A stretch of DNA of 64,000 bases, taken from Betaproteobacteria bacterium. GTDB taxonomy: Bacteria; Pseudomonadota; Gammaproteobacteria; Burkholderiales; SG8-39. Below, piece by piece: positions 1 to 64,000 of this stretch. The translations under genes and the position numbers were made by a program. How positions within the stretch are numbered: position 1 is the stretch's first letter; every line of letters starts with the position of its first letter. The notes below the pieces were generated by a model that saw nothing but the letters and a program-made list of their open reading frames with translations, ran no database searches and had not been told where the DNA came from. The stretch covers positions 11,916 through 75,915 of the forward strand of contig SHXR01000007.1 in the NCBI GenBank assembly GCA_009693235.1, read 5' to 3'.

Positions 1-111
1 AGAACTGGCCGCAAGATAGCCCGACCAGCGCCGCCATGCATGGCTTTCGCAGAGGACGCTGGTGCGCGGATGGAACGGGGTGGGTTTTAAGATCACTCGA
101 TATTCGGCGGG

Positions 112-1314
112 CTAGCGAAGGCCTTCCCGTTCCGGCGTTGCACTGATCTTATGGATCGAGAGGTCCGCGCCATTGAATTCGTCTTCCTCATCCATCCGCA
201 CCGGCCCGAACAACCCAACCACACGGTAGACGATGAGACCGCCAACGAAGGCGATCGCGATTGCAAGCACCGTCCCGGTCAATTGAGACATGAACGCCAC
301 GCCACCGAGTCCGCCAAGTGCCTTGGCGCCAAAGATGCCGCATGCGAGACCCCCCCAAGCGCCCGCCAAGCCATGCAACGGCCAGACGCCCAATACGTCG
401 TCGATCTTCCAGCGGTTCTGGGTCAGGGTGAAAAGATAAACGAACAGCGCACCGGCGACACCGCCCGTGACGAGAGCACCGAGTGGATGCATGACATCGG
501 AGCCGGCGCACACCGCGACCAATCCGGCAAGCGGACCGTTGTGCACGAAGCCTGGATCGTTGCGACCTGCCACCAGTGCGGCCAGCGTGCCGCCGGCCAT
601 TGCCATCAGCGAATTAAGGGCGACGAGACCGCTGATTTTCGAGATCTCCTGCGCGGACATGACGTTGAAGCCGAACCAACCCACCGACAGCATCCATGCG
701 CCCAGCGCGAGGAACGGAATGCTGGAGGGCGGATGTGCGCTGATGCGACCGTCCTTGCTGTAACGGCCGATGCGCGCGCCAATCGTCAACACCGCCGCCA
801 GACCAATCCAGCCACCCATGGCATGCACGACAATCGACCCGGCGAAATCATGGAACTCCTCGCCGAACAGGCCCTTGATCCACGCTTGCACGCCAAAGCG
901 CTGATTCCATGCAATGCCTTCGAATAACGGATAGATCAACGCCACCAGCAGGAACGAAGCGGCCACCTGCGGCCAAAAACGCGTGCGCTCGGCGATGCCA
1001 CCTGACACGATCGCCGGAATGGCCGCAGCGAACGTCAGCAGGAAAAAGAACTTCACCAGCTCGAAGCCGCTTTTCGCGGTGAGGGTTTCCGCACCATCGA
1101 AGAAACTGATCCCATAGGCGATACTGTAGCCGACGAAGAAATAGGCAATGGTGGAGATGGCGAAATCCACCATGATCTTCACCAGCGCATTGACCTGATT
1201 CTTCGCGCGGACCGTTCCCAATTCAAGGAAAGCAAATCCGCCATGCATGGCGAGCACCATGATGGCGCCCAACAGAATAAACAATACATCGGCGCCGGAT
1301 TTGAGCGCGTCCAT
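112..1314 (-). CDS. amt: ammonium transporter (Amt family)
   Basis: ORF 112..1509(-). The Amt-like sequence starts at an internal Met (MDALKSGADVLFILLGAIMVLAMHGGFAFLELG...). ATG at 1312-1314 is preceded by a GGGGGAG Shine-Dalgarno. Multiple hydrophobic segments; TAG stop. No glnK next to it. Confidence 0.9.
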   Translation of the reverse strand: MDALKSGADVLFILLGAIMVLAMHGGFAFLELGTVRAKNQVNALVKIMVDFAISTIAYFFVGYSIAYGISFFDGAETLTAKSGFELVKFFFLLTFAAAIPAIVSGGIAERTRFWPQVAASFLLVALIYPLFEGIAWNQRFGVQAWIKGLFGEEFHDFAGSIVVHAMGGWIGLAAVLTIGARIGRYSKDGRISAHPPSSIPFLALGAWMLSVGWFGFNVMSAQEISKISGLVALNSLMAMAGGTLAALVAGRNDPGFVHNGPLAGLVAVCAGSDVMHPLGALVTGGVAGALFVYLFTLTQNRWKIDDVLGVWPLHGLAGAWGGLACGIFGAKALGGLGGVAFMSQLTGTVLAIAIAFVGGLIVYRVVGLFGPVRMDEEDEFNGADLSIHKISATPEREGLR

Positions 1315-1526
1315 GACTCCCCCTGGATGGTAATGACCAGCCGGCGCCGTCCAGCCAATCCGGATGGGCCGGCCGCGATTGTAGTCGTCTCGGCGCGATC
1401 GCGACGAACGGATCAAAAGCTGCGCGGATGAGTGCGCTCGGCTACACTCGTCGGGCCGCGTAAAGAACGACCCGGCCGCGCGCCGCCCCATGGCAATAAC
1501 CACCAACAACCACTATCGAGAACCTG

Positions 1527-2891
1527 TTGAGTACAACCTCCAATACGACGGCCAACAAGCCGCAGGCAGTGCTTGAAACGCGCGATGCGATCGGCATCAT
1601 CGTCGGGCTCATCATCGGTTCGGGCATCTTCAAGCTCCCGCAACTGGTGGCGATGAACAGCGCCAACGAGTGGATGTTCTACTTTGTATGGGTTGCAGGC
1701 GGCGTCATATCGCTCGTCGGCGCGCTCTGTTATGCGGAATTGGCGACGGCCTATCCGAGTGTCGGCGGCGACTATCATTTTCTACGCCGCTCGTTTGGTC
1801 GGAGCATCGGGTTTCTCTTTGCCTGGGCACGCCTCACCGTCGTGACCTCCGGATCGGTCGCGATCCTCGCCTTCGTATTCGGCGATTACGCATCCAATCT
1901 GCTCAATCTTGGCTCGCAAAGCTCGGCCATCTACGCGGTGCTCGCGGTGATCGTCTTCACCGCAATCAACCTCTCCGGGATACGCGGCACCAAAGGGACG
2001 CAGAACATCCTCACCATCATCGAAGTGGGCGGGGTCGTCGCCGTGATCGTCACCGGCATTCTCTTATTCGCGGGCGCAGGAACGGCGCCGGCACCGATCC
2101 ACGCCACGGACAATCCGAACCTGTGGGCCGGCATGCCACTTGCGATTCTCTTCGTGCTGTTCACGTTCGGCGGCTGGAATGATGCAGCCTATATTTCAGC
2201 GGAGCTCAAGGAACGGCGCGCGATGGTGCGTGCGCTCATCTGGAGCATCGTCGCCGTGACCGTGCTGTATCTGCTCGTCAATATCGCTTATGTGAAGGCC
2301 CTTGGCTTGGGTGGCATTGCCAAATCGGGCACCCCGGCCGCCGACGTGCTCCGCGCTCTCTTGGGCGAGGGCGGCGCACTCTTCATCAGCGCCATCATCG
2401 CGATCTCGGCGCTCACCTCGATCAACGCGACCATCATCGTCGGCGCGCGCTCCAACTACGCGCTTGGCAGCGACTGGCGGATCTTTCGCTGGCTGGGTCA
2501 ATGGGACAGCGCAAGCGATGCGCCACGCAACGCGCTCATCACGCAAGCCCTCGTGGCATTGGGACTGATCCTTGGCAGCGTGATCACCGGCAAGGGCTTC
2601 CAGACGCTCGTTGAATACACGATGCCGGTATTCTGGTTCTTCGTGATGCTGGTCGGCGTTGGCGTCTTCGTCCTACGTGCGAAAGAACCCGACGTGCCGC
2701 GTCCGTTCAAGGTGCCGCTCTATCCCATCACGCCGATTCTTTTCATCCTCACATGCGCCTATCTGTTGTGGTCGAGTCTCAACTACGTCAAGGGCGGTGC
2801 ATGGTTTGGCGTAGGCGTGATCGCGGTGGGTGCGCTGGTCATGCTGATCGGTAGACGACTGGAAGACGGCGACGCCAACCGTGCAAGCTGA
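1527..2891 (+). CDS. APC-family amino acid permease
   Basis: 454-aa ORF from TTG 1527. Highly hydrophobic throughout. The N-terminal GIIVGLIIGSGIFKLPQLVA motif is typical of amino acid/polyamine/organocation permeases. Confidence 0.85.
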   Translation: MSTTSNTTANKPQAVLETRDAIGIIVGLIIGSGIFKLPQLVAMNSANEWMFYFVWVAGGVISLVGALCYAELATAYPSVGGDYHFLRRSFGRSIGFLFAWARLTVVTSGSVAILAFVFGDYASNLLNLGSQSSAIYAVLAVIVFTAINLSGIRGTKGTQNILTIIEVGGVVAVIVTGILLFAGAGTAPAPIHATDNPNLWAGMPLAILFVLFTFGGWNDAAYISAELKERRAMVRALIWSIVAVTVLYLLVNIAYVKALGLGGIAKSGTPAADVLRALLGEGGALFISAIIAISALTSINATIIVGARSNYALGSDWRIFRWLGQWDSASDAPRNALITQALVALGLILGSVITGKGFQTLVEYTMPVFWFFVMLVGVGVFVLRAKEPDVPRPFKVPLYPITPILFILTCAYLLWSSLNYVKGGAWFGVGVIAVGALVMLIGRRLEDGDANRAS

Positions 2892-3426
2892 TCGACGGTC
2901 CGCCCTCACATCGCTTGCCGCACTCGGGCTCACCGCGTGTGGCGCCTTCGATCGGATTCCGATCCGCCCGCCTGATGCACCTTATGTGACAACGAAAGAA
3001 GAAGTCGTTGAAGCAATGCTCCGGCTTGCCAATGTCGGCCCCGATGACATCGTGTATGACCTCGGTTGCGGCGATGGACGCATTCCGATCATGGCCGCGC
3101 AGAAATTCGGCGCGCACGGGCTCGGTGTGGAGATCGATCCTGCGCTGGTACGGGCCGGGCAAGCCAATGCGCTCCGCGCAGGCGTCACCGACCGGGTCCA
3201 GTTTCGGCTGGAAGATTTATTCAAGACCGATGTGCGGCCCGCCACCGTCGTCGCGCTTTACCTGTTGCCGGAAATGATGGAGAAGCTGCAATTCACGCTC
3301 CGTGCGCAACTGCGTCCCGGCGCACGCGTGGTGTCGCATGAATTTGGCTGGGGCAGCGGCTGGCTACCGGACCGTTCCGAGAAAGTCGGCACCGCAACGA
3401 TTTATCTCTGGCAGGTGCGCAAATAG
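2881..3426 (+). CDS. class I SAM-dependent methyltransferase, probable lipoprotein
   Basis: 181-aa ORF with a GTG start overlapping the upstream stop. Lipobox-like LAALGLTAC. SAM motif I VYDLGCGDGRI followed by GVEID. Confidence 0.75.
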   Translation: MQADRRSALTSLAALGLTACGAFDRIPIRPPDAPYVTTKEEVVEAMLRLANVGPDDIVYDLGCGDGRIPIMAAQKFGAHGLGVEIDPALVRAGQANALRAGVTDRVQFRLEDLFKTDVRPATVVALYLLPEMMEKLQFTLRAQLRPGARVVSHEFGWGSGWLPDRSEKVGTATIYLWQVRK

Positions 3427-3514
3427 CTTTCAACCAACACCCGCACGCGCAGGCGATCGTGCTGATGGGCCTTGTCTTTTCGCGTTGCCTTTTGCTGCCG
3501 TTCAGACGGCATTG

Positions 3515-4264
3515 CTACACCCCCCGCCACCCAGTATCATCCCGATCCAGCAGACGTTTCAACGATTCGAAATGCAGCGTCGATTGCGTCCGATCGGCGT
3601 CCATCTGTTGCACGGTGGCCGCCGCGACGGACGGTTCGATTGGTCGCAATCGCTTGCCGGTGCTCTCGGCCAGCACCTGAGCCATGCACGCACGTTCCAG
3701 GTAATAGAGATCGTCGAACGCATAGGCCACCGATTCACCGGTGACGATGACCCCGTGATTGGCAAGAAAGAGCACTGATGCGTCGCCCAGGCACTTCATC
3801 ATGCGATCGCCCTCCGTATCATCCAGTGCCAGGCCGTTGTACTGATCGTCATAGGCCACCTTGCCGTAGAACTTCATCGCGGTCTGGCTCACCGGTTCAA
3901 GGCGACCCATTTCGAGCAAGGTGAGCGCCGTTGCAAAGGGCATATGCGTGTGCAACACGCAGCGCGCCTTGGCGTTACCCCGGTGAATCCGGGAGTGAAT
4001 GAAGAATGCGGTCGGCTCGACCGTGTGACGCCCGGCAACCACTTTCCCAGCGATATCGACAGTGACGATGTCATCGGGCGTCACTTCGGACCAATGAAAG
4101 CCATGCGGATTGATATAGAAGCGGTCGTCCGTGCCCGGCACGGCCAAGCTGAAATGGTTGCAGACCCCTTCGCCCAGGCCCATTCGCGAGGCGCTACGGA
4201 GTGCGGCGGAAAGATCAATTTTCGCCTGGGTTTGAACGTCGATCGGCATGTTGCGTGCATTCAT
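3515..4264 (-). CDS. class II aldolase/adducin family protein
   Basis: 249-aa ORF with GGAG upstream of ATG 4262-4264. Family-typical stretches FYINPHG, CVLHTHMPFATALT and FLANHGVIVTG. Confidence 0.85.
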   Translation of the reverse strand: MNARNMPIDVQTQAKIDLSAALRSASRMGLGEGVCNHFSLAVPGTDDRFYINPHGFHWSEVTPDDIVTVDIAGKVVAGRHTVEPTAFFIHSRIHRGNAKARCVLHTHMPFATALTLLEMGRLEPVSQTAMKFYGKVAYDDQYNGLALDDTEGDRMMKCLGDASVLFLANHGVIVTGESVAYAFDDLYYLERACMAQVLAESTGKRLRPIEPSVAAATVQQMDADRTQSTLHFESLKRLLDRDDTGWRGV

Positions 4265-4300
4265 CTCTCATGGCTCCAGTCAGTGTTAAGGAGTCGCTAA

Positions 4301-4341
4301 TTAAAGAATCACTGAACAAGGGGCTCGCCCCCCCTTGTTCG
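4301..4341 (-). repeat. dual-hairpin repeat, partial copy (G5/C5 hairpin half)
   Basis: ttaaagaatcactgaacaaggggctcgccccccttgttcg aligns to the first 40 nt of copy C. Confidence 0.7.
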
Positions 4342-4342
4342 A

Positions 4343-5140
4343 TTATGGAGCGATGGTGAGATAAGCCGCGGTATGCGGATTGAACCGCAGCAAATCCTTG
4401 AGGGATGCTTTCATCGGCAGGCCGTAGCGCTTCTCCAGAAGCGCAGCCTCCCGGGTGATGGATTCAATCGACATGCGGGAAATAGACGTTTTGATTGCAA
4501 ACACAATGCGATTCACGCGATCACCGGTCGGCAACACGACCAGACGGCGGTTGAAGGTCTTCGACAGTCGATCAAAATACGTATCAAAGTGCGGTTCGTC
4601 CGCCATGAAATTCATGACGAACACCCCGTTTGGTCGCAGCGCCGCACCGCATGCATCAAAGAAATCCTGGGTGCAGAGCGCGCTCACCGTATCGCCGTCA
4701 TCGAACGCATCGTGAAACAGCACATCCGCGCACTCCGTATGGCGGGGCACGAACGACGCGCCATCCTCCGCAACCACGGTGAGGCGCTCGTCGTCTGCGG
4801 GTAACCCGAAATACTGTCTGGCGATCGCAATGACTTTCGGATTGATTTCGACGGCGGTGATGCGGGTGCGTTCAAAATGATGATGCAGAAAGCGGGCAAT
4901 GGAGCCGCCGCCCAAACCTATCATCAGGACATCCCGCGGCGCCGCTTGAAATAACAGAAACGTCATCATGGCGCGCGTATAGGAAAGCTCCAGACACTTC
5001 GGATCGGCGATGCGCATGGAGCTCTGAATAGCATCCCCGCCGAGGTGCAAGGAACGCACGCCGTCCATTTCACTTACTTCGACGTTTGGCAGACGCTGAA
5101 TCCAGCGCTTCAGTTTCTTTAGCGGGCTTGCAGATGGCAT
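4343..5140 (-). CDS. spermidine synthase-like (polyamine aminopropyltransferase fold) methyltransferase
   Basis: 265-aa ORF. Contains VLMIGLGGGSIARFL (motif I), ITAVEINPKVIAIAR and the acidic DAFD loop typical of spermine/spermidine synthase-like proteins. Confidence 0.7.
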   Translation of the reverse strand: MPSASPLKKLKRWIQRLPNVEVSEMDGVRSLHLGGDAIQSSMRIADPKCLELSYTRAMMTFLLFQAAPRDVLMIGLGGGSIARFLHHHFERTRITAVEINPKVIAIARQYFGLPADDERLTVVAEDGASFVPRHTECADVLFHDAFDDGDTVSALCTQDFFDACGAALRPNGVFVMNFMADEPHFDTYFDRLSKTFNRRLVVLPTGDRVNRIVFAIKTSISRMSIESITREAALLEKRYGLPMKASLKDLLRFNPHTAAYLTIAP

Positions 5141-5221
5141 ACCGGTAAGATAGCAGGGACTAAATGATTAAGAGCAAGCGACGAAGTATGCAATGCTTCA
5201 AGCGGTGTGCGCTAGTCTTGG

Positions 5222-5255
5222 ATTGAAGTTGCGGCGCGCGATCACTTAATCAGCG
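5222..5255 (-). repeat. dual-hairpin repeat, partial copy (hairpin-1 half)
   Basis: attgaagttgcggcgcgcgatcacttaatcagcgtttcccgaag aligns to the last ~40 nt of copy C. It ends 18 nt before the Bug pseudogene ATG. Confidence 0.65.
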
Positions 5256-5273
5256 TTTCCCGAAGGAGCCGTC

Positions 5274-6243
5274 ATGCAGCGCATTGCACACATTGTCTTC
5301 TCGGTTATCGCCACCTTAGCGGCGCCCACGTTGTTTGCGCAGTCAGCGTTTCCGAACCGGCCGCTCCGCATCATCGTGCCGCTTGCCGCCGGGGCACTAT
5401 CGACATTATCGCGCGTTCCGTCGCGCAGGCGCTCGGTGAACGGCTGGGACAGCCCGTATTGGTCGAGAATAGACCGAGTGCGAGCGCTCTGGTCGGCACG
5501 CAATTCGTCGCGCGCGCACCCGCTGACGGCTACACCCTGCTGGCGACCGCCAACACCTATGCCTCGGCGCCGGCGATCGTCACATCGCCCGGCTACGATC
5601 CCTATAAGGATTTTGTAGGCATCACCATGACATGTCGCATTCCGATGGCACTGGTGGTACATCCGGGTTCGCCGGTTCGATCGGTGCGCGAACTGATCGC
5701 TCTCGCCAAATCAAAAGAAGGGCGCTGAGTTACGGGTCGTCGGGCAACGGCTCGACCGCGCATATCGCGGCAGAACTCTTCAACCGGCAAGCCGGCGTGA
5801 AAATGCTGCATGTGCCGTACAAGGGCAACGCGCCGGCCCTCACGGATCTGATTGGCGGACAGATCACGATGCTCTTCGATCAGATCAGCACCTCATCGCC
5901 GCACATTCGTTCCGGCAAGGTGCGGGCCCTCGCCGTGACAACGCTTGCGCGCGCGGCCATCCTGCCTGATGTGCCGACGATCGATGAATCCGGACTGCCG
6001 GGGTTCGAAGACGTGACCTTCAATGGCATCGTGGCGCCGGCCGGCACGCCAAGCGCGATCGTCGATCGCCTGTACGCCGAAATTACCGCTGTGCTCGCGA
6101 TGCCCGAATTGAAGAAGCGCCATGGCGATCAAGGTATTGAGCTCATCGCCAGCCGATCCCCGCAGACATTCACCGAGTATCTGCATGCCGAAACACGCAA
6201 ATACGCAGCCCTTGCAAAAGAAGCCGGGATCAAGGCGGATTAA
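5274..6243 (+). pseudogene. Bug/TctC-family tripartite tricarboxylate transporter substrate-binding protein, two frameshifts
   Basis: Three ORF pieces in three frames (5274..5618, 5459..5728, 5632..6243) together spell one Bug protein: signal peptide ...AQSAFPNRPLRIIVPLAAG, then [28 protein letters not shown]..., then ...LSYGSSGNGSTAHIAAELF...KEAGIKAD. Frame switches lie at G-runs 5391-5394 and 5720-5722. Confidence 0.85.
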
Positions 6244-6323
6244 AATTTCGCGCGACGATGAACCGTCAAGATAACCGTGGGGTGGCACAGCACAGCGCAT
6301 TCCACCGCGATGGGCAGCATCAT

Positions 6324-6362
6324 CCAAGGAAACGCTGATCAAGCGATCCTGCGGAATACGCT
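6324..6362 (+). repeat. dual-hairpin repeat, partial copy (hairpin-1 half)
   Basis: ccaaggaaacgctgatcaagcgatcctgcggaatacgct aligns to the first 40 nt of copy A. It lies 39 nt upstream of the Ldh-family gene start. Confidence 0.7.
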
Positions 6363-6400
6363 TTGCTATCCCGCCCTACGTTCCAACCAGGACAGAATCC

Positions 6401-7495
6401 ATGCGCAACGTTCCTGCTGAACTTCTCCGCAAGCAAATCCAATCGGTGCTCACCGCCTGGGGCATGGACTCTGCGCTGGTTCGAACCACCGCCGATGTGA
6501 TGATCGAGACCGATCTTGCCGGAGTCGAGTCGCACGGCGTATCGATGCTGTGGGAATACGATCAATGGCGGCGGCGAGGCAAAGTCAATCTGCATGCGCG
6601 GTGCAAGATCGTACGGGAGAACGCGGTCACCGCATTAGTGGATGCCGATGCGGGACTCGGACATCCGGCCGCTGTCTACGGCATGCAATTGGCCATCGAG
6701 AAGGCGCGGGGGCTGGGGGTAGGGGTCGTGTCGGTGTTCAACTCGCATCATTTCGGCGCGGCCGGCTACTACGCACGCCTCGCTGCTGAGGCGGGAATGA
6801 TCGGACTGATCACCAGCGCAACGCGGACGATTGGCGTCGTGCCCACCCGTGCGAAGCTGCCGCTGCTTGGCACCAATCCGATCGCGTTTGCCGCCCCTGC
6901 CCGTCGCAATCGCCCGTTCGTCCTCGATATGGCCACCTCGACCGTCGCAGCCAACAAGGTACGCATCTACGACATGAAAGGTAAAGCGTTGCCACCCGGC
7001 TGGGTCGTCGATGAACGTGGTGAAGCCGTCCGTGACGCAGCGACCGGTATGGACATCGTGTTCCGGCGCGCAAAAGATCTAGGTGGCGGCCTCGCACCCC
7101 TTGGCGGCACCGCCGACATGGCCAGCCACAAAGGTTACGGCCTGGCGATGCTCGCGCATATTCTGGGTGGCACGTTGTCGGGCGGCTCGTTCTCACCGAT
7201 TCGCGTGAAGACGCAAAAGCCTGGCGATCCCGACAACATCGGCCATTTTTTCATGGCGCTGGATCCGCAAACGTTTCGGTCGGGTGGCGCATTCGAGGAC
7301 GATCTCGATTCGGCAATCGATGTGCTGCATCAGACGCCGCCTGCGAATCCAGCAGAGCCGGTGCTGGTGGCCGGTGACCCGGAGGCCACCACGCGCACCG
7401 AGCGCCTCGCGAACGGCATTCCGATCGCCGCTGCGCTGGCCACAAAAATACGGGAAGTGTGCGAGCAAAGCGGCGTGCCTTTCATCTTGGCGTAG
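6401..7495 (+). CDS. Ldh family (malate/L-lactate dehydrogenase type 2) oxidoreductase
   Basis: 364-aa ORF. Ldh_2-type sequence (ETDLAGVESHGVSMLWEY..., FNSHHFGAAGYYA, LGTNPIAFAAP, HKGYGLAML). Confidence 0.85.
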   Translation: MRNVPAELLRKQIQSVLTAWGMDSALVRTTADVMIETDLAGVESHGVSMLWEYDQWRRRGKVNLHARCKIVRENAVTALVDADAGLGHPAAVYGMQLAIEKARGLGVGVVSVFNSHHFGAAGYYARLAAEAGMIGLITSATRTIGVVPTRAKLPLLGTNPIAFAAPARRNRPFVLDMATSTVAANKVRIYDMKGKALPPGWVVDERGEAVRDAATGMDIVFRRAKDLGGGLAPLGGTADMASHKGYGLAMLAHILGGTLSGGSFSPIRVKTQKPGDPDNIGHFFMALDPQTFRSGGAFEDDLDSAIDVLHQTPPANPAEPVLVAGDPEATTRTERLANGIPIAAALATKIREVCEQSGVPFILA

Positions 7496-7561
7496 CGAGC
7501 ACCGCCATTCAAGCCCTTGCGTTACGATGCTGATTCGATCCCGATTGACATAGGACAGCCA

Positions 7562-8046
7562 ATGACAAAGCTCACGATCAACGGTAGAACGCGCGATGTG
7601 CAGGTGGAGTCGGACACCCGCTCTTGTGGGTGATCCGCGAACAAATCGGCCTCACCGGCACCAAGTTCGGCTGCGGCGTAGCGCTATGCGGTGCCTGTTC
7701 GGTGCATCTCAATGGGGAGGTCGTGCGCTCGTGTTCGATTCCGATAGCGAACATCAAGGCAACCGATCGCATCGTCACCATTGAAGGCTTGTCGCCAGCG
7801 AGCTCGCATCCGGTCCAAAAGGCGCGGGCGGATCTCGATGTGCCGCAGTGCGGCTATTGCCAGTCCGGCCAGATCATGGCGGCCGCCGCGCTGCTCAGAA
7901 AAAAGCCCACGCCCACCGATCAGGACATCGATGAGGCCATGACTAACATCTGCCGCTGCGGCACCTATCAGAGCATTCGCGCCGCGGTGCATCGCGCTGC
8001 GCAGGCGACCGCCGCTCCTGCGGCACCACGCAAACCGGCCGCGTAG
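7562..8046 (+). pseudogene. [2Fe-2S]-binding small subunit of a molybdenum hydroxylase (IorA-like), 5' frameshift
   Basis: ATG 7562 gives [19 protein letters not shown] and then TGA. The rest ([32 protein letters not shown]...[10 protein letters not shown]...CRCGTY) continues in another frame. The switch is at C-run 7617-7619. TTG 7624 could still give an N-terminally truncated product. Confidence 0.65.
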
Positions 8047-8057
8047 AGGGGCACATC

Positions 8058-10262
8058 ATGAAAAAATTATCCCGGCAAGCGCTCATCAACGATTCGCGCC
8101 GCCAATTTCTCGTCGGCTCAGCCGCTGTTGCAGGCGGCGGTCTGGCGGTCGGCCTGCCATTTGGATGGGGCGACACACAAGCGCAAAGTGCGGCCGGTGC
8201 GTCGCCGCTAGAGGTCAACGCATGGGTCGTGATCAAACCGGACGACAATTGCGTCATTCGCATTGCACGCTCGGAAATGGGCCAGGGCACCCGCACCGGC
8301 CTCGCCCAACTCGTCGCCGAAGAGCTCGAATGCGACTGGAAAAAGGTGCCGACGGAATACCCGACGCCCGGCGAAAGTCATGCCCGCAAGCGCGTATGGG
8401 GGGAATTCTCCACCGGCGGCAGTCGCGGCATCCGCATCTCGCATGATTACGTGCGCCGTGGTGGTGCCGCAGCCCGGATCATACTGATCCAAGCAGCAGC
8501 CAGTCAATGGAAGGTCCCTGCCGATCAGTTGACGGTATCGAATGGCGTCATCACCCACGCCGCTTCCAAGCGCAGCACGACGTACGGCAAAGTCGCCGCC
8601 GCCGCGGCAAAGCTCACGCCGCCCGATCCGGCCTCGATCACGCTGCGCGATCCCAAGCTCTGGAAGGTCGCCGGCAAGCCGCTCAAGCGCCTCGACACCG
8701 CGGGCAAGGTAAACGGCTCGCAGATGTATTCAATCGATCTCAAATTGCCCGGCATGTTGCACGCCGCCGTCAAGGATTGTCCGGTGTTCGGTGGCACGCT
8801 CAAGAGCTTCGACGCGGCCAAGATCGCCGGTCGCCCGGGCGTGCAACGCGTGTTCGCCATCAAGAATCGCACCGTCGTGGTGGTGGCAGACACTTGGTGG
8901 CATGCGAAGTCGGCCCTCGATGCCCTGCCGATCGAATGGGATGGCGGTTCGAACGCGACGCGATCGAGCGCGACCATCGACGCTCACTTAAAGGAAGGTC
9001 TCACCGCAGCCGAGGCCTACGCCGGTCGTGACGAAGGCAACACCTTGAAGGCCATCGAAGGCGCAGCGAAAAAGATCGAGGCGGTCTATAGCACACCGTT
9101 CCTGGCCCATGTCTGCATGGAACCGATGAATTGCACGGCGCGGGTGAGCGCGGATCGCGCGGAAGTGCGGGTTCCGACGCAAAACGGCGAAGCATCGCAC
9201 GCTGCGATGTCGGAAGAATCCGGTTTGCCGCTCGATAAATGCGAGGTCTACAAACAGGACCTCGATGGCGGCTTCGGGCGGCGTGGCGGCAATCAGGATT
9301 TCACGCGCATGGCCATCGCCATCGCCAAGGAGTTTCCCGGCACTCCGATCAAGATGATCTGGAGTCGCGAGGAAGATATCGCGCATGATTTTTATCGGCC
9401 GGTTTCGCAGTGTCGCCTGGCCGCTGGGCTCGATGAGTCAGACAAGCTGGTCGGGTTGCATCTGCGCGTATCGGGCCAATCGATCAACGCGTTTCAAAAT
9501 CCTGCGCTCATCAAAGACGGCAAGGATGATCGCCAGCTGCAGGGCTATTGGGCCAAACCGGGCGATGCGCAACTTGGCTATAGCGTGCCCAATCTGCTCA
9601 TTGAATATGCGATGCGAAATTCGCATGTACCGGTGGGAACCTGGCGCGGGGTCAATACCAATCAAAACGGCGTGTACATGGAATGCTTCATGGACGAGAT
9701 CGCCCGCGCTGCCGGCAAGGATCCGCTGGAATTCCGGCGCGCCCTAATGCAAAGCCATCCGAAGCATCTGGCCGTGCTCAATGCCGCCGCCGAACGGGCC
9801 GGGTGGGGCAAGCCGTTGCCTGTGGGTGTGCATCGCGGCATCGCGCAGTTCATGGGGTATGGCAGCTACTCCGCCACGGTGGCCGAAGTATCGGTGAGCC
9901 CGCAAGGTGCGGTGAAAGTCCACCGGATGGTGTTCGCGCTTGACTACGGCCATGCGGTGAATCCGGACCAGATCGCGGCGCAGGTCGAAGGCTCGGCGGC
10001 CTACGGGCTGAGTGCCACGTTCCATGAGGAGATCATCATCAAAGACGGCCGCGTCGAGACGGCCAACTTCCACAACTACCCGGTAATGCGCCTGGCCGAG
10101 ATGCCCAAAGTGGAAACGGTGATCGTGCCGTCATTCGACTTTTGGGGCGGCGTGGGCGAACCGACGATTTGCGTCGTCGGTCCGGCGGTGCTTAACGCGA
10201 TCTACGCGGCCACCGGCAAGCCAGTGCGAAGCTTGCCGGTGCGCAATGTAAAGCTGGTTTAG
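8058..10262 (+). CDS. molybdopterin-dependent oxidoreductase large subunit (isoquinoline 1-oxidoreductase beta / aldehyde oxidase family)
   Basis: 734-aa ORF 11 nt after the 2Fe-2S subunit. Twin-arginine signal SRRQFLVGSAAVAGGGLAV. Family-typical IARSEMGQGTRTGLAQLVAEEL and GVGEPT stretches. Confidence 0.85.
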   Translation: MKKLSRQALINDSRRQFLVGSAAVAGGGLAVGLPFGWGDTQAQSAAGASPLEVNAWVVIKPDDNCVIRIARSEMGQGTRTGLAQLVAEELECDWKKVPTEYPTPGESHARKRVWGEFSTGGSRGIRISHDYVRRGGAAARIILIQAAASQWKVPADQLTVSNGVITHAASKRSTTYGKVAAAAAKLTPPDPASITLRDPKLWKVAGKPLKRLDTAGKVNGSQMYSIDLKLPGMLHAAVKDCPVFGGTLKSFDAAKIAGRPGVQRVFAIKNRTVVVVADTWWHAKSALDALPIEWDGGSNATRSSATIDAHLKEGLTAAEAYAGRDEGNTLKAIEGAAKKIEAVYSTPFLAHVCMEPMNCTARVSADRAEVRVPTQNGEASHAAMSEESGLPLDKCEVYKQDLDGGFGRRGGNQDFTRMAIAIAKEFPGTPIKMIWSREEDIAHDFYRPVSQCRLAAGLDESDKLVGLHLRVSGQSINAFQNPALIKDGKDDRQLQGYWAKPGDAQLGYSVPNLLIEYAMRNSHVPVGTWRGVNTNQNGVYMECFMDEIARAAGKDPLEFRRALMQSHPKHLAVLNAAAERAGWGKPLPVGVHRGIAQFMGYGSYSATVAEVSVSPQGAVKVHRMVFALDYGHAVNPDQIAAQVEGSAAYGLSATFHEEIIIKDGRVETANFHNYPVMRLAEMPKVETVIVPSFDFWGGVGEPTICVVGPAVLNAIYAATGKPVRSLPVRNVKLV

Positions 10263-10268
10263 CGAACC

Positions 10269-10352
10269 TCCGGCGCAACGCTGATCAAGCTATCCCGCGC
10301 GATCAGCTGCTTTCGGAGAGTTACGAGCTGGCCTGTTCAGTGACTCCCTAGC
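10269..10352 (+). repeat. dual-hairpin intergenic repeat, degenerate copy E
   Basis: ...gcaacgctgatcaagctatcccgcgcgatcagctgctttcggagagttacgagctggcctgttcagtgactccctag. Hairpin 1 is retained (GCTGATC...GATCAGC); the G5/C5 stem is lost. Confidence 0.7.
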
Positions 10353-10479
10353 GCAGCGCCCGCCTCGCCGCAATCCTTGGCAGGCACTGAAGGCCGTTCG
10401 ATACCCATCGCCTGAACGTGGGTAGCCGAAAACACAAAGATTTTCCGCTTGGAATTGCATCCTGGGTGCAGACCGTGTC

Positions 10480-10908
10480 ATGATTCCCGTCATGATTACT
10501 GCTCCCTATGATCAATCGGTATCCCCGTTCGGCGTAAAGATCCCGTTCGCGGAATACCTTGGCATCCAGCTCGTCTCGGCTGTCAAAGAAGGCGCTGCTA
10601 TTTCGATTGAAAGGCGGCCCGAACTCTCGAACAGCTTTGGCGCGATGCATGGCGGCGTTTTGATGACCGTGCTCGATCTGGTGATGACCGTTGCCGTTCG
10701 TGCACACTACGGTGTCGCCAGTGGCGTGATCACCATCGATATGTCGATCGGCTTCATGAATCCGGGCCTGTCCGCGGTCTCGGCGGAAGGCCGCGTGCTG
10801 AATGCCGGCAAGTCCACCTGTTTTTGCGAAAGCGAAGCGCGCGATGAATCGGGCTTGCTACTGGCCAAGGCGATCGGGACGTTTCGGTTGATGGATCCCA
10901 AAAGATAG
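10480..10908 (+). CDS. PaaI-family hotdog-fold thioesterase
   Basis: 142-aa ORF. Contains the SNSFGAMHGGVLMTVLDLVMTVAV motif typical of PaaI/4HBT thioesterases. Confidence 0.8.
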   Translation: MIPVMITAPYDQSVSPFGVKIPFAEYLGIQLVSAVKEGAAISIERRPELSNSFGAMHGGVLMTVLDLVMTVAVRAHYGVASGVITIDMSIGFMNPGLSAVSAEGRVLNAGKSTCFCESEARDESGLLLAKAIGTFRLMDPKR

Positions 10909-10927
10909 GGCGTTGCACCCTATCTTT
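10901..10927. terminator. hairpin between convergent genes (candidate bidirectional terminator)
   Basis: aaagataggg-cgttgca-ccctatcttt: 10-bp perfect stem, 7-nt loop, with A/T tracts forming the stem base. It overlaps the thioesterase stop codon. Confidence 0.5.
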
Positions 10928-11010
10928 GTGAAGAGGGAAGGTTGAAAGGTGATCCCCCTCTCCCCAGCCCGTTTCCCGTTTCACATCTCCCGTTTCACAG
11001 CTTCCAAGCG

Positions 11011-11789
11011 CTAGCGTGGAAGCTCCGGCCCCATCCGCAAGTCCGCCCCACCTACATACAGGCGATTCCAGGTTGGCGAGATCACGATCTCATTGAGACA
11101 TAGATGAGCGGGCGACTCGGCCACGAAACGCACGACTCGACCGAGATCCTCCGGTTGCAGCATGCGCGCAATTTCTTCATCCGATGGTGGGACGGCACGG
11201 GTCTTCAAAATCGGCGTGGCCACTTCACCCGGACAAATCACGCAACCGCGGATGCCGTTGACGCCATCTTCCATATTCAGCTGATCGGTCATCGCGCCCA
11301 TGCCATGTTTGGTCACGGCATAGGCCGGGCCCGCAAGATACCCGGGGTAGCGCCCAGCCATGACGAGATATTGATGATCAAGCCGTTGCGCCGCGCCCGC
11401 ATTGAAGGCAGCACCGCAAGCATCGTATACATCGCCCCTTTGAGATTGATATCGACGACGCGGTCCCAGTCAGCGACCGAGAGATCCTTGTAGCGGCGCT
11501 TCGGCACGTTGATGCCAGCCGAATTCACGAGAATATCTATCGCACCGTGCCGCGCAACGATCGCGTCGTGCGCAGCGCTCACCTGCGGCTGCACCGTCGC
11601 ATCCATTGGGACGCTCTCTGCCCGGCCGCCGGCACGCGCGATGATGGCGCGTGCTTCATCGAGTTGCGCGGCACGTCGACCAGCCAATACAACCAGCGCG
11701 CCGGATTGCGCCAGCGCCACTGCAGCAGATTGTCCAATGCCGCTGCCTGCACTCGTGACCCAGGCAATTTTTCCGTCGAGCATTCCCAT
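11011..11789 (-). pseudogene. SDR-family oxidoreductase, one frameshift
   Basis: N-terminal half from ATG 11789 (AGGAGA SD) reads MGMLDGKIAWVTSAGSGIGQSAAVALA...NSAG...IINISS, in ORF 11313..12020. The catalytic half (MAGRYPGYLAGPAYAVTKHG, i.e. YxxxK) is in ORF 11011..11361. One frame switch near 11355-11362. Confidence 0.8.
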
Positions 11790-11905
11790 CCGCGTCTCCT
11801 CGTCCACGATGATCACGAACGATGGTAGCACCCACGCTACATCGACCCGTCCGCTCGGAGATATCCCACTATAATCGTCCACACCCCAGTGAGGAAAGCA
11901 TTGCA

Positions 11906-13240
11906 TTGAACGAACGTGACGCGAAAGATGTCCTGCTCGCGCGTGCCATCGACACCGCCGGCGCGTTCGGCGTGACGGCTGCCGTGCGCGATGCGTGTTC
12001 CAGCGAAGCCGCGCGGACATGCAATTTGCCCGACGAACCTTCCAAGCCGGACATCGAGCGCTTCATCGTTCGTCGCACGGACCGGCTGCTCGCAAAGGCT
12101 GGCACCGAGGCATCCGCAATCGACCGGCTGCGGGCGTTGCAGATTCCCAGCTGGATGTTTCCGGCGCTGATGCTGGCGGCCTTCATCGCCGGCATGACGA
12201 GTCACGCGTTGGGTGATGCCAAGCGGATCAATCTTCTGCTTGCGCCACTCCTGGCGATCCTGGCCTGGAACGCTGTCATGTATGTCGTGCTCGCCTTACG
12301 CCGATTCCTCCCGCACGGAACGATCGCATCGTCGGTCGCAACCTGGCATTGGCGCCGCTCGATCGGCACGCAACCTTGCACCTTGAATGATGCATGCAAG
12401 GCGTGGTTCACGCATGCCGCACCGCTCATCGATGCGCGGGCGAGCGTCGCCTTGCATAGCGCGGCGATCGCTCTCACCATGGGTGCCATCACCGGCATGT
12501 ATGTGCGCGGCTTGGGCCTCGAATATCTGGCCGGCTGGGAAAGTACCTTTCTCGACGAGCATGGGGTGCAGCGCATCTTGTCGCTCGCGCTGTCGGCGGG
12601 CTCGCTCATTACCAGTATCGAGATCGGTGATGCCGGCCGCATCGCCACGCTGCGCTTTCGGGACGGCGCCGGTGGCGCGCCCGCTGGGCCATGGATTCAC
12701 TTGTACGCAGCAACCGCTACGATGCTCGTAATCATTCCGCGTCTTCTGCTGGCTGCACTTGCCCGAATGCGGGTGCGGGCGCTCGCCGAGCGATCGCCAA
12801 TCTCCCTGGACGATCCGTACATACGCCAGATGCTTCGACAGGTCTCGAAAAAAACTTCGCGGATCAGCGTCATCCCCGTGGCCTTGAACATGGACGCGGG
12901 ACTGCGCCAGGCGCTGCAGGCCGCGCTTGAAGAATCGCTTGGTGGACGCATCGAACTCACCATCGAGGCAACCGTTTCCTACGGCGAATCGATGCGTACA
13001 TCGAACCATGACCGCGTTCTTGTCTTCGCCGCTGCCGCGACACCCGAACCCGAAGTCCATGGCGCGCTGATCGATGCCACCAAGCCGGTCGCGGTGGTGA
13101 TCGATGAAACCGCGCTGCGCCAGCGATTCGGTGCCGATCAGACCATGGCGCATCGTATCGAAGAGCGGCGCAACACGTGGCGAGCCTTGGTGGCCAGCGC
13201 GCATTTGACGCCGGTATTCATCGCCGCAGCCCTACCATGA
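11906..13240 (+). CDS. DUF2868-like polytopic membrane protein
   Basis: ORF 11822..13240. TTG 11906 behind GAGGA is the more plausible start; ATG 11822 is the alternative. Central hydrophobic helices (FPALMLAAFIAGM, LLAPLLAILAWNAVMYVVLAL, AAIALTMGAITGMYV, ATATMLVIIPRLLLAAL). The stop overlaps the next gene in ATGA. Confidence 0.7.
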   Translation: MNERDAKDVLLARAIDTAGAFGVTAAVRDACSSEAARTCNLPDEPSKPDIERFIVRRTDRLLAKAGTEASAIDRLRALQIPSWMFPALMLAAFIAGMTSHALGDAKRINLLLAPLLAILAWNAVMYVVLALRRFLPHGTIASSVATWHWRRSIGTQPCTLNDACKAWFTHAAPLIDARASVALHSAAIALTMGAITGMYVRGLGLEYLAGWESTFLDEHGVQRILSLALSAGSLITSIEIGDAGRIATLRFRDGAGGAPAGPWIHLYAATATMLVIIPRLLLAALARMRVRALAERSPISLDDPYIRQMLRQVSKKTSRISVIPVALNMDAGLRQALQAALEESLGGRIELTIEATVSYGESMRTSNHDRVLVFAAAATPEPEVHGALIDATKPVAVVIDETALRQRFGADQTMAHRIEERRNTWRALVASAHLTPVFIAAALP

Positions 13241-14667
13241 ACACCATCACCCTCACGCTCGTCTCGCACACAAACGCCGGCAAGACCACCCTCGCCCGCA
13301 CTCTGTTACGCCGCGATGTCGGTGAAGTGCGCGATGCGCCGCATGTCACGCAGGAGAATGAACCGTTCGATCTACTGAAAGCAAACGACGGCGCGGTGCT
13401 GCGGCTATGGGATACGCCTGGATTTGGTGATTCGGTACGCCTTGCCGAGCGTCTGGCGCAATCGGGCAATCCGATTGGATGGCTGCTCACTAACGTTTGG
13501 GACCGCCTCACCGATCGCAACTTCTGGTTCAGCCAGCAGATCCTGCGCAATGTTCGCGACGAGGCCGACGTGGTGTTGTATCTGGTCAACGCGACCGAAG
13601 ACCCGGTGCATGTCGGCTACATCGCACCGGAAATGCGGATCCTCACCTGGGTCGGCAAGCCGGTGCTGGTGCTCCTCAATCAGCTTGGCCCACCGCGCGA
13701 TCTTGCCCATGAAGAAGCCGAGATCACCCGCTGGCGCGATGTGTTCGCCAAGACACCGATCGTGAAAGAGGTCTTGCCGCTCGATGCGTTCGCCCGGTGC
13801 TGGGTGCAGGAGGATGCACTGCTCGCCTGTGTCGAATCACTGCTCTCTGGCGGCAAGCAAGCGCATTTCGCAGCGCTTCGCGCCGCCTGGGCCGCGCGCA
13901 ATCGGCAGGCGTTCGACGATGCGATGCGTGCGCTGGCGGTTCCTCTCGTGCGCGCCGCGCAAGCGAGGACCGTACTTGAACAGCACGGCTGGCTGGCATC
14001 GATCGTGCAGATGGCCATGCGCGTCGGCAGACGTGGTGGCAAAACCGGGCCAGAAGCGAAGGCGATCGAAGCGCTCGGCAACGCGGCGGCGGTCGACATT
14101 CGACAGTCCACCGATGCGCTCCTTCGCCTGCACGGATTGGACGGCACGGCGACCCAGAAGATTCTCGATCGCCTGTCCGCGCAGGTGGGAATAACGCGAC
14201 CGATCGACGAAAATCAGGCCACCGTAATTGGCGGCGCGGTGATCGGCGCTCTTTCGGGACTGGTCGGCGATCTCGCGGCCGGTGGTCTCACCTTGGGCGG
14301 CGCGGCCCTAAGCGGCGCGGTGGCCGGTGCGCTCGCTGCACGTCTTGCCGCGCGCGGCATCAATCGGCTGCGCAGCACCGAACAAACCAGCCTCGCATGG
14401 AACGAAGCTTTTCTCACCGAGCTCACGCGCTCATCAATGCTGCGTTATCTTGCCGTCGCGCATTTCGGGCGTGGCCGCGGCGAGTGGACGGAAAGCGAAT
14501 TTCCGCGCCATTGGCAACCGGTCGTCGATGCCGTAATCGCGGCACGATCCGATCATCTGCGCATCGCCCTCGCGGCAGGACGCACGCATGGCGATGCCAC
14601 GCCGCTTGCCGATTGGCTTGGCGAGGGTTGCAGGGAAGTGCTGGCACACCTGTACCCGCAGCCTTGA
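13237..14667 (+). CDS. P-loop GTPase with C-terminal DUF3482-like glycine-zipper membrane domain
   Basis: Starts at internal ATG 13237 (MNTITLTLVSHTNAGKTTLARTL is G1, WDTPGFGDS is G3, LLNQLG stands in the G4 position). C-terminus is VIGGAVIGALSGLVGDLAAGGLTLGGAALSGAVAGALAARLAA. ATGA overlap with the DUF2868 gene. Confidence 0.75.
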   Translation: MNTITLTLVSHTNAGKTTLARTLLRRDVGEVRDAPHVTQENEPFDLLKANDGAVLRLWDTPGFGDSVRLAERLAQSGNPIGWLLTNVWDRLTDRNFWFSQQILRNVRDEADVVLYLVNATEDPVHVGYIAPEMRILTWVGKPVLVLLNQLGPPRDLAHEEAEITRWRDVFAKTPIVKEVLPLDAFARCWVQEDALLACVESLLSGGKQAHFAALRAAWAARNRQAFDDAMRALAVPLVRAAQARTVLEQHGWLASIVQMAMRVGRRGGKTGPEAKAIEALGNAAAVDIRQSTDALLRLHGLDGTATQKILDRLSAQVGITRPIDENQATVIGGAVIGALSGLVGDLAAGGLTLGGAALSGAVAGALAARLAARGINRLRSTEQTSLAWNEAFLTELTRSSMLRYLAVAHFGRGRGEWTESEFPRHWQPVVDAVIAARSDHLRIALAAGRTHGDATPLADWLGEGCREVLAHLYPQP

Positions 14668-14684
14668 TTGGGGAGAGCGGCTGT

Positions 14685-15380
14685 CTACCGCTTCGCGTAT
14701 TGCTGGTCGCCGAAGTAGTTCTGACGTTGTTCCGGGGTAAGCGGGCCTGGCTTGCGCGCATCCTTCAAGACTTCAAGGGCGCGCTGCACCGCCGGTCGCG
14801 CATTGATACCATCAAACCAGGCCTTGACGCGCGGATAGTCTTCGATTTCCACACCCTGGTTCTTATACGAGCGCAGCCACGGGAAAATCGCCATATCGGC
14901 GATCGTGTATTCATCGCACGCCACAAACGGCGATTCCGCTAGCCGTCGATCCAACACGCCATACAAACGATTCGCCTCCTTCGCATAGCGCGTCATGGCG
15001 TATGTGATTTTCTCCGGGGCGTAGATCATGAAATGGTGCGCTTGGCCAAGCATCGGGCCCACGCCACCCATCTGGAACATCAACCACTGCAACGTCGACC
15101 ATTTCTTGCGCAAGTCATTGGGCAGGAAGTCCCCGGTTTTCGAGGCGAGATAAATCAGCATGGCACCGGACTCGAAGACCGCAATCGGCTTACAGCCAGG
15201 CCCGTCCGAATCGACCATGGCAGGCATCTTGTTGTTCGGGCTGATTTTCAGAAACTCCGGCTGAAACTGATCGCCCTTGCCGATGTCGATGGGATGCACA
15301 CGATAGGGTGTCCCAGTTTCTTCCAGCATGATGTGGATCTTGTGGCCGTTGGGCGTGGGCCAGGTATAGAGGTCGATCAT
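14685..15380 (-). CDS. yfcG: glutathione S-transferase family protein, YfcG-like disulfide-bond reductase
   Basis: From internal ATG 15380 (GAAGGAG SD): MIDLYTWPTPNGHKIHIMLEE...GKGDQFQPEFLKISPNNKMPAMVD...LQWLMFQMGGVGPMLGQAHHF. This closely parallels E. coli YfcG. Confidence 0.8.
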   Translation of the reverse strand: MIDLYTWPTPNGHKIHIMLEETGTPYRVHPIDIGKGDQFQPEFLKISPNNKMPAMVDSDGPGCKPIAVFESGAMLIYLASKTGDFLPNDLRKKWSTLQWLMFQMGGVGPMLGQAHHFMIYAPEKITYAMTRYAKEANRLYGVLDRRLAESPFVACDEYTIADMAIFPWLRSYKNQGVEIEDYPRVKAWFDGINARPAVQRALEVLKDARKPGPLTPEQRQNYFGDQQYAKR

Positions 15381-15539
15381 TGGGTCCGGCTCCTTCACGG
15401 TTGGGAAGAGTGGGTTTTGCCGCAGGACAACGCGTCGCCCACCATTATCACCGTAACGAACGGTCCAAGTATGCAGGGGTCGTGGCGGCGCCTCGTCCAC
15501 CAAATCTGCCGGCCACGCGCCGCGTTGATCGGCCTCGCG

Positions 15540-17627
15540 CTAATGCCCGGCCGTTGCCTGCGGTACGTGCGCCGATGGAATCGGCGTATCGTCCATCACG
15601 ATTGCCAGCCCGGATTCTTTAGCCGGCGCTGCGGCGATCTCCACCGCGGCGGGCACCGCCGCCTTTGGCGCAGGAGCGAGTGCACTGACGACTTCCCGGT
15701 CGATGATAGGTGGCAACGGTGAATCCAGTGCCGCGGCGACCGCCCGCATCAACTCTGCCTTTCGCACCGAAATGCGTCCATCGGCGATGACGGCGGCGAG
15801 ACATGCCTTGATGAACTGCGGCTTCTTGAGTGGCGCGAGCCGCGCGATCCGCGCGAGCGACTACTCGACTTCATCCATCTTGATGGCAGATGGCGCAAGG
15901 AGCGTCGCACCTTCCAGTTCGATATCCTTCATCAGCTTATCGAACAACACGCTGCCCTCAGATGCGATGCGCACGAAAAGCGAAAGGACCTTGGCGATGT
16001 CATCCCGAAGCGGCGTGAGCGACATATATTTCGCCATCTTGCCGCGATGGGGCGTGTCATCCATGGCGCGGGTGAGCATCACCGACAAGGCGAAATCGAA
16101 TGGCGTAATGCGTCCGTCGGCGGCAATAATCTGACGCACCAGCCCGGCAAATCGCAACCTATTTTCCCGCGGCACTGCACGCAGCGTCGGCAGCGCAAGC
16201 GACACAATCGGCAAGCGCAGGTGTTGATTTTGGCCACGGAACGTGCCAATCACGGTGCGCGCAAAAGCGAGGGCCGCTGATTCGCCCGCGGCTGACACGA
16301 TCGCGCCGATATTTGCTTCCGGTTTCGCATCGGTCGCGAGCAACGCGATGATGATGCCTTTCGCGCCATCCAGGTGTCCGAGCCCGGCGCGAATCGACTC
16401 AGGGAATGAGGCGATCAGCGCTTTGGCATAGTCGACGTGGTACGCCTCCGGATTCCCGATGCTCGAAACGACTTGATCAGCCCCCACCACGACGGTCGCG
16501 GCCCCACCAGAAATCGCCGGCGCCGCTCTGGGCGGTAACGCCTGCGCTGCCATCGCAGCCATGGCAGCATGCTGACGCAACGGACGCGCAGGCGTTACCG
16601 GCAGCTCAGCGTCTTGGCTATTCGCTGAATCGTCCTCACTCTCCCCATCTGCTCGCTCATATGCTTCAGCAGCTTGGCGAAGGCGTTCTTTGGCACTGGG
16701 GCCGAGTACGCGTCCGATACGATCTTCCAGCGGCGGGTGGGTGGCAAAGAGGCCGCTGATGCGTGATTCCAATGCCGCGGCGATAAACATGTGACTGACT
16801 TCGGCCGTCGCCGGATGATCGACGATGCCGCTCTCTGTGGCGATACGAATAAGCGCCGACCCGATGCCATCGGGATTGCGTGTGAACTGCACCGCCGAGG
16901 CATCGGCAAGATATTCGCGTTGCCGGCTGACGGCAGCACGAATCATGTTGGCCGCGAATAATCCGATGGGGCCGATCGCCATCAGCGCGCCGCCGAAAGC
17001 GAATAACGCCAATGCGGCACGTCCATCCGAGCCGCGGGCGATATGAAAGAAGACGCGTCCGCCCTGCCCCACCATCTCGGTGCCAAACAAAAGACCAAGC
17101 ATGCGCAGATTCAAGCGCATATCGCCATTCAAAACATGGCTGAATTCATGCCCGATGACGCCTTGCAGTTCCTCGCGCTTCATCGATTCCAACAGGCCAA
17201 AGGTGACCGCGATCGCTGCATCGTTCGGGGAGTAACCGGCGGCGAACGCATTGACGCCCGATTCGTGCTCCATCACGAACACCGCCGGCACCGGCACGCC
17301 CGATGCAATGGCCATCTCCTCGACGACATTGAGGAGCTGCTTTTCCTGCAGGTCGGTCGTCGATTGCAGGATACGGCGCCCGCCCATCATTTCCGCAACC
17401 GCACTGCCGCCTGCTCGCAGCATGGCGATCTTGACGCCCGACCCACCCAAGATGACGAGCGCGGTAATCAATGATATCGAGGCGATGAGCGGCAAACTCC
17501 GGTCGCCAACGGCGATGCACACCACCAAGTCGACGGCGATGACGACGCCCACCACCGCCAAGGCGAAGAGAATCGTCAGGCGGCGCGACGCTTTGCGGGC
17601 CGCATCCTGATGCGCGAAAAAATCCAT
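15540..17627 (-). pseudogene. M48-family zinc metallopeptidase with C-terminal TerB-like repeats, interrupted by an in-frame TAG
   Basis: ORF 15861..17627 has N-terminal TM segments and the HExxH motif (GVIGHEFSHVLNGD). The TAG at 15861-15863 is in frame with 15540..15860. That stretch continues the protein (SLARIARLAPLKKPQFIKACLAAVIADGRISVRKAELMRAVAAALDSPLPP), echoing the upstream ADGRITPFDFAL module. Confidence 0.8.
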
Positions 17628-17666
17628 GCGAGCCAGTTGAATCGACGAGGTTCGAAACCGCCGCGC

Positions 17667-18261
17667 CTAGGTAAAGCTCACCTTCGGCGCTTTGCGTTCC
17701 TTGGGCGCTTCAATGGCTTCGAGCAGCACGGATTCCTTGAAATGGAACATCCCGGCCAGAATGTTATTGGGGAAGCTTTCCACCGCGGTGTTGTAGGTCA
17801 TCACCGAGTCGTTGTAGGCTTGTCGCGAAAACGCGATCCTGTTCTCGGTGCTGGTCAACTCCTCGGAAAGCTGCATCATGTTTTGATTGGCTTTGAGATC
17901 GGGGTATGCCTCGCTCACCATCATGAATCGCGACAGAGCGCCCGCCAATCCGACCTCGGCGCTGGCAAGCCCCTGAATCGCTTGGCCCTCCCCTGGATCA
18001 GCGGCCGCCTTTTGCGATGCTGTGTAAGCGATATTGCGCACCTTGATCACGGCTTCGAGCGTTTCCCGCTCATGCTTCATGTAGCCCTTGGCCGTCTCGA
18101 TCAGATTGGGGATGAGATCGTAGCGACGCTTCAGCTGCACATCGATCTGCGCGAACGCGTTTTGAAGCGGTTCTTGAGGGCGACGAGATTGTTGTAAATG
18201 CTGATCAGCCAGAGTACCAACACGGCAATCAGAACCAGAATAACGATGGTAGTGGTGGACA
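17667..18261 (-). pseudogene. lemA: LemA family protein, one frameshift
   Basis: ATG 18259-18261 gives MSTTTIVILVLIAVLVLWLISIYNNLVALKNRFK and then a premature TGA. The LemA core (QLKRRYDLIPNLIETAKGYMKHERETLEAV...) continues in ORF 17667..18140. The switch is at an A4 run (18160-18163 on the + strand; A5 would restore NAFAQIDVQLK). Confidence 0.85.
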
Positions 18262-18314
18262 TGAGGCTCCCTGGGAGAGGTACAAACGGATGGCTGGATC
18301 GCGTCCTGGCGGCG

Positions 18315-19322
18315 TCAGATGAGCTTGACGAGTTGCTTCCCGAAGTTCCGTCCCTGCAACAGACCGATCAATGCTTCGGGCGCCGCGTCGAGTCCGGCCA
18401 CGACCGACTCACGATACCTGAGCTTTCCATCGGCCAGCCATTTGGTGAGATCCGCACGTGCCGGACGCCACAATTCCATACGGTCGCTCACGATAAACCC
18501 CTGCATTTTGATCCGATTCGTGAGCACGGAACGGATATTCTTCAGCCCATACACATCGTCTGATGTGGCGGCGTTGTACTGGGAGACCAATCCGCACACC
18601 GGCATGCGGGAGAACGGGTTCATCAGCGCCAGCACCGTATCCATGATACGGCCGCCTACGTTCTCAAAATAAACGTCGATGCCCTTGGGACAGGCGGCCT
18701 CGAGCGCTTCATAGAGATCGTCCGACTTGTGGTCGATACAGGCGTCGAAACCGAGTTCCTTCACGATGTAATCGCATTTTTCTTTGCCGCCCGCAATGCC
18801 GACTGTGCGCGCGCCGTGAATCTTGGCAATCTGGCCGACCACCCCACCCACCGCACCGGAAGCCGCCGACACGACCACCGTTTCGCCCGCCTTCGGTTGT
18901 CCGATGTCGAGCAGTCCGATCCATGCCGTGACACCCGGCATGCCAAGCACACCAAGATAAGCAGAGAGTGGTGCAGCCGTCGCATCCACCTTGGTGGCGC
19001 TCGTCCCGTCGGATGCGCTGTAGTGCTGCCAGCCAAAGCGGCCGGTGACGAAATCACCGACGTTGAATTTCTCATGACGGGATGCGATGACCTCGCCCAC
19101 CGTCCCGCCTTCCATGACTGCGCCGATGTCCACCGACTTTGCATACGACTTGGCCGCATCCATGCGACCGCGCATGTACGGATCAAGAGACAACCAGTGA
19201 TTGCGCACCACGAAGCCACCCTCTGGCGCAGCGGGAATCGACACCTCTTCGAGACGAAAATTTTGCGCCGTGGGCAAACCCTTGGGGCGACTGGCAAGAA
19301 CGATGCGTTGATTGGTTGGCAT
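18315..19322 (-). CDS. NADP-dependent oxidoreductase (MDR superfamily, YncB/CurA-like enone reductase)
   Basis: From internal ATG 19322: MPTNQRIVLASRPKGLPTAQNFRLEEVSIPAAPEGGFVVRNHWLSLDPYMRGRM... Contains the nucleotide-binding motif AASGAVGGVVGQIAK. Confidence 0.85.
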   Translation of the reverse strand: MPTNQRIVLASRPKGLPTAQNFRLEEVSIPAAPEGGFVVRNHWLSLDPYMRGRMDAAKSYAKSVDIGAVMEGGTVGEVIASRHEKFNVGDFVTGRFGWQHYSASDGTSATKVDATAAPLSAYLGVLGMPGVTAWIGLLDIGQPKAGETVVVSAASGAVGGVVGQIAKIHGARTVGIAGGKEKCDYIVKELGFDACIDHKSDDLYEALEAACPKGIDVYFENVGGRIMDTVLALMNPFSRMPVCGLVSQYNAATSDDVYGLKNIRSVLTNRIKMQGFIVSDRMELWRPARADLTKWLADGKLRYRESVVAGLDAAPEALIGLLQGRNFGKQLVKLI

Positions 19323-19494
19323 GATGGTCGAACGATGAAAAATCGTGGTTGGCGAGAGACGACGTATTGCGTGGCGATAGTAGCGCTTCGTCCCGCGCGG
19401 GGTAAATACGCGAGCGGTCGCGGCGCCTGCCCATTGCGATCGCTGAACACGGTTATGCTTGTGCCTTATCGGTCGATCGACCCATGGAGAGTGC

Positions 19495-20469
19495 ATGAAA
19501 GCCGTGTTGTGCAAGCAGCCTGGACCACCGTCTTCGCTGGTCGTAGAAAATATTGCATCGCCACAGCCTGGCCCCGGACAACTCGTTGTCACGATGCAGG
19601 CCGCGGGCGTGAATTTTCCCGATGTGCTGATCATCCAAGGCAAGTATCAACACAAGCCCGAGATGCCGTTTTCACCCGGCGCGGAAGCATCGGGCATCGT
19701 CAAAGCGGTCGGCCCTGGGGTCACTGGCTTTAGCGTTGGTGACGCCGTCGCAGCAGTGATGACCTATGGCGCCTTCGCCGAAGAGATCGTGGTGGATGCG
19801 GCCCGGGCCATCAAATTACCGGCGCGCTTCGATATGAAGGTCGCCGCCTGCTTCGGCCTTACCTACGGCACGTCGTATCACGCTCTCAAAGACCGCGCGC
19901 GGATTCGTCCGGGCGAAACGATGTTGGTCCTTGGCGCCGCAGGTGGCGTCGGCTTGGCCGCGGTCGAACTGGGTGCGTTGATGGGCGCGCGGGTCATTGC
20001 CGCGGCATCGAGTGAAGAAAAACTTGCGACCTGCCGGCGCTTTGGCGCGGCACACACGATCAACTATGCAGAAGAGGATCTTCGCGAAGCGCTGCGCAAG
20101 ATCGTGGGCAACGACGGTGTTGATGTCGTCTATGATCCGGTGGGCGACAAATATGCGGAGCCGGCCGTACGCAGTCTCGCGTGGGGCGGGCGGTTTCTTG
20201 TGGTTGGCTTCGCCGCAGGCGAAATTCCGAAAATTCCGCTCAATCTATTGCTGTTGAAAGGTGCTTCCATTGTCGGTGTGTTCTGGGGTAACTTTTCGCA
20301 GCGCGAAGCCGCCGCCAATGCGAACAACAACGCGACGCTGGTACGCTGGATTGCCTCGGGTCATCTGAAGCCCCTTATCAGCGCAACGTATCGGCTCGAT
20401 CAGGTGCCGGCGGCGCTCACCGACATGTCGAATCGCAAAGTGCAGGGCAAGGTCGTCGTCGTACCTTGA
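19495..20469 (+). CDS. NADPH:quinone oxidoreductase family protein (zeta-crystallin-like MDR)
   Basis: ATG 19495 behind GGAGAG. MKAVLCKQPGPPSSLVVENIASPQPGPGQLVV...GVNFPDVLIIQGKYQ...VLGAAGGVGLAAVELG. Confidence 0.85.
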   Translation: MKAVLCKQPGPPSSLVVENIASPQPGPGQLVVTMQAAGVNFPDVLIIQGKYQHKPEMPFSPGAEASGIVKAVGPGVTGFSVGDAVAAVMTYGAFAEEIVVDAARAIKLPARFDMKVAACFGLTYGTSYHALKDRARIRPGETMLVLGAAGGVGLAAVELGALMGARVIAAASSEEKLATCRRFGAAHTINYAEEDLREALRKIVGNDGVDVVYDPVGDKYAEPAVRSLAWGGRFLVVGFAAGEIPKIPLNLLLLKGASIVGVFWGNFSQREAAANANNNATLVRWIASGHLKPLISATYRLDQVPAALTDMSNRKVQGKVVVVP

Positions 20470-20488
20470 ATAGCCAAAGGAGAGAACG

Positions 20489-20833
20489 ATGGGAAAGTAC
20501 TACTCTGCAACACGTGATCGACTCGATGATGCGGATAACCTGCAAGTCGGGGCGCTGGCCAAACGCACCGTCATCATCGACGACGATGCGAAGACGGTCT
20601 CACACTTTCACTTCAAACCGGGCGATGAAACCGGCTGGCATAAGCATGAGCACGACTATTTCGTCGTGTATCTCACCGACTGCAAGCTCCTCCATATGCC
20701 GCGCAATGCACCGGATTTGGTGATCGACCACAAGGCACGCGAGAGCCGCCACATCAAGGCAGGCGTGGAGCACCATGTGCGCAGCATCGCGGATTGGGAC
20801 GTGGAGCTGCTGGAAGTGGAATATAAGAAGTGA
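20489..20833 (+). CDS. small cupin domain protein
   Basis: 114-aa ORF behind AAGGAGAG. Cupin motif FKPGDETGWHKHEHDYFVVYL. Confidence 0.7.
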   Translation: MGKYYSATRDRLDDADNLQVGALAKRTVIIDDDAKTVSHFHFKPGDETGWHKHEHDYFVVYLTDCKLLHMPRNAPDLVIDHKARESRHIKAGVEHHVRSIADWDVELLEVEYKK

Positions 20834-20866
20834 GACGTGAAAGGTGAGCGGTGAGGGCAAGACCCC

Positions 20867-20890
20867 AAAAAAGGCTCATGATAATGAGCC
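20867..20890 (-). terminator. intrinsic terminator downstream of the Liv-type SBP pseudogene
   Basis: On the minus strand: GGCTCAT-tatc-ATGAGCC followed by TTTTTT (the A6 run at 20867-20872 on +). Confidence 0.6.
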
Positions 20891-20904
20891 CCCGATCCGC
20901 CTAG

Positions 20905-22169
20905 CTACCGCTTGATCTCACTGAATGGATACTTGAAGTCGCCTGATTTCAGGTTTGGCGGATAGACGATGATCTGCCGCCCCGGCTTCTTGAACTGCTC
21001 CAGATCGCCATCCTGGATGCCCTGGTATTGCACCTGCAATACGCGCGGGGTATCCCATTCGCCGTTCGATCCGAACTTGATCTTGCCCACGATCGTGTCG
21101 AAGGTCATCGTCTTTAGCGCCTGCGCGACCTTGGTCTGATCGGTTGAACCGGCGGCTTTCACCGCATCGTCCAGCACCTGCATCATCGAATAGGCGTACG
21201 GCGGGCCGTAGATGCCAAGGAGATCGACCTTTTCCTGGACCGCGCGCGGACGATATTTCTCGAGGAACGCTTCGATGCCCGCGTAACGCATGGTGGGTTC
21301 GGGTACCCAGTAATCGAACGAAGTGATGCCGTTGAGAAGCGGGCCAATTGCGATTTGAGCGCGGCAAACTGTAGGCCCACCATCCCGCCGCCCAACATGC
21401 GTGTCTTCAGGCGCACTTCGCTGATTGCGCGAACCATACCGGCCGTATCGGATGGATACGAAGCGATGTACACGATATCCGGGTTGGTCGCCTGAATGGC
21501 CCGCACAATCGGCGTGTAGTCGGTGGTGTTCGGCGGATAGGTGCGGTCATACACGACCTTCAATCCGAGCTTCTTCACGTTCTCGCGTGCGCCGCCAAGG
21601 GCCACGGCCGGGTACTCCGCATCGGCGCCCACCATCGCGATCGTCGTCGGTTTCGGATTCATCGACATGGCGACATCCAGAAATCCGCGCGACAACTCGG
21701 GCCCCGGGGTCGGGCCGGTCGGCGTGATCTGGAAATAACGGTCGTACTTGAACTTCTCGTTGGTCCCTAGCGCAAACAACACCATGAACACGAGATTCCC
21801 CTGCATGACGACCGGCATCGCCGGCGCCGCGACATTGGTGCCGTAACCGGAGGTGAGCAGTCCCACTTTGTCGACGTCGAGCAGCTTGTTGTAAATGCTG
21901 GGAACCGTCGATGGATTGCTCTGATCATCGTAGAACACCAGTTCCACCTTGCGACCCAACAGCTCACCCTTAGCGTTGATTTCTTCGGCCCAGATCTGCA
22001 TGGCAATCAACGATGCCTTGCCGTTTGGCGACAAGGGTCCGGTCAGGCTCATGCCAAACCCGATCTTCAAAGGCGCTTGCGCGAAGACTGCACCCATGCC
22101 AATCAGGAGCGCCGAGAGCCCTGCCACTAAGCCGATCCCGAATCGTCGCAATATCTGCATTCCATGCAT
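20905..22169 (-). pseudogene. Liv-type (branched-chain amino acid family) ABC substrate-binding protein, one frameshift
   Basis: N-terminal 300 aa sit in ORF 21183..22169 (signal peptide, PLKIGFGMSLTGPLSPNGK...). The C-terminal part is in ORF 20905..21291 (MRYAGIEAFLEKY...). The frames rejoin as ...LKSQIGPLLNGITSFDYWVPEPTMRYAG if one base is added at 21346-21349. Confidence 0.8.
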
Positions 22170-22217
22170 TGTCGTCCCCTTTGTTTTGTTACTTCGTCGA
22201 ATCAGTAGCCGCTCGCT

Positions 22218-23330
22218 CTAACGTTGCAAATCGCGCGCGTCGATCGGCAACGATATCGGCCGCTTCAACCGCGCCGATAGATCGATCGCCTTGGTGAGCA
22301 TCAGCCGATTATGTGCCTCAGCGGCAGTCGCCGCAGGCGTCGGCAAACCCATCGAGAGGCGCATCAGCCAAGAATTGGTTTCTTCCCGCATCGGCCCATG
22401 CAATTCGCCAAACGCCATGTCTCCGGGCGGATAGCTGCCCATGAAATCGACCAGCCGCGTCTGGTCAGGCGCATAACCCTCGGATTGCGGCGCGCTCACC
22501 GCGAGCACGATGTCGCGATGCGTATCGTCAATCGTGAGGACGCCCTCGGTCCCGACGATGCCCACTTCGAGGCTATACACCGCACCGGGCCAGACCACCG
22601 GCAGCGCCCAGGACATGTTCGCGTTATAGATCGAACCGTCATCGAACGAAATCACCGCGGCGGTGCCATCGATCCCCTTCCAGGTTGGGCCAAGCACTTT
22701 ATCCACCGAGCGCGCATAGACTTCGACCGGCCTTTTCGCCTCCATCATCCACATTACGATGTCGAGCGCATGGGTGCCTGATATCACCATCGGCGAAATA
22801 TCGGCGGGATTGTTAGTGCGCCGGTAGTTATCGATCGCTACCAATCGGTTCATGAATGCGCGCGACGTGACCAGCGTGACATCGCCTAACGCGTTGGTCC
22901 GCACCTTTTCCTTGGCGGCCAGCCAGCGCCGGCGAAACCGTTGCGTGTAACCGACGACCGCATCGACCTTCGCAGCCTCGATGGCGTGCAGAACGCGTGC
23001 CGATTCGCCAAGGTCGGTCGCCAGCGGTTTTTCAATAAGAAGCGAATGACCCCGCTCGACCGCCGCGAGAATCGGTTCGACATGCAGATGCTCATCGGTC
23101 GAGACGATCACCGCATTCACTTCGGGACGCTTGAGTAGCTCGCGATAGTCCGCGGTAACAAAGTCCGCGCGAATGGTCTCTGCAACCAATTTCCCGCGCG
23201 CAGGATTGGTTTCGGCAATACCGATCCAGTCGACCTGTGGATGGCGCGCGGCCACATCGCCGCGAAAAAGACCCACGCGTCCGGCACCGATGATGGCAAG
23301 ACCAATTCGTTTCGGTTGGTTTCTTGGCAT
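22218..23330 (-). CDS. Gfo/Idh/MocA family oxidoreductase
   Basis: From internal ATG 23330: MPRNQPKRIGLAIIGAGRVGLFRG (Rossmann fold) ...VIVSTDEHLHVEPILAAVERGHSLLIEKPLA. Confidence 0.85.
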   Translation of the reverse strand: MPRNQPKRIGLAIIGAGRVGLFRGDVAARHPQVDWIGIAETNPARGKLVAETIRADFVTADYRELLKRPEVNAVIVSTDEHLHVEPILAAVERGHSLLIEKPLATDLGESARVLHAIEAAKVDAVVGYTQRFRRRWLAAKEKVRTNALGDVTLVTSRAFMNRLVAIDNYRRTNNPADISPMVISGTHALDIVMWMMEAKRPVEVYARSVDKVLGPTWKGIDGTAAVISFDDGSIYNANMSWALPVVWPGAVYSLEVGIVGTEGVLTIDDTHRDIVLAVSAPQSEGYAPDQTRLVDFMGSYPPGDMAFGELHGPMREETNSWLMRLSMGLPTPAATAAEAHNRLMLTKAIDLSARLKRPISLPIDARDLQR

Positions 23331-23476
23331 GGTGACAGCCTTAAAGGGGAGAAGGTGCGGGTAGGGCGGCAAAGCAGCGCGACGCGTTACCCACGTAACA
23401 GATCAGGATGGTAGCGCCGGGGCCCAAGCCGGGCAATGCTTGTTTATACTGCCCGTCGTTCCCACTGGAGGTCGCG

Positions 23477-24124
23477 ATGAAACTATACGGATTCTGGCGC
23501 TCGCTCGCGTCGTATCGGGTGCGGGTCGCGCTCAACCTGAAGGGCATCGCGTTCGAAGAAGCGCCGATCAATCTGCTCACCGGCGCCCAACACTCGGACG
23601 ACTATCGCAAGGTCAACCCGCAAGCGGTCATTCCAGCCCTCATCGATGGCGATGGGCCGCCGATTTTTCAATCGATGGCGATTCTCGAGTATCTGGATGA
23701 GAGCCATCCCAATCCGCCGCTCATGCCAAAAGAGATTCGCGCCCGAGCGCGCGTGCGCGGACTGGCGCAAATCGTGGTCGCCGACGCCCATCCGCTGGTG
23801 GTGCCGCGCATCCGCACCTATCTTGAAAAAGACCTGGCCCAGGATGAGCCGACGCGCAACAAGTGGCTGCAACACTGGACTGCGAAGGGTCTGGCAGCCC
23901 TCGAAGCCAACTTGGCAGGCAACCCGGCGACCGGTCGTTACTGTCAAGGCGACATGATTACCATTGCCGACATTTGCGTGGCGAGTCAGGTGGTGGGCGC
24001 AGCATTCTTCAACGTCGACACCAAACCCTACCCGACGGCAGTAAGGATCCTTGGTGAATGTATGAAGCTCGATGCCTTCGCGAAGTCACATCCGCTCAAG
24101 CAACCGGGGGCGCCCGCGGGTTAG
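23477..24124 (+). CDS. maiA: maleylacetoacetate isomerase (zeta-class GST)
   Basis: ATG 23477 behind GGAGG. MKLYGFWRSLASYRVRVALNLKGIAFEEAPINLLTGAQHSDDYRKVNPQAVIPALI...SMAILEYLDESHP is the classic GSTZ/MaiA N-terminus. Confidence 0.85.
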   Translation: MKLYGFWRSLASYRVRVALNLKGIAFEEAPINLLTGAQHSDDYRKVNPQAVIPALIDGDGPPIFQSMAILEYLDESHPNPPLMPKEIRARARVRGLAQIVVADAHPLVVPRIRTYLEKDLAQDEPTRNKWLQHWTAKGLAALEANLAGNPATGRYCQGDMITIADICVASQVVGAAFFNVDTKPYPTAVRILGECMKLDAFAKSHPLKQPGAPAG

Positions 24125-24140
24125 TACTGGACAACGGTAC

Positions 24141-25205
24141 CTACTGCACAAAGGTATTGCACCGCCGTTCAAAAAGCTCGGCGTCAACCTTGATTTGGGG
24201 CCGCGATCGAATGTCACCGGCGCGCAGCAACCGCTCATAGGAGCACGTTCGATTGCGGCCATGTTGCTTTGCATAGTGCAGCGCTTCATCGGCACGTCGA
24301 TAAACGGCGATGGGGCTATCATCGATGCGAATCATCGCGTACCCAATGCTCACCGTAATAGGCCCGATTCCTGGCACCAGCAGCGACTCGACCCGCGTGC
24401 GCAGCCGCTCAAATTCACCGCGCGCGTCGAGTACGCAAACCTGGCGCAAAAGAATGGCGAATTCTTCGCCGCCAAAGCGAAACAGCTGATCGGTCGCATG
24501 ATACGTCGCCTGCATGGTGCGGGCGAAGAGAATGAGCACTTCATCGCCATCCAAGTGCCCAAGGCGATCGTTGATCGATTTGAAGTGTTCGATATCGACG
24601 ACACCAAACCAATGGGTGTGATCGTCCGCGGGCGCTTGTCGCCGATCGTCATCGCGGCGCGCCACCAATAATCGTTCGATCGGTGCACCCAACCGATGAA
24701 ACGCCTCTTCGAACGCCTTTCGATGCAGGAGCCCGGTGAGCGGGTCCTTCTGATTGGCGTCGACGATGGCTAGGTGATGGGCATTGATCTTCAACAAGCC
24801 GGCGAGCAGCTTGGCGTCCGCCAATGACAGTGGCGTCTCGGTATCGATTTCCACCCAGCCGATCGTTTCGTGACCATTGAAAATGGGCTGCATGGTGCGC
24901 ACAAAATAGACCACCGTACTCGTGATCGGCCCGCCGCAATTGCGTTCGAGCAGCGCTTTTTGCTCCGGGAACGTATTGAGGCTTAGCCATGGGTTGCCCG
25001 CGCCACCGGCAGTGTAACGCACGCCGCCCGCATCCCCTTCCATGCCGAGACGGACAGCAAGACCGTCTCGATCACGCAGCAGATGATAAATGCGGACCAG
25101 CCGTGGCCGCAGCACATCGATCAGGACCTTGAGGATCGACGGTTCAAGCCGCTCCATATCTCGATTGGACGCATTGCTCGCCACCGGCTTGATTAGCTTT
25201 GACAT
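24141..25205 (-). CDS. diguanylate cyclase (GGDEF domain) with N-terminal sensory domain
   Basis: 354-aa ORF. DPLTGLLHRKAFEE...VVDIEHFKSINDRLGHLDGDEVL...RFGGEEFAILL, so the GGEEF active site is intact. Confidence 0.85.
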   Translation of the reverse strand: MSKLIKPVASNASNRDMERLEPSILKVLIDVLRPRLVRIYHLLRDRDGLAVRLGMEGDAGGVRYTAGGAGNPWLSLNTFPEQKALLERNCGGPITSTVVYFVRTMQPIFNGHETIGWVEIDTETPLSLADAKLLAGLLKINAHHLAIVDANQKDPLTGLLHRKAFEEAFHRLGAPIERLLVARRDDDRRQAPADDHTHWFGVVDIEHFKSINDRLGHLDGDEVLILFARTMQATYHATDQLFRFGGEEFAILLRQVCVLDARGEFERLRTRVESLLVPGIGPITVSIGYAMIRIDDSPIAVYRRADEALHYAKQHGRNRTCSYERLLRAGDIRSRPQIKVDAELFERRCNTFVQ

Positions 25206-25537
25206 CGTTCGCCCTTGGATTGGCAGGCCGTTGCAATATCGCGTCCGGCGTCGACCACGGGGTATGCAAAAGCGTGTGCCCGCATTACTGCGCCGGTGTG
25301 CCGGGCGTTACGTTGCCGCGCCCTGATGGCAGTCTTTCGGCGGAATCGCAGTGACGATGAAGCGCGGAATTGAGCGAAAGCGGTCAATGTCCCGATCAAC
25401 GGAGCGCCTGACAGGGCATAGTCGCTTTAACGGCTGCTTGGTGCTAACAGCAGGTTGATGAGCTTCAGACGCCGAGCCAATGCGCATGGCGCCATCCGGT
25501 ATAACGAATTAAGCAGTCTCCCACCTTCGATCAACAA

Positions 25538-27593
25538 ATGACTCAATCACACCTAATGGGCTCACCGCGATACGGGCTGGCAAGTGCCTGGACCAACGTC
25601 CTGTCAACACTCGCCATCGCGCTGGCCGCCGGCGGCACCGCCTTCGCAGCCCACGCGACCCCACTGAGCGCGGCCGACCCGATCGTGAAAGCTCGCACCG
25701 CCTTCGCCCATCGTGACCGTGCAACGCTCGCGAACCTTCGCATTAGCACCACAGTGAGCGCACATCCGCTTGCCATGTGGGTCGATTACTGGGAGCTTTT
25801 GCTCAAAATGCACCAGCTGACGCAGGCTGATGTCGAAGCGTTTTACGCACGCTGGCCGGGCACGGCAGTGGAAGACCGGTTGCGCAAAGACTGGGTCATC
25901 CAGCGCACCAAGAGCAATGACGAATCGGTGCTGGCGGGCGAACTACCGCGCGTTCAATACATCGAGGATCGTGATCGCGCGATCGAGTGCTACGCGCTCT
26001 TGCAGCGCCACCGCAATGGCGAGAACGTGACCGAGCGTGCCCGTGATCTATGGTTTGCCCAGCGCGAAGCCGATTATGGTTGCGCGCAGCTTGCCACGAC
26101 GTTGTATCAGGCCGGCCGGTTCACTCGCGAAGAAGTCTGGGCGCGCGCGCATTGCAGCCGAGCAAGGCCGCCGGTATGTTGCACAGCATGCCGTCGGACT
26201 GCATGGGACGGTCAAGTTGGACAGCATCCAACAAGCGTTTCTGCATCCGACCCAATATCTCAATCGCCGCATTCCGAAGCCATCGCCCGACGAAGCAGAA
26301 CTTGCGGTGCTTGCGGTCGTTCGCCTGGCGGCGCGCAATGCACTGGCCGCCGCGCAAGCGCTCGACGACCCGCGCGCCGCGGCTTGGTCGGCGCGCGCCG
26401 TAGCGTCTGCTTGGGCGGTCATCGGCAAGGAAGCCGCCCTCAATGCCCGTCCGCAGGCCTTCGAGTGGTACCAGCGTGCCGCTGCGATAGCAAGCGGTGA
26501 ACCGATCGATGCGACCGCCGACACGCTGGCCTGGAATGTTCGCGCGGCCTTGCGGGCCGACAACACCCCGCAACGCTGGCAGGCGATTGTTGCAGCCGTC
26601 AACGCGATGAGTGAAGCGCAGCGCGATGACCCGACCTGGCACTATTGGAAGGCCCGCGCGTTACAGGCAACGGCCGGTGACGGCGCGGCCGGCAGCGCGC
26701 AGCGTACGGCGGCCAAGCGGCTATTGGAACGGATCGCGACCCGCATTCACTACTACGGCCTGCTCGCCTCGCAAGAACTTGGCCAGCCCCTCTATCTCCC
26801 TGAACCGCCGCCCGCGCTGACGGAAACGGAACGCGCGGAAGCGCAAAACAATCCGGGACTCCAACGCGGCCTCGCTCTGATGCGGGCGCGCCTTCGTGAT
26901 GAAGGCTACACCGAGTGGCGTCATGCGCTCTACGGTATGAACGATCGATCGATTCGCGCGGCCGCGCAAGTGGCTTGCGATGCGGAAATCTGGACGCTTT
27001 GCATGACGACCAGTGAGCGCACCCGGAACGAAATCGACATGGCGCAGCGCTTTCCAACGCCCTATCGCCAACAGGTTGACGCCGCGGCAACCGAGACCGG
27101 CCTCGATCCGGCGCGGCTCTATGCGGTCATCCGACAAGAATCCCATTTCAGCGTCGATGCGCGGTCCATTTCGGGTGCGGCAGGCCTGATGCAGTTGATG
27201 CCGCAGACGGCCCGCTGGGTAGCGTCGCAATTTCGCATTCCGTACAAGCGCGAACACATCCACGACCCGGCTACCAATGTGCGGTTGGGCGCGCGCTATC
27301 TCCAACAGGTCCTCCGCGAATTCGATGGCTCGCATCTGCATGCCGCCGCTGCGTACAACGCCGGCCCGTCGCGCCCGCGCAAGTGGAGTAAAGCAGTCAG
27401 CGACGACACCGCAGTCTGGACAGAGATCATTCCGATCAATGAGACGCGCGACTATGTGAAACATGTGCTCACCAATGCCGCCTACTATGAAGCGTTGATC
27501 GGCAATGGGCTGCCGATGAAACCGCGCCCGAGCGAAGCACCGAGCGTCCCGCGGGGACGCTCGGTGCTATCTGACGGAGACGGCCCGCCGTAA
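25538..27593 (+). pseudogene. slt: soluble lytic murein transglycosylase (Slt70-like), frameshift in a (GC)5 run
   Basis: ORF 25538..26500 carries the signal peptide and superhelical N-domain. ORF 26037..27593 carries the rest, including the SLT lysozyme-like domain (IRQESHFSVDARSISGAAGLMQLMP, AAAYNAGPSRPRKW). The frames join as ...REEVWARARIAAEQGRRY across gcgcgcgcgc at 26141-26150. Confidence 0.8.
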
Positions 27594-27766
27594 GCACGGA
27601 TTCCCGTCACGCCGGAATTTTTGACGGGCTGGCGTCGCACCTTCGCACAGCCGCCGACATCCTCAGCATTTGCACTCCTCTGCGATAATGCGCTCGCGGT
27701 CGCCGTTATCCACGCATGGCACGGTGGGACGGCTTACCCCATTGCGAAACGCCTGCGAGGAACCCT

Positions 27767-28735
27767 ATGCAATCCTACTGGATCGTCCCCGACGGTAAAT
27801 CCATCAAGCTCGAGCTTCGCGAGGCCCCGGTCCCGCAACCGAAGACGGGCGAGTTGCTAGTGAAAGTCGCGGCCTCGTCCTTCAATCGCGGTGAATTGAT
27901 TCCGGGCCATGGCGTCAACGGCGTCACCGCGAAGCCGGGCGGCGGTGAATGCGCGGGGATCGTCGAGAAGGTGGGCGACAATGCGCGCGACTTCCAATCC
28001 GGCCAACGCGTGATGGGGCGCTGCGGCGGCGGATTCTCGGAATACGCGCTCATGGACGCGCGTGAAGCCATGCCCGTTCCGGATCGGCTGTCATGGGAAG
28101 AAGCGGCGGCGACGCCGCTCGTCTTTCTCGTCGTGCATGACATGCTGATCGGCCAAGGCGGCTTGCAGCGGGGCGAGTGGCTATTGGTCACGAGCATTTC
28201 ATCAGGTGTGGGCGTCGCCGCATTGCAGACCGCCAAAGCGCTTGGCGCGAAGGTGATCGGCACCTCCGGTTCCGCTGACAAGCTCGCGAAGCTAAAGTCG
28301 ATGGGCCTTGATGTGGGCATCGAAACCCGCAAAGGAAATTTCTATGACGCGGTAATGGCGGCGACCGACAAGAAAGGCGTCGACCTGATCGTCAACAATG
28401 TGGGCGGCACCGTGTTCGCCGAATGCGTTCGATTATTGGCCTTCGAGGGGCGACTGGCGACGGTGGGCTACCTCGATCACACGATGACGAGCGAAATCGA
28501 CCTCGACGCGCTCCATGCCAAGCGCCTCAAACTGTTTGGCGTGAGCAACAAGCTGCGCAATGCCGCCCAGCGATCCGTCACCGTGCGCGCATTCGAACAA
28601 GACGTGCTGCCCTTTATCGCCAATGGCACGATCAAGCCGGTCATCGATCGCGTTTTCCCGTTCAACGAATTGCCCGCCGCGCTTGCGTATGTGCTGTCGA
28701 ATCAGACGGTCGGTAAGGTCATTGCGCGCACCTAA
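27767..28735 (+). CDS. zinc-binding/quinone oxidoreductase-type MDR dehydrogenase
   Basis: ATG 27767 behind GAGGAA. MQSYWIVPDGKSIKLELREAPVPQPKTGELLVKVAASSFNRGEL...SGVGVAALQTAKALGAKVIGTSGS. Confidence 0.8.
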   Translation: MQSYWIVPDGKSIKLELREAPVPQPKTGELLVKVAASSFNRGELIPGHGVNGVTAKPGGGECAGIVEKVGDNARDFQSGQRVMGRCGGGFSEYALMDAREAMPVPDRLSWEEAAATPLVFLVVHDMLIGQGGLQRGEWLLVTSISSGVGVAALQTAKALGAKVIGTSGSADKLAKLKSMGLDVGIETRKGNFYDAVMAATDKKGVDLIVNNVGGTVFAECVRLLAFEGRLATVGYLDHTMTSEIDLDALHAKRLKLFGVSNKLRNAAQRSVTVRAFEQDVLPFIANGTIKPVIDRVFPFNELPAALAYVLSNQTVGKVIART

Positions 28736-28755
28736 ACCCAACAGACCGAGAGAAC

Positions 28756-29715
28756 ATGAAAATCGTCACGTACAAGCAAGCCGGCACTGAACGCCTCGGA
28801 TTTCTCGCGGGCGAGTCGATCGTCGATCCTCTCCTTGCGCTCCCCACGCAAAGCACCGCTGAACGCGCGTACTTCACCGACTGCACCGCATTCATTCGCG
28901 CCGGTGATACCGCCCGAATGATCGCGGAACGTCTGATCAGGGAAGCGCCCGCGAGCGCCCGCACCGCGATGGCTAGCGCTTCGCTTGGCGCACCGATCCG
29001 CCCCTCCACCATAATTTGCAGCGGCAGCAACTATCGCGACCACAACAGCGAAAAAGCGAATACGCCGATCAGCGGCAAGGAGCCTGAGTTTTTCTTGAAG
29101 ACTGCCGACTGTGTGATCGGGCCGAACGACGCCATCATTCACGACGAGCGGATGAGCAAGAAAATAGATTGCGAAACCGAGCTGGCGGTGGTGATCGGCA
29201 AAGCGGGCCGTTATATTCCAGTCGAGCGTGCGTTAGAGCATGTGTTCGGCTACACCATCGTCAATGACGTCACCGCGCGCGATCGGCAAGTGCGCCGGTC
29301 ACCCGAAGGCTTCACCTGGTATGAGTTGGGTCGCGGCAAAGCATTCGATACCAGTGCACCGATTGGGCCGTGTGTCGTCACCGCCGACGAAATCGGCGAT
29401 CCGCAGAACCTGATGCTGAAGACCCGCATCAACGGCGAGCCGCGCCAAGCGTCCAACTCCGGTAACATGATCTGGACGTGTGCCGATCTCATTCATTTCT
29501 TCTCGACCAATTTCACGCTGAAGCCCGGCATGGTCATCATCACCGGCACGCCCGCCGGTACCGCATGGTCGACCGATGCTGAGTTAGGCGGCAGGTGGCA
29601 AGGGTTGCCGGGTCTGGTGCCGGCGAAAGGCTATTGCCGTCCGGGCGATGTGATCGAGAGCGAAGTCGAGAAAATCGGTGTCCTGCGCAATGTCGTGGCG
29701 GCGTACGCCGGGTAG
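28756..29715 (+). CDS. fumarylacetoacetate hydrolase (FAH) family protein
   Basis: 319-aa ORF. FAH-fold stretches CSGSNYRDH, DCETELAVVIGK, YTIVNDVTARD, GKAFDTSAPIGP and PGMVIITGTPAG. Confidence 0.85.
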   Translation: MKIVTYKQAGTERLGFLAGESIVDPLLALPTQSTAERAYFTDCTAFIRAGDTARMIAERLIREAPASARTAMASASLGAPIRPSTIICSGSNYRDHNSEKANTPISGKEPEFFLKTADCVIGPNDAIIHDERMSKKIDCETELAVVIGKAGRYIPVERALEHVFGYTIVNDVTARDRQVRRSPEGFTWYELGRGKAFDTSAPIGPCVVTADEIGDPQNLMLKTRINGEPRQASNSGNMIWTCADLIHFFSTNFTLKPGMVIITGTPAGTAWSTDAELGGRWQGLPGLVPAKGYCRPGDVIESEVEKIGVLRNVVAAYAG

Positions 29716-29767
29716 ACCCAATGAGAGCGGGCTGCGCTCGCAGTGATCAACGAAGTCTGGAGGCGCC

Positions 29768-30997
29768 ATGAAATTCCACTGGTTTCATCTCATGCCCTAC
29801 CCCGATCTGCCGGACGACTTTCGCCAGCGCTATGCAGGCGTCTGGGTGGATCCGCCGGTCCGTGAGCTTTTTGATCCCAAGCGCGGCCACGCGGCCTACA
29901 ACGATTATCTCGACGAGCTGGAACATGCCGAGCGCGCAGGCTTTGATGGCATTTGCGTGAATGAGCATCATCAGAATGCCTATGGCCTGATGCCCTCGCC
30001 CAATCTGATGGTGGCCGCCTTGGCACGTCGCACCACGCGCGCCAAGCTCGTCATCATGGGCAACTCGCCTGCACTCTATAACCCGCCGATTCGCGTTGCC
30101 GAAGAAATGGCGATGCTTGACGTACTATCGGGCGGTCGCATCGTCTCGGGGTTTCCGGTTGGCACGCCGATGGATACGACGTTCTGCTACGGCGAGAATC
30201 CGGCCACCCTCCGCGAAAAATACCGTGAGGCGGTCGCGCTGATCCTGCGCGCCTGGACTGAGAAAAGGCCCTTCGCGTTCAACGGCAAGTACACGCAGCT
30301 TCGCTATGTGAATGTGTGGCCGCAGCCGATGCAACAGCCGCACCCGCCGATCTGGATTCCGGGCGGCGGCAGCGTCGAGACCTGGGACTGGTGCGTGCAG
30401 AACGATTTTCTGTACGCGTATCTTTCCTACTTCGGCTACAAGGCTGGGCTTGCCACGATGAAGGGATTCTGGGAAGTCGTGGACAAGCTGGGCGTCGCAG
30501 CGAATCCGTATCGCGCGGGCTTTTTGCAGTTCGTCGCGGTCGCCGATTCCGATGCGGAAGCCGAGCGCCTGTACGCAAAGCACGCACTCTATTTTTACAA
30601 TCGCTGCTTGCACATCAGCCCATCGTTCGCGAACCCGCCCGGCTACACCTCCATCGCGACCATGCGCAAAGGCATTGAAGGCCAGGTCGCGCGGGCCGCC
30701 GCCATGTCGCCCGATCTCACCTGGAAAGATATCGTTGAGCGTGGTTATGTCGTCGCGGGTAGCGCAGCGACCGTCGTCGATCGACTCAACGACATGGCCG
30801 ATGCGATGCGGGTCGGGCATTTGATGGTGCTTTGCCACTTTGGCGATATGCCAAAGGACAAGGTCTATCAAAACACCGAACGGTTCGCCCGCGACGTCAT
30901 ACCGAAGCTCAGGCCGCGCTTCAACGAGTGGGAAGACAAGTGGTGGCCGAAAGATGCCCCGCCGGTCCAGGCACCCGCGTCCTTGCAGCCGGCTTGA
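29768..30997 (+). CDS. LLM-class (luciferase-like) flavin-dependent oxidoreductase
   Basis: 409-aa ORF. MKFHWFHLMPYPDLPDDF...GFDGICVNEHHQNAYGLMPSPNLM is the typical N-terminus of long LLM monooxygenases. Confidence 0.85.
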   Translation: MKFHWFHLMPYPDLPDDFRQRYAGVWVDPPVRELFDPKRGHAAYNDYLDELEHAERAGFDGICVNEHHQNAYGLMPSPNLMVAALARRTTRAKLVIMGNSPALYNPPIRVAEEMAMLDVLSGGRIVSGFPVGTPMDTTFCYGENPATLREKYREAVALILRAWTEKRPFAFNGKYTQLRYVNVWPQPMQQPHPPIWIPGGGSVETWDWCVQNDFLYAYLSYFGYKAGLATMKGFWEVVDKLGVAANPYRAGFLQFVAVADSDAEAERLYAKHALYFYNRCLHISPSFANPPGYTSIATMRKGIEGQVARAAAMSPDLTWKDIVERGYVVAGSAATVVDRLNDMADAMRVGHLMVLCHFGDMPKDKVYQNTERFARDVIPKLRPRFNEWEDKWWPKDAPPVQAPASLQPA

Positions 30998-31010
30998 GCA
31001 GAGCGAACGC

Positions 31011-31787
31011 TTGAAGATCGAAACGATTCAATTGGCAAGCGGCCGCTCGCAGCAGATCGTGCGCGTTGGTGCAGGACCAGACCTCGTTTGGCTGCATGGA
31101 CTGCATGGTGTTCCGGCGCATGACCCGTTCGTCGCGGAACTCGCCAAGCGATTCAGCGTGATCGCCCCAATCGCACCGGGGTTCAATGATCTTGCGGAAC
31201 TCGATGACATCCGCGATGTTCACGACCTTGCGCTCCATTACGACGACATCTTGACCGCGCTCAAGCTCGACCGAGTATGCGTGATCGGACATTCATTTGG
31301 CGCGATGATTGCAGCCGAACTGGCCGCGCATGTGCCGGCGCGGGTCGCACGCCTTGCGCTGCTTTCGCCAATCGGCGTATGGCGCGACGATCATCCGGTC
31401 GCCGATCTGTTCGGTCGGCCCTACACGACGATCGACAAGCTCATTTGGGCAGGCGGCACACCCATCGGCAAGATGGGTGTGCGCGATGCGAGCGCGGGTC
31501 CTGTTGAATCGCTGGTCACCCTGGCGCGCGGCATGACGGTCGTCGCGAAATTTCTCTGGCCGCTGCCGGACAAAGGATTGCACCGGCGCCTTTATCGCAT
31601 CACTAGCCCCTCGCTCGTCATGTCAGGCGCCAAAGATCCGTTGGTGCCGCGCTCCTATGCCGAAGTGTTTCGCGCAGGCATGCATGGTGCAAAAGCGATT
31701 GAGATCGCAGGTGCCGGCCATATGCTTCCTTACGAACAGACCGATGTCGTCTGTAAGGATCTGCTGCCGTTCATGCAGACGGACTAA
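31011..31787 (+). CDS. alpha/beta hydrolase
   Basis: The frame is open from 30840, but the first plausible start after the LLM stop is TTG 31011. Nucleophile elbow GHSFGA, WLHGLHG near the N-terminus, C-terminal GAGHMLPYEQ. Confidence 0.75.
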   Translation: MKIETIQLASGRSQQIVRVGAGPDLVWLHGLHGVPAHDPFVAELAKRFSVIAPIAPGFNDLAELDDIRDVHDLALHYDDILTALKLDRVCVIGHSFGAMIAAELAAHVPARVARLALLSPIGVWRDDHPVADLFGRPYTTIDKLIWAGGTPIGKMGVRDASAGPVESLVTLARGMTVVAKFLWPLPDKGLHRRLYRITSPSLVMSGAKDPLVPRSYAEVFRAGMHGAKAIEIAGAGHMLPYEQTDVVCKDLLPFMQTD

Positions 31788-31891
31788 TACCGCGCCCAGG
31801 TGCTACGCCAATGCAGTTCACTTATGCTGAATCGTCGCCCCCGCGAAGGCGGGGCCCAGTGTCATCCAACTCAATTCGCCACGCGCTTCGC

Positions 31892-32800
31892 TTACTGCGT
31901 CGGCCCTGCCACGCGCTTAATCGAATAACCTGCTTTTTCCATTAGGTCGTTCAGGCTGCCCGGCCCAATCAAGTGCAGGGCGCCGACCGCCACAAAGAGC
32001 GTGTCCGTCCGAGCAAGTGCCTTCTCGACGCCGGCCAGCATGTCGCGATTGCGTCCGACCAGAAATTTTTGATTGAACTCCCCGGCGAATGATGCAGGCA
32101 GCCGCTTCGATTCAGACAACAGCAATTCATGGAGCGCCTTCGCATCGCCGCGGCGCCAAGCAGCGACAAGGCTTGCCGCCATCGGCGCAACCTTGCCACT
32201 GGCGATGTCATCGAGCGTGATCTTCAGCATCGCCTGCTGCAACGACTTTGACAATCCGTCCATCATGCGCAACTGCCCTTCCATGGACGCCAGGGCAATG
32301 ATGGGCATTGCGGCCGACTTGGCACGCTGCGCGAAATGATGGTCAAGACCGTACTGCGGAACATAGCCCTGCTTGCCGTATTCCATTGCAACGAGCACGA
32401 GCATTGCCATAAACGGTTTCATCGGTCGCAAGGCCTCGACCGGAATGCCGCTCCCGGCAACGGTGCGGTTCAGTTGCTGGGTAAGCTCCGACGGTAACTC
32501 GCCTTCCAGCGTACGCCCGGACGGCTGCATGCCAATGTGCATCGACGCTTGCACCGCTTGCGTGTCGGTGACATCGGCTTTCAGCGCGAGCGCCTTTGAT
32601 GCGAGGAACGCCGTCTCGACGTACTTTGGCAGCGGATACATCTCGGCTTTGCCGACATGAATGGTGCCGTAGAGGAACACCGTCTTACCACCGGCGCGCG
32701 CCTCCCATAGAAGGCTCGCACCCTCTTGCGCGGCCCCCACATTGGCCACCAGTAACAACAGGAACGCAACATGACGCAGATGAAATCCGAGGGGGCGCAT
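31892..32800 (-). CDS. TraB/GumN family protein (secreted)
   Basis: From internal ATG 32800: signal peptide MRPLGFHLRHVAFLLLLVANVGAAQ followed by the GKTVFLYGTIHVGK motif diagnostic of TraB/GumN. Confidence 0.8.
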   Translation of the reverse strand: MRPLGFHLRHVAFLLLLVANVGAAQEGASLLWEARAGGKTVFLYGTIHVGKAEMYPLPKYVETAFLASKALALKADVTDTQAVQASMHIGMQPSGRTLEGELPSELTQQLNRTVAGSGIPVEALRPMKPFMAMLVLVAMEYGKQGYVPQYGLDHHFAQRAKSAAMPIIALASMEGQLRMMDGLSKSLQQAMLKITLDDIASGKVAPMAASLVAAWRRGDAKALHELLLSESKRLPASFAGEFNQKFLVGRNRDMLAGVEKALARTDTLFVAVGALHLIGPGSLNDLMEKAGYSIKRVAGPTQ

Positions 32801-33162
32801 AGCGAGGTCCGATGCCGCGGCAATTCCGCACCGATGATCGTGGGCTTGAATCGAACCATGATCAATCGCCGATTGGAATACTGCGTGGCTTTTCACGCAC
32901 GCCTTACGCCGTACGACCCTCACTTGTTCGTTAGTCAATCCTTGGTAGGTCGATCGGATCAGCGGATCGATTTACTCCCCAAGTAAACTCCGTTCACCGC
33001 GCATCCCCTGTAGTGAATTTCTGGGAGAAAGGGACGGGGATGAGGTCAGTCTTCCTTCGCTGTCGCGAAGCAGAAAAAACAAGGCCAGGCGCGAGCGGTT
33101 GACTAGAATCCATCTCAAAACCCGCGCGGCGTGGACGCGCAGCGCCGCGGGCATGGATAGCA

Positions 33163-34854
33163 TTAGCGCCTGGCCTGCCGTTGATCTTTGGCATCCGCAT
33201 GGGCGAGGTACTGGTGCACAAAGGCGATCGCCATGCTGCCCTCGCCGACGGCAGCGGCGACGCGCTTGATTGGGCTCAGGCGCACGTCGCCGCACGCAAA
33301 GATGCCGGGCATGCTCGACTCGAGCAGGAAGGGGTCGCGATCATCGGACCAACGTCTAGCCTTGACCACGTCATCGCCAGTCAGCACATAGCTATTCTTG
33401 TCGCGCGCAATCTCCGCGGGCACCCAACCGGTATCCGCGTCGGCGCCGATGAAAACGAATACCCCGCCGCATTCATGCCGGGTCACCGCCTGCGTGCGCT
33501 TATCGAGGATGTCGATCGATCCCTAATTCGCCTCGCCGTGCGCAGCCTTGACTTCGCATTGCAGGCGGACGAGATATTCGATTTGGCCCTGATCTGTTCA
33601 ATCCAGTAGTGGGACATGCCCTTTTCCAGCGAATCACCGCGCACGATAAGGGTCACGTGGCGCGCGTAACTTGCAAAATTCAGCGCGGCCTGTCCGGCGG
33701 AGTTACCAGCGCCGATGAGAAATACGTCGAGTCCATGCATCGAGCTCGCTTCGTTGCGTGACGCGCCGTAATAGATGCCCTTACCCATAAGGCGATCGAA
33801 ACCCGTCGTGTTCACCCGGCGCCATGAGACCCCATTGGCCAATATGACACTGCGTGCGCGCACCGCGTTGCCACCGTCCAGCAGTATCTCTCGCGTCGGC
33901 GGATGCATGCCCTCAACGCAGCGGGTCACCAATATCTCCGCACGAGGCGCCGTGCCTGCTGGAGCGCACGGCTGGCGAGTTCATCGCCGGATACTCCGTT
34001 AGGAAAGCCAAGATAGTTCTCGATTCGCGAGGAGGTTCCCGCCTGCCCTCCCGGAGCCTCGCGCTCGATCACCAGAATTCGCAATCCCTCAGAGGCCCCG
34101 TACACCGCCGCGGCCAGGCCTGCGGGGCCACCACCGACGACTACGGTGTCATATTCCGCCAGTTGCGCGTCAATCTGCAGCCCCACGCCAGTTCGCGCAT
34201 ATTTGGCTTGCTGATCTCCGCACCGTCCGGCAAACGGACGACCGGGCAAATCGCATCCGCGGGCGTGGCATGGCCCCAGGCGGCAGCGGCCCCCGGACTA
34301 TCCGGCGACGCCCAGTCGTGAACGATCTGATTGCGCGACAGGAAACGTCGTAAATGGCCGCACACCGGGTCCCAACGATCGCCGAACACCATCACTTGGG
34401 CTTTGGGCGGCTGCATCGCAATGCCTTGCAACCCGCCGATGCGCTCGCGCGCCAAGTCGCCTATCTTTTCCGCGACTTCTGGTGCAACGGACGCGATCGC
34501 GAAATAGTGATGCGGCTCGATCCTGATCACCCGAGAAGGTTCGGCCGCACGATAGCCGCCACAGGAAACGGCGTGGCGAACGCAAGCGGCACCTCGCCGA
34601 AAATGGTGCCGGGCAAGCGCCAACCGAGGGTACGCAACACACCGTCGAATTGCTTGACCACCTCGATTTTCCCGGACAGCACCGCAAACAAGGCGCGCTC
34701 CCCGCCCTCATGCACGACGTACTCGCCCGCCTGCAGCGCCAAATCGGCGGAATTGCGAACCAGACTGCTCAAGTTCTCGCTCCGCCAACGTGGCGAATAA
34801 CGGAATGGCGCGAAGAACGTGACGTTTGACAACGGCATCGTGTCGCTCTCCCAC
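33163..34854 (-). pseudogene. cyclic-nucleotide-binding-domain thioredoxin-disulfide reductase, heavily decayed (5 frameshifts plus 1 TAG)
   Basis: Six consecutive minus-strand pieces in shifting frames rebuild one ~560-aa protein. They are the cNMP domain (IPLFATLAEREL / LVRNSADLALQAGEYVVHEGGERALFAVLSGKIEVV), a thioredoxin-like insert (VMVFGDRWDPVCGHLRRFL), the FAD motif ([24 protein letters not shown]), the NAD motif (VFLIGAGNSAGQAALNFA) and the C-terminus (GIFACGDVR...GEGSMAIAFVHQYL). An in-frame TAG lies at 33523-33525. Confidence 0.85.
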
Positions 34855-35150
34855 ACCAAGCCGACCTAGCCGATATCGGAATGCCGTCGCGTACCGCCTC
34901 CACGGTGTCTTGCAGCTTGTACAACGTGCCGGCATAGGCTTCGCGCCAGTCGATCCGGAATTTATTACCGCCCTCTTTCAACCGGCGGTCGACATCGCTC
35001 TTGAAGAACCCCGCCATAACGCCCATCGGCAAGAAAGTGGTGGGGTGACTGGCCGCAATGGTGAGATGGATGGTCTGCTGCGCCGGCGCGCTGCCGCTGC
35101 TAACTGCAAAGCATGCTGCGACGACCGTTGCTACGGTCGTGATTGCTCAT
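34855..35150 (-). pseudogene. 5' stump of a DctP-type TRAP transporter solute receptor
   Basis: ATG 35148-35150 is followed by an immediate frame slip. It then reads AITTVATVVAACFAVSSGSAPAQQTIHLTIAASHPTTFLPMGVMAGFFKSDVDRRLKEGGNKFRIDWREAYAGTLYKLQDTVEAVRDGI. Only ~95 codons remain before the neighbouring pseudogene begins. The 3' boundary is uncertain. Confidence 0.45.
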
Positions 35151-35183
35151 CGCCGAACTCTCTTCGTAGTGGAAAAGAGGGAT

Positions 35184-35816
35184 TCACATCCCTTGCGGGG
35201 GAATCCGTATCGGCCAACCAATTAGGGAATCACTAAACAAGGGGGCTCGCCCATTACTCTGGCTTGCGGTGGAATCGTCAAATGGGATGCGGGCTTCGAC
35301 CCAAGCGGCTATTTCAGTTTTTCCCAAATCAGGCTGCGAACGCTCATCTTGCCATCCACCGGATCCGGGCGACACCGGTGTAGACAGACTGACGCGATTG
35401 CCTTCGAACTTCGCAATGCGCAACTGCTTGGTGCCGGTCCACGCCTGATTCCACGATATGTCGACGTGATGCGTGAGCTCGTTACCTGAGATGGTGTAGG
35501 TTCCGGCGTAGCTGATCACAATGCGAAACAACGCATCGGCTTCAGCCGCCGTCGCCGTGTTGCCGGCCGGTTTAGTGCGCCCGCTGCGAACGATGATAAC
35601 CATCATTCGGTCATCTGGGCCATAGGTAATAAAGCCTTCCGGATTGGCCCCAAGCAGATCGGTCTTCACGCCCGAGAGCACTTCCTCTCGTATCACCGAC
35701 ACCAGTTTCCAGGTGCCAAGGACGCGGCTTGCGATGGTCTCGGAGGGCTGGGCGACGACGCTTTGACTGCCGATGAGCATGAACGCAAAAACCAATGACA
35801 AGGCGAGCTTACGCAT
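35184..35816 (-). pseudogene. lipocalin-like domain protein (secreted), 3' frameshift
   Basis: ATG 35816 (GGAAAGGAAG SD). Signal peptide MRKLALSLVFAFMLIGSQSVVAQ, then the GTWKLVSV...PEGFITYGPDDRMMV lipocalin-like core. After ...STPVS a C-run (35367-35369 on +) shifts the frame. The family-like ending PDPVDGKMSVRSLIWEKLK-stop (stop at 35309-35311) is in the other frame. The open frame runs on into a repeat copy. Confidence 0.6.
35221..35252 (-). repeat. dual-hairpin repeat, partial copy (G5/C5 half, truncated)
   Basis: attagggaatcactaaacaagggggctcgccc aligns to the first 32 nt of copy C. Confidence 0.7.
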
Positions 35817-36146
35817 GAATCTTCCTTTCCTAGTGAGCGAGTCGATTGGCAAGCTTACTTGCAATCTTCGCCCGAAGTTACTCGATCGGGCGAAAGCCGG
35901 GTTGACGCCGGGCAGGCGGATCGGGCGCGCCGGAAACTCTTGTGCGAGCGTGCGAAGAATGACGCCCAGGTTGTGCCCTGACGGTAGCGACCGCACTCGA
36001 ATCCGCGCGGGGCCTACAATCGCGGGCCTCAATGGATATCGATACGTCTTTTTCATTCGCCGCACGTAGTCGAATCGCGGCCCGTTCAAGTAAGAAACCA
36101 AGGAATCCACATTTGAACCAAAGCCATAGCAGCCACGATCATAGCG

Positions 36147-36590
36147 TTGACGCTGACCGGCTGCGCAACGACGCCCACCGAGACAACGGGCCGCGCGAAC
36201 GAAATGAAGCTCGCCTTCGATTTCACCGACGCCAATCCCGTCGCGCTATTGAACAAGCTGAACAACGTGGGCGTCACCCGCAAGCAACTGATTGAGAGCG
36301 GCGTCACGCCGAAAATCGTCATGACCTTTCGCGGCAATGCGTCGTTCTTTACGCAGACGGATCTCTCGGCGGTCAAGGAACCGGAGCGGGCCGACGCGCT
36401 CAGAGTCGCGGCAAAGTTGCGCGAATTGAAGAGTGCCCCGGGTGTTCAGGGGATCGAGCAATGCAATCTCCCGCTCGCGGACCGTAAGCTCAAACCCGCG
36501 GACCTGATGCAGGAAGTGAAGCTCGTCCCGAATGGCTGGATCGCGCTCGGTGCCTATCAGCAGCAGGGGTACGCGTACATCGCGCCCTGA
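36147..36590 (+). CDS. DsrE/DsrF-like family protein (signal peptide probably lost by a 5' frameshift)
   Basis: 147-aa ORF from TTG 36147. Upstream, TTG 36113 behind AAGGAA would give M-N-(K)AIAATIIALTLTGC, a perfect lipoprotein signal, if one C at 36118-36119 is removed. The body resembles DsrE-fold proteins. Confidence 0.6.
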   Translation: MTLTGCATTPTETTGRANEMKLAFDFTDANPVALLNKLNNVGVTRKQLIESGVTPKIVMTFRGNASFFTQTDLSAVKEPERADALRVAAKLRELKSAPGVQGIEQCNLPLADRKLKPADLMQEVKLVPNGWIALGAYQQQGYAYIAP

Positions 36591-36632
36591 ACGCGCGGGC
36601 ATAGCAAGCGATGTTCGACGGTCCGGAGCATC

Positions 36633-37631
36633 CTAATCAATCGATGCACCGGACGCCTTGATGATCGGCGCCCATTTCGCGAGTTCGCGCTTGACGAATT
36701 CAGCGAGCTTTTCCGGTGTGCTGCCTGGCGTCGGATCAACGCCCGCATCCTCGATCCGTTTGATCACATTGGGATCAGCCATCGCCTTGTCGATCGCTTG
36801 ACTCAATGCCTGCACGATCGCGGGCGATGTCTTGGCGGGCGCAAAGATCGCATTCCATGTGTAGCACTCGAACCCCGCGATCCCCTGCTCCTGCAACGTC
36901 GGCAATTCCGGTAGCGCACGCGCACGGCTCGCCATGCCTGCGCCAAGTGCGCGAATCTTGCCCGCCTTGAGTTGTGGCAGCACCGTCGGCAGCGCATCGA
37001 AACCGAACGTGAGCTGCCCACCGACCAGGTCGGCGATCATGGGCGCGGAGCCCTTGTAGGGAATGTGCGTGGCATCGAGCCCACCCGCCGTCGTCTTGAA
37101 TTGCTCGCCACACAGATGCAGGATCGAGCCCATCCCCGACGATCCAAAGCTATGTTTGCCTGGATTAGCCCTCAAGAGGGAGACCAGTGATTGCACGTCT
37201 TTCGCGGCCACCGAGGGGTGCACGGCCAGCACGGTCGGCGTGACACCGATCTGACTCACCGGCGCGAAGTCGCGCACCGGGTCATAGGGCATCTTCTTAT
37301 ACAGACCGGGATTGATCGCATGCGTCGAGACGGTTGCCATGAGCAACGTGTAGCCATCGGGCGCCGCTTCGGCGGCCATCGCGGCGCCGGTATTGCCGCC
37401 CGCGCCCGGTCTGTTCTCGACAACGAAGGTCTGGCCCATCAATTCAGAAAGCTTGGCGCTCATGATCCGTGCAACGATGTCGGTCGGGCCACCCGCGGAG
37501 AACGACACGATGATTCGCACCGGCTTTTCGGGATACTTGCCTTGGGCACTCACTGTTCCGCTTGTAACGGCCAAGCCGATCAATAGGCACGACAGCACCG
37601 GCGCTCGCAGTTCAATGCAAAGCTTCCACAT
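36633..37631 (-). CDS. Bug/TctC-family tripartite tricarboxylate transporter substrate-binding protein
   Basis: Intact 332-aa ORF. Signal peptide, then YPEKPVRIIVSFSAGGPTDIVARIMSAKLSELMGQTFVVENRPGAGGNTG. No tctA/tctB adjacent. Confidence 0.9.
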   Translation of the reverse strand: MWKLCIELRAPVLSCLLIGLAVTSGTVSAQGKYPEKPVRIIVSFSAGGPTDIVARIMSAKLSELMGQTFVVENRPGAGGNTGAAMAAEAAPDGYTLLMATVSTHAINPGLYKKMPYDPVRDFAPVSQIGVTPTVLAVHPSVAAKDVQSLVSLLRANPGKHSFGSSGMGSILHLCGEQFKTTAGGLDATHIPYKGSAPMIADLVGGQLTFGFDALPTVLPQLKAGKIRALGAGMASRARALPELPTLQEQGIAGFECYTWNAIFAPAKTSPAIVQALSQAIDKAMADPNVIKRIEDAGVDPTPGSTPEKLAEFVKRELAKWAPIIKASGASID

Positions 37632-37731
37632 GAGTCTCTCCCATCTCGCAGGGCCGTCATCTGCGGCGACGGCACGAGAGCAACGTACGCCGGTCGGGGC
37701 GGGGAGTCAAGGTGGGTGGGGAGGTACGCCT

Positions 37732-38262
37732 TTAGCGTGAATGAAGTTGCAATCGCCAACGCCGCAATCGCCTCTGTACTTCATCCTTCGGCAGCCGACA
37801 TCGCGGGTGGGCTTGAATCTTGTTCAAGCCCTCGACCAGCGCAGCGGATGAAACCCCTGCGGCATGCATTTGATCAAGCAACCAAAGCACCCCATGGACG
37901 ATGCCATTCCGCGCCCGCGCCTCCGCGCGAAGCGCTTTGTCGCCGCTCAGCAATACATGGTCTTTCCGCTGCGCACATGCGAGCGCGAAGTAATCGGCAA
38001 GAGAAAGCGCGGGCCGGCTACGCTTTACCTCCTGCGCGAGTAACAGCTCATCGGGCGAGAGTTCCACAACGCCCAGGCCGAGCGACCGCAAATAGGGCCC
38101 GTTCTCCGAAAGCAATTCCCGCTCGTACAGCAAGTCAGGCACGACCATCGTCCAGTTGCCTGAGAGTGCCGACTCCAAGAAGCCGCCACGCTCCAGGTCA
38201 ATCAAAATGGGTATCCTTCTCGCGCGGCATATAAAGCAAGAAACGCGAATCGAGCCCATCAA
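37732..38262 (-). CDS. PIN-domain protein (stand-alone)
   Basis: 176-aa ORF; TTG 38205 behind AGAAGGA is an alternative start. ILIDLERGGFLE...SLADYFALACAQRKDHVLLSGDKALRAEARARNGIVHGVLWLLDQM matches the PIN-fold pattern of acidic residues plus GvLWllD. No antitoxin-sized ORF upstream. Confidence 0.6.
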   Translation of the reverse strand: MMGSIRVSCFICRARRIPILIDLERGGFLESALSGNWTMVVPDLLYERELLSENGPYLRSLGLGVVELSPDELLLAQEVKRSRPALSLADYFALACAQRKDHVLLSGDKALRAEARARNGIVHGVLWLLDQMHAAGVSSAALVEGLNKIQAHPRCRLPKDEVQRRLRRWRLQLHSR

Positions 38263-38349
38263 TCCAGGGGATCAGACCGGGCTGCATACATTTCTGTCAG
38301 AAGTGGGCGCCCGTCGGAGCGATGTCTTCGAATCCGGCGCGATCTCCTG

Positions 38350-39546
38350 TCAGATCAGCAAACGGGCCGGGTTTTCGATCAGCGACTTCAGTGCATTAAG
38401 AAACCGCGCCGCAAGCACGCCATCGATCACCCGATGATCAGCGGTGAGTGTGACTCGCATCGCGTTGCGCTCGCGTGTGCTGGCGCCATCCCGATACAAC
38501 TCGCGATCGATCATGCCCACGGCAAGAATCGCGCATTGGGGTGGATTGATGATCGCGGAAAACGATTCGACGCCATGCATGCCAAGGTTCGATAGCGTGA
38601 ACGTGCCACCTTGATAGTCGACAGGTTGCAGCGTACCGGCACGCGCGAGCGCCGAGAGCTTGCCGATTGTGTCGGCAATGTCGATCAGAGACAGGGTATC
38701 GGCACGGCGCACGATGGGTGCGACAAGCCCATCGTCCAGTGCGATCGCAACACCGATGTCGATGTCATCATGCAGGCGAGTCGTTTCACCTTCAAATGTC
38801 GCATTAAGTTGTGGGCACGCACGTAACGCCAGTGCGCAGGCCCGGACCACAATATCGTTGATACTCACCTTCCGGTCTGGCAAGCCGTTGATCTGTGTGC
38901 GCGTCGACAGCATGGCATCGGCCACGATCTTGATCGTCACGACAAACGACGGAATGGATTGCGACGATTCCGTAAGCCGCCGCGCGATGGCTTTGCGCAT
39001 CGACGAGAGCGCCACGTCGCGCGTTGCTCCAGCGCCACCCGTACGAACGTTCTTGTTGCACCCACGCGCCGCGACCGCAGCGGAAACGTAGTTCGCAATA
39101 TCACGCTGGATGACCCTGCCCTCGGGACCGGTGCCCCGCACTTCTTCGATTGGCACGCCATTTTCTTGCGCGACTCTTCGCGCTCTTGGCGAGCTACGCA
39201 GGCGTTGATCGACAGGCATCGTAGCGAAGACCGGTCCAAGAACTTCAGCCGCTACGGCATTAATGCGCGGTGACGCGATACTTGCGGCGTCCTCGGTAGC
39301 CCTGGCGGGTGAATCGGTGAGCACGGCAAGCGCCTGCGCGACCCGCGCGTTGGTGCCCACCGGCACGAGAATGCTGCTGAGATAGCCGTCATCGGTCGCC
39401 TCGCAGTCAACAATCGATTTGTCCGTCTCGACACTGAAGAGCGGCGCACCCCGCTTGACGAATTCGCCCTCCGCGACGTGCCAACTGATCAAGAGCCCTT
39501 CTTCGATGGAAGGTCCAAGCACCGGCATGACTACGTTTTTTTGCAT
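38350..39546 (-). CDS. dihydrolipoamide acyltransferase (E2 component of a 2-oxoacid/acetoin-type dehydrogenase complex)
   Basis: 398-aa ORF. Lipoyl domain with VETDKS, E1/E3-binding domain (SSPRARRVAQENGVPIEEVRGTGPEGRVIQRDI), and a catalytic domain with DHRVIDG. Confidence 0.9.
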   Translation of the reverse strand: MQKNVVMPVLGPSIEEGLLISWHVAEGEFVKRGAPLFSVETDKSIVDCEATDDGYLSSILVPVGTNARVAQALAVLTDSPARATEDAASIASPRINAVAAEVLGPVFATMPVDQRLRSSPRARRVAQENGVPIEEVRGTGPEGRVIQRDIANYVSAAVAARGCNKNVRTGGAGATRDVALSSMRKAIARRLTESSQSIPSFVVTIKIVADAMLSTRTQINGLPDRKVSINDIVVRACALALRACPQLNATFEGETTRLHDDIDIGVAIALDDGLVAPIVRRADTLSLIDIADTIGKLSALARAGTLQPVDYQGGTFTLSNLGMHGVESFSAIINPPQCAILAVGMIDRELYRDGASTRERNAMRVTLTADHRVIDGVLAARFLNALKSLIENPARLLI

Positions 39547-39564
39547 GTCTGGCGTTCCCTCTGA

Positions 39565-40278
39565 TCAATCGCCCAAGTACGCTTTCACCATTCGTTCGTC
39601 GGACAAAAACGATTGCCATCCGCCAGGCACGATTTCATGGACGATTCTACCGAGCGCCATGACATACCCGCGGTCGGCAATCTCCGAAGCGATTCCGACA
39701 TTCTGCTCGACGAGAAGCAGGCTGATGCCGCGATCCCGCAGGCCGCGGATGACACCGAGAATCTCCTTCACGATCTTGGGTGCAAGACCGGTCGAGGGCT
39801 CATCCATGATGAGCAGATCAGGCTGCATGAGCAATGCCCGCGCGATCGCCACCATCTGCTGCTCGCCACCGCTCAATAGCTCGACGGCACTCGATTGGCG
39901 CTCAGCGATGATCGGAAACAAGCGGGTCACATCGGCCAGCGTGAAATTCACTTTGCCGCCTTGCCGGGCGTTCACTTCGGCCAGACGCAGATTCTCGCGT
40001 ACCGTCAGTTCGCCCCACAGGCGCCGATTCTCAAGGACCACCGCGATCCCGGTACGCATGCGTTCATGGGTGGGAACGCGCGTGACATCGAAGGCATCCT
40101 TGATGATGCGACCAGCGGTCGGCGCGATGAGGCCACACAAGGCGCGAACCAGCGTCGTTTTGCCGGCGCCGTTGGCGCCAACGAGTGCGACGATCTCGCC
40201 GTCGCCGATGCGAAAGGCAACATCGTGCAATACGGTCAACCGTCCGTAGCCGGCATCGAGTCCGCCGATCTCAAGCAT
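39565..40278 (-). CDS. ABC transporter ATP-binding protein (LivF-like)
   Basis: 237-aa ORF. Walker A GANGAGKTT, signature LSGGEQQM, Walker B LLIMDEPS. Confidence 0.9.
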   Translation of the reverse strand: MLEIGGLDAGYGRLTVLHDVAFRIGDGEIVALVGANGAGKTTLVRALCGLIAPTAGRIIKDAFDVTRVPTHERMRTGIAVVLENRRLWGELTVRENLRLAEVNARQGGKVNFTLADVTRLFPIIAERQSSAVELLSGGEQQMVAIARALLMQPDLLIMDEPSTGLAPKIVKEILGVIRGLRDRGISLLLVEQNVGIASEIADRGYVMALGRIVHEIVPGGWQSFLSDERMVKAYLGD

Positions 40279-40292
40279 GTCGATCGTCCCGT

Positions 40293-41051
40293 CTACATGC
40301 CAAGGTAGACCTCCCGCACGCGCGGATTGCGCTGCATTTCCGCCATCGGGCCGGACGCGATGATTTCGCCGAAGTAGAGGACATTGACCACCGAGGCGAT
40401 GTTCATGAGTTGCATGTCGTGGGAGACCAGGAGCAAGGTCATCCCCTCATCGTTGAACGTTTGCAGCCACTTGCCGAGTGCCTCGACCTCGGCGGTGTTC
40501 AGTCCCGAGGAGGGTTCGTCGAGCAGGAGTAATTGCGGCTTGCCTGCATACGCCCGCGCCAGTTCGAGCATGCGCCGTTGTCCGCTGGTGAGCTTGGCCG
40601 CCGGCACCTCACGCAACCGTTGGAGCCCGAAGCGTTCGATGACTGCCTCGGCCACCTCGCGCATCAACGCCAGGTCGCGGCGTGCGCGAGGAAGAGAGAG
40701 CATGTTGGACAGCGCGCCAGACCGCGTGAGTTTGCAGGCGCCCACCATGATGTTGTCCTGCACGCTCAAATGCTCGAAGACGCGCGGCGTTTGGAACGTT
40801 CGCACCATGCCGACGCGACTGCGTGCCTCGACACTCATTGCCCGGGTATCGTTGCCCGCCATCATCACCGATCCGGACTGCGGGACGAGAAAGCCATTGA
40901 GGATATTGAAAAGAGTGCTCTTTCCGGAGCCGTTCGGACCGATGAGGCCGACGATGCGCCCCGCCGGAACCTCGAACGACACATTGGTGAGCACGGTAAG
41001 ACCACCAAATGCGTGACCGATACCGCGCACATCGAGCGCGGGCGCAGTCAT
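40293..41051 (-). CDS. ABC transporter ATP-binding protein (LivG-like)
   Basis: 252-aa ORF. Walker A GPNGSGKST, signature LTSGQRRMLE, Walker B LLLLDEPSSG. ATGA overlap with the upstream permease gene. Confidence 0.9.
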   Translation of the reverse strand: MTAPALDVRGIGHAFGGLTVLTNVSFEVPAGRIVGLIGPNGSGKSTLFNILNGFLVPQSGSVMMAGNDTRAMSVEARSRVGMVRTFQTPRVFEHLSVQDNIMVGACKLTRSGALSNMLSLPRARRDLALMREVAEAVIERFGLQRLREVPAAKLTSGQRRMLELARAYAGKPQLLLLDEPSSGLNTAEVEALGKWLQTFNDEGMTLLLVSHDMQLMNIASVVNVLYFGEIIASGPMAEMQRNPRVREVYLGM

Positions 41052-42007
41052 TTGTTCGCCTCACCCGGCGTCGCGGTGGATTCGTCCAGCGCCCGCTTGC
41101 GCCACTGCCGGATGGTCCCGACGATGCCGTGGGGTGCCGCGATCACGACGACAATCAGAGCAAGCCCGAACACGATGCCGTGGAAGTCGCCAAGCTTGCT
41201 CAAGAGCTCAGGTACGAACGTGATGAAGAGCGCACCCACAACGACGCCTGGAATCGAGGCCGCACCACCCAGGACCGGAATCAGGAGAAAAAGAATCGCC
41301 TTGTCGATGGTAAAGCTCGCGACGCTCACATAGCCGGTGTAGTGGGCGAACAGGCTCCCCGACACGCCGCCCAGCACGGCGCAGACGACAAAAATAGTCA
41401 CCCGCAAACCATGCACGTCGATTGCCAGCACGCGGGCGGCATCGAGCGAGTCGCGCATGCCGCGCATGGCAAGGCCGGTGCGTCCGGCCACCAGATTGTG
41501 GACGAGCAGCATCGCGATCGCCGCAACGACCCATGCGAAGTAGTAGAACGTGAGCGGCGTATCAAGCACAAATCCGAACAGGCCGAGTTTGGGAATTGCG
41601 CCGATGCCGACCGTGCCGCCGGTAAGCCAGTCCCACTCGAAGAACAGCGCGTTGGCAATCATCGCAAGCGCGAGGGTTGCCACCGCCAGAAAGAAACCAG
41701 TAAGCCGCAGGACCGGCCAGCCGAGCGCGAGCGCAATCACGCCGCTTGCGATCATGCCAACAACAAATCCGAGCGATGCGGGTAGCTTGAGATTGACGGT
41801 GATGATCGCCGATGCATAGGCACCCATGGCATAAAACACCGATTGCGCGAGCGTCACGATGCCGCAATGACCTAGCAGCAGCCCCACCCCTAGCCCGGCG
41901 ATGGTGTAGATCGCGGCGAAGACCAGCAGGTCCACATGATGGCGCCCCAGCACCCATGGCAGTAGCGCCCACACCACAACAAGAACGATCAACCATGGCC
42001 GGCGCAT
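41048..42007 (-). CDS. branched-chain amino acid-type ABC permease (LivM-like)
   Basis: ORF 41048..42040. ATG 42005-42007 (MRRPWLIVLVVVWALL) behind GGGAGG is the likelier start, 4 nt after the LivH-like stop. Polytopic. Confidence 0.85.
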   Translation of the reverse strand: MRRPWLIVLVVVWALLPWVLGRHHVDLLVFAAIYTIAGLGVGLLLGHCGIVTLAQSVFYAMGAYASAIITVNLKLPASLGFVVGMIASGVIALALGWPVLRLTGFFLAVATLALAMIANALFFEWDWLTGGTVGIGAIPKLGLFGFVLDTPLTFYYFAWVVAAIAMLLVHNLVAGRTGLAMRGMRDSLDAARVLAIDVHGLRVTIFVVCAVLGGVSGSLFAHYTGYVSVASFTIDKAILFLLIPVLGGAASIPGVVVGALFITFVPELLSKLGDFHGIVFGLALIVVVIAAPHGIVGTIRQWRKRALDESTATPGEANK

Positions 42008-42011
42008 CCCC

Positions 42012-42899
42012 TCAACCTCCCTTGCGACCGCGGCGGCCAAGAATACCCTGCGGCACGAGGATCATGATCACGAGCAACACGCTGAAGGCCACCACGTCCT
42101 TGTAGGCCGACGCGATGAAAACAATCGCGAGCGATTCGACGAGGCCCAGAATGATCCCGCCGACGATCGCTCCCATCGGGTTGGTGAGTCCGCCGATCAT
42201 GGCCGCGCAGAATCCCTTCAACGTCAGGACCAGGCCCATGTAATAGCTGATCGGCACGATTGGCGCGACCAACAATCCGGCCAACGCGCCAAGCAGGCCG
42301 CCCATGCCATAGGTCGCGGTGCGCATCGCCGCCACATTGATGCCGGTGGTCGCCGCCCCATCGGCATCGATCGAGGCTGCCATCATCGCCAGGCCGAACG
42401 ATGTCTTGCGATAGAAGAATCGTAATGCCGCGACGATCGCCGCGCAGGCCACGATGACCCAGATCGCGTGATAGCGAATCGTGGCATCGAAGACGATGGC
42501 CACGCCGTCCGACCCGATCGAAGGCAGCGTGAAGTAGTCGCGACCGGCAAAGAACAACACACCCGCGGAAATGGCAAAGGCGATGCCGATGGTGAGCAGC
42601 AAAAATGCATCCTCATCGGCTTTGCGGCGAACCATCGGACGTACCAGGACTACGTCGACGACGATACCAAGCAAGATGCCGAACACCGCACCCGCGATGA
42701 ATGCGATCGGATATGAGAATCCCGCCGCCTTCATCGCGAATACCGCGACGACCGCACCGATGAGCGAGAACTCGCCCTGCGCGGCATTGATGACGCCGCT
42801 ACCTTTGTAGATCACGGCGATGCCCATGCCGATGAGGGCATAGATGACGCCGTTAGTAACGCCTGAAAGAATCGCCTGAACGACTAGGCTTGAGAACAT
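42012..42899 (-). CDS. branched-chain amino acid-type ABC permease (LivH-like)
   Basis: 295-aa ORF. The MFSSLVVQAILSGVTNGVIYALIGMGIAVIYKGSGVINAAQGEF N-terminus is typical of LivH. Confidence 0.9.
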   Translation of the reverse strand: MFSSLVVQAILSGVTNGVIYALIGMGIAVIYKGSGVINAAQGEFSLIGAVVAVFAMKAAGFSYPIAFIAGAVFGILLGIVVDVVLVRPMVRRKADEDAFLLLTIGIAFAISAGVLFFAGRDYFTLPSIGSDGVAIVFDATIRYHAIWVIVACAAIVAALRFFYRKTSFGLAMMAASIDADGAATTGINVAAMRTATYGMGGLLGALAGLLVAPIVPISYYMGLVLTLKGFCAAMIGGLTNPMGAIVGGIILGLVESLAIVFIASAYKDVVAFSVLLVIMILVPQGILGRRGRKGG

Positions 42900-42966
42900 T
42901 CGCTCGGCCGACCGCGATGAACGCCGCGAGCGGATTGCACGCGGCGTGCGCTGAATTGAGTCCGGG

Positions 42967-44136
42967 TTACTTTGACACGCGGAACGGCAGGCGCGTGTAC
43001 TGTCCTTTGATGAGCTTCGAGTACACGAAACTCGTGAGCTTCATGCCGGTGAGATCGGCATCGCGAAAATCGTAATCGGCCAGCACGCCCTTGTGCGGGC
43101 GGCGCAGCCATTCGCATATCTCGGCGGGCTTGGCATCAGCTGGCGTCGCCTTCAGTGCGGCCACCATGAACTGCACCAGGTCCCAGCCGGCGGCCTCGAA
43201 ATTCTTGGGCGTGAGGTTGTATTCCTTGCGATACATCTCCACGAATGCCTTTTGGTCGGGCAGCGGATCTTCGCCCACCAGGAATTCCGGAATGATCACG
43301 TTGTCCGCGCTCTCGCCCATCGCCTTCACATATTCGTACGATGACGACCCGATCGCCGCGATGACCGGCACCTCGATACGCACTTGTTTGACCGCGCGAA
43401 ACGGCGTACCTGACGTTGCGATCACCATGACGGCTTCGGGATTCGAGGCGCGCACCTTGGCCGCCTGGGTGGTCACGTCGGTCGCGCCGATTTCGAATTT
43501 TTCGATCGCGACAAACTCGATGCCCGGGTAGGACGACGAAATCGCTTTCAGAGCGCCCATCACGACGTTCCCGTATCCGGAATCGTGGAGCACACCCACC
43601 CGTTTGATCTTCATGGCATTGGCGGCGTATTCCATCAATGCGCGGGCATTGAGGTCCTGCGGCGGCAGGACGTGATACACGCACTTGCGATCGCGCTCGA
43701 CGGGAACGGAAAGCCCGGCCGGAACGATGTGCGGCAGCTTGAGCGGATCGGTAATGGCGCCGGCCGCGACGATCTGTGCCACTTGCGATGGCCCGATGAG
43801 GCCGACCACCTTCTCGTTGTGCACAAGAGCATTGGCCTTGGTGCGCGCATTGTCTGGGTTGCTCGCATCGTCCTCGATGATCACCTTGATCGGGCGACCA
43901 CGGACACCACCCGCCGCGTTCACCGCCTTCTCGGCGAGCAGCACGCCGTTTCGAGTCGGCACGCCAAGGCCAGCTCCAGGGCCGGTGATCGCAAGAATCG
44001 CGCCGATCTTGATCGGTTCACCAGTCGCTTGTTGAGCATGCGATGGCGTATGAGTGAATAGGGTCGTGGTGAACAGAGCGCAAACTGCTGACACAGCCAG
44101 TGCACGTGCGGGCGTGCCCATCCATCGTCTTGCCAT
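42967..44136 (-). CDS. Liv-type ABC substrate-binding protein
   Basis: 389-aa ORF. Signal peptide ending HAQQ, then IKIGAILAITGPGAGLGVPTRNGVLLAEKAVNAAGGVRGRPIKVIIEDD. First gene of the transporter operon. Confidence 0.9.
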   Translation of the reverse strand: MARRWMGTPARALAVSAVCALFTTTLFTHTPSHAQQATGEPIKIGAILAITGPGAGLGVPTRNGVLLAEKAVNAAGGVRGRPIKVIIEDDASNPDNARTKANALVHNEKVVGLIGPSQVAQIVAAGAITDPLKLPHIVPAGLSVPVERDRKCVYHVLPPQDLNARALMEYAANAMKIKRVGVLHDSGYGNVVMGALKAISSSYPGIEFVAIEKFEIGATDVTTQAAKVRASNPEAVMVIATSGTPFRAVKQVRIEVPVIAAIGSSSYEYVKAMGESADNVIIPEFLVGEDPLPDQKAFVEMYRKEYNLTPKNFEAAGWDLVQFMVAALKATPADAKPAEICEWLRRPHKGVLADYDFRDADLTGMKLTSFVYSKLIKGQYTRLPFRVSK

Positions 44137-44165
44137 GTTGGTCTCCTCCAGCGGGGTATATTCGT

Positions 44166-44181
44166 TATGCTATATAGCATA
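44166..44181. promoter_or_regulatory. perfect 16-bp palindrome (candidate operator) in a divergent promoter region
   Basis: TATGCTATATAGCATA. The first half is the exact reverse complement of the second. It sits in the AT-rich centre of the 81-bp gap between the ABC/E2 operon (-) and the dehydrogenase/cupin/E1 operon (+). Confidence 0.6.
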
Positions 44182-44217
44182 GTTCCGTATCCCAACGTCC
44201 CAACGCTGGAGGTCAAC

Positions 44218-45102
44218 ATGAAAGCGCGCATCGGCATTCTCGGACTCGGAAAGATCGGACGCGCCGCCGGCGAGAATCTGCTCAAGGAAGGTTATCCGGT
44301 GGCGGCCGTGCGCCGTCCAAGCACCGAGGATTTCATTAAGTCGGGCGGAACGCTCGTCGATACGCCCGCGGAACTTGCACGAGATTCCGAGCTGGTCATC
44401 TCGTGCCTGCCAAGCATCGCGTCGATGCATGAAGCATTCGAGGCCCCAAATGGACTCATCGCCGGCGCGCATGATCGCCTCGCCGTGCTCGAGATGGGCA
44501 CGTTCTCGGCAGCGCTCAAGACCGAGCTTGCCAACGGACTGCGCGCCAAGGGCACGCCCATGCTAGACAGCCCGATCAGCGGCACGCCCTCGATGGTGGC
44601 CAACAAAGTGGGAGTTCTTTTCATCAGCGGCGACAAGGCGGTCGCCGAACGCTGGAGCGAAGCGATCAACGCATTTGCGCCGAAGAATTTCCATGTGGGT
44701 GCGTTCGGCTGCGGCATGGCGATCAAGCTCGCCACTAATTTCATCGTGGGCGCCAACAGCCTTGCGGTCGCCGAGGGGTTCGCGTTCGGCATCCGCGCCG
44801 GGCTCGACCCCGAGCTGATGATCAAGGTGATGGGGCCAAGCGCCGCCGGTTCGCGTGTATTCGATTTTCGCGCACCGATGATCGCGCAACGCAAATTCCG
44901 CCCGGCACCCGGGCCTGCACATGTGCTCTGGAAGGATCTTCAACTCGTGAAAGAAGAAAGCGAGCGCTTGGGTCTTGCCGCACCGATCCTGAAGACGCAG
45001 CTTGAATGGTTCGGGAAAATGATGGACGGCGGAAGAGAGGATGATGAGTGCGCCGCGGTATTCGAAGTTCTTATGGAAGCTTCGGAGCCTGGGAGCATGT
45101 AG
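44218..45102 (+). CDS. NAD(P)-dependent oxidoreductase, 3-hydroxyisobutyrate/6-phosphogluconate dehydrogenase-like
   Basis: ATG 44218 behind GGAGG. MKARIGILGLGKIGRAAGENLLKEGYPV (Rossmann fold) ...GCGMAIKLATNFIVG. Confidence 0.8.
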   Translation: MKARIGILGLGKIGRAAGENLLKEGYPVAAVRRPSTEDFIKSGGTLVDTPAELARDSELVISCLPSIASMHEAFEAPNGLIAGAHDRLAVLEMGTFSAALKTELANGLRAKGTPMLDSPISGTPSMVANKVGVLFISGDKAVAERWSEAINAFAPKNFHVGAFGCGMAIKLATNFIVGANSLAVAEGFAFGIRAGLDPELMIKVMGPSAAGSRVFDFRAPMIAQRKFRPAPGPAHVLWKDLQLVKEESERLGLAAPILKTQLEWFGKMMDGGREDDECAAVFEVLMEASEPGSM

Positions 45103-45142
45103 CAGCGGAGTTCAACGACATGTAGCAGCGTGGTTCAACGTC
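45097..45142 (+). repeat. 23-bp imperfect tandem direct repeat spanning a stop codon
   Basis: atgtagcagcggagttcaacgac followed by atgtagcagcgtggttcaacgtc (20 of 23 identical). Copy 1 contains the TAG stop of the dehydrogenase gene (45100-45102). Copy 2 ends 16 nt before the cupin ATG. Confidence 0.8.
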
Positions 45143-45158
45143 AACCGGAGGAGCGATC

Positions 45159-45755
45159 ATGGAAAGCAAGCACTACAGCCCGGCCGAAATGGAAGAAAAA
45201 TGCATCGTGCGCTTCAAGAATCTGAAGTACATGGGTGCGGGCGAGAAGAAAAAGGAAGGACCGATTTCACCCGAGGTCTACAAGATGCTGGCGGCCCCCG
45301 CGTTCGCCATCACCGCCCCGGAATTCGACAATGGTCCATGGGGCGAGGCACGCGTGAAGGTGCCGGACTACGTGAACATCATCGCTGAACTGCCCCCGGG
45401 CGGTGGCGTGCCGCTGCATATGCATGCAAAGACCATCGAAACCTTCATGGCGCTCACCGGCAAATGGAAACTGCAGTGGGGTGACAAGGGCGAATACGAG
45501 ACCATTCTCGAACCGTTCGACACCTTCGCGGTGCCGGCAGCGGTAAGCCGCCGGTTCGAAAACGTCGGCACCGAGAAAGCCTATCTGCTGGTGCTCATCT
45601 CGGGTGGCACCCACGATATGGACGACTTGATCTTTGCACCGAGCGTAGGTAAGGCCATCGAAGACAAGTTCGGCAAGACCACCCGCGAACATGTTGAGAA
45701 GGTCGGATTCAAATTCACCGCCGGCATCTCGGGACAGCATGCGCACATGAAGTAG
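45159..45755 (+). CDS. cupin domain protein (metal-binding HxH...E motif), paralog of 48094..48669
   Basis: 198-aa ORF behind GGAGGAG. Motif LPPGGGVPLHMHAKTIETFMALTGKWKLQWGD. Collinear similarity to the cupin at 48094..48669 along the whole length. Confidence 0.75.
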   Translation: MESKHYSPAEMEEKCIVRFKNLKYMGAGEKKKEGPISPEVYKMLAAPAFAITAPEFDNGPWGEARVKVPDYVNIIAELPPGGGVPLHMHAKTIETFMALTGKWKLQWGDKGEYETILEPFDTFAVPAAVSRRFENVGTEKAYLLVLISGGTHDMDDLIFAPSVGKAIEDKFGKTTREHVEKVGFKFTAGISGQHAHMK

Positions 45756-45839
45756 CGGAAGTCGCCGCATCTTGATCGTCCTTCGCCTTCGCTGGGCCAA
45801 CGCCCGCGAAGGCAACCCCGCATTGCGAGGAAGCGTCGC

Positions 45840-47831
45840 ATGAACATGGAAACCAATCGAGCAAGCCTGATGCCCGCGGCAACGCTCACGCGGCTGTACA
45901 CGACCATGCTGCGCATTCGCCTTTTCGAGGAGAAAGTGCGCGAGCTGTTTCAGGCTGGGATCGTGAAGGGGACGGCCCACAGCTACGCGGGACAGGAGGC
46001 AATCGCCGCCGGGGTGTGCTTCCATCTGCGCAAGGACGACTACATCGGCAGCTATCACCGCGGCCACGGTCATTGCATCGCCAAAGGCGCGCGCATGGAC
46101 CAGATGCTCGCCGAATTGATGGGCAAAGCATCAGGCTATTGCGGCGGGATGGGCGGCTCGATGCATGTGGCCGATCTCGATCTCAACATTCTCGGTGCGA
46201 ACGGCATTGTCGGGGCCACCATGCCGCTTGGCCTGGGTGCCGCGCTCGCAAGCAAGATGCGTGCAACGGATCAGGTCACGATCGCGTTTTTCGGGGACGG
46301 TGCTTCGAACCAAGGCGTATTCCATGAAGCGATGAATCTTGCGGCGGTATGGAAGCTGCCGATGATCTTCGTCTGCGAGAACAATCAATGGGCGCTCAAT
46401 ACGTCGATCCATAGCACGACCTCGGTCGAGCGGATCGCGACGCGTGCAACCGCTTACGGCGTTCCAGGCGTGACCGTCGATGGCAACGATGCGATCGCCG
46501 TGCATGACGTGGCGGGCGAAGCGATCGCCAGGGCGCGCGCCGGCAACGGTCCAACGCTCATCGAAGCGATGACTTGGCGCCATACGCAGCACAGCCTGCG
46601 CGTCAATCTGCCCGATCCACGCACGCAGGCCGACATGGATGAGTGGTTCGCGCGCGATCCGATCGGCCGTTTCGAACGCTGGGCAGCGGGTAATAGTGAC
46701 GCGTCGGGCCGGTTCGGTGTCGTTCGGCAGGAAGCCGAGGCCGAACTCGCGGCGGCCGTGGCGTTTGGGCAGGCTGGGGATGAGCCGACCGTGAGCCAGA
46801 TGATGGCCGCGGTCTATGGCCCCCATCTTGCGCATCACGAGCCGGGCCCGGTCGGCACGCGCAATCTCACCATGGCAGAAGCACTCAACGAAGCGCTGCA
46901 TCAGGAGATGGAGCGTGATGCGAGCGTGTTCGTGATGGGCGAAGATGTCGGCGCAACCGGCGGCCTCTTCCAGGTTTCCAAAGGACTCGCAGACCGCTTC
47001 GGTGAAGCGCGGGTTCGCGATACGCCGATTTCGGAAGCGACATTCTGCGGCGCAGGAGTCGGTGCCGCGATAGCTGGAATGCGACCGGTGGTGGAGGTGC
47101 AGATCTTCGATTTCGTAACGCAGATGATGGACATGATCGTCAACCAAGCCGCCAAGTTCCGGTTCATGCTGGGCGGCCGACCGAATGTTCCGTTTGTCAT
47201 TCGTGGTCCGCAGGGCGGCGGCATCCGCCTCGCCGCGCAACATAGCCAGAGCCTTGAGAGCTGGTTTACCCACATTCCCGGCTTGGTCGTGATCGCGCCT
47301 TCGACACCGTACGACGCGAAGGGCCTTCTTACCGCGGCGATTCGGGACAACAACCCGGTCGTGTTTCTGGAGCACAAGCTGCTTTATCACGGTGCGAGCG
47401 GTCCAGTCCCGACAGAACCCTATGCGATTCCAATCGGCAAGGCGGACGTTAAACGTGCCGGCACGGACGTGACGATCGTTGCGACGCAAATCATGGTGGC
47501 GCGCGCACTCGCGGCCGCCGCGAAGCTTGAGATCGAAGGGGTGAGTGTTGAGGTGATCGATCCGCGTACACTGCGGCCGCTCGACGAGGAAACCATTCTT
47601 GCTTCGGTGAGGAAGACCGGTCGACTCATTGTTGTTCATGAAGCGGTGCGAAGCGGCGGGTTTGGTGCCGAAGTCGCTGCGATTGTCATCGAGAAGGCCT
47701 TCGACTGGCTTGATGCACCGGTCGTTCGAATCGGTGCACCGGACGTTCCGATGCCATTCAATCCGGATCTCGAGCTTGCAGTGATTCCTTCGCAGCAGAT
47801 GATCGAAGAAGCGATCCGCAGGATCGCGTAG
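45840..47831 (+). CDS. thiamine-diphosphate-dependent 2-oxoacid dehydrogenase E1 component, fused alpha/beta subunits
   Basis: Single 663-aa ORF. The alpha-like half has the TPP motif GDGASNQGVFHEAMNLAAVWKLPMIFVCENNQWA. The beta-like half starts near NLTMAEALNEALHQEMERDASVFVMGEDVG and ends with the transketolase C-terminal-like region. Confidence 0.9.
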   Translation: MNMETNRASLMPAATLTRLYTTMLRIRLFEEKVRELFQAGIVKGTAHSYAGQEAIAAGVCFHLRKDDYIGSYHRGHGHCIAKGARMDQMLAELMGKASGYCGGMGGSMHVADLDLNILGANGIVGATMPLGLGAALASKMRATDQVTIAFFGDGASNQGVFHEAMNLAAVWKLPMIFVCENNQWALNTSIHSTTSVERIATRATAYGVPGVTVDGNDAIAVHDVAGEAIARARAGNGPTLIEAMTWRHTQHSLRVNLPDPRTQADMDEWFARDPIGRFERWAAGNSDASGRFGVVRQEAEAELAAAVAFGQAGDEPTVSQMMAAVYGPHLAHHEPGPVGTRNLTMAEALNEALHQEMERDASVFVMGEDVGATGGLFQVSKGLADRFGEARVRDTPISEATFCGAGVGAAIAGMRPVVEVQIFDFVTQMMDMIVNQAAKFRFMLGGRPNVPFVIRGPQGGGIRLAAQHSQSLESWFTHIPGLVVIAPSTPYDAKGLLTAAIRDNNPVVFLEHKLLYHGASGPVPTEPYAIPIGKADVKRAGTDVTIVATQIMVARALAAAAKLEIEGVSVEVIDPRTLRPLDEETILASVRKTGRLIVVHEAVRSGGFGAEVAAIVIEKAFDWLDAPVVRIGAPDVPMPFNPDLELAVIPSQQMIEEAIRRIA

Positions 47832-48093
47832 TCAATTCAGCTCGCTGCGAGCGGACGCCTCGCATTTTAGGTGTCAAGCGGGGCCAGTCGTCGGGAGCCA
47901 AATCCAAACGATGCGCCATTCAGCGCTCAAAACAACGTTGATGCATCGCGCCAGAACCCGTCACTTGCCTGATTGCGGGCATGACGCCGTCAATCTGGAT
48001 GCAGCCGGGGCAGATAAGCCTGCATGATGCGTAGATGATTTACGGCGCGACAGCTAATACATCAGGCTGGCGGCGCACGGGTGTGGCGCTGCG

Positions 48094-48669
48094 CTATTTT
48101 CGCGGCGGATCAAAGTGAAACACCTTGCCGAATGCCTCGCGCACCTTGGCGCCGTGTTCACGCTCCACTCGTTCGGCGATCGAATGCGGCATCGATACAT
48201 CATCGCGGCCATCATTGAGTCCGGTCAACACGGTGAGTTGTACCGCGTCGGTGGTGCCGACGTTGCGAAAGCCGCGATAGACCCTGGGCGGGCAGGAGAA
48301 AACGTCCCATTGATCGAGCGTGATGTGATGGGCGATCGGCTCGCCGATGTGATATTCGATTCGCCCTTGCAGCACCATGAAGGTCTCGAACGTATCGTTG
48401 TGCGAATGCAGGCACGGGCCTTGTCCGGGCGGCAAAATGGAGATGAACATCGTCGTGCGCGCCGCACCGAAAATAGGCGCTTCGGTCCCGAATGGATTCT
48501 TGGTGTCATCCAGAATCACCGGCATGAGCTGGCGCGCGAAGATGATATCGATGGCCTCTTGTGGCACCCAGGTAAGATCTTTCGTCGCCGTGGTCATCTG
48601 CTTCAACTGACTGAAACGGCTTACGCGCCGATCGAGTTCTTCGCGGGTTGGGGTGTAGATGTCTTTCAT
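48094..48669 (-). CDS. cupin domain protein (metal-binding HxH...E motif), paralog of 45159..45755
   Basis: 191-aa ORF behind AGGAGG. Motif LPPGQGPCLHSHNDTFETFMVLQGRIEYHIGE. Confidence 0.75.
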   Translation of the reverse strand: MKDIYTPTREELDRRVSRFSQLKQMTTATKDLTWVPQEAIDIIFARQLMPVILDDTKNPFGTEAPIFGAARTTMFISILPPGQGPCLHSHNDTFETFMVLQGRIEYHIGEPIAHHITLDQWDVFSCPPRVYRGFRNVGTTDAVQLTVLTGLNDGRDDVSMPHSIAERVEREHGAKVREAFGKVFHFDPPRK

Positions 48670-48684
48670 GACGCCTCCTATTAT

Positions 48685-48783
48685 CTAAGGAAACGCTGAT
48701 TAAGCTATCTCGCGTAATCAGCGTGACCATAATTTTCGGGGAGTTACGAGGGGGCGAACCCCCTTGTTCAGTTATTCCCTAAG
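48685..48783 (+). repeat. dual-hairpin intergenic repeat, full copy A (reference copy, 99 bp)
   Basis: ctaaggaaACGCTGATTAagctatctcgcgTAATCAGCGTgaccataattttcggggagttACGAGGGGGcgaaCCCCCTTGTtcagttattccctaag. Hairpin 1 is a 10-bp perfect stem. Hairpin 2 is a G5/C5 stem. TA lies at both borders, with imperfect inverted ends GGAAACGCTG / CAGTTATTCC. Confidence 0.9.
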
Positions 48784-48922
48784 CCTTCTGGAAACTGTAA
48801 GCCCGGATTGCCTCGCGGTCAACGCAGGATGCGCTAAACGGATAAGCTCTTCATCGTAGGCCGGTCACGGATCGCTTCGACCGAACCACGAACCTTGTCG
48901 GATTCCAATAATAAGGGGAGAC

Positions 48923-50047
48923 ATGAACGAGACCGAATACGAGATGACGCAACCGGAACGCTCGACGCAATGCCTCGACTGCAGCGGCACGCATGCGTCT
49001 GCTACGTTCGGCGCCAGGCGGCACTTTCTGAAGGCGCTTGGTGGCTTCGGTGCTGCAGCCGCGTTGCCGGCCTGCACAGCGCTCGACTCGGGGCCGCGCC
49101 AGAAGCTCATCGACACGCATCATCATTTTTATGCCCCGGCGTATTAGGATGCCTGGCTAGCTTGGGACAAGCAGCGCAACATTCCGCACACCCCATTGCA
49201 GGGCAGTTGGACGGTCCGGCAGGCCGTTGAAGAGTTGGATGAGGGCGGGGCCGGCACAGCGATTCTGTCGCTCGCCTCGACGCCGGGACTGTGGTTCAAC
49301 TTGCCCGCGGCGGAGGTCTCGAAGATGGCGAGGACATGCAACGAGTTCGCCGCGAATATGGTGCGCGATCACCCCGGACGCTTCGGCCTCTTCGCCACGC
49401 TCTCGATGCTCGACATCGACACGACTTTGAAGGAAATCGAGTACGTCCTCGATACGCTGAAGGCGGACGGCGTCGGGCTGCAAACCAACTACGGGGACAA
49501 ATGGCCCGGCGACAAACTCTATCAACCGGTATGGGAAGAATTGAATCGCCGCAAAACAATCGTCTACTTCCATCCGCTGGTGGCGGCGTGTTGCGGCAAC
49601 CTGGCGGTGGGGACCTTCCCCGATGTGATCGAGGTACCGCACGACACGACGCGGGCGGTCACGAGCCTGCTCCTCTCCGGAACATTCGCCCGCAACCGCA
49701 ACATCCGCTGGATCTTCTCGCATGCGGGTGGAACGATCCCGATGCTCGCCGGCCGCATCGGCGCGTTTGCCCGCATGCGGAAAGACCTCGCCCAATTCGC
49801 ACCCGATGGCGTGGACAATGAGCTGCGGCGGCTGCACTACGACACCGCCAATGCCTTGCACCCGTCATCCATGGCGTCCCTGCTGAAGCTCGTTCCGGAC
49901 TCACAGGTGACGTTCGGGTCGGACTATCCATACTTTCGGGTGGGTACGCAGGGGAGCGCATTGCAGCAGCTCGGGCTCGGTTCCTCGCAAGTACGCGCAA
50001 TCGAGCGAGGCAACGCCGAGCGGCTGATCCCGCGACTCAAGGCATAA
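48923..50047 (+). pseudogene. amidohydrolase-2 (ACMSD/metal-dependent hydrolase) family protein with Tat-like signal, interrupted by an in-frame TAG
   Basis: ORF 48923..49147 (RRHFLKALGGFGAAAALPA...LIDTHHHFYAPAY-TAG) and ORF 49196..50047 are in the same frame. The codon after the TAG at 49145-49147 continues [13 protein letters not shown]...IVYFHPL...HAGGTIP...FGSDYPY. Confidence 0.85.
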
Positions 50048-50057
50048 CCACCACAGC

Positions 50058-50085
50058 GGCCGCCCCGGGACCGGCCGGGGCGGCC
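50058..50085 (+). terminator. GC-rich hairpin after the amidohydrolase pseudogene
   Basis: ggccgccccgg-gaccgg-ccggggcggcc: 11-bp perfect stem 10 nt after the stop. Only a short TT follows, so the U-tract is weak. Confidence 0.45.
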
Positions 50086-50292
50086 TTCAATCAGCGAACT
50101 TCGACATCGATACCGGAACCCGTCAACGCCTTTGCCGTGTGCGTGATGGCGTTGCGGTGATCACGGCACGAAAAAAGGCATATCGGTCGCCGACTGCATC
50201 GCGCACCTTCAGATAAACCCGCACACGCTCACCGGCGATCGCGTCGCTGCGCTGCGAACGCATCGGACCGGTTCGCAAGAGCAAGCGACAGG

Positions 50293-51276
50293 TTATTGCC
50301 GTTCGATATTCTTCACTTCCACGATGCGCTTCCAGCGCACGATGTCGCGTTCGACGCGCGCACGCATCTCAGCAGAAGAGATATGCGCCGGTACGCCACC
50401 GAACTCCGCGAATCGCCGCTCGATCTCAGGCAGCGCCAAAACGGCTCGCAACTCGCGACTGATGCGATCGATGATGGCAGGCGGTGTTGCGGGCGAGGCC
50501 ATCAGACCTTGCCACGATATCAGTTCGATCTCGCGCAACGTCTCGGCTACCGGTGGAATCTCGGGCAACAACGCATAGCGGCGTGCGGCGGTAATGCCAA
50601 GTGGACGCAGCTTGCCACTGCGAATCGGATTGCCGGCAAAGGTCGTGGTTGCGAGCATCACATCCACGCGCCCGGCGATCACTTCGACAAACGCGAGCGC
50701 CTCACCCTTGAAGGGCACGTGAATCATGTTCGTGCCGGCTTCCATATTCAGCCACTCGCCCAGCAGGTGGTGAATGCTGCCGATGCCGGGCGAGCCATAA
50801 CTGATCCGGCCGGGTGCCGCCTTCGCGCGGGCAATGAGATCGGCAAACGACTTGATCGGCGATTCCGGCACCACCCCGATCACCATCGGATAAGCGATAA
50901 CGGTGCTGATCCACGCGAAGTCGTTGACCGGGTCGTAGGGCAACTTCTTCATAATCGCAGCGGTACTCGCATGGCCGCCACTCAGAAGCCCGAGTGTGTA
51001 GCCGTCCGGCGGCGACTTCACCACCGCGTCGTTGGCGATAAGGCCCGTACCGCCTGGACGCGCCTCGACGATGATTGGCTGCCCAAGCCGCTCGCCAAGA
51101 TGCTGGCCGATCAGGCGCGCGACGATGTCGGCCGTGCTGCCACCCGCGAAACCAATGAGGAGGCGAATCGGGCGGTAGGGATAGTCCTGGGCAAATGCGC
51201 ATGGGGCCGCGACCATTGCCAGACAAGCGATTGCCCAAGACAACCCACGATGAATGAAGCCGGCCGCGCGCGTCAT
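50293..51276 (-). CDS. Bug/TctC-family tripartite tricarboxylate transporter substrate-binding protein
   Basis: Intact 327-aa ORF. Signal peptide, then [48 protein letters not shown]. Its start overlaps the cysK stop in ATGA. Confidence 0.9.
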
Positions 51277-52208
51277 TCCATCAACCCGGCATAGAGCGGT
51301 GTCGTCAAATATCGCTCACCAAATGATGGAATGATTGCGACGATCATCTTGCCGCGGCTCGTATCGCGCCTGGCCACTTGCAGCGCCGCCCAAATAGCCG
51401 CCCCGGCCGATATGCCGGTTAGCAGGCCCTCTTCCTTCGCCAGGCGACGCGCGGTATCCAGTGCGTCATCGTTTTTCACACGCATGATCTCGTCGCAAAC
51501 CTCCGCATCAAAATTGGCCGGTACAAACCCCGCGCCGATACCCTGAATCACATGCGGCCCTTTTTGCCCGCCTGAGAGGACAGGTGAAGCATCCGGCTCG
51601 ACCGCCACGCATCGAAAGCCGGGCTTTTTCGCTTTGATTGCCTTGCCGATGCCGCTTAGCGTGCCGCCCGTACCGATACCCGATATCAGGATGTCGGCGC
51701 GACCATCGGTGTCGCGCCAGATTTCCTCGGCGGTGGTGCGGCGATGCACTTCCGGATTCGCCGCGTTATTGAATTGCTGCGGCATGAAATATTTCTTTGG
51801 GTCGGATGCGACCAGCTCTTCGGCGCGTTTCACCGCACCCATCGCCCCTTCGGCAGCGGGGGTGAGAATCAACTGCGCACCATAGGCGCGAATCAACGCC
51901 CGGCGCTCGCGGCTCGCCGATTCAGGCATTGTGAAGATCGCCGGATATCCTTTTACGGCACACACCATCGCCAACGCAATGCCGGTGTTGCCGCTGGTCG
52001 GCTCAACGATCGTCGTGGCCGGGCCGATCAAGCCGGCCCGCTCGGCCGCCTCGATCATGGACACACCGATGCGATCCTTGACGGAGAGCCCCGGGCTGAA
52101 GAACTCGAGCTTCGCCAGAACTTCGGCTTGGCATCCCTCTGTGAGGCGATTGATTCGCACCAGCGGGGTGTTGCCGACCAATTCGGTGACGTCACGGGCG
52201 ATCTTCAC
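51273..52208 (-). CDS. cysK: cysteine synthase A (O-acetylserine sulfhydrylase)
   Basis: 311-aa [17 protein letters not shown] lysine context [40 protein letters not shown]. Confidence 0.9.
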
Positions 52209-52265
52209 AGCGGCTCTCCTGGTGTGAGTACGTTGCGCTAAGGTTTGCGCGGGTCATCCACGGGG

Positions 52266-52475
52266 TTAACGTACGTAATCCCCCCATGGTCCGGTGCCAT
52301 TTAACTGAACGATGACCTCATCGTTGGTCCAGGCGAAGTGCTGATGCTTTGGCTGCATGATCATCAATCCGCCGGCCGGGACGGCCATCGATTTGTCCAG
52401 GTCGAGCTTATCACCGGAGCCCATGTAGAACGTTCCGGACAATACGGTAACGCGTTCCACGGTCGCGGCGAGGCT
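52266..52475 (-). pseudogene. 3' stump of a small cupin gene
   Basis: Only the C-terminal ~70 codons read as cupin (TVERVTVLSGTFYMGSGDKLDLDKSMAVPAGGLMIMQPKHQHFAWTNDEVIVQLNGTGPWGDYVR). The rest of the ORF is antisense to another remnant. The 5' boundary is uncertain by about 50 nt. Confidence 0.45.
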
Positions 52476-53446
52476 TATTTCGCCGACGCCAAGCCGGAAC
52501 CCGCGATCGATTGTTTTACGCGCTCGATCGCCTTCGCCAAGGCAATCGGCGACAAGAGCTGCGAGTCGGAAAACCTGATGATGATCGGCTGGGCGAGCCT
52601 CGGGTCGATGGGGCTTGGCGACTATCCGCGCGCGATCACGCATCTGGACGCCGGCCTTGCCATCGCGCGGGCCGCCGATCTCGCCTGGCATATCGGTCCC
52701 CTGCGGATTGCACGCGATCACATCCGCCACTGCCTTGGGCAGTTCGGCGAAGCCTGGCAGGGCCTCAACGAAACGTTGAAGCGATTGGAAGAACTGCACT
52801 TAGTCCGCTACCAGATGATGGCCTGCAACATGCTGGGGCACCTGTTGCTTGATTTGTCGCTCGATGCTCAGGCAACGGCCGCATTTGACTGCGGACTCGC
52901 GATCGCCAATCAAGCCAATATGACTTATTGGACCCCGCTTCTGCATGCCAATCGCGCGATCGCGCGAGTGCGGCAAGGTGCGCCGGATGTGGAATCGGAA
53001 CTGGTGAGCGCGCTCGAGCATTCGCTGACCAATCGGGAAGGCTGGTTCCTGCCACGCTGTTACGAGGGGCTCGCCGAGTTGCAATGGCGGCGCGGCGACA
53101 CAGCACGGTGCATACACTATGTCGATCAGCTTCTATCGCTCGCCGAACAGGGCAATCTGCGCGAAGTGCGCGCGCGGACAGCGATGGCGGGGTGAAGCGA
53201 TGCTGGCAAGCGGTCATCACGAAGCGGCGAATACCGAATTGCGCGCCGCGCTTGGTACGCTGCGCTTATCATGGGATATTCATCACGCGTTAGCGCGAGT
53301 CTCACGCGTTAGCGCGAGTCTCACGCGTTAGCGCGCAACCCGAAACGGCCAAACGCCACGACGCTGATGCGCTCGATCTGCGGACCAGAATCGAATTGAG
53401 TCTACGCGACACCGATTTACGGCTGGGACCAAACGATCTCGTCTAA
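52440..53446 (+). pseudogene. 3' remnant (TPR-like repeat region) of a large regulatory protein, at least 2 frameshifts
   Basis: No N-terminal domain is present. TPR-like helical repeats (AIDCFTRSIAFAKAIGDKSCESENLMMIGWASLGSMGLGDYPRAITHLDAGLAIARAADL...) continue through three frames (52338.., 53119.., 53348..) to TAA 53444-53446. Confidence 0.45.
53284..53335 (+). repeat. 19-bp tandem repeat, ~2.7 copies
   Basis: cacgcgttagcgcgagtct x2 followed by cacgcgttagcgcg. It lies inside the decayed TPR-regulator remnant. Confidence 0.85.
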
Positions 53447-54227
53447 AGCCCCAGAAAATCCAACACCGCCCGATCGAAGATCTCGGTCTGCTCGATATTC
53501 GGCAGGTGCCCCGCGTTCTTGATCACCACCAACTTCGAGCCTTGAATCCCGCGCTGTAGGAACTCAGCGGCGCTCACCGGCGTGCCGACATCCTGTTCAC
53601 CCACGATGATCAACGTAGGCATCTTGATGTCGGCAAGGATTGATGCCTGATTCATTTTCTTGATCGCATGCGCGCAACCCACCAGACCATCGACCGCGGT
53701 ACGTGAAATCATCGTGGCCATTTTCTCCATCTGCGCGGGATGAGTCTCACGATAGGATTGCGTGAGCCAGCGCTCCGTCATCCCCTTCACAAACGCGGAA
53801 GTTCCCTTGCTTTGCGCAAGGGCAATGCGATCGTCCCATGCCGATTCCGGGGTAAATGGCACGCGGTATCGCAAAGGACCACCGTTCGCAGCCGTGCTGC
53901 GTGCTTCGCGGCCAGACATTGCGCAATCATGCCGCCCATCGATAGCCCAAGAAAATTCACCCGATCGATCCGCAACGCATCGAGCAGTGCTACCACATCG
54001 GCGGCCAGGAGATCGATGGTGTACGGGCCGGGCGTAGCTTCCGTCCCGCCATGACCGCGCGTGTCGTAGCGCAGCAATCGATACTTCGCGGCAAACGCCG
54101 GCACTTGCAAGTCCCACATGCCGTAATCGGTCAGAAGTGAATTGCTCAACATGAGAACGGGTGCATTCACAGGGCCATCGAATTGATAGCTGATCTCGAT
54201 GCCGTTGGCTTTGATGCGGCTGGACAT
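53443..54227 (-). pseudogene. alpha/beta hydrolase, 3-oxoadipate enol-lactonase (PcaD)-like, one frameshift
   Basis: ATG 54227 (GAGGAAAG SD). MSSRIKANGIEISYQFDGPVNAPVLMLSNSL...GLSMGGMIAQ...VLCDTA in ORF 53787..54323. It continues as VPFTPESAWDDRIALAQSKG...NAGHLPNIEQ in ORF 53443..54117. The switch is near 53860-53866. Confidence 0.8.
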
Positions 54228-54276
54228 GGCCGGCTTTCCTCGCGGATTGGTAGGGCTTCGATCGCCCACAGAGTTA

Positions 54277-54373
54277 CCAAGGGAACTCTGATTAGAACCT
54301 ATCTCATCAATCCGCGTTCTCAAAGATCGAGGGAGTTACGAGGGGGCGAGGTCCTTGTTCAGTTAATCCCAAG
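54277..54373 (+). repeat. dual-hairpin intergenic repeat, full-length degenerate copy D
   Basis: ccaagggaactctgattagaacctatctcatcaatccgcgttctcaaagatcgagggagttacgagggggcgaggtccttgttcagttaatcccaag. The right half is well conserved; both stems are eroded. Confidence 0.8.
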
Positions 54374-54437
54374 CATATACACGGGATCAAATCTGCGCCG
54401 CCAGGCGCGCAATCGGGTAGCCTCGCCGCATCCTGCC

Positions 54438-54953
54438 ATGACCCTTAATACTCGGCACGTCCCTATGCCATCCACCGCCAACGAAGTCGGCAAGTACCAG
54501 ATCGGCCTGCGCTCCTATCGTAATATCGGTTGGGCCCTCGTGGTACTCGGCGCGCTTTGCATCGTCGGCGCATGGTCGGCGCAGGTGTATTGGGCAACGG
54601 GTGTATTCGGGCTGCTTAGCGGAGTGGGGCTCTACATGGCCCTTGCCGCTGGGGGGTTCGATTTGGATGCGGACGGCATTCGTCACCGTTCGACGTTTGG
54701 CGCCTGGGCCATCAAGTGGGATGAGATCACGCATGTCGAAATCGGCGTAACCGACGGCACCTTCGTACTGGCCGGCAGCACCAAGCGCTTCATCTTGTCG
54801 CCATCTGGTTGGTGGTCCGGACTGGATACGGGCGGTGCGCTCGATTTTCTGGTTGAACAACTAAAGGCCCGCAATCTGCCGCCGCAACCGAGCCGGACCG
54901 CTGCGTACAAGATCATGAAGAACACGCGGGTGGAAAGACGCGCCGCGCTGTAG
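54438..54953 (+). CDS. hypothetical two-TM membrane protein
   Basis: ORF 54183..54953; its 5' part is a repeat copy, so ATG 54438 (or 54465) is the likely start. Two hydrophobic helices (IGWALVVLGALCIVGAW and VFGLLSGVGLYMALAAGGF), then a ~100-aa soluble tail. Confidence 0.5.
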   Translation: MTLNTRHVPMPSTANEVGKYQIGLRSYRNIGWALVVLGALCIVGAWSAQVYWATGVFGLLSGVGLYMALAAGGFDLDADGIRHRSTFGAWAIKWDEITHVEIGVTDGTFVLAGSTKRFILSPSGWWSGLDTGGALDFLVEQLKARNLPPQPSRTAAYKIMKNTRVERRAAL

Positions 54954-54984
54954 CGGGTTACGAATTCGCCGCGGGTCGGATCGA

Positions 54985-55080
54985 TTAGGGAAACGCTGAT
55001 TGAGCTTTCCCGCTCAATCAGCGTGCTCAAATATTCAGGGAGCTACGAGGGGCGAGCCCCCTCGTTCAGTGATTCCTTAG
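54985..55080 (+). repeat. dual-hairpin intergenic repeat, full copy B
   Basis: ttagggaaacgctgattgagctttcccgctcaatcagcgtgctcaaatattcagggagctacgaggggcgagccccctcgttcagtgattccttag. Collinear with copy A, and both hairpins are kept by compensatory changes (GATTGAGC...GCTCAATC). Confidence 0.9.
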
Positions 55081-55323
55081 TCCGACCCAAGCGCCGCGAC
55101 GAATGACGAGGGCGCTCACCACGCCGATCACTCCATTGGCCAGCACGACGTAAAGAATTGTGAAAGTCGCGGCACCACGTGCGCCTTCGCTCGCTCACGT
55201 GCGATGTTAGGCGGAATTACCGATGTCGAGCATGCCTCGCGTTGCGTACCATCAAGGTACCGACCTCATCGTCGAGCGTGCACCGGCATGTCACAACCGG
55301 CCAAGGGAAAGGGGGGGGTCGCG

Positions 55324-57968
55324 ATGTTTGGCCGAATGAACGATGCAATAAGGCCGCTCGCGATGCTTGCGATGCTTGCGATGCTTGCGTTGCTCACACT
55401 CGCCGGCTGTGGCGGCGGTGGTGAGGGTGGGGGTATTGCCGGGCTTCCTAGTCCCAGCAGCAACGATGCATTTTCTCTGTCTGCATCAAGCGTCTCTTTT
55501 CAGGATTTCAGGGCGACCATCAAAACGCAAAGACGGTGGTCGTGACCATGCACCGCGGGAATTTTCTTATCGAGGCAACTACCAACGGCAGACTGGTTAC
55601 CGGAACCTTCAATGCGATCAATGCCTCCACCGGCGTCTTGACCCTCAATTTACCGAACGCGTCGCTCCGGGCACCGGGCACTTACACAGGGACCGTTTCT
55701 GTTCGGGCCTGCACCAATGCGGTCTGTTCGCCGGGAAGTGAAGTTGCCGGCAGCACAAAACTGATCAACGTCTCCTTCGCCGTTGCCGCCGATCTTGCCG
55801 TATCGACGACCAATACGAATATTACTTACGCTACCAGCGGCCCCAATCCGGCTCAGCAGCCGATCAATGTGGCCGCCGCAGCAGGCATGGCGTGGAGTGC
55901 GTCGTCGAATCAGCCCTGGCTCGGCCTTAGCGGAATCAGCGGCGTCGGCCCCGGCACTGTCAACTACATCGTCAATCCTAGCGGGCTCGCGCTTGGCACC
56001 TACAACGGTATTCTTACGTTCAGCGCTCCCAGTATAGGGCGCACCAAAACGCTGGTAATAACGCTGAATATTGTGGCACCGGCAACGACCGCAGGCACCG
56101 GGTCGCTGACATTTACCGGGATCGCCGGTACAGCGGTGCCATCGCAATCGATCAACGTGACCATGAACAATGGCACGCCTGTCAACTGGTCCGCGACAGC
56201 AGGCGCCGCATGGCTGGTGGCGAGTCCGACTACCGGTACCACACCTGCGGTACTGACCGTCGGCATCAATGCTTCTGGTTTGGGCGCGGGTACCTATACA
56301 TCGAGCGTCACCATCGCAGGCGCCGGGCTTAGCGCTCCGACCACGCTCAATGTCTCACTCGTGCTGTCGACACCGACGTTGGGCGTAACGCCGGACAACT
56401 TGTCGTTCGGCGGACCAGACGGTGGTTACGACCCAAGCGGCAAGACGGTTCAACTCAGCATCAATACCGGCGCGAACGCGTTCGCATGGAGCGCGAGCAG
56501 CCCCAACGCATGGTTGCAGGTCTCACCTGCCGCGGGCTCAATCTCAGCGACCCCAGCAACGATTACCGTCAAGGTCAACGCGGCGAGTCTACCCATCGGG
56601 ACCCATAACGGGTCGATCAACTTCACCGCACTCGTCAATGGCGTCCCGGTGAATCACTCATTACCGGTTAGCGCGCGAATCGATGCGCACAAGATCCCGG
56701 TGAGCGATGTGGGGGTGGCGTTGACCAGCGCACCGTCTGCTTCAAAATTGACCCAGACGTTGAAAGTGAGGAGCAACCGCGGCGCCCCCATTATCTGGTC
56801 GGCAAGTTCGAACCAGACGTGGCTTACCGCAACATCGAGCGGCGTGACAACGGGGGATCTAGTGCTTACCGCCAACCCATCTGGACTCACCGCGAATACA
56901 GTGCACCATGCAAACGTAGTCATAACCTCGACCGATGTCTCCGTAACGAACATCGAGACCGTGCGTATCGGGCTTTGGGTCGGTTCAACGACGACGACGC
57001 CTGGCCCCATCGCACAGACGCTAGAACGTCTGTATGCGGTGGATCCGATCCGGCCTTACGCTTATGGATATGACGTGGTGAACGGGCAACCCAGCCTCAT
57101 CGTTCTAAACATCTACAACCGGGGTATCGTGGCCACCGTGCCAATCGGTGCGCCCATGGGCACGGCGGTGGTCGCCAAAGATGGATCGCGCCTGTTTGTC
57201 TCTGACGATCAGCAACGCATCATCCCGATTGATCTTCCTTCCTTTGCGGTTGGGACTCCATGGGCGAATAGCATCGCCGGAGCACCGCTTGTCGCCCCTC
57301 CCACCGATCTTGAATACGCACGATCGAATGGAGTCGGCCTGCTTATTTCCGGCAATGGGCGTTTTTACGATCCCGCGACGGGTACCCCATACAACACCAC
57401 CTTTGCGACCGGAGCGATCGATTCACTGCGCCGGGTACGGACTAGTCGAGACGGCAATTTGCTTTGCCATCAGACCACGAGCTGGTATCCGTACACCCTG
57501 AGCTGTCATGGACTCTATATCGCATCAGACACACCGAGCCAAGTGCTGCTCGGCCCAATAAAATCTGGCCTTGCGGGGAACGGGACCCAGGCTGGATCCG
57601 ACTTCGCAATCAATTGGAACGGAACACGTGTGTACGTTCCATCCTTCATGTGTTGTTCCGCTGCGACGGGTGAGTTCCGGGTTTTCGATGCGACGACATC
57701 GACTGCGACCATGGCCGAAACGCAAACATTCCACTATGCCGGCAACCCGAACGGCGTCGAGATTCATCCGGATGGTCGGATTTTCTTCGGCAGCGCGGTC
57801 GCGGGAACGGGCACGGATGTTTGGGTTCACGACAGTAACGGGGCATTCCTCACCAGTTACGAGCTGTCTTCCTCCGCAGGCGCCTTGTCCACGCTCATGT
57901 TTTCGGGTGACGGTCTCCAGGCAATCGCCATTTCCGACCGCGTCTTGATCACTACGATTGGTCCGTGA
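55324..57968 (+). pseudogene. large lipoprotein with five tandem Ig-like (BACON-type) repeats and a C-terminal beta-propeller-like domain, frameshift after the signal peptide region
   Basis: ATG 55324 sits behind a G-rich SD. The lipoprotein signal MFGRMNDAIRPLAMLAMLAMLALLTLAGC and first ~55 aa are in ORF 55204..55545. The remaining 810 aa are in ORF 55536..57968. The frames join (...SASSVSFSGFQGDHQNAKTVVVT...) if T-run 55497-55500 gains one T. Confidence 0.65.
55360..55386 (+). repeat. 9-bp in-frame tandem triplication inside a signal peptide
   Basis: gcgatgctt x3 (perfect), followed by a diverged fourth unit gcgttgctc. It encodes (AML)3 within LAMLAMLAMLALL, in the hydrophobic core of the lipoprotein signal. 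Confidence 0.9.
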
Positions 57969-58065
57969 GCAATCCCGGAGCCGGATTGATTCTCGCTACA
58001 TGGCAATAATGAGGGCCAGGGGTCGCATCTTGTATCATCACACCCTGCATTGAAAGGTTGCCACG

Positions 58066-58932
58066 ATGACCCGTCCCCTCCGTATCGAATACCCCGGCGC
58101 TGTCTATCACGTTACTTCCCGCGGCAACGCTCGCCAACGAGTCTTTCTCGATGGTGATGACCGCGAAGCTTTCTTGGCGACCTTGGCATGGGTGGTTGAA
58201 CGCTTTGGCTGGCTTTGCCACGCCTATTGTTTGATGGACAACCACTTTCACTTGTTGATCGAGACGCCAGAAGCCAATCTTTCCCGCGGCATGCGCCAAT
58301 TGAATGGCGTCTACACACAGACCTTCAATCGCCGCCATCAGCGAGCCGGTCATCTGTTCCGCGGGCGATTCAAGGGGATTCTGGTCGAGAAAGATAGTTA
58401 CCTTCTGGAATTGAGTCGCTACATCGTCCTCAATCCGGTGCGAGCAAAAGTGGTCAAGCATCCCGGGCGCTACGCTTGGAGCAGCTACCGCGCAACGTTG
58501 GGGGTGGCACCGGTGCCGCCGGCTCTGACCATCGACCGGCTATTGGAGCGGTTCGCAAAAACCCGATCCGTCGCCCAGAAGCGCTATGCGGAGTTTGTGC
58601 AGGCCGGAATTGGCGGCGCATCGCCCTGGGAGAAATTAAAGGGGCAGGTGCTTTTGGGGGATGTCGCCTTCATTGAAAAAATGGCGCCGCAACTCAACCA
58701 GCGCCTGGCATCGATGGAAACTTCCCGGCGGCGGCGACTGATGCATCGTCCGTCGCTCAAGACACTGTTGGCGGGAACAAAATCCAAGGAAGCGCGAAAT
58801 AGTATGCTCGCTCGCGCATACCTGGAGCATGGCTACACCCTTGCAGAACTTGGCCGTGCCACCGATTTGCACTTTGCGACGGTGAGTCGAATCATCAAGG
58901 CGGTCGAGAAAAAATCGCAAAGCAAGATGTGA
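58066..58932 (+). CDS. HUH/Y1 transposase-like protein (IS200/REP-associated RAYT-type) with C-terminal HTH
   Basis: Intact 288-aa ORF. YHVTSRGN, HUH motif DNHFHLLIE, catalytic Tyr context LSRYIVLNPVRA. The C-terminal ~60 aa form a DnaA-domain-IV-like HTH (YTLAELGRATDLHFATVSRIIKAVE). No terminal IS ends are seen next to the gene. Confidence 0.8.
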   Translation: MTRPLRIEYPGAVYHVTSRGNARQRVFLDGDDREAFLATLAWVVERFGWLCHAYCLMDNHFHLLIETPEANLSRGMRQLNGVYTQTFNRRHQRAGHLFRGRFKGILVEKDSYLLELSRYIVLNPVRAKVVKHPGRYAWSSYRATLGVAPVPPALTIDRLLERFAKTRSVAQKRYAEFVQAGIGGASPWEKLKGQVLLGDVAFIEKMAPQLNQRLASMETSRRRRLMHRPSLKTLLAGTKSKEARNSMLARAYLEHGYTLAELGRATDLHFATVSRIIKAVEKKSQSKM

Positions 58933-58936
58933 CGCC

Positions 58937-59742
58937 ATGACCCGCACATTGCTGGAAAGCGCCTATACCCAAGGGCGCGACAGTATCTACCACACGAGCG
59001 AGCTCACCCGTGGCCCTTGGCATCCTGATCGCCAGCACGCCGGCCCGCCGTTGCGTTGGCGTGCCGCGCGATGGAGCGCGTCGCAGAGGGGAGTGGCCTC
59101 ACCCATATCGCCCGCCTCACCGCTAATCTGCTGCGCCCGATTCCGCTCGGCGATCTCACCGTCAGCGTGGCGACCGATTACGTCGGGCGCAATGCCGGCC
59201 ACTATTCCGCGCAGCTTTTCGCTGCCGGCAAGGAGGTCGCGCGCTTCACCGCGCTCGCGCAACGAGAGAATCCGATGCGGCTGCCTCAATTGCACCCCGA
59301 TGCGCCACAGGAAACAGCGCCACGCACGCTCGAAGCGTCGCCGCCTTGCCAATTTCCGTTTGCCGGCCACCATGTGGGTTATGCCGATCTGGTCGAGACG
59401 CGTCTTGCCAAAGGGCGTATCTTCGATGGGCCCTGTGCCACCCGGTTCCGATTGTGTTTTCCACTCGTGCAAGGCGAGTCAACGAGCGATTTTCAACGCA
59501 TCGCGGTATTCGCCGATTCAGGAAATGGCATTAGCGCTCCACTCGATTTTGCCAAGTACATCTTCGTCAACGCCAATCTGACCATCAACTTTCTAAGGAA
59601 GCCGCGTGGCGATTGGATCTGCCTCGACGCGCAGTCGCATGTTGCGTCAAACGGAGCCGGCGTTACCACATCCAAGTTGTTCGATACCGAAGGACTGATT
59701 GGTTTCGCGACGCAAAGCCTCGCGGTACGGCCGCGTGAGTGA
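58937..59742 (+). pseudogene. acyl-CoA thioesterase-like (double hotdog, TesB/4HBT_3-type) protein, one frameshift
   Basis: ATG 58937 gives MTRTLLESAYTQGRDSIYHTSELTRGPWHPDRQHAGPP. The sequence continues as (V)ALACRAMERVAEGSGLTHIARLTANLLRPIPLGDLTV... in ORF 59056..59742. The switch is near 59047-59051. Confidence 0.7.
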
Positions 59743-59766
59743 GCGGCCGACGCGTTGATCCGGCCC

Positions 59767-60726
59767 TTAAGTAGTCTTGGTCGCCTTCTCAGGCCTTGGC
59801 CATCGCGCCGCCACGCGTGGCAGCACTTCGTCGATCAAGCGTCTGGTCTGCGTCATCATGTCTGCGTCACCACGCCCTAGCGGCCGCAAGATGAATTTCG
59901 ACGCACCGGCTTCGATGTAGGCGGCGAGGCGCGTGAGGATGGAGTCGGCGTCACCGAACACGAAGTAGTCCAAGGGATCCTTGTTGGTGCGCTTTCGATA
60001 GGCGTCCATCAAGCGCTCCATACCGCTCCCTTCCGCCGTGCCGAAGCGAAACGGGAAGGCCGCTCCGTAATGGTCCTCATCGATAGTCCGACCAAGTGCC
60101 CGCGCCGCAGCATCGATGCCGGCGACGATCGGCGCAACTTCCGCGGGCGTTTCCGGTCCGCCTTGCCAACCAGTGCCGTACTGTGCCGTGCGCTTGATCG
60201 CAGCTTCCGAGCCACCGCCAATCCAGATTGGCAGCTCCGCTTGCACCGGACGTGGGGCGATCGATGCACCCTTCAAGGTCCAATACGCGCCCTGATAGTC
60301 CACCGACGGCTCGGTCCAGAGGCGCCGCACGATGATGAGCGCTTCATTGGTGCGCCGGCCGCGTGTCTTGGTGTCGATGTCGAGCGCCGCCCACTCGGGG
60401 GCCATTGGACTGCCGATACCGAATCCCGGCAGCAGGCGCCCGCCCGACAGCATGTCGATCGTGGCGCATTGCTTGGCGGCAAGTACGGGATCACGGAGCG
60501 CAAGCGACACGACATTCATACCGAATTTGATGCGCTTGGTACGACCGGCCAACGCACCCATCGTCACCATACACTCGAGAATCACTTCCTTGCTGATCAG
60601 GCGATCGGTCTGCCAGAGCGAATCGACGCCGCCCGCTTCGCAAAGATCCACCCAGCGCCAAAAACCCGCGGCACCCTCAAATGGAAATTCCTGCAGGCCA
60701 AGACCAACGGCGATGCTACGGGTCAT
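59767..60726 (-). CDS. LLM-class flavin/F420-dependent oxidoreductase
   Basis: From internal ATG 60726 (AAGGAGA SD). MTRSIAVGLGLQEFPFEG...DSLWQTDRLIS...IDMLSGGRLLPGFGIGS...LPIWIGGGS. Confidence 0.85.
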   Translation of the reverse strand: MTRSIAVGLGLQEFPFEGAAGFWRWVDLCEAGGVDSLWQTDRLISKEVILECMVTMGALAGRTKRIKFGMNVVSLALRDPVLAAKQCATIDMLSGGRLLPGFGIGSPMAPEWAALDIDTKTRGRRTNEALIIVRRLWTEPSVDYQGAYWTLKGASIAPRPVQAELPIWIGGGSEAAIKRTAQYGTGWQGGPETPAEVAPIVAGIDAAARALGRTIDEDHYGAAFPFRFGTAEGSGMERLMDAYRKRTNKDPLDYFVFGDADSILTRLAAYIEAGASKFILRPLGRGDADMMTQTRRLIDEVLPRVAARWPRPEKATKTT

Positions 60727-60758
60727 GCGTTCTCCTTGCTCTCGTGCGGGCACGCGCT

Positions 60759-60857
60759 CTTAGGGAATAACTGAACAAGGGGGCTCGCCCCCTCGTAACT
60801 CCCTGAAAAGTATGAGCACGCTGATTGCGCGCGATAGCTTAATCAGCGTTTCCTTAG
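60759..60857 (-). repeat. dual-hairpin intergenic repeat, full copy C (inverted orientation)
   Basis: cttagggaataactgaacaagggggctcgccccctcgtaactccctgaaaagtatgagcacgctgattgcgcgcgatagcttaatcagcgtttccttag is the reverse complement of the copy A/B architecture. It lies 33 nt upstream of the LLM gene start. Confidence 0.9.
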
Positions 60858-61023
60858 ATTCTATGCCCACTCTGCACATCAAACAGATGCGCATGCCGAG
60901 CTTGCGGCGCAAGGACCGTGGTGGTCTTCAACCGCTGGTGCGGCGCCTTGATCTTCGCACGCATCGCGACCCGCAGCTTTGCATCGATGACGTCTCTCAC
61001 GGTACCTCCACCGTAAGGGATTC

Positions 61024-61052
61024 AAAGGCCGCCTAGGCCGCCTTTTTTCTTT
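61024..61052 (+). terminator. intrinsic terminator with no annotated upstream gene
   Basis: aaaggccgcc-ta-ggccgccttt stem (one C/C mismatch) running into ttttttcttt on the + strand. Confidence 0.6.
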
Positions 61053-61075
61053 ACTGGCGTTCGATGAATCGCGCG

Positions 61076-61117
61076 GCGCTTGCCCCCGATCGCTTGCCCC
61101 CGATCGATTGCTCCCGA
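61076..61117 (+). repeat. 14-bp tandem repeat, 3 copies
   Basis: cgcttgcccccgat, cgcttgcccccgat, cgattgctcccgat, in the 485-bp intergenic region upstream of the VOC gene. Confidence 0.8.
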
Positions 61118-61147
61118 TTCATCGTCCATCAACGATCAGGCGCGGCG

Positions 61148-61173
61148 CTTAGTGAATAACTGCCCCCCCTGAG
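61148..61173 (-). repeat. dual-hairpin repeat, short degenerate fragment
   Basis: cttagtgaataactgccccccctgag resembles the terminal 26 nt of copy C (cttagggaataactgaacaagggggc). Confidence 0.45.
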
Positions 61174-61521
61174 ATCCATGCAGGATCAACGGTACTGACT
61201 CATCTCGCCGTCAGCATCGGTGCAGGAACGCTCCATTCCAAGGCACTCTGCCCGACGAGGGCCTTACATCCGGCGAACATGACGAAGGTACACGTGAGCA
61301 GCAGCGCTGTATTCAATTGGCGGTTGCTTCGATTCATGGTGACCGGATCCCGGGCGAGCAAGATTTGCTACGTCCCACGATAACGCACCGACGCTTCTTT
61401 GACCTCCAAGCTGGTACGAACCGGGTTCACAATGCCCCTCTCGGTACAGGTGCATAATCCTTTCATACGGGGGCGGAAACGTCGCTACGCAACGACGACC
61501 CCCTTTCCATGAGGAGACAGC

Positions 61522-62028
61522 ATGTCCGCACAGCCGCCAGTCACCGTTGAGCGTTTTGCCAATCCGGCCCTGAAACTTCGTTACCTCTCGCACGGCACCC
61601 TCGAATCCAAAGACCTCGAACGGGCCCGCCGGTTCTATACCCAGTTCCTTGGCCTCGAAGTCATCCGCACCAGCCCGATTTCGCTCCTCATTCGCTTGGG
61701 CGGCACCAACACGATCGCAGTCGTCGAGCAGAAAAAGCGCACCGATGTGATGTCGGTGCTGTATCACAATGGCCTCGACGTCGAAACCCAAGCGGAAGTC
61801 AATGAATGCCACCGCCTCGTCGTTGAACATGCGGCGCAATGGGATCTCAAAAAAATCGGCAAGCCCGCGCTTCAGCACGGCACGTATAGTTTTTTCTTCT
61901 GGGATATGGACGACAATTGTTGGGAGATTCTCACCAATCCTCCCGGTGGCTACAGCTGGCTTTTCGAGATGGGCGACCTCGAAGGCAAAGGACATCTGGA
62001 TCGCAATTTCAAGCGGCCGGGAGCGTAA
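61522..62028 (+). CDS. VOC (glyoxalase/bleomycin resistance/extradiol dioxygenase) family protein
   Basis: 168-aa ORF behind GAGGAGA. LRYLSHGTLESKDLERARRFYTQFLGLEV...SFFFWDMDDNCWEI. Confidence 0.75.
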   Translation: MSAQPPVTVERFANPALKLRYLSHGTLESKDLERARRFYTQFLGLEVIRTSPISLLIRLGGTNTIAVVEQKKRTDVMSVLYHNGLDVETQAEVNECHRLVVEHAAQWDLKKIGKPALQHGTYSFFFWDMDDNCWEILTNPPGGYSWLFEMGDLEGKGHLDRNFKRPGA

Positions 62029-62062
62029 GTCAATCGGATTGGACACTGCGCCGCGACGCCGC

Positions 62063-63292
62063 ATGACTATTCTCCACACGGTCTCCGCAAGGACGCAAGA
62101 CTCCTTGTCGGACGATTCGGCATGGATGAGCGATAGCGAACGCGAGCTCTTCGAGCGCGCCCGCTTGATGCAGCCCACCCTCGCCGCAACCGAGGCATCG
62201 ACGCGGGAGGCCCGTGAAGTGCCTGCCGAACACATCCGCGCGCTGCATAGCGCGGACCTCATCCGTATTCTCCAACCCAACCGATTCGGCGGCCTGCAAG
62301 GCAACACGCGTGTCTTTTCGCGCATCGTCGAGGAGCTCGCGCTCGGCTGCTCGGCCACCGCATGGGTCTATGCCGTGTTCGGCGAGCATCAATGGGTCAT
62401 CGCGTGTTTCCCGGAGCAGGCGCAGATCGATGTATGGGGTAGCAATCCGAACGCCGTCGCATCATCGAGCCTGGTGCCGCGCGGCACCTTGCAGACGGTC
62501 GCGGGCGGCTACCGATTGAGCGGCAGTTATCCGTTTTCAAGTGGCTGCGGCCATGCACAATGGGGACTGGTCGGCGCGTTTTGTACCGACGAAGAGGGCG
62601 GTCGGTATCAACGCTATTGCCTGATACCGATGGCAGAAATTTTGGTGAAGGACGATTGGCATGTGCTGGGCCTGGAAGGCACCGGCAGTCGCAGTCTCGT
62701 GTTGAATGACGTGTTCGTGCCGGCGCACCGGACCGTGCCCTTTCGCGACTTGATCGCCGGCACCACGCCCGGTACGGCGGTGCATCCTCACTATCCAATG
62801 ATGCGCGCGCCACGCAACATGTTCGCACCGTTCTCACAACCGCCGGTGGTCCTTGGACTGGTGCGGCGACTCCTCGCACTGGTCGCAGAAATGGTGAAGA
62901 CGCGCGTCTCACGTGGAACGACCAAAGTCGCCGATTCGGAAGTGACCCATGTCAAGCTGGCCGAATCCGCTGCCGCGATCGAGTTTGCGATTCGCCAATT
63001 CCGGTGGCGATGTGAGCGGAGCGTCACGGCGCTTTACTCGGGTGTGCCGATTCCACAAGAAGAACGTCTGGCGACTCGCCGCGACATCGTCTACTCGCAT
63101 CGCCTCATTCGATCGGCCACCGAGCACCTATGCGAGTTGGCCGGCGCCACATTCGTCTACGACACGAGCCCATTGCAGCCGATCATCCGCGACATCCAAA
63201 CCTGCCTCACCCATGGCGTGGCGGTATTCGAGACGGCGATGGTCCCGTACGGCCGATCGATGCTGGGCTTGGAGCCGTCGCCGCCGGTGTAA
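62063..63292 (+). CDS. acyl-CoA dehydrogenase-fold flavin-dependent monooxygenase (HsaA/HpaH-C2-like oxygenase component)
   Basis: From internal ATG 62063 (409 aa). LIRILQPNRFGGLQGN...LALGCSATAWVYAVFGEHQW...GYRLSGSYPFSSGCGHAQW...WHVLGLEGTGSRSLVLNDVFVPAHR. Confidence 0.75.
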   Translation: MTILHTVSARTQDSLSDDSAWMSDSERELFERARLMQPTLAATEASTREAREVPAEHIRALHSADLIRILQPNRFGGLQGNTRVFSRIVEELALGCSATAWVYAVFGEHQWVIACFPEQAQIDVWGSNPNAVASSSLVPRGTLQTVAGGYRLSGSYPFSSGCGHAQWGLVGAFCTDEEGGRYQRYCLIPMAEILVKDDWHVLGLEGTGSRSLVLNDVFVPAHRTVPFRDLIAGTTPGTAVHPHYPMMRAPRNMFAPFSQPPVVLGLVRRLLALVAEMVKTRVSRGTTKVADSEVTHVKLAESAAAIEFAIRQFRWRCERSVTALYSGVPIPQEERLATRRDIVYSHRLIRSATEHLCELAGATFVYDTSPLQPIIRDIQTCLTHGVAVFETAMVPYGRSMLGLEPSPPV

Positions 63293-63422
63293 GGCATTCG
63301 CGCAGAAGTCCGGGACAGTCCTTGCCGGGATGATGTTCGCAAGACATGCCACAATCGTGTTTCACTTGCGACCGGCCGTGTCGCCGACACGCAAATGGGC
63401 ATTTCAATAACGGGAGACGGCC

Positions 63423-64000
63423 ATGGCAACGAACGGAAGAATTCTTACCACCCATGTAGGCAGCCTTGCGCGCCCGCATGACCTGCTCGACATGATGAAG
63501 GCGCAACTCACCGGACAATCCTATGATGAGCCGGCTTACCACGCTCGGGTCAGCAAGGCGGTCGCAGATATCGTCAAGCAGCAGGTCGCATGCGGCATCG
63601 ACATCGTCGCCGACGGCGAGCAATCCAAACCAGGCTTCTTCTCCTATGTAAGCGAACGGCTGGAAGGCTTTCAGGCGATGCCTGATCGCAAGATCAATCT
63701 CTTCGCGGCGGAAATGGCCGCATTCCCGGAGTACTACGCGCAGTACTTCAAGGAAGCGATGCTGGGCGGCATGTTGATGCCTTTCGTGCCGCTCGTGTGC
63801 GTCGGGCCGGTCAAATACAAAAATCTTGCACCACTCAAGCGCGACATCGAGAATCTGAAGGCGGCGGTCAAAGCCGGCAAGGCCAAGAGTGCGTTCATGC
63901 CCGCGGTGGCGCCAAGCGGCATTGGCCTCAACGATTACTACAAGAACGCCGAAGACTATTATCAAGCCGTTGGTAAGGCAATGAGCGTGGAGTACCACGC
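63423..64000 (+). CDS. cobalamin-independent methionine synthase (MetE C-terminal domain)-like protein, 3' end outside the window
   Basis: ATG 63423 behind GGGAGA, and the frame stays open to the window edge. MATNGRILTTHVGSLARPHDLLDMM...GIDIVADGEQSKPGFFSYV is the typical N-terminus of MetE-like single-domain proteins. Confidence 0.7.
   Translation, partial: MATNGRILTTHVGSLARPHDLLDMMKAQLTGQSYDEPAYHARVSKAVADIVKQQVACGIDIVADGEQSKPGFFSYVSERLEGFQAMPDRKINLFAAEMAAFPEYYAQYFKEAMLGGMLMPFVPLVCVGPVKYKNLAPLKRDIENLKAAVKAGKAKSAFMPAVAPSGIGLNDYYKNAEDYYQAVGKAMSVEYH

Follow-up and report, generated by a model that had tools for sequence, protein, structure and literature searches.

Evidence for recent gene decay in a genome fragment of an uncultured betaproteobacterium from Lake Baikal

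Pseudogene-rich transitional genomes are known from recently host-restricted bacteria, including Mycobacterium leprae, Sodalis glossinidius, Bordetella pertussis, Burkholderia mallei and Serratia symbiotica; M. leprae and S. glossinidius are the classic cases, with approximately 30% pseudogenes and a coding density of approximately 60%. Bacteria usually carry a few percent of pseudogenes at a coding density of 85-90%. Polynucleobacter necessarius, a freshwater member of the Burkholderiales with many recent pseudogenes relative to relatives possessing intact orthologs, is a documented obligate endosymbiont of Euplotes with a G+C content of about 45%. Loss of accessory genes has also accompanied the sediment-to-pelagial transition of Methylophilaceae, betaproteobacteria of a large oligotrophic lake, but streamlined planktonic genomes have few pseudogenes and compact spacers (PMC6794327).

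The DNA analysed here (the window) comprises 64 kb within an 85-kb contig of the NCBI metagenome-assembled genome (MAG) "Betaproteobacteria bacterium", which was assembled from metagenomes sampled in Lake Baikal at depths of 1250 m and 1350 m. Sequencing was by Illumina, with reads of approximately 150 nt (PMC9948471, PMC7678222), and the DNA had been collected from the water column on plankton filters at the two depths. The organism is an uncultured, Burkholderiales-type betaproteobacterium of oxic bathypelagic water. The window resembles the transitional host-restricted genomes in its many genes with one or few hits, low coding density, graded decay to stumps and deletional bias. It differs from them in having unchanged G+C and no IS proliferation, and in being a genome fragment from deep-lake plankton DNA with no known host. 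The likeness to P. necessarius is limited by the 60% G+C of the window and by the relatives used here, which are uncultured MAGs at a dS of about 1, whereas the likeness to the Methylophilaceae ends at the many pseudogenes and the mere 62% of intact coding sequence.

Disrupted genes in the window

Lesions were recognised by six-frame reading combined with Pfam profile coordinates, where consecutive parts of a family lay in different frames. Independent Logan assemblies of runs SRR8561390 and SRR8561391, together with gene calls on ENA assembly ERZ1305449, served as replicates, and four related metagenomic genomes as comparison. The sequence-only reading had counted about 17 damaged loci of about 59; our own tally is 18 of about 60 (approximately 30%), including one locus, the DsrE-like gene, where a lesion is only possible. 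Every other listed locus displays the damage described, by profiles or orthologs, as a frameshift, an early stop or a truncation relative to intact homologs. The earlier list lacked an enoyl-CoA hydratase remnant as well as a TAG and a frameshift in the TRAP stump. Intact coding sequence makes up 62% of the window, against 28% for disrupted genes, values far from the bacterial norm, although counts and densities refer to this 64-kb, accessory-looking catabolic region only. Damage extends across all 54 kb, with intact genes in between, and has struck mainly accessory genes, which encode solute-binding proteins, small catabolic enzymes, a regulator and envelope proteins.

A single lesion is present at twelve loci, and doubtfully in the DsrE-like gene, whereas the Bug/TctC-family binding-protein pseudogene (5274-6243, plus strand) has two net -1 frameshifts, probably in the G-run 5391-5394 and at CGC 5723-5725. 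Its TctC profile is split between frame +2 (1-103) and frame +1 (106-273) with the signal peptide in frame +3, paralogs align across three frames, and the 114- and 203-aa pieces recur on Logan contig L038 and ERZ1305449. An IorA-like 2Fe-2S small-subunit pseudogene (7562-8046, plus strand) has one -1 frameshift, probably in the C-run 7617-7619. Stitching of the frames extends its Fer2 profile match from 19-55 to 2-55, homologs of 84-85% identity begin to align only at 7618, and the lesion recurs in L038. In the short-chain dehydrogenase (SDR) pseudogene (11011-11789, minus strand), the adh_short match passes from one frame (1-144) to another (138-189), owing to one -1 frameshift probably at GG 11358-11359; pieces of 158 and 116 aa are found on two different ERZ1305449 contigs. 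LemA (17667-18262, minus strand) has lost a single G at 18161, which is not a homopolymer change; residues 1-34 of the 198-aa ortholog in L043 align in frame -1 and 33-198 in frame -3, in agreement with the DNA alignment. Profile coordinates place one net -1 frameshift in a Liv-type periplasmic binding-protein pseudogene (20905-22169, minus strand), where Peripla_BP_6 runs from 1-235 in frame -3 to 234-325 in frame -2.

The soluble lytic transglycosylase (Slt) pseudogene (25538-27593, plus strand) has probably lost one GC unit from the (GC)n tract at approximately 26141-26150. Its second frame matches residues 173-578 of the 580 residues of Neisseria LtgA (5o1j), so that the N-terminal 170 or so residues lie in another frame, and ERZ1305449 has a 516-aa gene call. 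In the Lipocalin_5 gene (35184-35816, minus strand), a +1 frameshift near the 3' end, probably an extra G at 35365-35366, restricts the profile match to 2-121 of 142 positions (2-141 when stitched), and the 210-aa call recurs in the replicate assemblies. The PcaD-like alpha/beta hydrolase (53443-54227, minus strand) has a 1-nt deletion near 53850, across which 261-aa orthologs align in two frames. A large BACON-domain lipoprotein gene (55324-57968, plus strand) is apparently parted from its signal peptide by an 8-nt duplication, TTTCAGG occurring at 55498-55504 and again at 55506-55512 (both frames and the DNA were read); with the 8 nt removed it reads ...SVSFQGDHQNAKTVVVT, and the ERZ1305449 call of 806 aa has no signal peptide. 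The acyl-CoA thioesterase gene (58937-59742, plus strand) has a -1 frameshift, probably near 59050; its 4HBT_3 match grows from 16-81 to 2-81 on stitching, and the region recurs in L124 and L125 without indels. The DsrE-like lipoprotein gene (36113-36590, plus strand) matches the DsrE profile over 31-115 of 116 positions and has a signal peptide without an in-frame start codon. A ribosome-binding site and a TTG at 36113 sit in another frame, and a search for an ortholog found none; the 5' frameshift proposed previously is possible.

Most single lesions had been attributed to the loss or gain of one base in a run of 2-5 nt. This holds for approximately eight of the 12 placeable sites, most placements being probable rather than exact, but not for LemA, nor probably for Slt and the lipoprotein.

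Two genes are cut by TAG alone. The M48 peptidase gene (15540-17627, minus strand) has an in-frame TAG at 15861-15863, after which 106 codons are still conserved. The alignment to homologs P0167 and P0168 continues beyond the stop codon, which is matched by Arg, as far as 15543; the other 119 homologs among the matches listed measure 606-711 aa, compared with 588 aa in the window, and ERZ1305449 has calls of 588 and 69 aa. In the Amidohydrolase_2 gene (48923-50047, plus strand) a CAG, retained in the ortholog, has become TAG at 49145-49147. Residues 5-371 of the 372-aa ortholog in L039 align in one frame across the stop, and the 74- and 283-aa pieces recur in L034.

Heavier damage affects the cNMP-binding thioredoxin-reductase-like (cNMP-TrxR) gene (33163-34815, minus strand), which has lost its 5' end and carries six lesions: a TAG at 33523-33525 and five frameshifts, four between the five segments in which full-length homolog P0330 aligns and one at the N-terminus. 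Pfam pieces lie in three frames and recur in L035, L037 and ERZ1305449. Beside it, the TRAP DctP-family binding-protein gene (34803-35146, minus strand) is indeed a stump, as described from the sequence, but it extends to 34803, where homology stops, and has in addition lost 1 nt at 34879 and acquired a TAG (from TAT, 34866-34868), a fourth nonsense codon beyond the three claimed in M48, amidohydrolase and cNMP-TrxR. About 115 N-terminal residues are left, and the DctP ortholog on L041 aligns only over its own first 75 residues, at 88-92% identity and in two frames; the stump recurs in L035 and L037.

Three further loci are remnants. Searches by tblastn with the enoyl-CoA hydratase (ECH) genes of L039 and L040 located residues 5-33 of 273 at 50103-50189 (plus strand), where 246 bp in the window correspond to 1.6 kb in a relative. 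The Cupin_7 stump (52266-52475, minus strand) retains residues 84-143 of 156 at 92% identity to the L039 ortholog (tblastn) and recurs in L034. The HTH-AAA-TPR regulator stump (52440-53446, plus strand) retains residues 702-1032 of 1033 with at least three lesions, namely the loss of 2 nt near 53165-53169 and of 18 nt near 53260, together with a 19-nt sequence repeated perfectly in tandem (53283-53335); the L039 and L040 orthologs align to it in three frames. Approximately 3.5 kb of the relative is missing (the cupin 5' end, a methyltransferase and 701 regulator codons). Relative to L039, the window shows two deletions, one of about 3.5 kb and one of about 1.35 kb, and the methyltransferase and a 117-aa gene of the relative are absent from it.

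The lesions as a whole comprise slippage in short runs, loss of a (GC)n unit, 8-nt and 19-nt duplications, kb-scale deletions and TAG nonsense codons. Single G or A deletions also occur outside runs, and net base losses account for about three quarters of the lesions. At least five of the 23 lesions fall within 1.7 kb (P = 6e-4 under a uniform per-base rate, in a post hoc test).

Authenticity of the lesions

Logan contigs matched the window at 99.9-99.98% identity over about 29 kb, with 13 SNP sites and two indels, and repeated the lesions base for base in window positions 4303-7869, 27147-42581, 48740-53286 and 57062-60385. Eleven loci are replicated in this way by sequence and four more by gene-call lengths on ERZ1305449, which repeat the splits of SDR, M48, Slt, the lipoprotein and the thioesterase; LemA and the Liv-type protein fall outside the replicated set. 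Two strain variants on ERZ1305449 both carry the Bug, IorA and SDR lesions. The Logan runs, ERZ1305449 and the MAG are separate assemblies, probably from one lake campaign, and their populations are not fully independent. Because independent assemblies carry the same lesions and the ERZ1305449 calls match for most other loci, sequencing error is largely excluded as their source.

It could still be argued that the indels are homopolymer miscalls or consensus errors of a mixed-strain MAG and that the genes are intact in the cells. Several single-base lesions do fit runs of 2-5 nt, strain microdiversity is present and the PcaD frameshift is contradicted by ERZ1305449. However, the reads are Illumina reads, three assemblies concur, and the lesions are clustered in few genes. 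The earlier argument that nonsense codons, stumps and multi-hit genes cannot be homopolymer artefacts holds and extends to the kb-scale deletions, the 8-nt and 19-nt duplications and the deletions outside runs. With intact orthologs in relatives besides, miscalling is a very improbable account. An even smaller chance attaches to recoding, in which TAG would be read through or recoded and programmed slippage of the ribosome or of transcription would bypass the frameshifts. In its favour, each of the four in-frame stops is TAG and the M48 region beyond its stop is well conserved. Yet intact genes end in TAG more often than in any other stop codon (17 of 39), and codon usage alone would give four of four with P of about 0.07. 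The frameshift sites share no common or conserved slippery signal and lie in very short runs, orthologs need no such rescue, and stumps and multi-hit genes are beyond it. The lesions are accordingly best read as real damage, as the sequence-only reading had allowed for.

Orthologs, selection and polymorphism

Intact orthologs were present in the relatives for PcaD (261 aa), LemA (198 aa), M48 (about 710 aa), amidohydrolase (372 aa), cupin (156 aa) and the regulator (1033 aa). Alignment, a check proposed beforehand, made the lesions visible against intact orthologs for these six and for TRAP and ECH. Since the orthologs are intact in the four related genomes, the lesions are derived. Intact genes of the window have 88-96% identity to their orthologs and are under strong purifying selection. 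Another proposed check gave a median dN/dS only slightly higher in disrupted than in intact genes (0.086 versus 0.056; one-sided P = 0.03), at a dS of about 1 that swamps recent changes. Such a low value in disrupted genes is as would be expected if inactivation were recent relative to the split from the relatives. Some products may still function: M48 keeps its catalytic domain, the lipocalin lacks only approximately 20 C-terminal residues, and the DsrE-like gene may use another start.

ERZ1305449 has an intact 261-aa PcaD call, and coordinate offsets there indicate one extra base. Since a second assembly of this population lacks the lesion, the deletion either varies within the population or is an error made locally when the window was assembled. 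The cNMP-TrxR deletion at 33570 is absent from L036, in a gene already dead. Some damage thus still varies between cells, in one cNMP-TrxR frameshift and, unless it is an assembly error, in PcaD; gene loss is under way.

Causes and extent of the decay

We put at about 80% the probability that the window records real, recent and continuing gene decay in a natural Lake Baikal population of this bacterium. A change of habitat or lifestyle may have placed accessory genes under relaxed selection. Genes would then have been disabled by ordinary mutation, namely slippage during replication of short mono- and dinucleotide runs, small duplications in tandem, and C to T and other TAG-creating changes, and the deletional bias of bacterial genomes would now be clearing them. 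The graded outcome would be the one-hit genes, many-hit genes, stumps and genes gone entirely.

Whether a change of lifestyle is needed at all depends on how local the decay is. The window might be a dispensable accessory island in the course of being lost from a genome with an ordinary 1-5% of pseudogenes, as nearly all of its genes serve accessory catabolism, transport or regulation, synteny with the relatives is patchy, and neither tRNA, other RNA nor core informational genes were found in it. We regard this as possible but on the unlikely side: the lesions run through all 54 kb among well-conserved intact genes, the conserved genes Slt, LemA and M48 are also damaged, and in the relatives the matching neighbourhoods are undamaged and compact. 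A bacterium in obligate association with a protist, sponge or amphipod, restricted to its host only recently as a symbiont or pathogen and fixing lesions by drift in small bottlenecked populations, would suit a pseudogene share near 30% and a coding density near 60%, both classic for that stage, and has a freshwater Burkholderiaceae precedent in the Polynucleobacter symbiont of Euplotes. It is nevertheless a good deal less probable. No repeated IS copies or IS expansion were found within the 64-kb window, there is no AT drift (G+C 60%, GC3 72%), large transport and catabolic operons are intact, the DNA came from plankton filters at two depths, and the strain variants found side by side suggest a population of some size. 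The window does contain an intact IS200-like Y1 transposase, a single one, along with short REP-like palindromes.

Recent and continuing decay is a known phenomenon, here in an unusual setting. We infer that the pattern extends beyond the window; since only 64 kb rich in accessory catabolic and transport genes were seen, the genome-wide pseudogene fraction may be much lower. A bolder, tentative and rather doubtful suggestion is that a bacterium living free in the cold, ultra-oligotrophic depths of Baikal is in early drift-like genome reduction, with approximately a third of its genes recently disabled and inactivating alleles (PcaD, cNMP-TrxR) segregating. To our knowledge, a pseudogene-rich stage of reduction has so far been documented almost only in host-restricted bacteria. 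If the suggestion were true, genome reduction in free-living plankton could also pass through such a stage.

Gene content and origin of the window

The window has a G+C content of 60% and, on Pfam annotation of long ORFs, contains approximately 60 loci among which accessory functions predominate. Encoded products include three TctC/Bug solute-binding proteins, two Liv-type ABC systems, zinc dehydrogenases, luciferase-like monooxygenases, cupins, glutathione transferases, an amidohydrolase, thioesterases, an IorAB-like molybdoenzyme, the E1 and E2 components of a 2-oxoacid dehydrogenase, CysK, AmtB and the lytic transglycosylase Slt. Searches of the 64-kb window for tRNA genes and Rfam families returned none. 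The CysK and M48 peptidase products are identical to MSQ18609.1 and MSQ18579.1, labelled by NCBI "MAG: ... [Betaproteobacteria bacterium]", and a MAG contig of 85,294 bp carries both genes. Exact protein matches also placed these genes on contigs from SRR8561390 and SRR8561391 and in ERZ1305449, an ENA assembly probably from the same lake. SRR8561390 and SRR8561391 are winter metagenomes of Lake Baikal from 1250 m and 1350 m (PMC7678222), and both are Illumina data sets with reads of approximately 150 nt (PMC9948471).

Local gene order is shared with contigs of four uncultured Burkholderiales: L039 (GCA_046154555.1), L040 (GCA_031372715.1), L041 (GCA_043755905.1) and L043 (JGI 3300082540). At the protein level, intact genes of the window share 78-96% identity with these relatives, with the exception of a DUF2868/DUF3482-GTPase pair (11906-14667) that is 58-66% identical to L043 between flanking genes at 91-96%. 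Two length variants of each gene of the pair occur in ERZ1305449, and the locus is either fast-evolving or exchanged. The E2 acyltransferase (38350-39546), which is separate from a fused E1 (45840-47831), has best relatives of only 30-52% identity among 185,579 GTDB species genomes, with no synteny, unlike the adjoining genes, for which relatives near 90% exist. A PIN/DUF3368-like gene (37732-38262) and an adjoining 76-aa ORF resemble a toxin-antitoxin pair and are intact in all assemblies.

A family of intergenic elements of approximately 100 nt comprises two hairpins, ACGCTGATTA...TAATCAGCGT and GGGGCGAGCCCC. The two full copies (48683-48783 and 60759-60859) are 93% complementary with a folding z of -4.9, and partial copies lie at 4301-4333, 5234-5264, 6322-6379, 10277-10308, 35222-35252 and 54985-55079. 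An intact IS200-like Y1 transposase gene of the REP-associated kind (58066-58932) is situated near these elements, and together they may represent a REP/REPIN-RAYT system. One full copy marks the start of a 795-bp stretch (60727-61521) devoid of a convincing ORF; the ORFs that follow the hairpins have weak family matches or none, and the stretch may be a further eroded gene.

Disrupted genes and their counterparts in relatives

By our tally 18 of the approximately 60 loci are disrupted; disrupted genes occupy 28% of the window and intact coding sequence 62%. The sequence-only reading had listed approximately 17 damaged loci, and their lesions were seen again in stop-to-stop segments of all frames, save that the DsrE-like gene offers only a candidate lesion: its lipoprotein signal peptide has no start codon in frame, a ribosome-binding site and TTG lie in another frame, and no ortholog was found. 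Single Pfam profiles were divided between different frames in Bug (TctC 1-103 and 106-273), the short-chain dehydrogenase SDR (adh_short 1-144 and 138-189) and the Liv-type binding protein (Peripla_BP_6 1-235 and 234-325). Stitching of the neighbouring frame extended profile coverage from 19-55 to 2-55 in IorA (Fer2), from 16-81 to 2-81 in the thioesterase (4HBT_3) and from 2-121 to 2-141 in the lipocalin-like gene (Lipocalin_5). The split in Slt rests on the reading of frames and on the C-terminal frame, whose alignment with Neisseria LtgA spans residues 173-578 of 580; the first 170 or so residues therefore lie in the other frame, although this N-terminal fragment had no match among PDB sequences or Pfam families.

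The most heavily damaged gene encodes a cNMP-binding thioredoxin-reductase-like protein (cNMP-TrxR), in which a cNMP_binding match is followed by Pyr_redox_2 1-58, 93-197 and 223-291, in three frames. Full-length homologs of approximately 550 aa from a representative library align piecewise, in five blocks separated by four changes of frame; there is a fifth change at the N-terminus, and an in-frame TAG occupies 33523-33525, precisely the five frameshifts plus TAG originally proposed.

Wherever orthologs were found, genes disrupted in the window are whole in the relatives. The PcaD-like hydrolase, 261 aa in relatives, occupies two frames following a 1-nt deletion near 53850, and LemA (198 aa) has lost one G at 18161. 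Homologs of M48 (710-711 aa) align past the TAG to 15543, and in the amidohydrolase (372 aa) the TAG replaces a CAG codon. Of Cupin_7 (156 aa) only residues 84-143 persist, and of an HTH-AAA-TPR regulator (1033 aa) residues 702-1032, with 2-nt and 18-nt deletions and a perfect 19-nt tandem repeat. The DctP-type TRAP binding protein, partial at 316 aa in a relative where it ends at the contig edge, is reduced to approximately 115 N-terminal residues bearing a 1-nt deletion and a TAT to TAG change. Further losses, absent from the initial list, were an enoyl-CoA hydratase (ECH) cut down to 29 codons (50103-50189), and a methyltransferase and a 117-aa gene of a relative that are entirely gone. Approximately 3.5 kb of the relative's sequence is missing between the cupin and regulator stumps. 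A metagenome scan with IorB found relatives of only 68-77% identity, informative for IorA and Bug paralogs, and no orthologs for SDR, Slt, the lipocalin, the lipoprotein or the thioesterase.

In L041 (1-2260) the TRAP binding protein and TraB flank TauD, in the place taken by the cNMP-TrxR wreck in the window (32801-35146), and L041 therefore supplies no cNMP-TrxR ortholog. Wreck and TRAP stump are joined at about 34803-34815, which points to a rearrangement or deletion junction. The 106 codons following the M48 TAG (15543-15860) carry no further lesion and, where the sequence is conserved, share approximately 90% identity with the nearest homolog; the nonsense mutation may be very young, or the part beyond it may still be expressed.

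Recurrence of lesions and strain variation

Sequencing or assembly error could produce broken frames of this kind. Replicate sequence was available from five Logan contigs and two further contigs around the transposase gene, covering 4303-7869, 27147-42581, 48740-53286 and 57062-60385. Over approximately 29 kb the Logan contigs are 99.89-99.98% identical to the window, differing at 13 single-nucleotide sites and by just two indels; every lesion in the covered intervals thus recurs in independent Illumina assemblies. Those intervals hold both Bug frameshifts, the damage in IorA, cNMP-TrxR, TRAP, the lipocalin and the thioesterase, the DsrE region, the TAG codon of the amidohydrolase, the stumps of ECH and the cupin, and most of the regulator's. 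ERZ1305449, compared through gene-call lengths rather than DNA, agreed for SDR (158 + 116 aa, on two different contigs), M48 (588 + 69 aa), Slt (516 aa), the lipoprotein (806 aa) and the thioesterase (223 aa). A replicate was thereby obtained for every disrupted locus except LemA and the Liv-type binding protein, and the recurrent lesions and matching lengths largely exclude the artefact that the sequence-only reading had left as an alternative.

Two lesions differed between assemblies. At 33570 the window and SRR8561390 read C, but L036 (a Logan contig of SRR8561391) reads CC; with the added base L036 lacks one of the five frameshifts of cNMP-TrxR, implying that the dead gene is still gathering hits. 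For PcaD, ERZ1305449 has an intact 261-aa call with a flanking coordinate offset of one base more than the window; either the inactivating allele segregates in the population or the window sequence is locally in error. A poly-G tract in an intergenic hairpin at 4327 numbers 7 or 8 between the window and Logan contigs. The length polymorphisms at 4327 and 33570 and the 13 single-nucleotide sites show that at least two strains co-occur. One ERZ1305449 contig is a strain variant (IorB 733 versus 734 aa, with different DUF2868 and DUF3482 lengths) that also carries the Bug, IorA and SDR lesions, which are therefore older than the strain split.

Lesion spectrum, age and interpretation

Lesion sites were resolved by alignment or, at loci without an ortholog, placed by inference from the two reading frames. 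The proposal that most single lesions arose in short homopolymers was broadly right, as in Bug (G5 to 4 and CC to C), IorA (C4 to 3), SDR (GGG to GG), the thioesterase (GG to G), the lipocalin (G to GG), PcaD (within a C-run) and 33570 (CC to C). It does not extend to the non-run single-base deletions of LemA and TRAP, the probable (GC)n unit loss in Slt, an 8-nt duplication in the lipoprotein gene or the repeat in the regulator stump. The latter (53283-53335; 2.8 copies) is missing in both relatives, implying a very recent duplication. Approximately three quarters of lesions entail net base loss. Lesions cluster, with at least 5 of 23 in the 1.7-kb cNMP-TrxR (P = 6e-4 under a uniform rate, in a post hoc test). 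A probability of zero lesions in intact genes was dropped as circular. All four nonsense codons are TAG (P about 0.07, TAG representing 52% of one-step paths to a stop given the codon usage). Recoding of TAG was rejected, since more of the intact genes end in this codon than in any other stop (17 of 39).

With dS against relatives of about 0.5-1.8 (Nei-Gojobori), median dN/dS was higher in disrupted (0.086, n = 9 comparisons) than in intact genes (0.056, n = 19; one-sided Mann-Whitney P = 0.03, some genes entering against two relatives). The low values of disrupted genes signify that purifying selection acted on them for the greater part of the interval since divergence. This, the prevalence of single-hit genes and the polymorphic sites, taken together, indicate that inactivation is recent.

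Continuing gene decay under relaxed selection is the best-supported explanation, in which ordinary processes of slippage, duplication, substitution and deletion would disable genes once selection relaxes. Massive recent pseudogenisation is a textbook trait of newly host-bound bacteria, and recent host or niche restriction, as first suggested, would by analogy be a reasonable cause. Its usual companions are, however, missing in the window, where there are no IS bursts and G+C and GC3 are unchanged, and the DNA came from water-column filters. Planktonic oligotrophs are normally described with few pseudogenes (PMC6794327), and a free-living organism with approximately 30% broken genes, some of the breaks polymorphic, would therefore be unusual. 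It is equally possible that this accessory-rich contig is decaying faster than the remaining genome.

The original observation holds up, with small additions. The evolutionary reading is plausible but only partly tested; the phenomenon is well known, and this is a new example in an unexpected habitat, deep-lake water. Annotations of the MAG split many genes, and the fragments should carry pseudogene flags. The proportion of broken genes in this 64-kb sample may be a natural snapshot of gene loss outside a host or, alternatively, may signify an unrecognised host-associated member of the Burkholderiales in the Baikal water column.

Follow-up and report, generated by a model that had tools for sequence, protein, structure and literature searches.

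Acetoin dehydrogenase is encoded by aco operons (acoABCL of Bacillus, acoXABC of the Cupriavidus type), which often have no E3 gene of their own. The lack of a local E3 is ordinary, and lpd genes are shared. The glyoxylate-glycerate module (gcl-hyi-glxR / garR) combines a ThDP carboligase, an isomerase and a tartronate semialdehyde reductase. In Streptomyces, QncN/QncL/QncM are PDH-like ThDP and lipoyl-acyltransferase modules that provide a glycolicacyl unit from a ketose phosphate (PMC6335953).

We compared these systems, and the pyruvate dehydrogenase (PDH) complex (PdhA/PdhB/PdhC of the mitochondrial and alphaproteobacterial type), with a locus at 38350-48008 of the window, i.e. the whole stretch of 64,000 nucleotides that was analysed. 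On balance, and with moderate confidence, we regard this locus as a catabolic cassette that is self-contained and horizontally mobile and that takes an imported carboxylate other than an amino acid to acyl-CoA. It shares with acetoin dehydrogenase a ThDP E1 that is probably of the same sequence clade, a lipoyl-bearing E2 that would deliver acyl-CoA, and an SDR or ALS-like enzyme near E1 in relatives of the cassette. In contrast to the aco systems, E1 alpha and beta form one chain of 663 aa, an HIBADH-like enzyme and a cupin stand ahead of E1, and AcoR and AcoX are missing. Furthermore, there is no acoA-acoB-acoC operon; the E2 gene instead ends a divergent ABC-importer operon, and the substrate is probably a charged carboxylate.

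The PDH complex resembles the cassette in the domain content of E1 and E2, in its E2, which is the nearest among solved structures, and in the E1 beta half, which passes PRK09212. However, the cassette fails every PDH equivalog cut-off, has a fused E1 and no E3, and its catabolic-island context and patchy distribution over MAGs misfit a housekeeping complex. The glyoxylate-glycerate module likewise has a ThDP enzyme, an isomerase step and a HIBADH-family reductase, and GarR/GlxR is the best match of the HIBADH-like protein. Yet this match lies far under the GarR cut-off (153 < 397), the ThDP enzyme of the cassette is an E1 and not Gcl, its isomerase candidate is a cupin and not a TIM-barrel Hyi, and the cassette also has an importer and an E2. 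The Qnc modules are similar, by their description, in their non-standard domain fusions and in using an alpha-hydroxy-ketone donor rather than a simple 2-oxo acid (PMC6335953). They differ in that the Qnc E1 beta is fused to E2 and their biosynthetic cluster transfers the acyl group to an ACP, whereas the cassette would be catabolic and use CoA. No characterised operon for PDH, OGDH, BCKDH or acetoin dehydrogenase (aco) has this layout, as a preliminary description of this DNA had proposed. The fused E1 family is already annotated, and the cupin is the rare part.

Layout and conservation of the cassette

ORF and domain calls reproduced the ten genes, the 81-bp divergent region, the 663-aa E1, the complete E2 and the paralogous cupins of the preliminary description. 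The conserved unit extends from E2 to E1 (38350-48008), and this 9.7 kb cassette is conserved in uncultured freshwater and soil Burkholderiales. It consists of two divergent operons with a common control region of 81 bp (44137-44217). On the minus strand, the leftward operon starts with the binding protein (42967-44136), continues with LivH-, LivM-, LivG- and LivF-like genes (39565-42899) and ends with E2 (38350-39546). On the plus strand, the rightward operon encodes a HIBADH-family dehydrogenase/reductase of 294 aa (44218-45102), cupin 1 of 198 aa (45159-45755) and the fused E1 alpha/beta (45840-47831). A terminator-like hairpin on the same strand (47846-47864), 15 bp past the E1 stop codon and followed by TTTT, probably ends this operon. 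Two neighbours, a second cupin and a PIN-like ORF, fall outside the conserved unit. The latter ORF (37732-38262) was found as described, but its match to PIN is sub-threshold (Pfam 19.1 bits, E=0.002, cut-off 23.6); it also lies beyond the region that the preliminary description covered.

The true start of the HIBADH gene is ATG 44218, with GGAGG ahead of it, which sets the length of the intergenic region. Inside this region lies a perfect 16-bp palindrome, TATGCTATATAGCATA (44166-44181), that is present as a single copy in the window. The core of the palindrome recurs in L012 and L013, the two closest relatives, but not in more distant loci. It is a candidate for the operator site of a regulator whose gene lies elsewhere; the cassette itself has no regulator, in agreement with the earlier observation. 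No consensus sigma-70 promoter was detected in the 81-bp region, and a search of 36000-51000 against Rfam gave no riboswitch.

The same arrangement was found in at least 13 other metagenomic loci (L001, L005, L012-L017, L048, L019, L006, L007, L049), with identities to the window proteins of 70-95% for E1 and 75-97% for the cupin. Nearly all of these loci come from MAGs. The order HIBADH-cupin-E1 is kept in fourteen loci, which shows that these genes are not juxtaposed by chance. The divergent SBP-LivHMGF-E2 operon is also kept in all ten loci long enough to show it. Flanking genes differ between loci (O-antigen ligase, TRAP transporter, TctABC), and DNA synteny with L012 and L013 covers exactly 38352-48008. 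A plasmid DNA megablast with the whole locus gave no match.

Another locus type (type B; L008, L009 and L018) keeps HIBADH-cupin-SBP-LivHMGF. In place of E1/E2 it has a Baeyer-Villiger monooxygenase (BVMO), an MhpD-like hydratase, an LldD-like FMN dehydrogenase, an acyl-CoA dehydrogenase (ACAD) and an acyl-CoA ligase, all in one 12-gene operon. These enzymes would be another way from the oxidised acid to acyl-CoA. In L005, the protein beside E2 was at first considered an acyl-CoA dehydrogenase as well; NCBIfam places it with HsaA-type flavin monooxygenases, and that assignment was therefore dropped.

We also considered that there is no single pathway, and that the importer operon, with its stray E2, just happens to lie next to a dehydrogenase-cupin-E1 operon unrelated to it. 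The block from E2 to E1 is intact in the 10 loci long enough for both ends while everything outside it changes, and E1 without E2, or E2 without E1, would be useless alone in the block. Against this stand the position of E2 apart from E1, its lower GC3 (0.66, compared with 0.71-0.78), its much faster divergence (47-50% identity versus 72-88% for its neighbours) and the type B loci, which have the importer/HIBADH/cupin set without E1/E2. The fast divergence of E2 could mean relaxed constraint. Overall, two unrelated operons are a highly improbable explanation.

The E1 and E2 components

The fused E1 matched the Pfam domains E1_dh (257 bits), Transket_pyr (151 bits) and Transketolase_C (141 bits), and its translation contains the ThDP-binding GDG(X)~26NN motif (GDGASNQG...ENNQWA). 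It is a single polypeptide, as first described, but the fusion is not unusual in itself: more than 7800 homologues exist, of which many share about 70% identity, and their NCBI name is already 'dehydrogenase E1 component subunit alpha/beta'. Some fused E1s of about 70% identity occur without any E2 within 10 kb, and E1 may therefore not always act in a complex. A literature search on fused E1 returned nothing relevant.

The best non-fused matches of E1 were in annotated aco-type operons. Its halves are 46-58% identical to the E1 pairs of acoXABC-like (Aminobacter) and acoABCL-like (Priestia) operons. By phmmer, the alpha and beta halves scored 302-310 and 377-413 bits against Aco-type E1s, 187 and 321 bits against PDH, and 109 and 248 bits against BCKDH, which is the most distant E1 class by score. 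By these pairwise scores, in which the Aco-type label of the comparison operons is one of annotation, acetoin-dehydrogenase-type E1s are nearer to it than those of PDH or BCKDH. A view of E1 as wholly apart from Aco would thus be too strong. Both halves remained under the PDH equivalogs (alpha, TIGR03182, 321 < 393.85; beta, PRK11892, 399.5 < 454).

The 398-aa E2 has a lipoyl domain (ETDK), an E3/E1-binding domain and a catalytic domain (DHRVIDG), as read in the translation, and matched 2-oxoacid_dh (254 bits), Biotin_lipoyl and E3_binding in Pfam. All generic E2 features (lipoyl-lysine, peripheral subunit-binding domain and catalytic DHRxxDG) are present. Judged from its domains, E2 is of the canonical three-domain type and not AcoC-type; the AcoC model NF011457 gave 70 bits versus a cut-off of 307 and matched the lipoyl part only. 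E2 also falls under the PDH E2 equivalog (TIGR01349, 362 < 445). The nearest solved structures are mitochondrial-type PDH E2s (260 bits), and this likeness to an acetyl-transferring E2 tells little of the acyl group. An E3 (dihydrolipoamide dehydrogenase) was found neither in the cassette nor among the ten scanned window ORFs of at least 409 aa. Its absence was described correctly beforehand but is not notable, given how ordinary this is.

The E1 scores, higher against the Aminobacter and Priestia aco-like pairs than against any PDH or BCKDH, raise the alternative that the locus is a dehydrogenase system for acetoin, 2,3-butanediol or a close analogue in an unusual gene order. E1 and E2 would then be AcoAB/AcoC equivalents, and the SDR downstream in relatives a butanediol dehydrogenase. 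However, the Aco label of the comparison operons stems from annotation, not from experiment, and E2 is not AcoC-type. An SDR indeed lies 3' of E1 in L005-type and L006-type loci, with NCBIfam matches that include meso-2,3-butanediol dehydrogenase (152 bits versus a cut-off of 270), but neither the window nor its nearest relatives have one. An ALS-like ThDP enzyme 3' of E1 in L001 and the order LysR-E1ab-E2-SDR-VOC on a Fuscovulum plasmid point in the same direction; conversely, an AcoR-type regulator is missing, and the HIBADH-like enzyme and the cupin, neither of which takes part in acetoin cleavage, are always in the cassette. Moreover, acetoin is neutral and requires no Liv-type ABC importer. 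We consider an acetoin-type system unlikely.

The importer, the dehydrogenase and the cupins

The importer genes all lie on the minus strand. The LivF-like ATPase (39565-40278) matched ABC_tran, with LivF as its best NCBIfam match (206 bits, under the cut-off), and the LivG-like ATPase (40293-41051) matched ABC_tran and BCA_ABC_TP_C. The LivM-like (41048-42040) and LivH-like (42012-42899) permeases both matched BPD_transp_2. The binding protein belongs to the HAAT/Liv family (Peripla_BP_6, 170 bits) and scored 68 against 477 required by the LivJ-type model NF011933. In LivJ, the residues that hold the alpha-amino and carboxylate groups of amino acids are presumably Y18, S79, T102, Y202 and E226; in an approximate alignment at 24% identity, these correspond to L, V, L, I/A and I in the binding protein. 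Its PDB neighbours include an amino-acid binder and binding proteins of Rhodopseudomonas palustris, all near E=1e-24. Homologues with 55-61% identity adjoin genes for a CoA ligase or an HsaA-like monooxygenase, and the clusters with the latter also hold a VOC protein and a HIBADH-like enzyme. From these comparisons, the ligand is probably a carboxylate other than a standard alpha-amino acid.

The absence of the LivJ amino-acid-holding residues also bears on the possibility that a branched-chain amino-acid uptake system simply stands beside a paralogous branched-chain or pyruvate 2-oxoacid dehydrogenase. JGI names ('2-oxoisovalerate dehydrogenase E1 component', 'branched-chain amino acid transport system'), the best Pfam and NCBIfam matches in the Liv family, and the E1 beta half, which passes the subfamily model PRK09212 (407 bits versus a cut-off of 321), agree with such a system. 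Nevertheless, all equivalog cut-offs were missed (TIGR03182, PRK11892, TIGR01349 and the LivJ-type SBP), BCKDH is the most distant E1 class, and neither an aminotransferase nor an amino-acid dehydrogenase is present, which leaves amino-acid uptake and breakdown with little probability.

The HIBADH-like enzyme has the NAD_binding_2 and NAD_binding_11 domains and the conserved catalytic Lys of its family. Its best match is tartronate semialdehyde reductase (GarR/GlxR; 152.9 bits, equivalog cut-off 397), and it aligned with PDB 1vpd at 1e-39. The motif 'VRRPS' replaces the NAD-specifying Asp of 1vpd, and the enzyme looks NADP(H)-preferring.

Cupin 1 matched Cupin_2 (PF07883) with 43.9 bits (cut-off 27.2) and contains cupin motif 1, G(X)5HXH(X)3-4E(X)6G, as PLHMHAKTIETF. 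H87, H89, E94 and R131 are invariant in an alignment of 13 members including cupin 2 (A1). Motif 2, H(X)3N, is absent: in 13 of the 13 aligned members an Arg takes the position of the fourth metal-ligand His (R131-x-F-x-N135). Word-based searches gave only 21 matches among 5.8 billion proteins, and at a threshold of E<=1e-30 the family has 69 cluster representatives out of 1.84 billion; cupin 1 is a rare part of the cassette. The best match by sequence among solved structures was quercetinase YxaG at only E=0.004. The AF2 model is a cupin barrel (pLDDT 77), for which Foldseek against the PDB returned generic cupins only (TM ~0.35-0.43) and no specific structural neighbour. Because the fourth His ligand is absent and the model matches generic cupins only, a catalytic role of the cupin is an assumption. 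DMSP-lyase (DddK/Q/W-type) and thiol-dioxygenase cupins have HxHx3ExY or 3-His sites. The family of cupin 1 has HxHx4ExF plus Arg, and both functions were rejected, as metal motif, importer type and habitat do not fit.

The preliminary description had paired both cupins with E1. This holds for cupin 1, which is co-conserved with E1 and overlaps it by 4 bp in several loci; in L005-type loci, the stop codon of the cupin gene overlaps the start codon of E1. However, cupin 1 always follows the HIBADH-like gene and adjoins the Liv-type importer, and these, not E1, are its closest partners, since one locus type keeps all three and swaps E1/E2. Cupin 2 (191 aa; 48094-48669, minus strand) is a paralogue, as described (30% identity, E=6e-22). 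It is nevertheless a passenger, because it is missing from L012, L013 and every other cassette locus, a terminator-like hairpin lies between it and E1, and a promoter-like site of its own is present (48822-48794).

The proposed catabolic route

Gene content, catalytic motifs and the conserved arrangement were observed directly; the chemistry and the substrate that we infer follow from homology and gene context. As suggested in the preliminary description, a hydroxy or keto acid that is imported is the most sensible substrate class. In the catabolic cassette that we favour, the Liv-type binding protein and LivHMGF-like transporter would import a carboxylic acid other than a standard alpha-amino acid, and the HIBADH-family enzyme would interconvert a beta-hydroxy and a beta-oxo (aldehyde or ketone) function on it. 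The cupin, with a putative metal site of His87, His89 and Glu94 and with Arg131 placed for holding the carboxylate, may then rearrange or decarboxylate the oxo-acid to a 2-oxo acid or alpha-hydroxy-ketone. This product would be cleaved with ThDP by the acetoin-dehydrogenase-like E1, which would pass the acyl group to the lipoyl arm of E2. Finally, E2 would release acyl-CoA, and an E3 encoded elsewhere would re-oxidise the lipoamide. The order of the three middle steps is not fixed by the data; as it looks NADP(H)-preferring, the HIBADH-like enzyme could instead reduce an aldehyde from acetoin-type cleavage. We found no characterised members of the cupin family, of this E1 subclade or of this binding-protein clade. 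A tropic-acid-type route (beta-hydroxy acid dehydrogenase plus decarboxylase) was considered by analogy only, and a literature search for it found nothing; neither did one on cupin plus acetoin dehydrogenase return anything relevant.

If this route is correct, a pathway that begins with an ABC importer, a beta-hydroxyacid dehydrogenase and a rare cupin, whose metal site is altered, has taken over an E1-E2 pair of the acetoin/PDH type for its final step. The cupin family would gain a first functional handle, and the fused 'E1 alpha/beta' family, which is huge and annotated but unstudied, one physiological context. The cassette would also point to a carboxylate that uncultured Burkholderiales from freshwater and soil use. 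No principle is overturned; such catabolic islands are common, and neither the fusion of E1 nor the lack of an E3 is out of the ordinary.

Beyond the cassette, a pooled Pfam scan of 78 neighbours of distant cupin genes showed no dominant partner with GC3-based gene calls, which are weak at low-GC loci; revised gene calls gave a neighbour pattern of TctC, esterase and ALS-like genes. Three cupin subfamilies with mutual identities of at most 45% each have two kinds of neighbour: a ThDP enzyme, either E1ab or ALS-like, and a periplasmic binding protein for carboxylates, of the TctC or Liv type. Tentatively, the 198-aa HxHx4E/Arg cupins might be an enzyme family that readies imported carboxylates for ThDP C-C cleavage, for instance by isomerising or decarboxylating hydroxy-oxo acids. 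The cassette might then represent one modular solution among several (E1/E2, ALS-like decarboxylase, BVMO plus ligase) for a common freshwater/soil organic acid, almost only in uncultured Burkholderiales and Alphaproteobacteria. A 660-aa gene beside a 35% identical cupin (L030) was examined as a second fused E1 and turned out to encode a CHASE3-GGDEF-EAL protein. The closest relatives of cupin 2 (L072, 79%; L040, 58%) lie in other gene contexts.

Gene organisation and the conserved unit

The gene map was based on the ORF list and on Pfam and NCBIfam scans, which agreed with the ten genes recognised in the preliminary description. The leftward operon encodes a Liv-type solute-binding protein (SBP; 42967-44136, Peripla_BP_6 in the ORF and Pfam data), LivH- and LivM-like permeases (42012-42899 and 41048-42040), LivG- and LivF-like ATPases (40293-41051 and 39565-40278), and an E2 of 398 aa with lipoyl, E3-binding and catalytic domains (38350-39546). 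The rightward operon encodes a 294-aa dehydrogenase of the HIBADH family, a 198-aa Cupin_2 protein (cupin 1; 45159-45755) and a single-chain E1 of 663 aa (45840-47831). A second cupin (cupin 2), with 30% identity to cupin 1 (E = 6e-22), is located on the minus strand at 48094-48669.

The first codon of the rightward operon, ATG 44218, is preceded by GGAGG, and with this start the divergent intergenic region of 81 bp described earlier was reproduced (44137-44217). It contains a perfect 16-bp palindrome, TATGCTATATAGCATA, at 44166-44181, with no second copy within the 64-kb window. Only the two nearest relatives (loci L012 and L013) retain the core of the palindrome, TGCTATATAGCA. The palindrome is probably an operator of a regulator encoded elsewhere. 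In line with the earlier reading, no regulator was found from 36.6 to 52 kb, and no dihydrolipoamide dehydrogenase (E3) was present among the ten scanned window ORFs of at least 409 aa. Rfam gave no family match in the cassette region. The PIN protein proposed previously is sub-threshold: ORF 37732-38262 scored just 19.1 bits, under the Pfam cut-off. Further away, a 107-aa ORF (33163-33486, minus strand) weakly matched the Pyr_redox_2 C-terminus (E = 6e-4); this ORF is possibly a gene fragment and does not make a usable E3. A 147-aa DsrE-like protein (36147-36590) and an 810-aa protein with BACON_2 domains (55536-57968) bear no relation to the cassette.

An exact copy of the E1 is known from a Betaproteobacteria MAG. 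In the nearest loci, L012 and L013, the DNA is about 81% identical and the alignment is confined to 38352-48008; the scanned flanks of L013 encode an O-antigen ligase, a heptosyltransferase and an ADC-like protein. A terminator-like hairpin lies 15 bp past the E1 stop codon, there is a separate promoter-like site for cupin 2, and both cupin 2 and the PIN-like ORF were absent from every other cassette locus examined. The alignment limits, the hairpin, the promoter-like site and the absence of cupin 2 elsewhere imply that the unit ends at E1. Hence, the conserved unit consists of E2-LivFGMH-SBP divergent from HIBADH-cupin-E1, and cupin 2 is a mere neighbour. The second cupin is paralogous to cupin 1 and convergent on E1, as noted at the outset, but it forms a separate unit outside the conserved cassette.

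The complete unit was found in L001, L005, L012-L017 and L048. Partial contigs (L006, L049 and L019, an Acetobacteraceae MAG) keep at least HIBADH-cupin-E1, and L007, likewise partial, keeps at least cupin-E1. Accessory genes differ among the loci and encode an acetolactate-synthase-like (ALS-like) ThDP enzyme 3' of E1 in L001 and, in L005-type loci, an SDR 3' of E1 and an HsaA-like flavin monooxygenase plus a small VOC protein 3' of E2. In the L005-type loci the cupin stop codon also overlaps the E1 start codon. The cassette locus is real and conserved; set against this recurrence, chance adjacency of the genes is highly improbable. Literature searches found no paper on the cassette, the fused E1 proteins or this cupin family.

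Relationships of E1, E2 and the dehydrogenase

The alpha half of E1 (residues ~1-330) shows GDGASNQG...ENNQWA in translation, and the beta half (~340-663) comprises pyrimidine-binding and C-terminal transketolase-like domains. The fusion and the missing E3 were initially regarded as striking, but both are ordinary features. More than 7800 homologues of the fused E1 were scored, many of them about 70% identical, from Alpha-, Beta- and Gammaproteobacteria and SAR324, and their NCBI name is 'dehydrogenase E1 component subunit alpha/beta'. The fused architecture is common, not rare. L002 and L004 carry fused E1s of about 70% identity (L004 10001-11995) with no E2 inside 10 kb; in L002 (10001-13715) E1 is followed directly by genes for a 'thiamine pyrophosphate-requiring protein' of the PRK06154 type (864 bits) and for a GntR regulator.

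We compared the two halves by phmmer bit scores on a common scale. Scores of 310 bits (alpha half) and 377 bits (beta half) were reached with the E1 pair of an acoXABC-like Aminobacter operon, whose E2 is annotated 'acetoin dehydrogenase', and 302 and 413 bits with that of a Priestia acoABCL-like operon. Scores were 187 and 321 bits with the best solved PDH chains, and 109 and 248 bits with BCKDH. Because the scores were highest with the aco-like pairs and every NCBIfam PDH equivalog cut-off was missed, the E1 is best described, at the sequence level, as acetoin-dehydrogenase-like.

In the E2 translation, SVETDKS marks the lipoyl site and TADHRVIDG the catalytic motif. The protein is a canonical E2, closest to the mitochondrial-type PDH E2, and the AcoC model was matched solely by its lipoyl domain. 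E2 identity between locus types was 47-50% (38350-39546 versus L001 2375-3565 and L005 2416-3681), compared with 72-88% for the other cassette proteins, and its GC3 (0.66) was the lowest in the cassette. The divergence and low GC3 could reflect quicker evolution or partial replacement of E2.

The acetoin dehydrogenase system is the closest known system, and its E1 probably belongs to one clade with the fused E1. The cassette differs from it in the E1 fusion, the type and position of E2, the partner enzymes and the probable substrate, and neither its operon nor its E2 places it among the aco systems. A plain acetoin or butanediol system with an odd layout is unlikely.

The catalytic Lys is conserved in the HIBADH-like enzyme, which matched tartronate semialdehyde reductase best, with a score far under the equivalog cut-off. 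At the position of the Asp of NAD-dependent members the enzyme has Val-Arg-Arg, a replacement that in Rossmann folds points to NADP(H). This suggests use of NADP(H), so that the reaction may run as an oxidation or a reduction.

The cupin family and its partners

Among the cassette proteins, cupin 1 is the unusual one. Word matching against 5.8 billion proteins yielded 21 relatives, and a full HMM search over 1.84 billion representatives yielded 69 at E ≤ 1e-30. Only two of the 57 cupin loci in genome and metagenome collections came from isolates (an Alcaligenaceae strain and, as a weak match, Geodermatophilus); the rest were MAGs or metagenome contigs. H87, H89 and E94 are invariant in the alignment, and an invariant R131 occupies the place of the usual fourth His ligand. 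The AF2 model of cupin 1 (pLDDT 77) matched generic cupins only. Some family members of about 390 aa (P0142 and P0144 in the representative search) have two matched stretches and are tandem bicupin forms of the 198-aa protein.

For cupins of at least 75% identity, a HIBADH-like gene lies immediately 5' in every locus with the upstream flank present, and a Liv-type importer adjoins wherever the contig is long enough. These include the Comamonadaceae-type loci L008 (2373-15265), L009 and L018, where a single 12-gene operon without E1 or E2 encodes a BVMO, an MhpD-like hydratase, an LldD-like FMN dehydrogenase, a short-chain ACAD, an acyl-CoA ligase, HIBADH, cupin and SBP-LivHMGF (type B). The L008 cupin is 80% identical to cupin 1, and an IclR gene lies 5' of the operon in L008 and L009. 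Hence, E1/E2 is not an obligatory partner of the cupin.

More distant cupins (35-43% identity) occur in three arrangements, esterase-cupin-TctC-ALS-like ThDP enzyme, an ALS-like ThDP enzyme divergent from cupin-TctC, and FMN_dh-SDR-cupin-TctC, spanning genomes of 37-71% GC. Single-linkage clustering at 70% identity divided 63 cupin sequences into 14 groups. A ThDP enzyme adjoins some members of three groups, which hold 49 of the 63 sequences, and a periplasmic binding protein lies within 5 kb in seven groups. These recurring neighbours associate the family with carboxylate uptake and ThDP-dependent chemistry. The functional tie between cupin and E1 proposed earlier is thus supported in this wider form.

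Freshwater loci of 37-41% GC (L055 6337-13902, and L059, L060, L062 and L066) contain up to three separate cupin-TctC pairs, together with an Abhydrolase_3 esterase and an ALS-like ThDP enzyme; here, binding protein plus cupin is a repeated design. In the window, an Amidohydro_2 gene (49196-50047, plus strand) lies about 0.5 kb from where cupin 2 begins and points away from cupin 2; a TctC gene comes next (50293-51276). The closest relatives of cupin 2 (L072, 79%; L040, 58%) have contexts different from that in the window, with TctC genes again nearby in L072.

The importer and a proposed pathway

The binding protein was aligned to E. coli LivJ and LivK, with LivJ positions counted on the alignment. 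Opposite the LivJ residues that we take to hold the amino-acid moiety (Y18, S79, T102, Y202 and E226), the alignment places L, V, L, I/A and I, respectively. The next-closest homologues, of about 60% identity, belong to clusters of TetR, VOC, HsaA-like monooxygenase, SBP-LivHMGF and HIBADH-like genes, whose products are orthologous to those of the cassette (57-69% identity for ABC components, 55% for HIBADH and 58-62% for VOC). The importer found at 55% identity is transcribed divergently from genes for a CoA ligase, a hydrolase and an enoyl-CoA hydratase. The replaced residues and these gene contexts point to a carboxylic acid other than the proteinogenic amino acids as probable substrate. 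Uptake of branched-chain amino acids coupled to a BCKDH or PDH paralogue, as the automated names would have it, is improbable. The gene contexts of the homologues also show the importer and HIBADH module to be older, and found more widely, than the added cupin/E1/E2 genes. The conserved TetR/VOC/HsaA-like cluster without cupin or E1/E2 (L073 7420-15401, L074 7124-14626) looks like the source module of the cassette's importer and dehydrogenase.

We consider it somewhat probable that the cassette leads from the importer via a HIBADH/cupin conversion and an Aco-like E1/E2 to an acyl-CoA. The ABC system would take up a hydroxy or oxo carboxylate, which the HIBADH-like enzyme and the cupin would transform. 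They might catalyse an aldose-ketose-type shift that turns a 2-hydroxy-3-oxo acid into a 3-hydroxy-2-oxo acid, or they might decarboxylate a beta-oxo acid so that an alpha-hydroxy-ketone is formed. The product would then pass to the Aco-like E1 and E2, working with a shared E3, and end as an acyl-CoA. The type B operon would arrive at a CoA thioester by another route, in keeping with an E1/E2 pair that serves as an exchangeable end module.

The QncN/QncL systems, which are PDH-like E1/E2 modules fused in other ways, can use alpha-hydroxy-ketone donors (PMC6335953). The gcl-hyi-glxR module, with a ThDP enzyme, an isomerase and a HIBADH-family reductase, is a thematic analogue. The E1-E2 chemistry and the E1 fusion are already known; the cupin partnership and the gene organisation are not known from described systems. 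The cassette is one among many catabolic islands of unknown substrate.

A fused E1 with its own E2 also occurs in a cultured organism, on plasmid pRsa of Fuscovulum blasticum (L044 219-5898), in the order LysR, fused E1 (60% identical), E2, SDR ('glucose 1-dehydrogenase') and VOC. A gene for a TauE/SafE sulfite exporter lies 1.2 kb beyond this gene set. This plasmid would offer a tractable system for such an E1.

What the first reader, a model, noticed from the sequence alone, without database searches (positions are those of the whole stretch)
48685..48783. Unnamed ~97-99 bp dual-hairpin intergenic repeat family with TA borders and imperfect terminal inverted repeats (MITE-like)
Four full-length copies are present: 48685-48783, 54985-55080, 54277-54373 and, inverted, 60759-60857. 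One degenerate near-full copy lies at 10269-10352. Five partial copies lie at 4301-4341, 5222-5255, 6324-6362, 35221-35252 and 61148-61173. All share one architecture. It begins with TA, then (A)GGGAAACGCTGAT, then hairpin 1 (ACGCTGATTA...TAATCAGCGT). A spacer follows, then GGGAG(T/C)TACGAG, then hairpin 2 (GGGGG-CGAR-CCCCC). It ends with TTGTTCAGT(T/G)ATTCC and TA. Hairpin 1 varies between copies by compensatory changes (ATTAAGC.../ATTGAGC...GCTCAAT), so the structure rather than the sequence is conserved. The two ends are imperfect inverted repeats (GGGAAACGCTG versus GGGAATAACTG, 8 of 11). Both borders are TA, which is the pattern left by TA-duplicating IS630/Tc1-mariner-type transposition. 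All copies are intergenic. Partial copies are always one hairpin half, suggesting decay or recombination between halves. I could not match this to classical REP/BIME, ERIC or BOX elements from memory.
Basis: seen in the sequence. Interest (0 to 1): 0.7.

Follow-up and report, generated by a model that had tools for sequence, protein, structure and literature searches.

The report
IS5-type miniature transposon (MITE) family
The repeat is real and is a small non-coding "jumping" DNA element of an ordinary kind.

Summary
The family is real. Sixteen more full copies lie in three uncultured Burkholderiales/Betaproteobacteria genome bins (MAGs) and one JGI contig. Rfam, plasmid records, viral contigs and JGI metagenomes gave no match.

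The core is 88-90 bp, GGAAACGCTGATTAAG...CTTGTTCAGTTATTCC. Its ends are 11/16 inverted repeats. The four bases outside the ends recur as a direct repeat: 59/76 positions match against 42 expected (p<1e-5). Their consensus is YTAR and includes non-TA pairs such as TTTA/TTTA and CAAA/CAAA. This is a 4-bp target-site duplication, not a TA one.

IS5 also makes a 4-bp YTAR duplication. Its terminal repeats, read here from E. coli K-12, match the element's tips at 10-11 of 16 positions. One orthologous junction lacks the element: a 9-nt spacer against roughly 100 nt.

The hairpins fold stably but show no meaningful covariation. Hairpin 1 is the left end plus an internal inverted copy of it. Many insertions sit on TAA/TAG stop codons.

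No matching transposase was found in the 283 kb available, so IS5-group parentage is inferred. Verdict: a new, unnamed member of a known kind, of modest interest.

The parts
48685..48688 (+). Copy A, left target-site duplication CTAA
   Evidence: Read from the sequence. It is identical to 48779-48782. Family-wide permutation test.
48689..48778 (+). Copy A core (90 bp), the copy named in the finding. Left terminal repeat 48689-48704 (GGAAACGCTGATTAAG). Internal inverted copy of that repeat 48713-48728. Hairpin 1 at 48693-48724. Hairpin 2 at 48746-48767. Right terminal repeat 48763-48778 (reverse complement GGAATAACTGAACAAG).
   Evidence: nhmmer E 1.7e-31. Terminal-repeat scan. The fold itself was run on the near-identical copy D. 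The left end lies 5 nt upstream of the ribosome-binding site of the cupin gene 48094-48669(-).
48779..48782 (+). Copy A, right target-site duplication CTAA
54277..54372 (+). Copy B, the most diverged full copy (70-74% identical to the others). Core 54281-54368, flanked by CCAA (54277-54280) and CCAA (54369-54372). No TA at either border.
   Evidence: nhmmer E 8e-27. Sequence. Flanks. It lies between the abhydrolase start (about 54227, minus strand) and ORF 54438-54953(+).
54985..55080 (+). Copy C. Core 54989-55076, flanked by TTAG (54985-54988) and TTAG (55077-55080).
   Evidence: nhmmer E 3.5e-30. Sequence. It starts 31 nt after the stop codon of ORF 54438-54953.
60760..60857 (-). Copy D, inverted. 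Core 60764-60853, flanked on the minus strand by CTAA (60854-60857) and CTAA (60760-60763).
   Evidence: nhmmer E 1.3e-32. Sequence. Its right end is 33 nt upstream of the ATG (60726) of the luciferase-like monooxygenase.
10275..10352 (+). Degenerate near-full copy. The left tip has decayed and hairpin 2 is deleted.
   Evidence: nhmmer E 4e-10 and 6e-11. Sequence.
4301..4334 (-). Solo right half. The right terminal repeat plus an inverted partner form a 10-bp GAACAAGGGG/CCCCTTGTTC hairpin just downstream of gene 4343-5140(-).
   Evidence: nhmmer E 6e-6. Sequence.
5234..5264 (-). Solo left half. The left terminal repeat is intact (GGAAACGCTGATTAAG). It lies 13 nt upstream of the ATG at 5274.
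6322..6363 (+). Solo left half. Left terminal repeat GGAAACGCTGATCAAG, preceded by CCAA.
35221..35252 (-). Solo right half, lying inside the 3' end of the lipocalin-domain ORF 35184-36110(-).
   Evidence: nhmmer E 3e-6..
61145..61173 (+). Doubtful remnant of the right tip (GCGCTTAGTGAATAACTG). Not accepted as a copy.
   Evidence: Only an 18-nt, 89% match (D20). Not found by nhmmer at E<=1.

Best explanation
This is a family of miniature inverted-repeat transposable elements (MITEs). Each copy is an 88-90 bp non-coding DNA transposon that encodes no protein and is moved in trans by a DDE transposase.

Shown:
- The element ends in imperfect inverted repeats: GGAAACGCTGATTAAG on the left and the reverse complement of GGAATAACTGAACAAG on the right.
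- Insertion duplicates 4 bp of target with consensus YTAR.
- Copy presence differs between orthologous sites.

Inferred:
- The mobilising enzyme belongs to the IS5 group of the IS5 family. IS5 makes the same 4-bp YTAR duplication, and its 16-bp terminal repeats resemble the element's tips at anchored positions.
- The hairpins are by-products of the build rather than selected RNA structures. Hairpin 1 is the left terminal repeat paired with an internal inverted copy of itself, so it may provide two transposase-binding sites. Hairpin 2 pairs the inner part of the right terminal repeat with adjacent sequence.
- In a 60% G+C, gene-dense genome, YTAR sites that tolerate insertion are mostly TAA/TAG stop codons and the A+T-rich stretch just upstream of ribosome-binding sites. 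Duplicating the 4 bp also restores the stop codon. Surviving copies therefore pile up at gene ends, often filling the whole spacer between convergent genes.
- Half copies are decay products, or two-ended mini-derivatives of a single end.
For: - Copy number and restricted spread. The window has 4 full, 1 degenerate and 4 half copies. There are 15 full copies in 14 loci from 3 Burkholderiales/Betaproteobacteria MAGs, and further copies in JGI contigs L031 and L034. Independent Logan assemblies break inside the element, as expected for a multi-copy repeat.
- Target-site duplication. In 19 full copies the 4 nt outside the core match as direct repeats at 59/76 positions. Permuting flanks among copies gives 42.1 +/- 3.4 (p<1e-5). 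Seven of 19 pairs are perfect against 1.6 expected (p=1.3e-4). Read as inverted repeats they match at 43/76, which is chance.
- Target logo from 38 flanks: Y 38/38, T 30/38, A 29/38, R 36/38.
- IS5 likeness. The IS5 terminal repeats read from E. coli K-12 IS5A are GGAAGGTGCGAATAAG and GGAAGGTGCGAACAAG. The right tip matches at 11/16; only 4.3e-4 of all window 16-mers do as well. The left tip matches at 10/16 (1.7e-3). IS5 duplications follow 5'-(C/T)TA(A/G)-3' (PMC5009759).
- Empty site. In L013, convergent LLM and TctC genes are separated by TTG-TTAG-element-TTAG, and the second TTAG supplies the TctC stop codon. In the ortholog L034 (genes 80-85% nt identical) the same stop codons are 9 nt apart with no element.
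- Variable junction. At the FAD-oxidase/orn junction, L031 has overlapping stop codons inside CTAA and no insert. L016 carries the element. L033, whose flanks are 97-99% identical to L016, carries a different insert.
- Stop-codon association. In 10 of 19 copies a flanking gene ends within 7 nt of the element, and in 7-8 of them the stop codon lies in the duplicated 4 bp.
- No coding capacity and no RNA-family match.
Against: - No IS5-family or other DDE transposase, and no longer element with these ends, was found in the window or in any of the 283 kb of related DNA held (phmmer with InsH; Pfam on window ORFs). Plasmid records gave no match either.
- Similarity to the IS5 terminal repeats is partial (10-11/16) and was compared with one reference IS only. 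From memory, IS701-family elements also make 4-bp YTAR duplications; I could not confirm this in the papers searched.
- The empty site is not base-perfect, because the genomes compared are about 15-20% diverged.
- In L016 the insert between the duplicated TTAGs carries 25 extra nt beside the element, and its immediate flanks are CGAA/CAAA.
- 12 of 19 duplications are imperfect, most with one mismatch.
Confidence: 0.75

Rival explanations
1. One reading: a MITE mobilised by an IS630/Tc1-mariner transposase that duplicates the dinucleotide TA, with terminal repeats starting directly after the TA.
For: The centre of the target consensus is TA, and three of the four full window copies have TA at both borders.
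Against: - The bases on either side of the TA recur as direct repeats, not inverted ones: CTAA/CTAA, TTAG/TTAG.
- Several copies have duplications without a central TA: TTTA, CAAA, CCAA, and CCGG/CTGG.
- Only 9 of 19 copies have TA on both sides.
- The tips resemble the IS5 terminal repeats.
Confidence: 0.04
2. A MITE of another DDE family that also makes short YTAR-type duplications (for example IS701, or a different IS5-family subgroup), not the IS5 group proper.
For: A 4-bp YTAR duplication alone may not be unique to IS5 (my recollection for IS701, not confirmed). No cognate transposase was found.
Against: The anchored matches to the IS5 terminal repeats, GGAA at the tip and GA.(T/C)AAG at positions 10-16, are unlikely by chance. 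A second, unrelated insert at the same junction in L033 has even more IS5-like ends (GAATCTGCGCGG and GAGTGTGCGCTG, against IS5 GGAAGGTGCG) and YTAR flanks. That suggests IS5-type activity in this lineage.
Confidence: 0.15
3. A REP/REPIN-type element spread by the REP-associated tyrosine transposase (RAYT) encoded at 58066-58932.
For: A RAYT gene lies in the window between copies C and D: NCBIfam NF047646 scores 80.5 bits against a cut-off of 80, and Pfam Y1_Tnp gives 3.5e-12. The element consists of hairpins.
Against: - Y1 transposases leave no target duplication, yet a duplication that varies from copy to copy is present.
- The immediate flanks of the RAYT gene contain no part of the element.
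- The orthologous RAYT in relative L030 sits on a 16.9-kb contig with no copy.
- There is no GTAG-type 5' tetranucleotide next to a single 20-40 nt palindrome.
Confidence: 0.04
4. Primarily a host regulatory module (an intergenic terminator, 5'-UTR structure or small RNA) kept by selection, with mobility incidental or absent.
For: - The hairpins are stable (z -3.8).
- Substitutions in hairpin 2 are G-C to G-U on the element's plus strand.
- Copies sit between convergent genes or between a promoter-like site and a ribosome-binding site. An example is TTGACC-17-TACAGT at 48822-48794, reading through copy A towards the cupin gene.
Against: - There is no orientation bias relative to flanking genes.
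- Hairpin 2 is not called as an intrinsic terminator; the T-tract is too weak.
- Covariation is negligible and there is no Rfam match.
- Target duplications and variable occupancy show insertion. Exaptation of individual copies is not excluded.
Confidence: 0.07

Closest known systems
IS5 (IS5 group, IS5 family) of E. coli, and MITEs derived from IS5-family elements (for example P. gingivalis BrickBuilt/MITE239 and the N. meningitidis ATR/ISNme1 pair, PMC4596501)
   Same: - 4-bp target-site duplication with the YTAR target consensus (PMC5009759).
- Tips start with GGAA and match the IS5 16-bp terminal repeats at 10-11/16.
- Non-coding and multi-copy, as in published IS5-family MITEs whose ends match resident IS elements.
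   Different: - No transposase partner has been identified.
- There is no sequence similarity to IS5 beyond the 16-bp tips.
- The hosts are an uncultured Burkholderiales lineage.
- The interior is two local hairpins built from copies of the ends.
Correia elements (NEMIS) of Neisseria (from memory)
   Same: Similar size class (about 100-155 bp), terminal inverted repeats, hundreds of intergenic copies close to gene ends, and effects on neighbouring transcripts discussed in the literature.
   Different: Correia elements duplicate TA and have 26-bp terminal repeats. Here the duplication is 4 bp and the repeats are about 16 bp. The sequences are unrelated as far as I recall; I did not compare them with a tool.
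REP/BIME/REPIN elements with RAYT transposases
   Same: Short hairpin-forming intergenic repeats. A RAYT gene is present in the window.
   Different: REPs have no target duplication and no terminal inverted repeats of this kind, and they usually flank their RAYT. None of that holds here.
RUP/IS630-Spn1-type and other TA-duplicating MITEs
   Same: About 100 bp, inverted ends, A+T-rich target.
   Different: The duplication length and sequence differ: 4-bp YTAR against 2-bp TA.

Membership tests
MITE (non-autonomous DNA transposon) | Short (<~500 bp), with no coding capacity for a transposase | tested here: met
   The core is 88-90 bp and carries only spurious short ORFs.
MITE (non-autonomous DNA transposon) | Terminal inverted repeats | tested here: met
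   GGAAACGCTGATTAAG against GGAATAACTGAACAAG, 11/16, conserved across 19 copies.
MITE (non-autonomous DNA transposon) | Target-site duplication that differs from copy to copy | tested here: met
   59/76 flank positions are identical against 42.1 +/- 3.4 in permutations. Seven pairs are perfect, including TTTA/TTTA and CAAA/CAAA.
MITE (non-autonomous DNA transposon) | Multiple dispersed copies, with presence or absence varying at orthologous sites | tested here: met
   More than 20 full copies in 4-5 genomes. L013 is filled and L034 empty. L016 is filled, L031 is empty and L033 carries a different insert. The empty sites come from diverged genomes, so they are not base-perfect.
IS5-group (IS5 family) derivative | 4-bp duplication at a YTAR target | tested here: met
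   Logo: Y 38/38, T 30/38, A 29/38, R 36/38. IS5 reference in PMC5009759.
IS5-group (IS5 family) derivative | Ends homologous to IS5-type terminal repeats | tested here: inconclusive
   10-11/16 identity to the E. coli IS5 repeats at anchored positions, with empirical frequencies of 4e-4 and 2e-3. The comparison used a single reference IS, and ISfinder was not available.
IS5-group (IS5 family) derivative | A resident autonomous IS with the same ends, encoding a DDE_Tnp_1-type transposase | tested here: inconclusive
   None in the window or in the 283 kb held, and none in PLSDB. The whole genomes of the hosts could not be searched.
IS630/Tc1-mariner-derived MITE | Strict TA target duplicated as 2 bp | tested here: not met
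   The duplication spans 4 nt. TA is at both borders in only 9 of 19 copies, and non-TA duplications occur.
REP/REPIN (RAYT-mobilised) | No target duplication; REP copies flank the RAYT gene | tested here: not met
   A duplication is present. The flanks of RAYT 58066-58932 lack the element.
Any Rfam RNA family | Score at or above the family's gathering threshold | tested here: not met
   No hit in the window at gathering thresholds. Around copy D the best hit is E=1.2 at 16.8 bits against a cut-off of 41.2.
Structured RNA under selection | Compensatory base-pair changes beyond what relatedness explains | tested here: not met
3 double-change cells out of 492, and a covariation term of -0.04 kcal/mol.

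The most novel reading that the evidence does not exclude
The family may be more than a passive MITE. Stop-stop and stop-start gene junctions containing YTAR may act as preferred landing pads, because the 4-bp duplication regenerates the TAA/TAG stop codon for the flanking gene or genes.

Several unrelated small elements (this one, the L033 insert and the L032 palindromic element) appear to compete for the same junction in closely related strains. Paired copies bracket single small genes: window ORF 54438-54953, the L009 155-aa gene and the L007 313-aa gene. Full copies A, B and D also lie within 40 nt of synteny breakpoints with the nearest relative.

Together these hint that the elements may help shuffle or mobilise single-gene cassettes.
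Probability: 0.15. Interest if true: 0.5.

Novelty: new member of a known kind. Interest (0 to 1): 0.3.

Why it matters
The result gives a correct mechanistic label for an abundant repeat in a poorly known, uncultured Burkholderiales lineage: a 4-bp YTAR duplication of IS5 type.

- It explains why assemblies of these organisms break at this sequence.
- It provides a marker for strain typing.
- It flags stop-codon junctions as variable sites.
- It predicts that an active IS5-type transposase exists, or recently existed, in these genomes.

It does not reveal a new kind of mobile element or a new regulatory RNA.

Tried and rejected
- **Rfam.** Gathering thresholds on the whole window and E-value mode around copy D gave nothing meaningful.
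- **PLSDB plasmids.** I searched the 8.5-kb region and the element, with E up to 10. No match.
- **JGI metagenome scan with the 21-mer of the left end.** It returned one hit that is a chance match inside a coding region, L018. Two viral-contig scans returned nothing.
- **Literal sequence search in papers.** The only hit is an unrelated primer.
- **Empty site at copies A, B and D.** The nearest relatives (L019-L025, L030, about 78-84% nt identity) have a different local gene order. The comparisons show synteny breaks, not clean empty sites.
- **Look-ups by identical protein.** These only returned the same population.
- **The two halves around gene 4343-5140.** I tested whether they bound an autonomous IS. 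The gene is a spermidine-synthase-like methyltransferase, not a transposase.
- **The gap 34.6-36.1 kb.** I tested whether it hides an IS. It holds a lipocalin-domain gene. Other gaps in the gene map hold ordinary genes.
- **RAYT link.** Rejected.
- **Hairpin 2 as a canonical terminator, and an outward promoter in the left end.** Neither is supported by the consensus scans.
- **IS701/YTAR citation.** Not found.

Full report

Yes, in its main points. Reading the four stated places shows four clearly related sequences of about 96-100 nt. A profile built from them recovers the following in the window:

| Copy | Coordinates | Strand | nhmmer E |
|---|---|---|---|
| A | 48684-48783 | + | 1.7e-31 |
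| C | 54984-55081 | + | 3.5e-30 |
| B | 54276-54373 | + | 8e-27 |
| D | 60759-60858 | - | 1.3e-32 |
| degenerate | 10276-10351 | + | 4e-10 |
| right half | 4301-4334 | - | 6e-6 |
| right half | 35222-35252 | - | 3e-6 |
| left half | 6323-6363 | + | 2e-4 |
| left half | 5234-5261 | - | 3e-3 |

A 19-copy profile gives the same list. The claimed remnant at 61148-61173 is not recovered at E<=1 by either profile. It rests on an 18-nt, 89% match only. Core motifs never appear in dinucleotide-preserving shuffles of the window. The two hairpins are predicted and are more stable than shuffles: z -2.9 as DNA and -3.8 as RNA on either strand.

**2. Where else does it occur?**

The window comes from a metagenome. 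Its proteins are found on ENA ERZ1305449 and on Logan SRR8561390/91 contigs. The Logan contigs end inside the element, as expected when an assembler meets a multi-copy repeat.

A pattern scan of one genome per species found 15 copies in 14 loci from three MAGs:
- a Betaproteobacteria bin, JANMUI01;
- a Burkholderiales bin, JBJXGX01;
- CAMDRJ01, labelled 'Klebsiella pneumoniae'. Its genes are typical Burkholderiales genes (TctC receptors, LLM oxidoreductases), so the label looks wrong.

Diverged copies also occur on JGI contigs L031 and L034. Nothing was found in Rfam, PLSDB or viral contigs. The JGI metagenome scan returned one hit, a chance match inside a coding region. A literal search of the paper library found only an unrelated primer. 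The family is therefore narrow in distribution and, as far as I could check, undescribed.

**3. Anatomy**

Aligning 19 full copies gives a mean pairwise identity of 88% (range 66-99%). The conserved core runs from GGAAACGCTGATTAAG to CTTGTTCAGTTATTCC and is 88-90 bp. The two tips are inverted repeats at 11 of 16 positions, of the form GGAAnnnCTGAnnAAG.

The 3' arm of hairpin 1 (GGTCACGCTGATTGCG) is a third, internal and inverted, copy of the same 16-mer. Hairpin 1 is therefore 'left end plus inverted left end'. Hairpin 2 pairs the inner part of the right end (CAAGGGGG) with the adjacent CCCCCTCG. The solo right half at 4301-4334 is likewise a right end facing an inverted partner. On this reading the dual-hairpin look comes from reiterated transposon ends.

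**4. The borders: 4 bp, not TA**

The four bases just outside the core recur on both sides of each copy as direct repeats:

| Copy or copies | Left / right flank |
|---|---|
| A and D | CTAA / CTAA |
| C and L013 | TTAG / TTAG |
| L014 | CTAG / CTAG |
| L005 | TTTA / TTTA |
| L006 | CAAA / CAAA |
| B (one-base register shift) | CCAA / CCAA |

Most of the other copies have one mismatch. Over the 19 copies, 59 of 76 positions agree. Permuting right flanks among copies keeps the site preference and gives 42.1 +/- 3.4 (p<1e-5). Seven pairs are perfect against 1.6 expected (p=1.3e-4). Treated as inverted repeats, the flanks agree at 43/76, which is chance.

The site logo is Y 38/38, T 30/38, A 29/38, R 36/38, that is YTAR. 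TA is present on both sides in only 9 of 19 copies. This is the signature of a 4-bp target-site duplication with a YTAR preference. It contradicts the TA / IS630-mariner reading.

**5. Which transposase?**

IS5 duplicates 4 bp with the motif 5'-(C/T)TA(A/G)-3' (PMC5009759, read). I read the IS5 terminal repeats directly from IS5A of E. coli K-12: GGAAGGTGCGAATAAG and GGAAGGTGCGAACAAG.

Anchored at the tips, the element's right end (GGAATAACTGAACAAG) matches at 11/16 and the left end at 10/16. Only 4.3e-4 and 1.7e-3 of all 16-mers in the window do as well. MITEs whose ends match resident IS5-family elements are documented, for example in P. gingivalis and N. meningitidis (PMC4596501).

The best-supported mechanism is therefore trans-mobilisation by an IS5-group DDE transposase. 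This step is inferred. No such transposase, and no longer element with these ends, is present in the window or in the 283 kb of related DNA I could fetch. The host genomes could not be searched whole. From memory, IS701-family elements also give 4-bp YTAR duplications; I could not confirm that in the library and keep it as a sub-rival.

**6. Empty sites**

The nearest relatives of the window organism (L019-L025 and L030, genes 78-84% nt identical) have a different local gene order. In them abhydrolase, TctC and cupin are adjacent with about 30-nt spacers. In the window they are separated by 1.6-3.8 kb blocks. Copies A, B and D therefore fall within 6-36 nt of synteny breaks, and no clean empty site is available.

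Two MAG sites were more informative.

- **L013 against L034.** In L013, convergent LLM and TctC genes are joined by TAG-TTG-TTAG-[element]-TTAG, and the second TTAG provides the TctC stop codon. In ortholog L034 the same two stop codons are 9 nt apart with no element.
- **The FAD-oxidase/oligoribonuclease junction.** In L031 the two stop codons overlap inside a single CTAA, with no insert. L016 has the element. L033, whose flanks are 97-99% identical to L016, has a different 172-nt insert with ends GAATCTGCGCGG and GAGTGTGCGCTG and flanks TTAG and CTAG. L032 has a third, palindromic element.

Occupancy is thus variable at orthologous junctions, as expected for insertions. The comparisons are between diverged genomes and are not base-perfect. 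The L016 insert also includes 25 extra nt.

**7. Where copies survive**

Simple gene calls around the 19 copies show no orientation bias. In 10 copies a flanking gene ends within 7 nt of the element, and in 7-8 the TAA/TAG stop codon lies in the duplicated 4 bp. Examples are L003, L007, L011, L013 and also L034. In several convergent gene pairs the element is the entire spacer.

Other copies sit 7-26 nt upstream of start codons. Copy A is 5 nt from the cupin ribosome-binding site, with a promoter-like site (TTGACC-17-TACAGT) just beyond its far end, so it would be transcribed as a 5' leader.

I read this as target preference plus purifying selection in a 60% G+C, gene-dense genome. Whether stop-codon sites are enriched beyond that was not tested.

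**8. Structure and function claims**

RNAalifold returns the two hairpins, but the covariation term is -0.04 kcal/mol. Only 3 of 492 cells change on both sides. The substitutions in hairpin 2 are G-C to G-U on the element's plus strand, which is a weak hint at most. Hairpin 2 is not called as an intrinsic terminator. There is no support for a selected RNA structure, though exaptation of single copies cannot be excluded.

**9. The RAYT gene**

A REP-associated tyrosine transposase is encoded at 58066-58932. Its flanks contain none of the element's sequence. Its ortholog in L030 sits on a contig without copies. Y1 transposition also leaves no target duplication. I reject it as the mobiliser.

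**10. Verdict**

This is a genuine, apparently unnamed MITE family of uncultured Burkholderiales. In kind it is ordinary, a new member of a known class. The side observations are leads, not findings: stop-codon junctions as shared landing pads for several small elements, single genes bracketed by two copies, and copies at synteny breaks.

Noticed in passing
window 58066-58932 (+): A REP-associated tyrosine transposase (RAYT) gene: NCBIfam NF047646 scores 80.5 bits against a cut-off of 80, and Pfam Y1_Tnp gives 3.5e-12. It lies between inverted copies C and D. Its flanks carry no part of this element, and no obvious REP family was seen. The hairpin at 57970-57988 is unique in the window.
   Followed up: partly
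window 25675-60729 compared with L030 (JGI Ga0673000_0003936): The window is colinear with a relative (68-84% nt identity across the aligned blocks) but has extra blocks between conserved genes: 32716-48100 (15 kb), 48680-50293, 51193-53449 and 54241-58060. Full copies A, B and D lie 6-36 nt from the ends of the alignable blocks.
   Followed up: partly
L016 4139-4253, L033 1505-1676, L032 10416-10583, L031 6418-6421: The convergent FAD-oxidase/oligoribonuclease junction has four states in related genomes. In L031 the stop codons overlap in CTAA. L016 has this element. L033, the same species as L016, has an unrelated 172-nt insert with IS5-like ends and YTAR flanks. L032 has a palindromic element of about 160 nt with ends CCACAGGGGACGCAGAGGACGCAGGGG. 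That element also occupies the ADH/FIST spacer (L032 16742-16897), where L031 has this element.
   Followed up: partly
window 54277-55080; L009 4816-5482; L007 3214-4358; window 4301-5264: Single small genes are bracketed by two copies or halves: ORF 54438-54953 (171 aa, no Pfam hit) between B and C; a 155-aa secreted-protein gene between inverted copies in L009; a 313-aa gene between a full and a degenerate copy in L007; and the spermidine-synthase-like gene 4343-5140 between a right half and a left half in the same orientation.
   Followed up: no
window 35184-36110 (-): The lipocalin-domain ORF reads through the partial copy at 35221-35252. The Pfam domain ends near residue 244-265 of 308, so the C-terminal tail may have been created by the insertion and later decay.
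   Followed up: partly
window 5274-5618 and 5632-6243 (+): A TctC-family receptor appears split into two ORFs: a signal-peptide part, and a part matching profile positions 106-273. This is a frameshift, either a pseudogene or an assembly error.
   Followed up: no
window 61077-61118; 55356-55391; 53300-53335: Short tandem repeats lie in the poorly coding stretches near the copies: CGCTTGCCCCCGAT x3, GCTTGCGAT x4 and TCTCACGCGTTAGCGCG x2. About 660 nt (60859-61521) next to copy D has no convincing gene.
   Followed up: no
L004-L009, L012-L014, L016 (CAMDRJ01): The MAG is titled 'Klebsiella pneumoniae isolate TH-11nov19-3', but it carries TctC receptors, LLM oxidoreductases and this Burkholderiales-restricted repeat. 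Its closest proteins are labelled Betaproteobacteria or Burkholderiales. The organism name in the record looks wrong.
   Followed up: no
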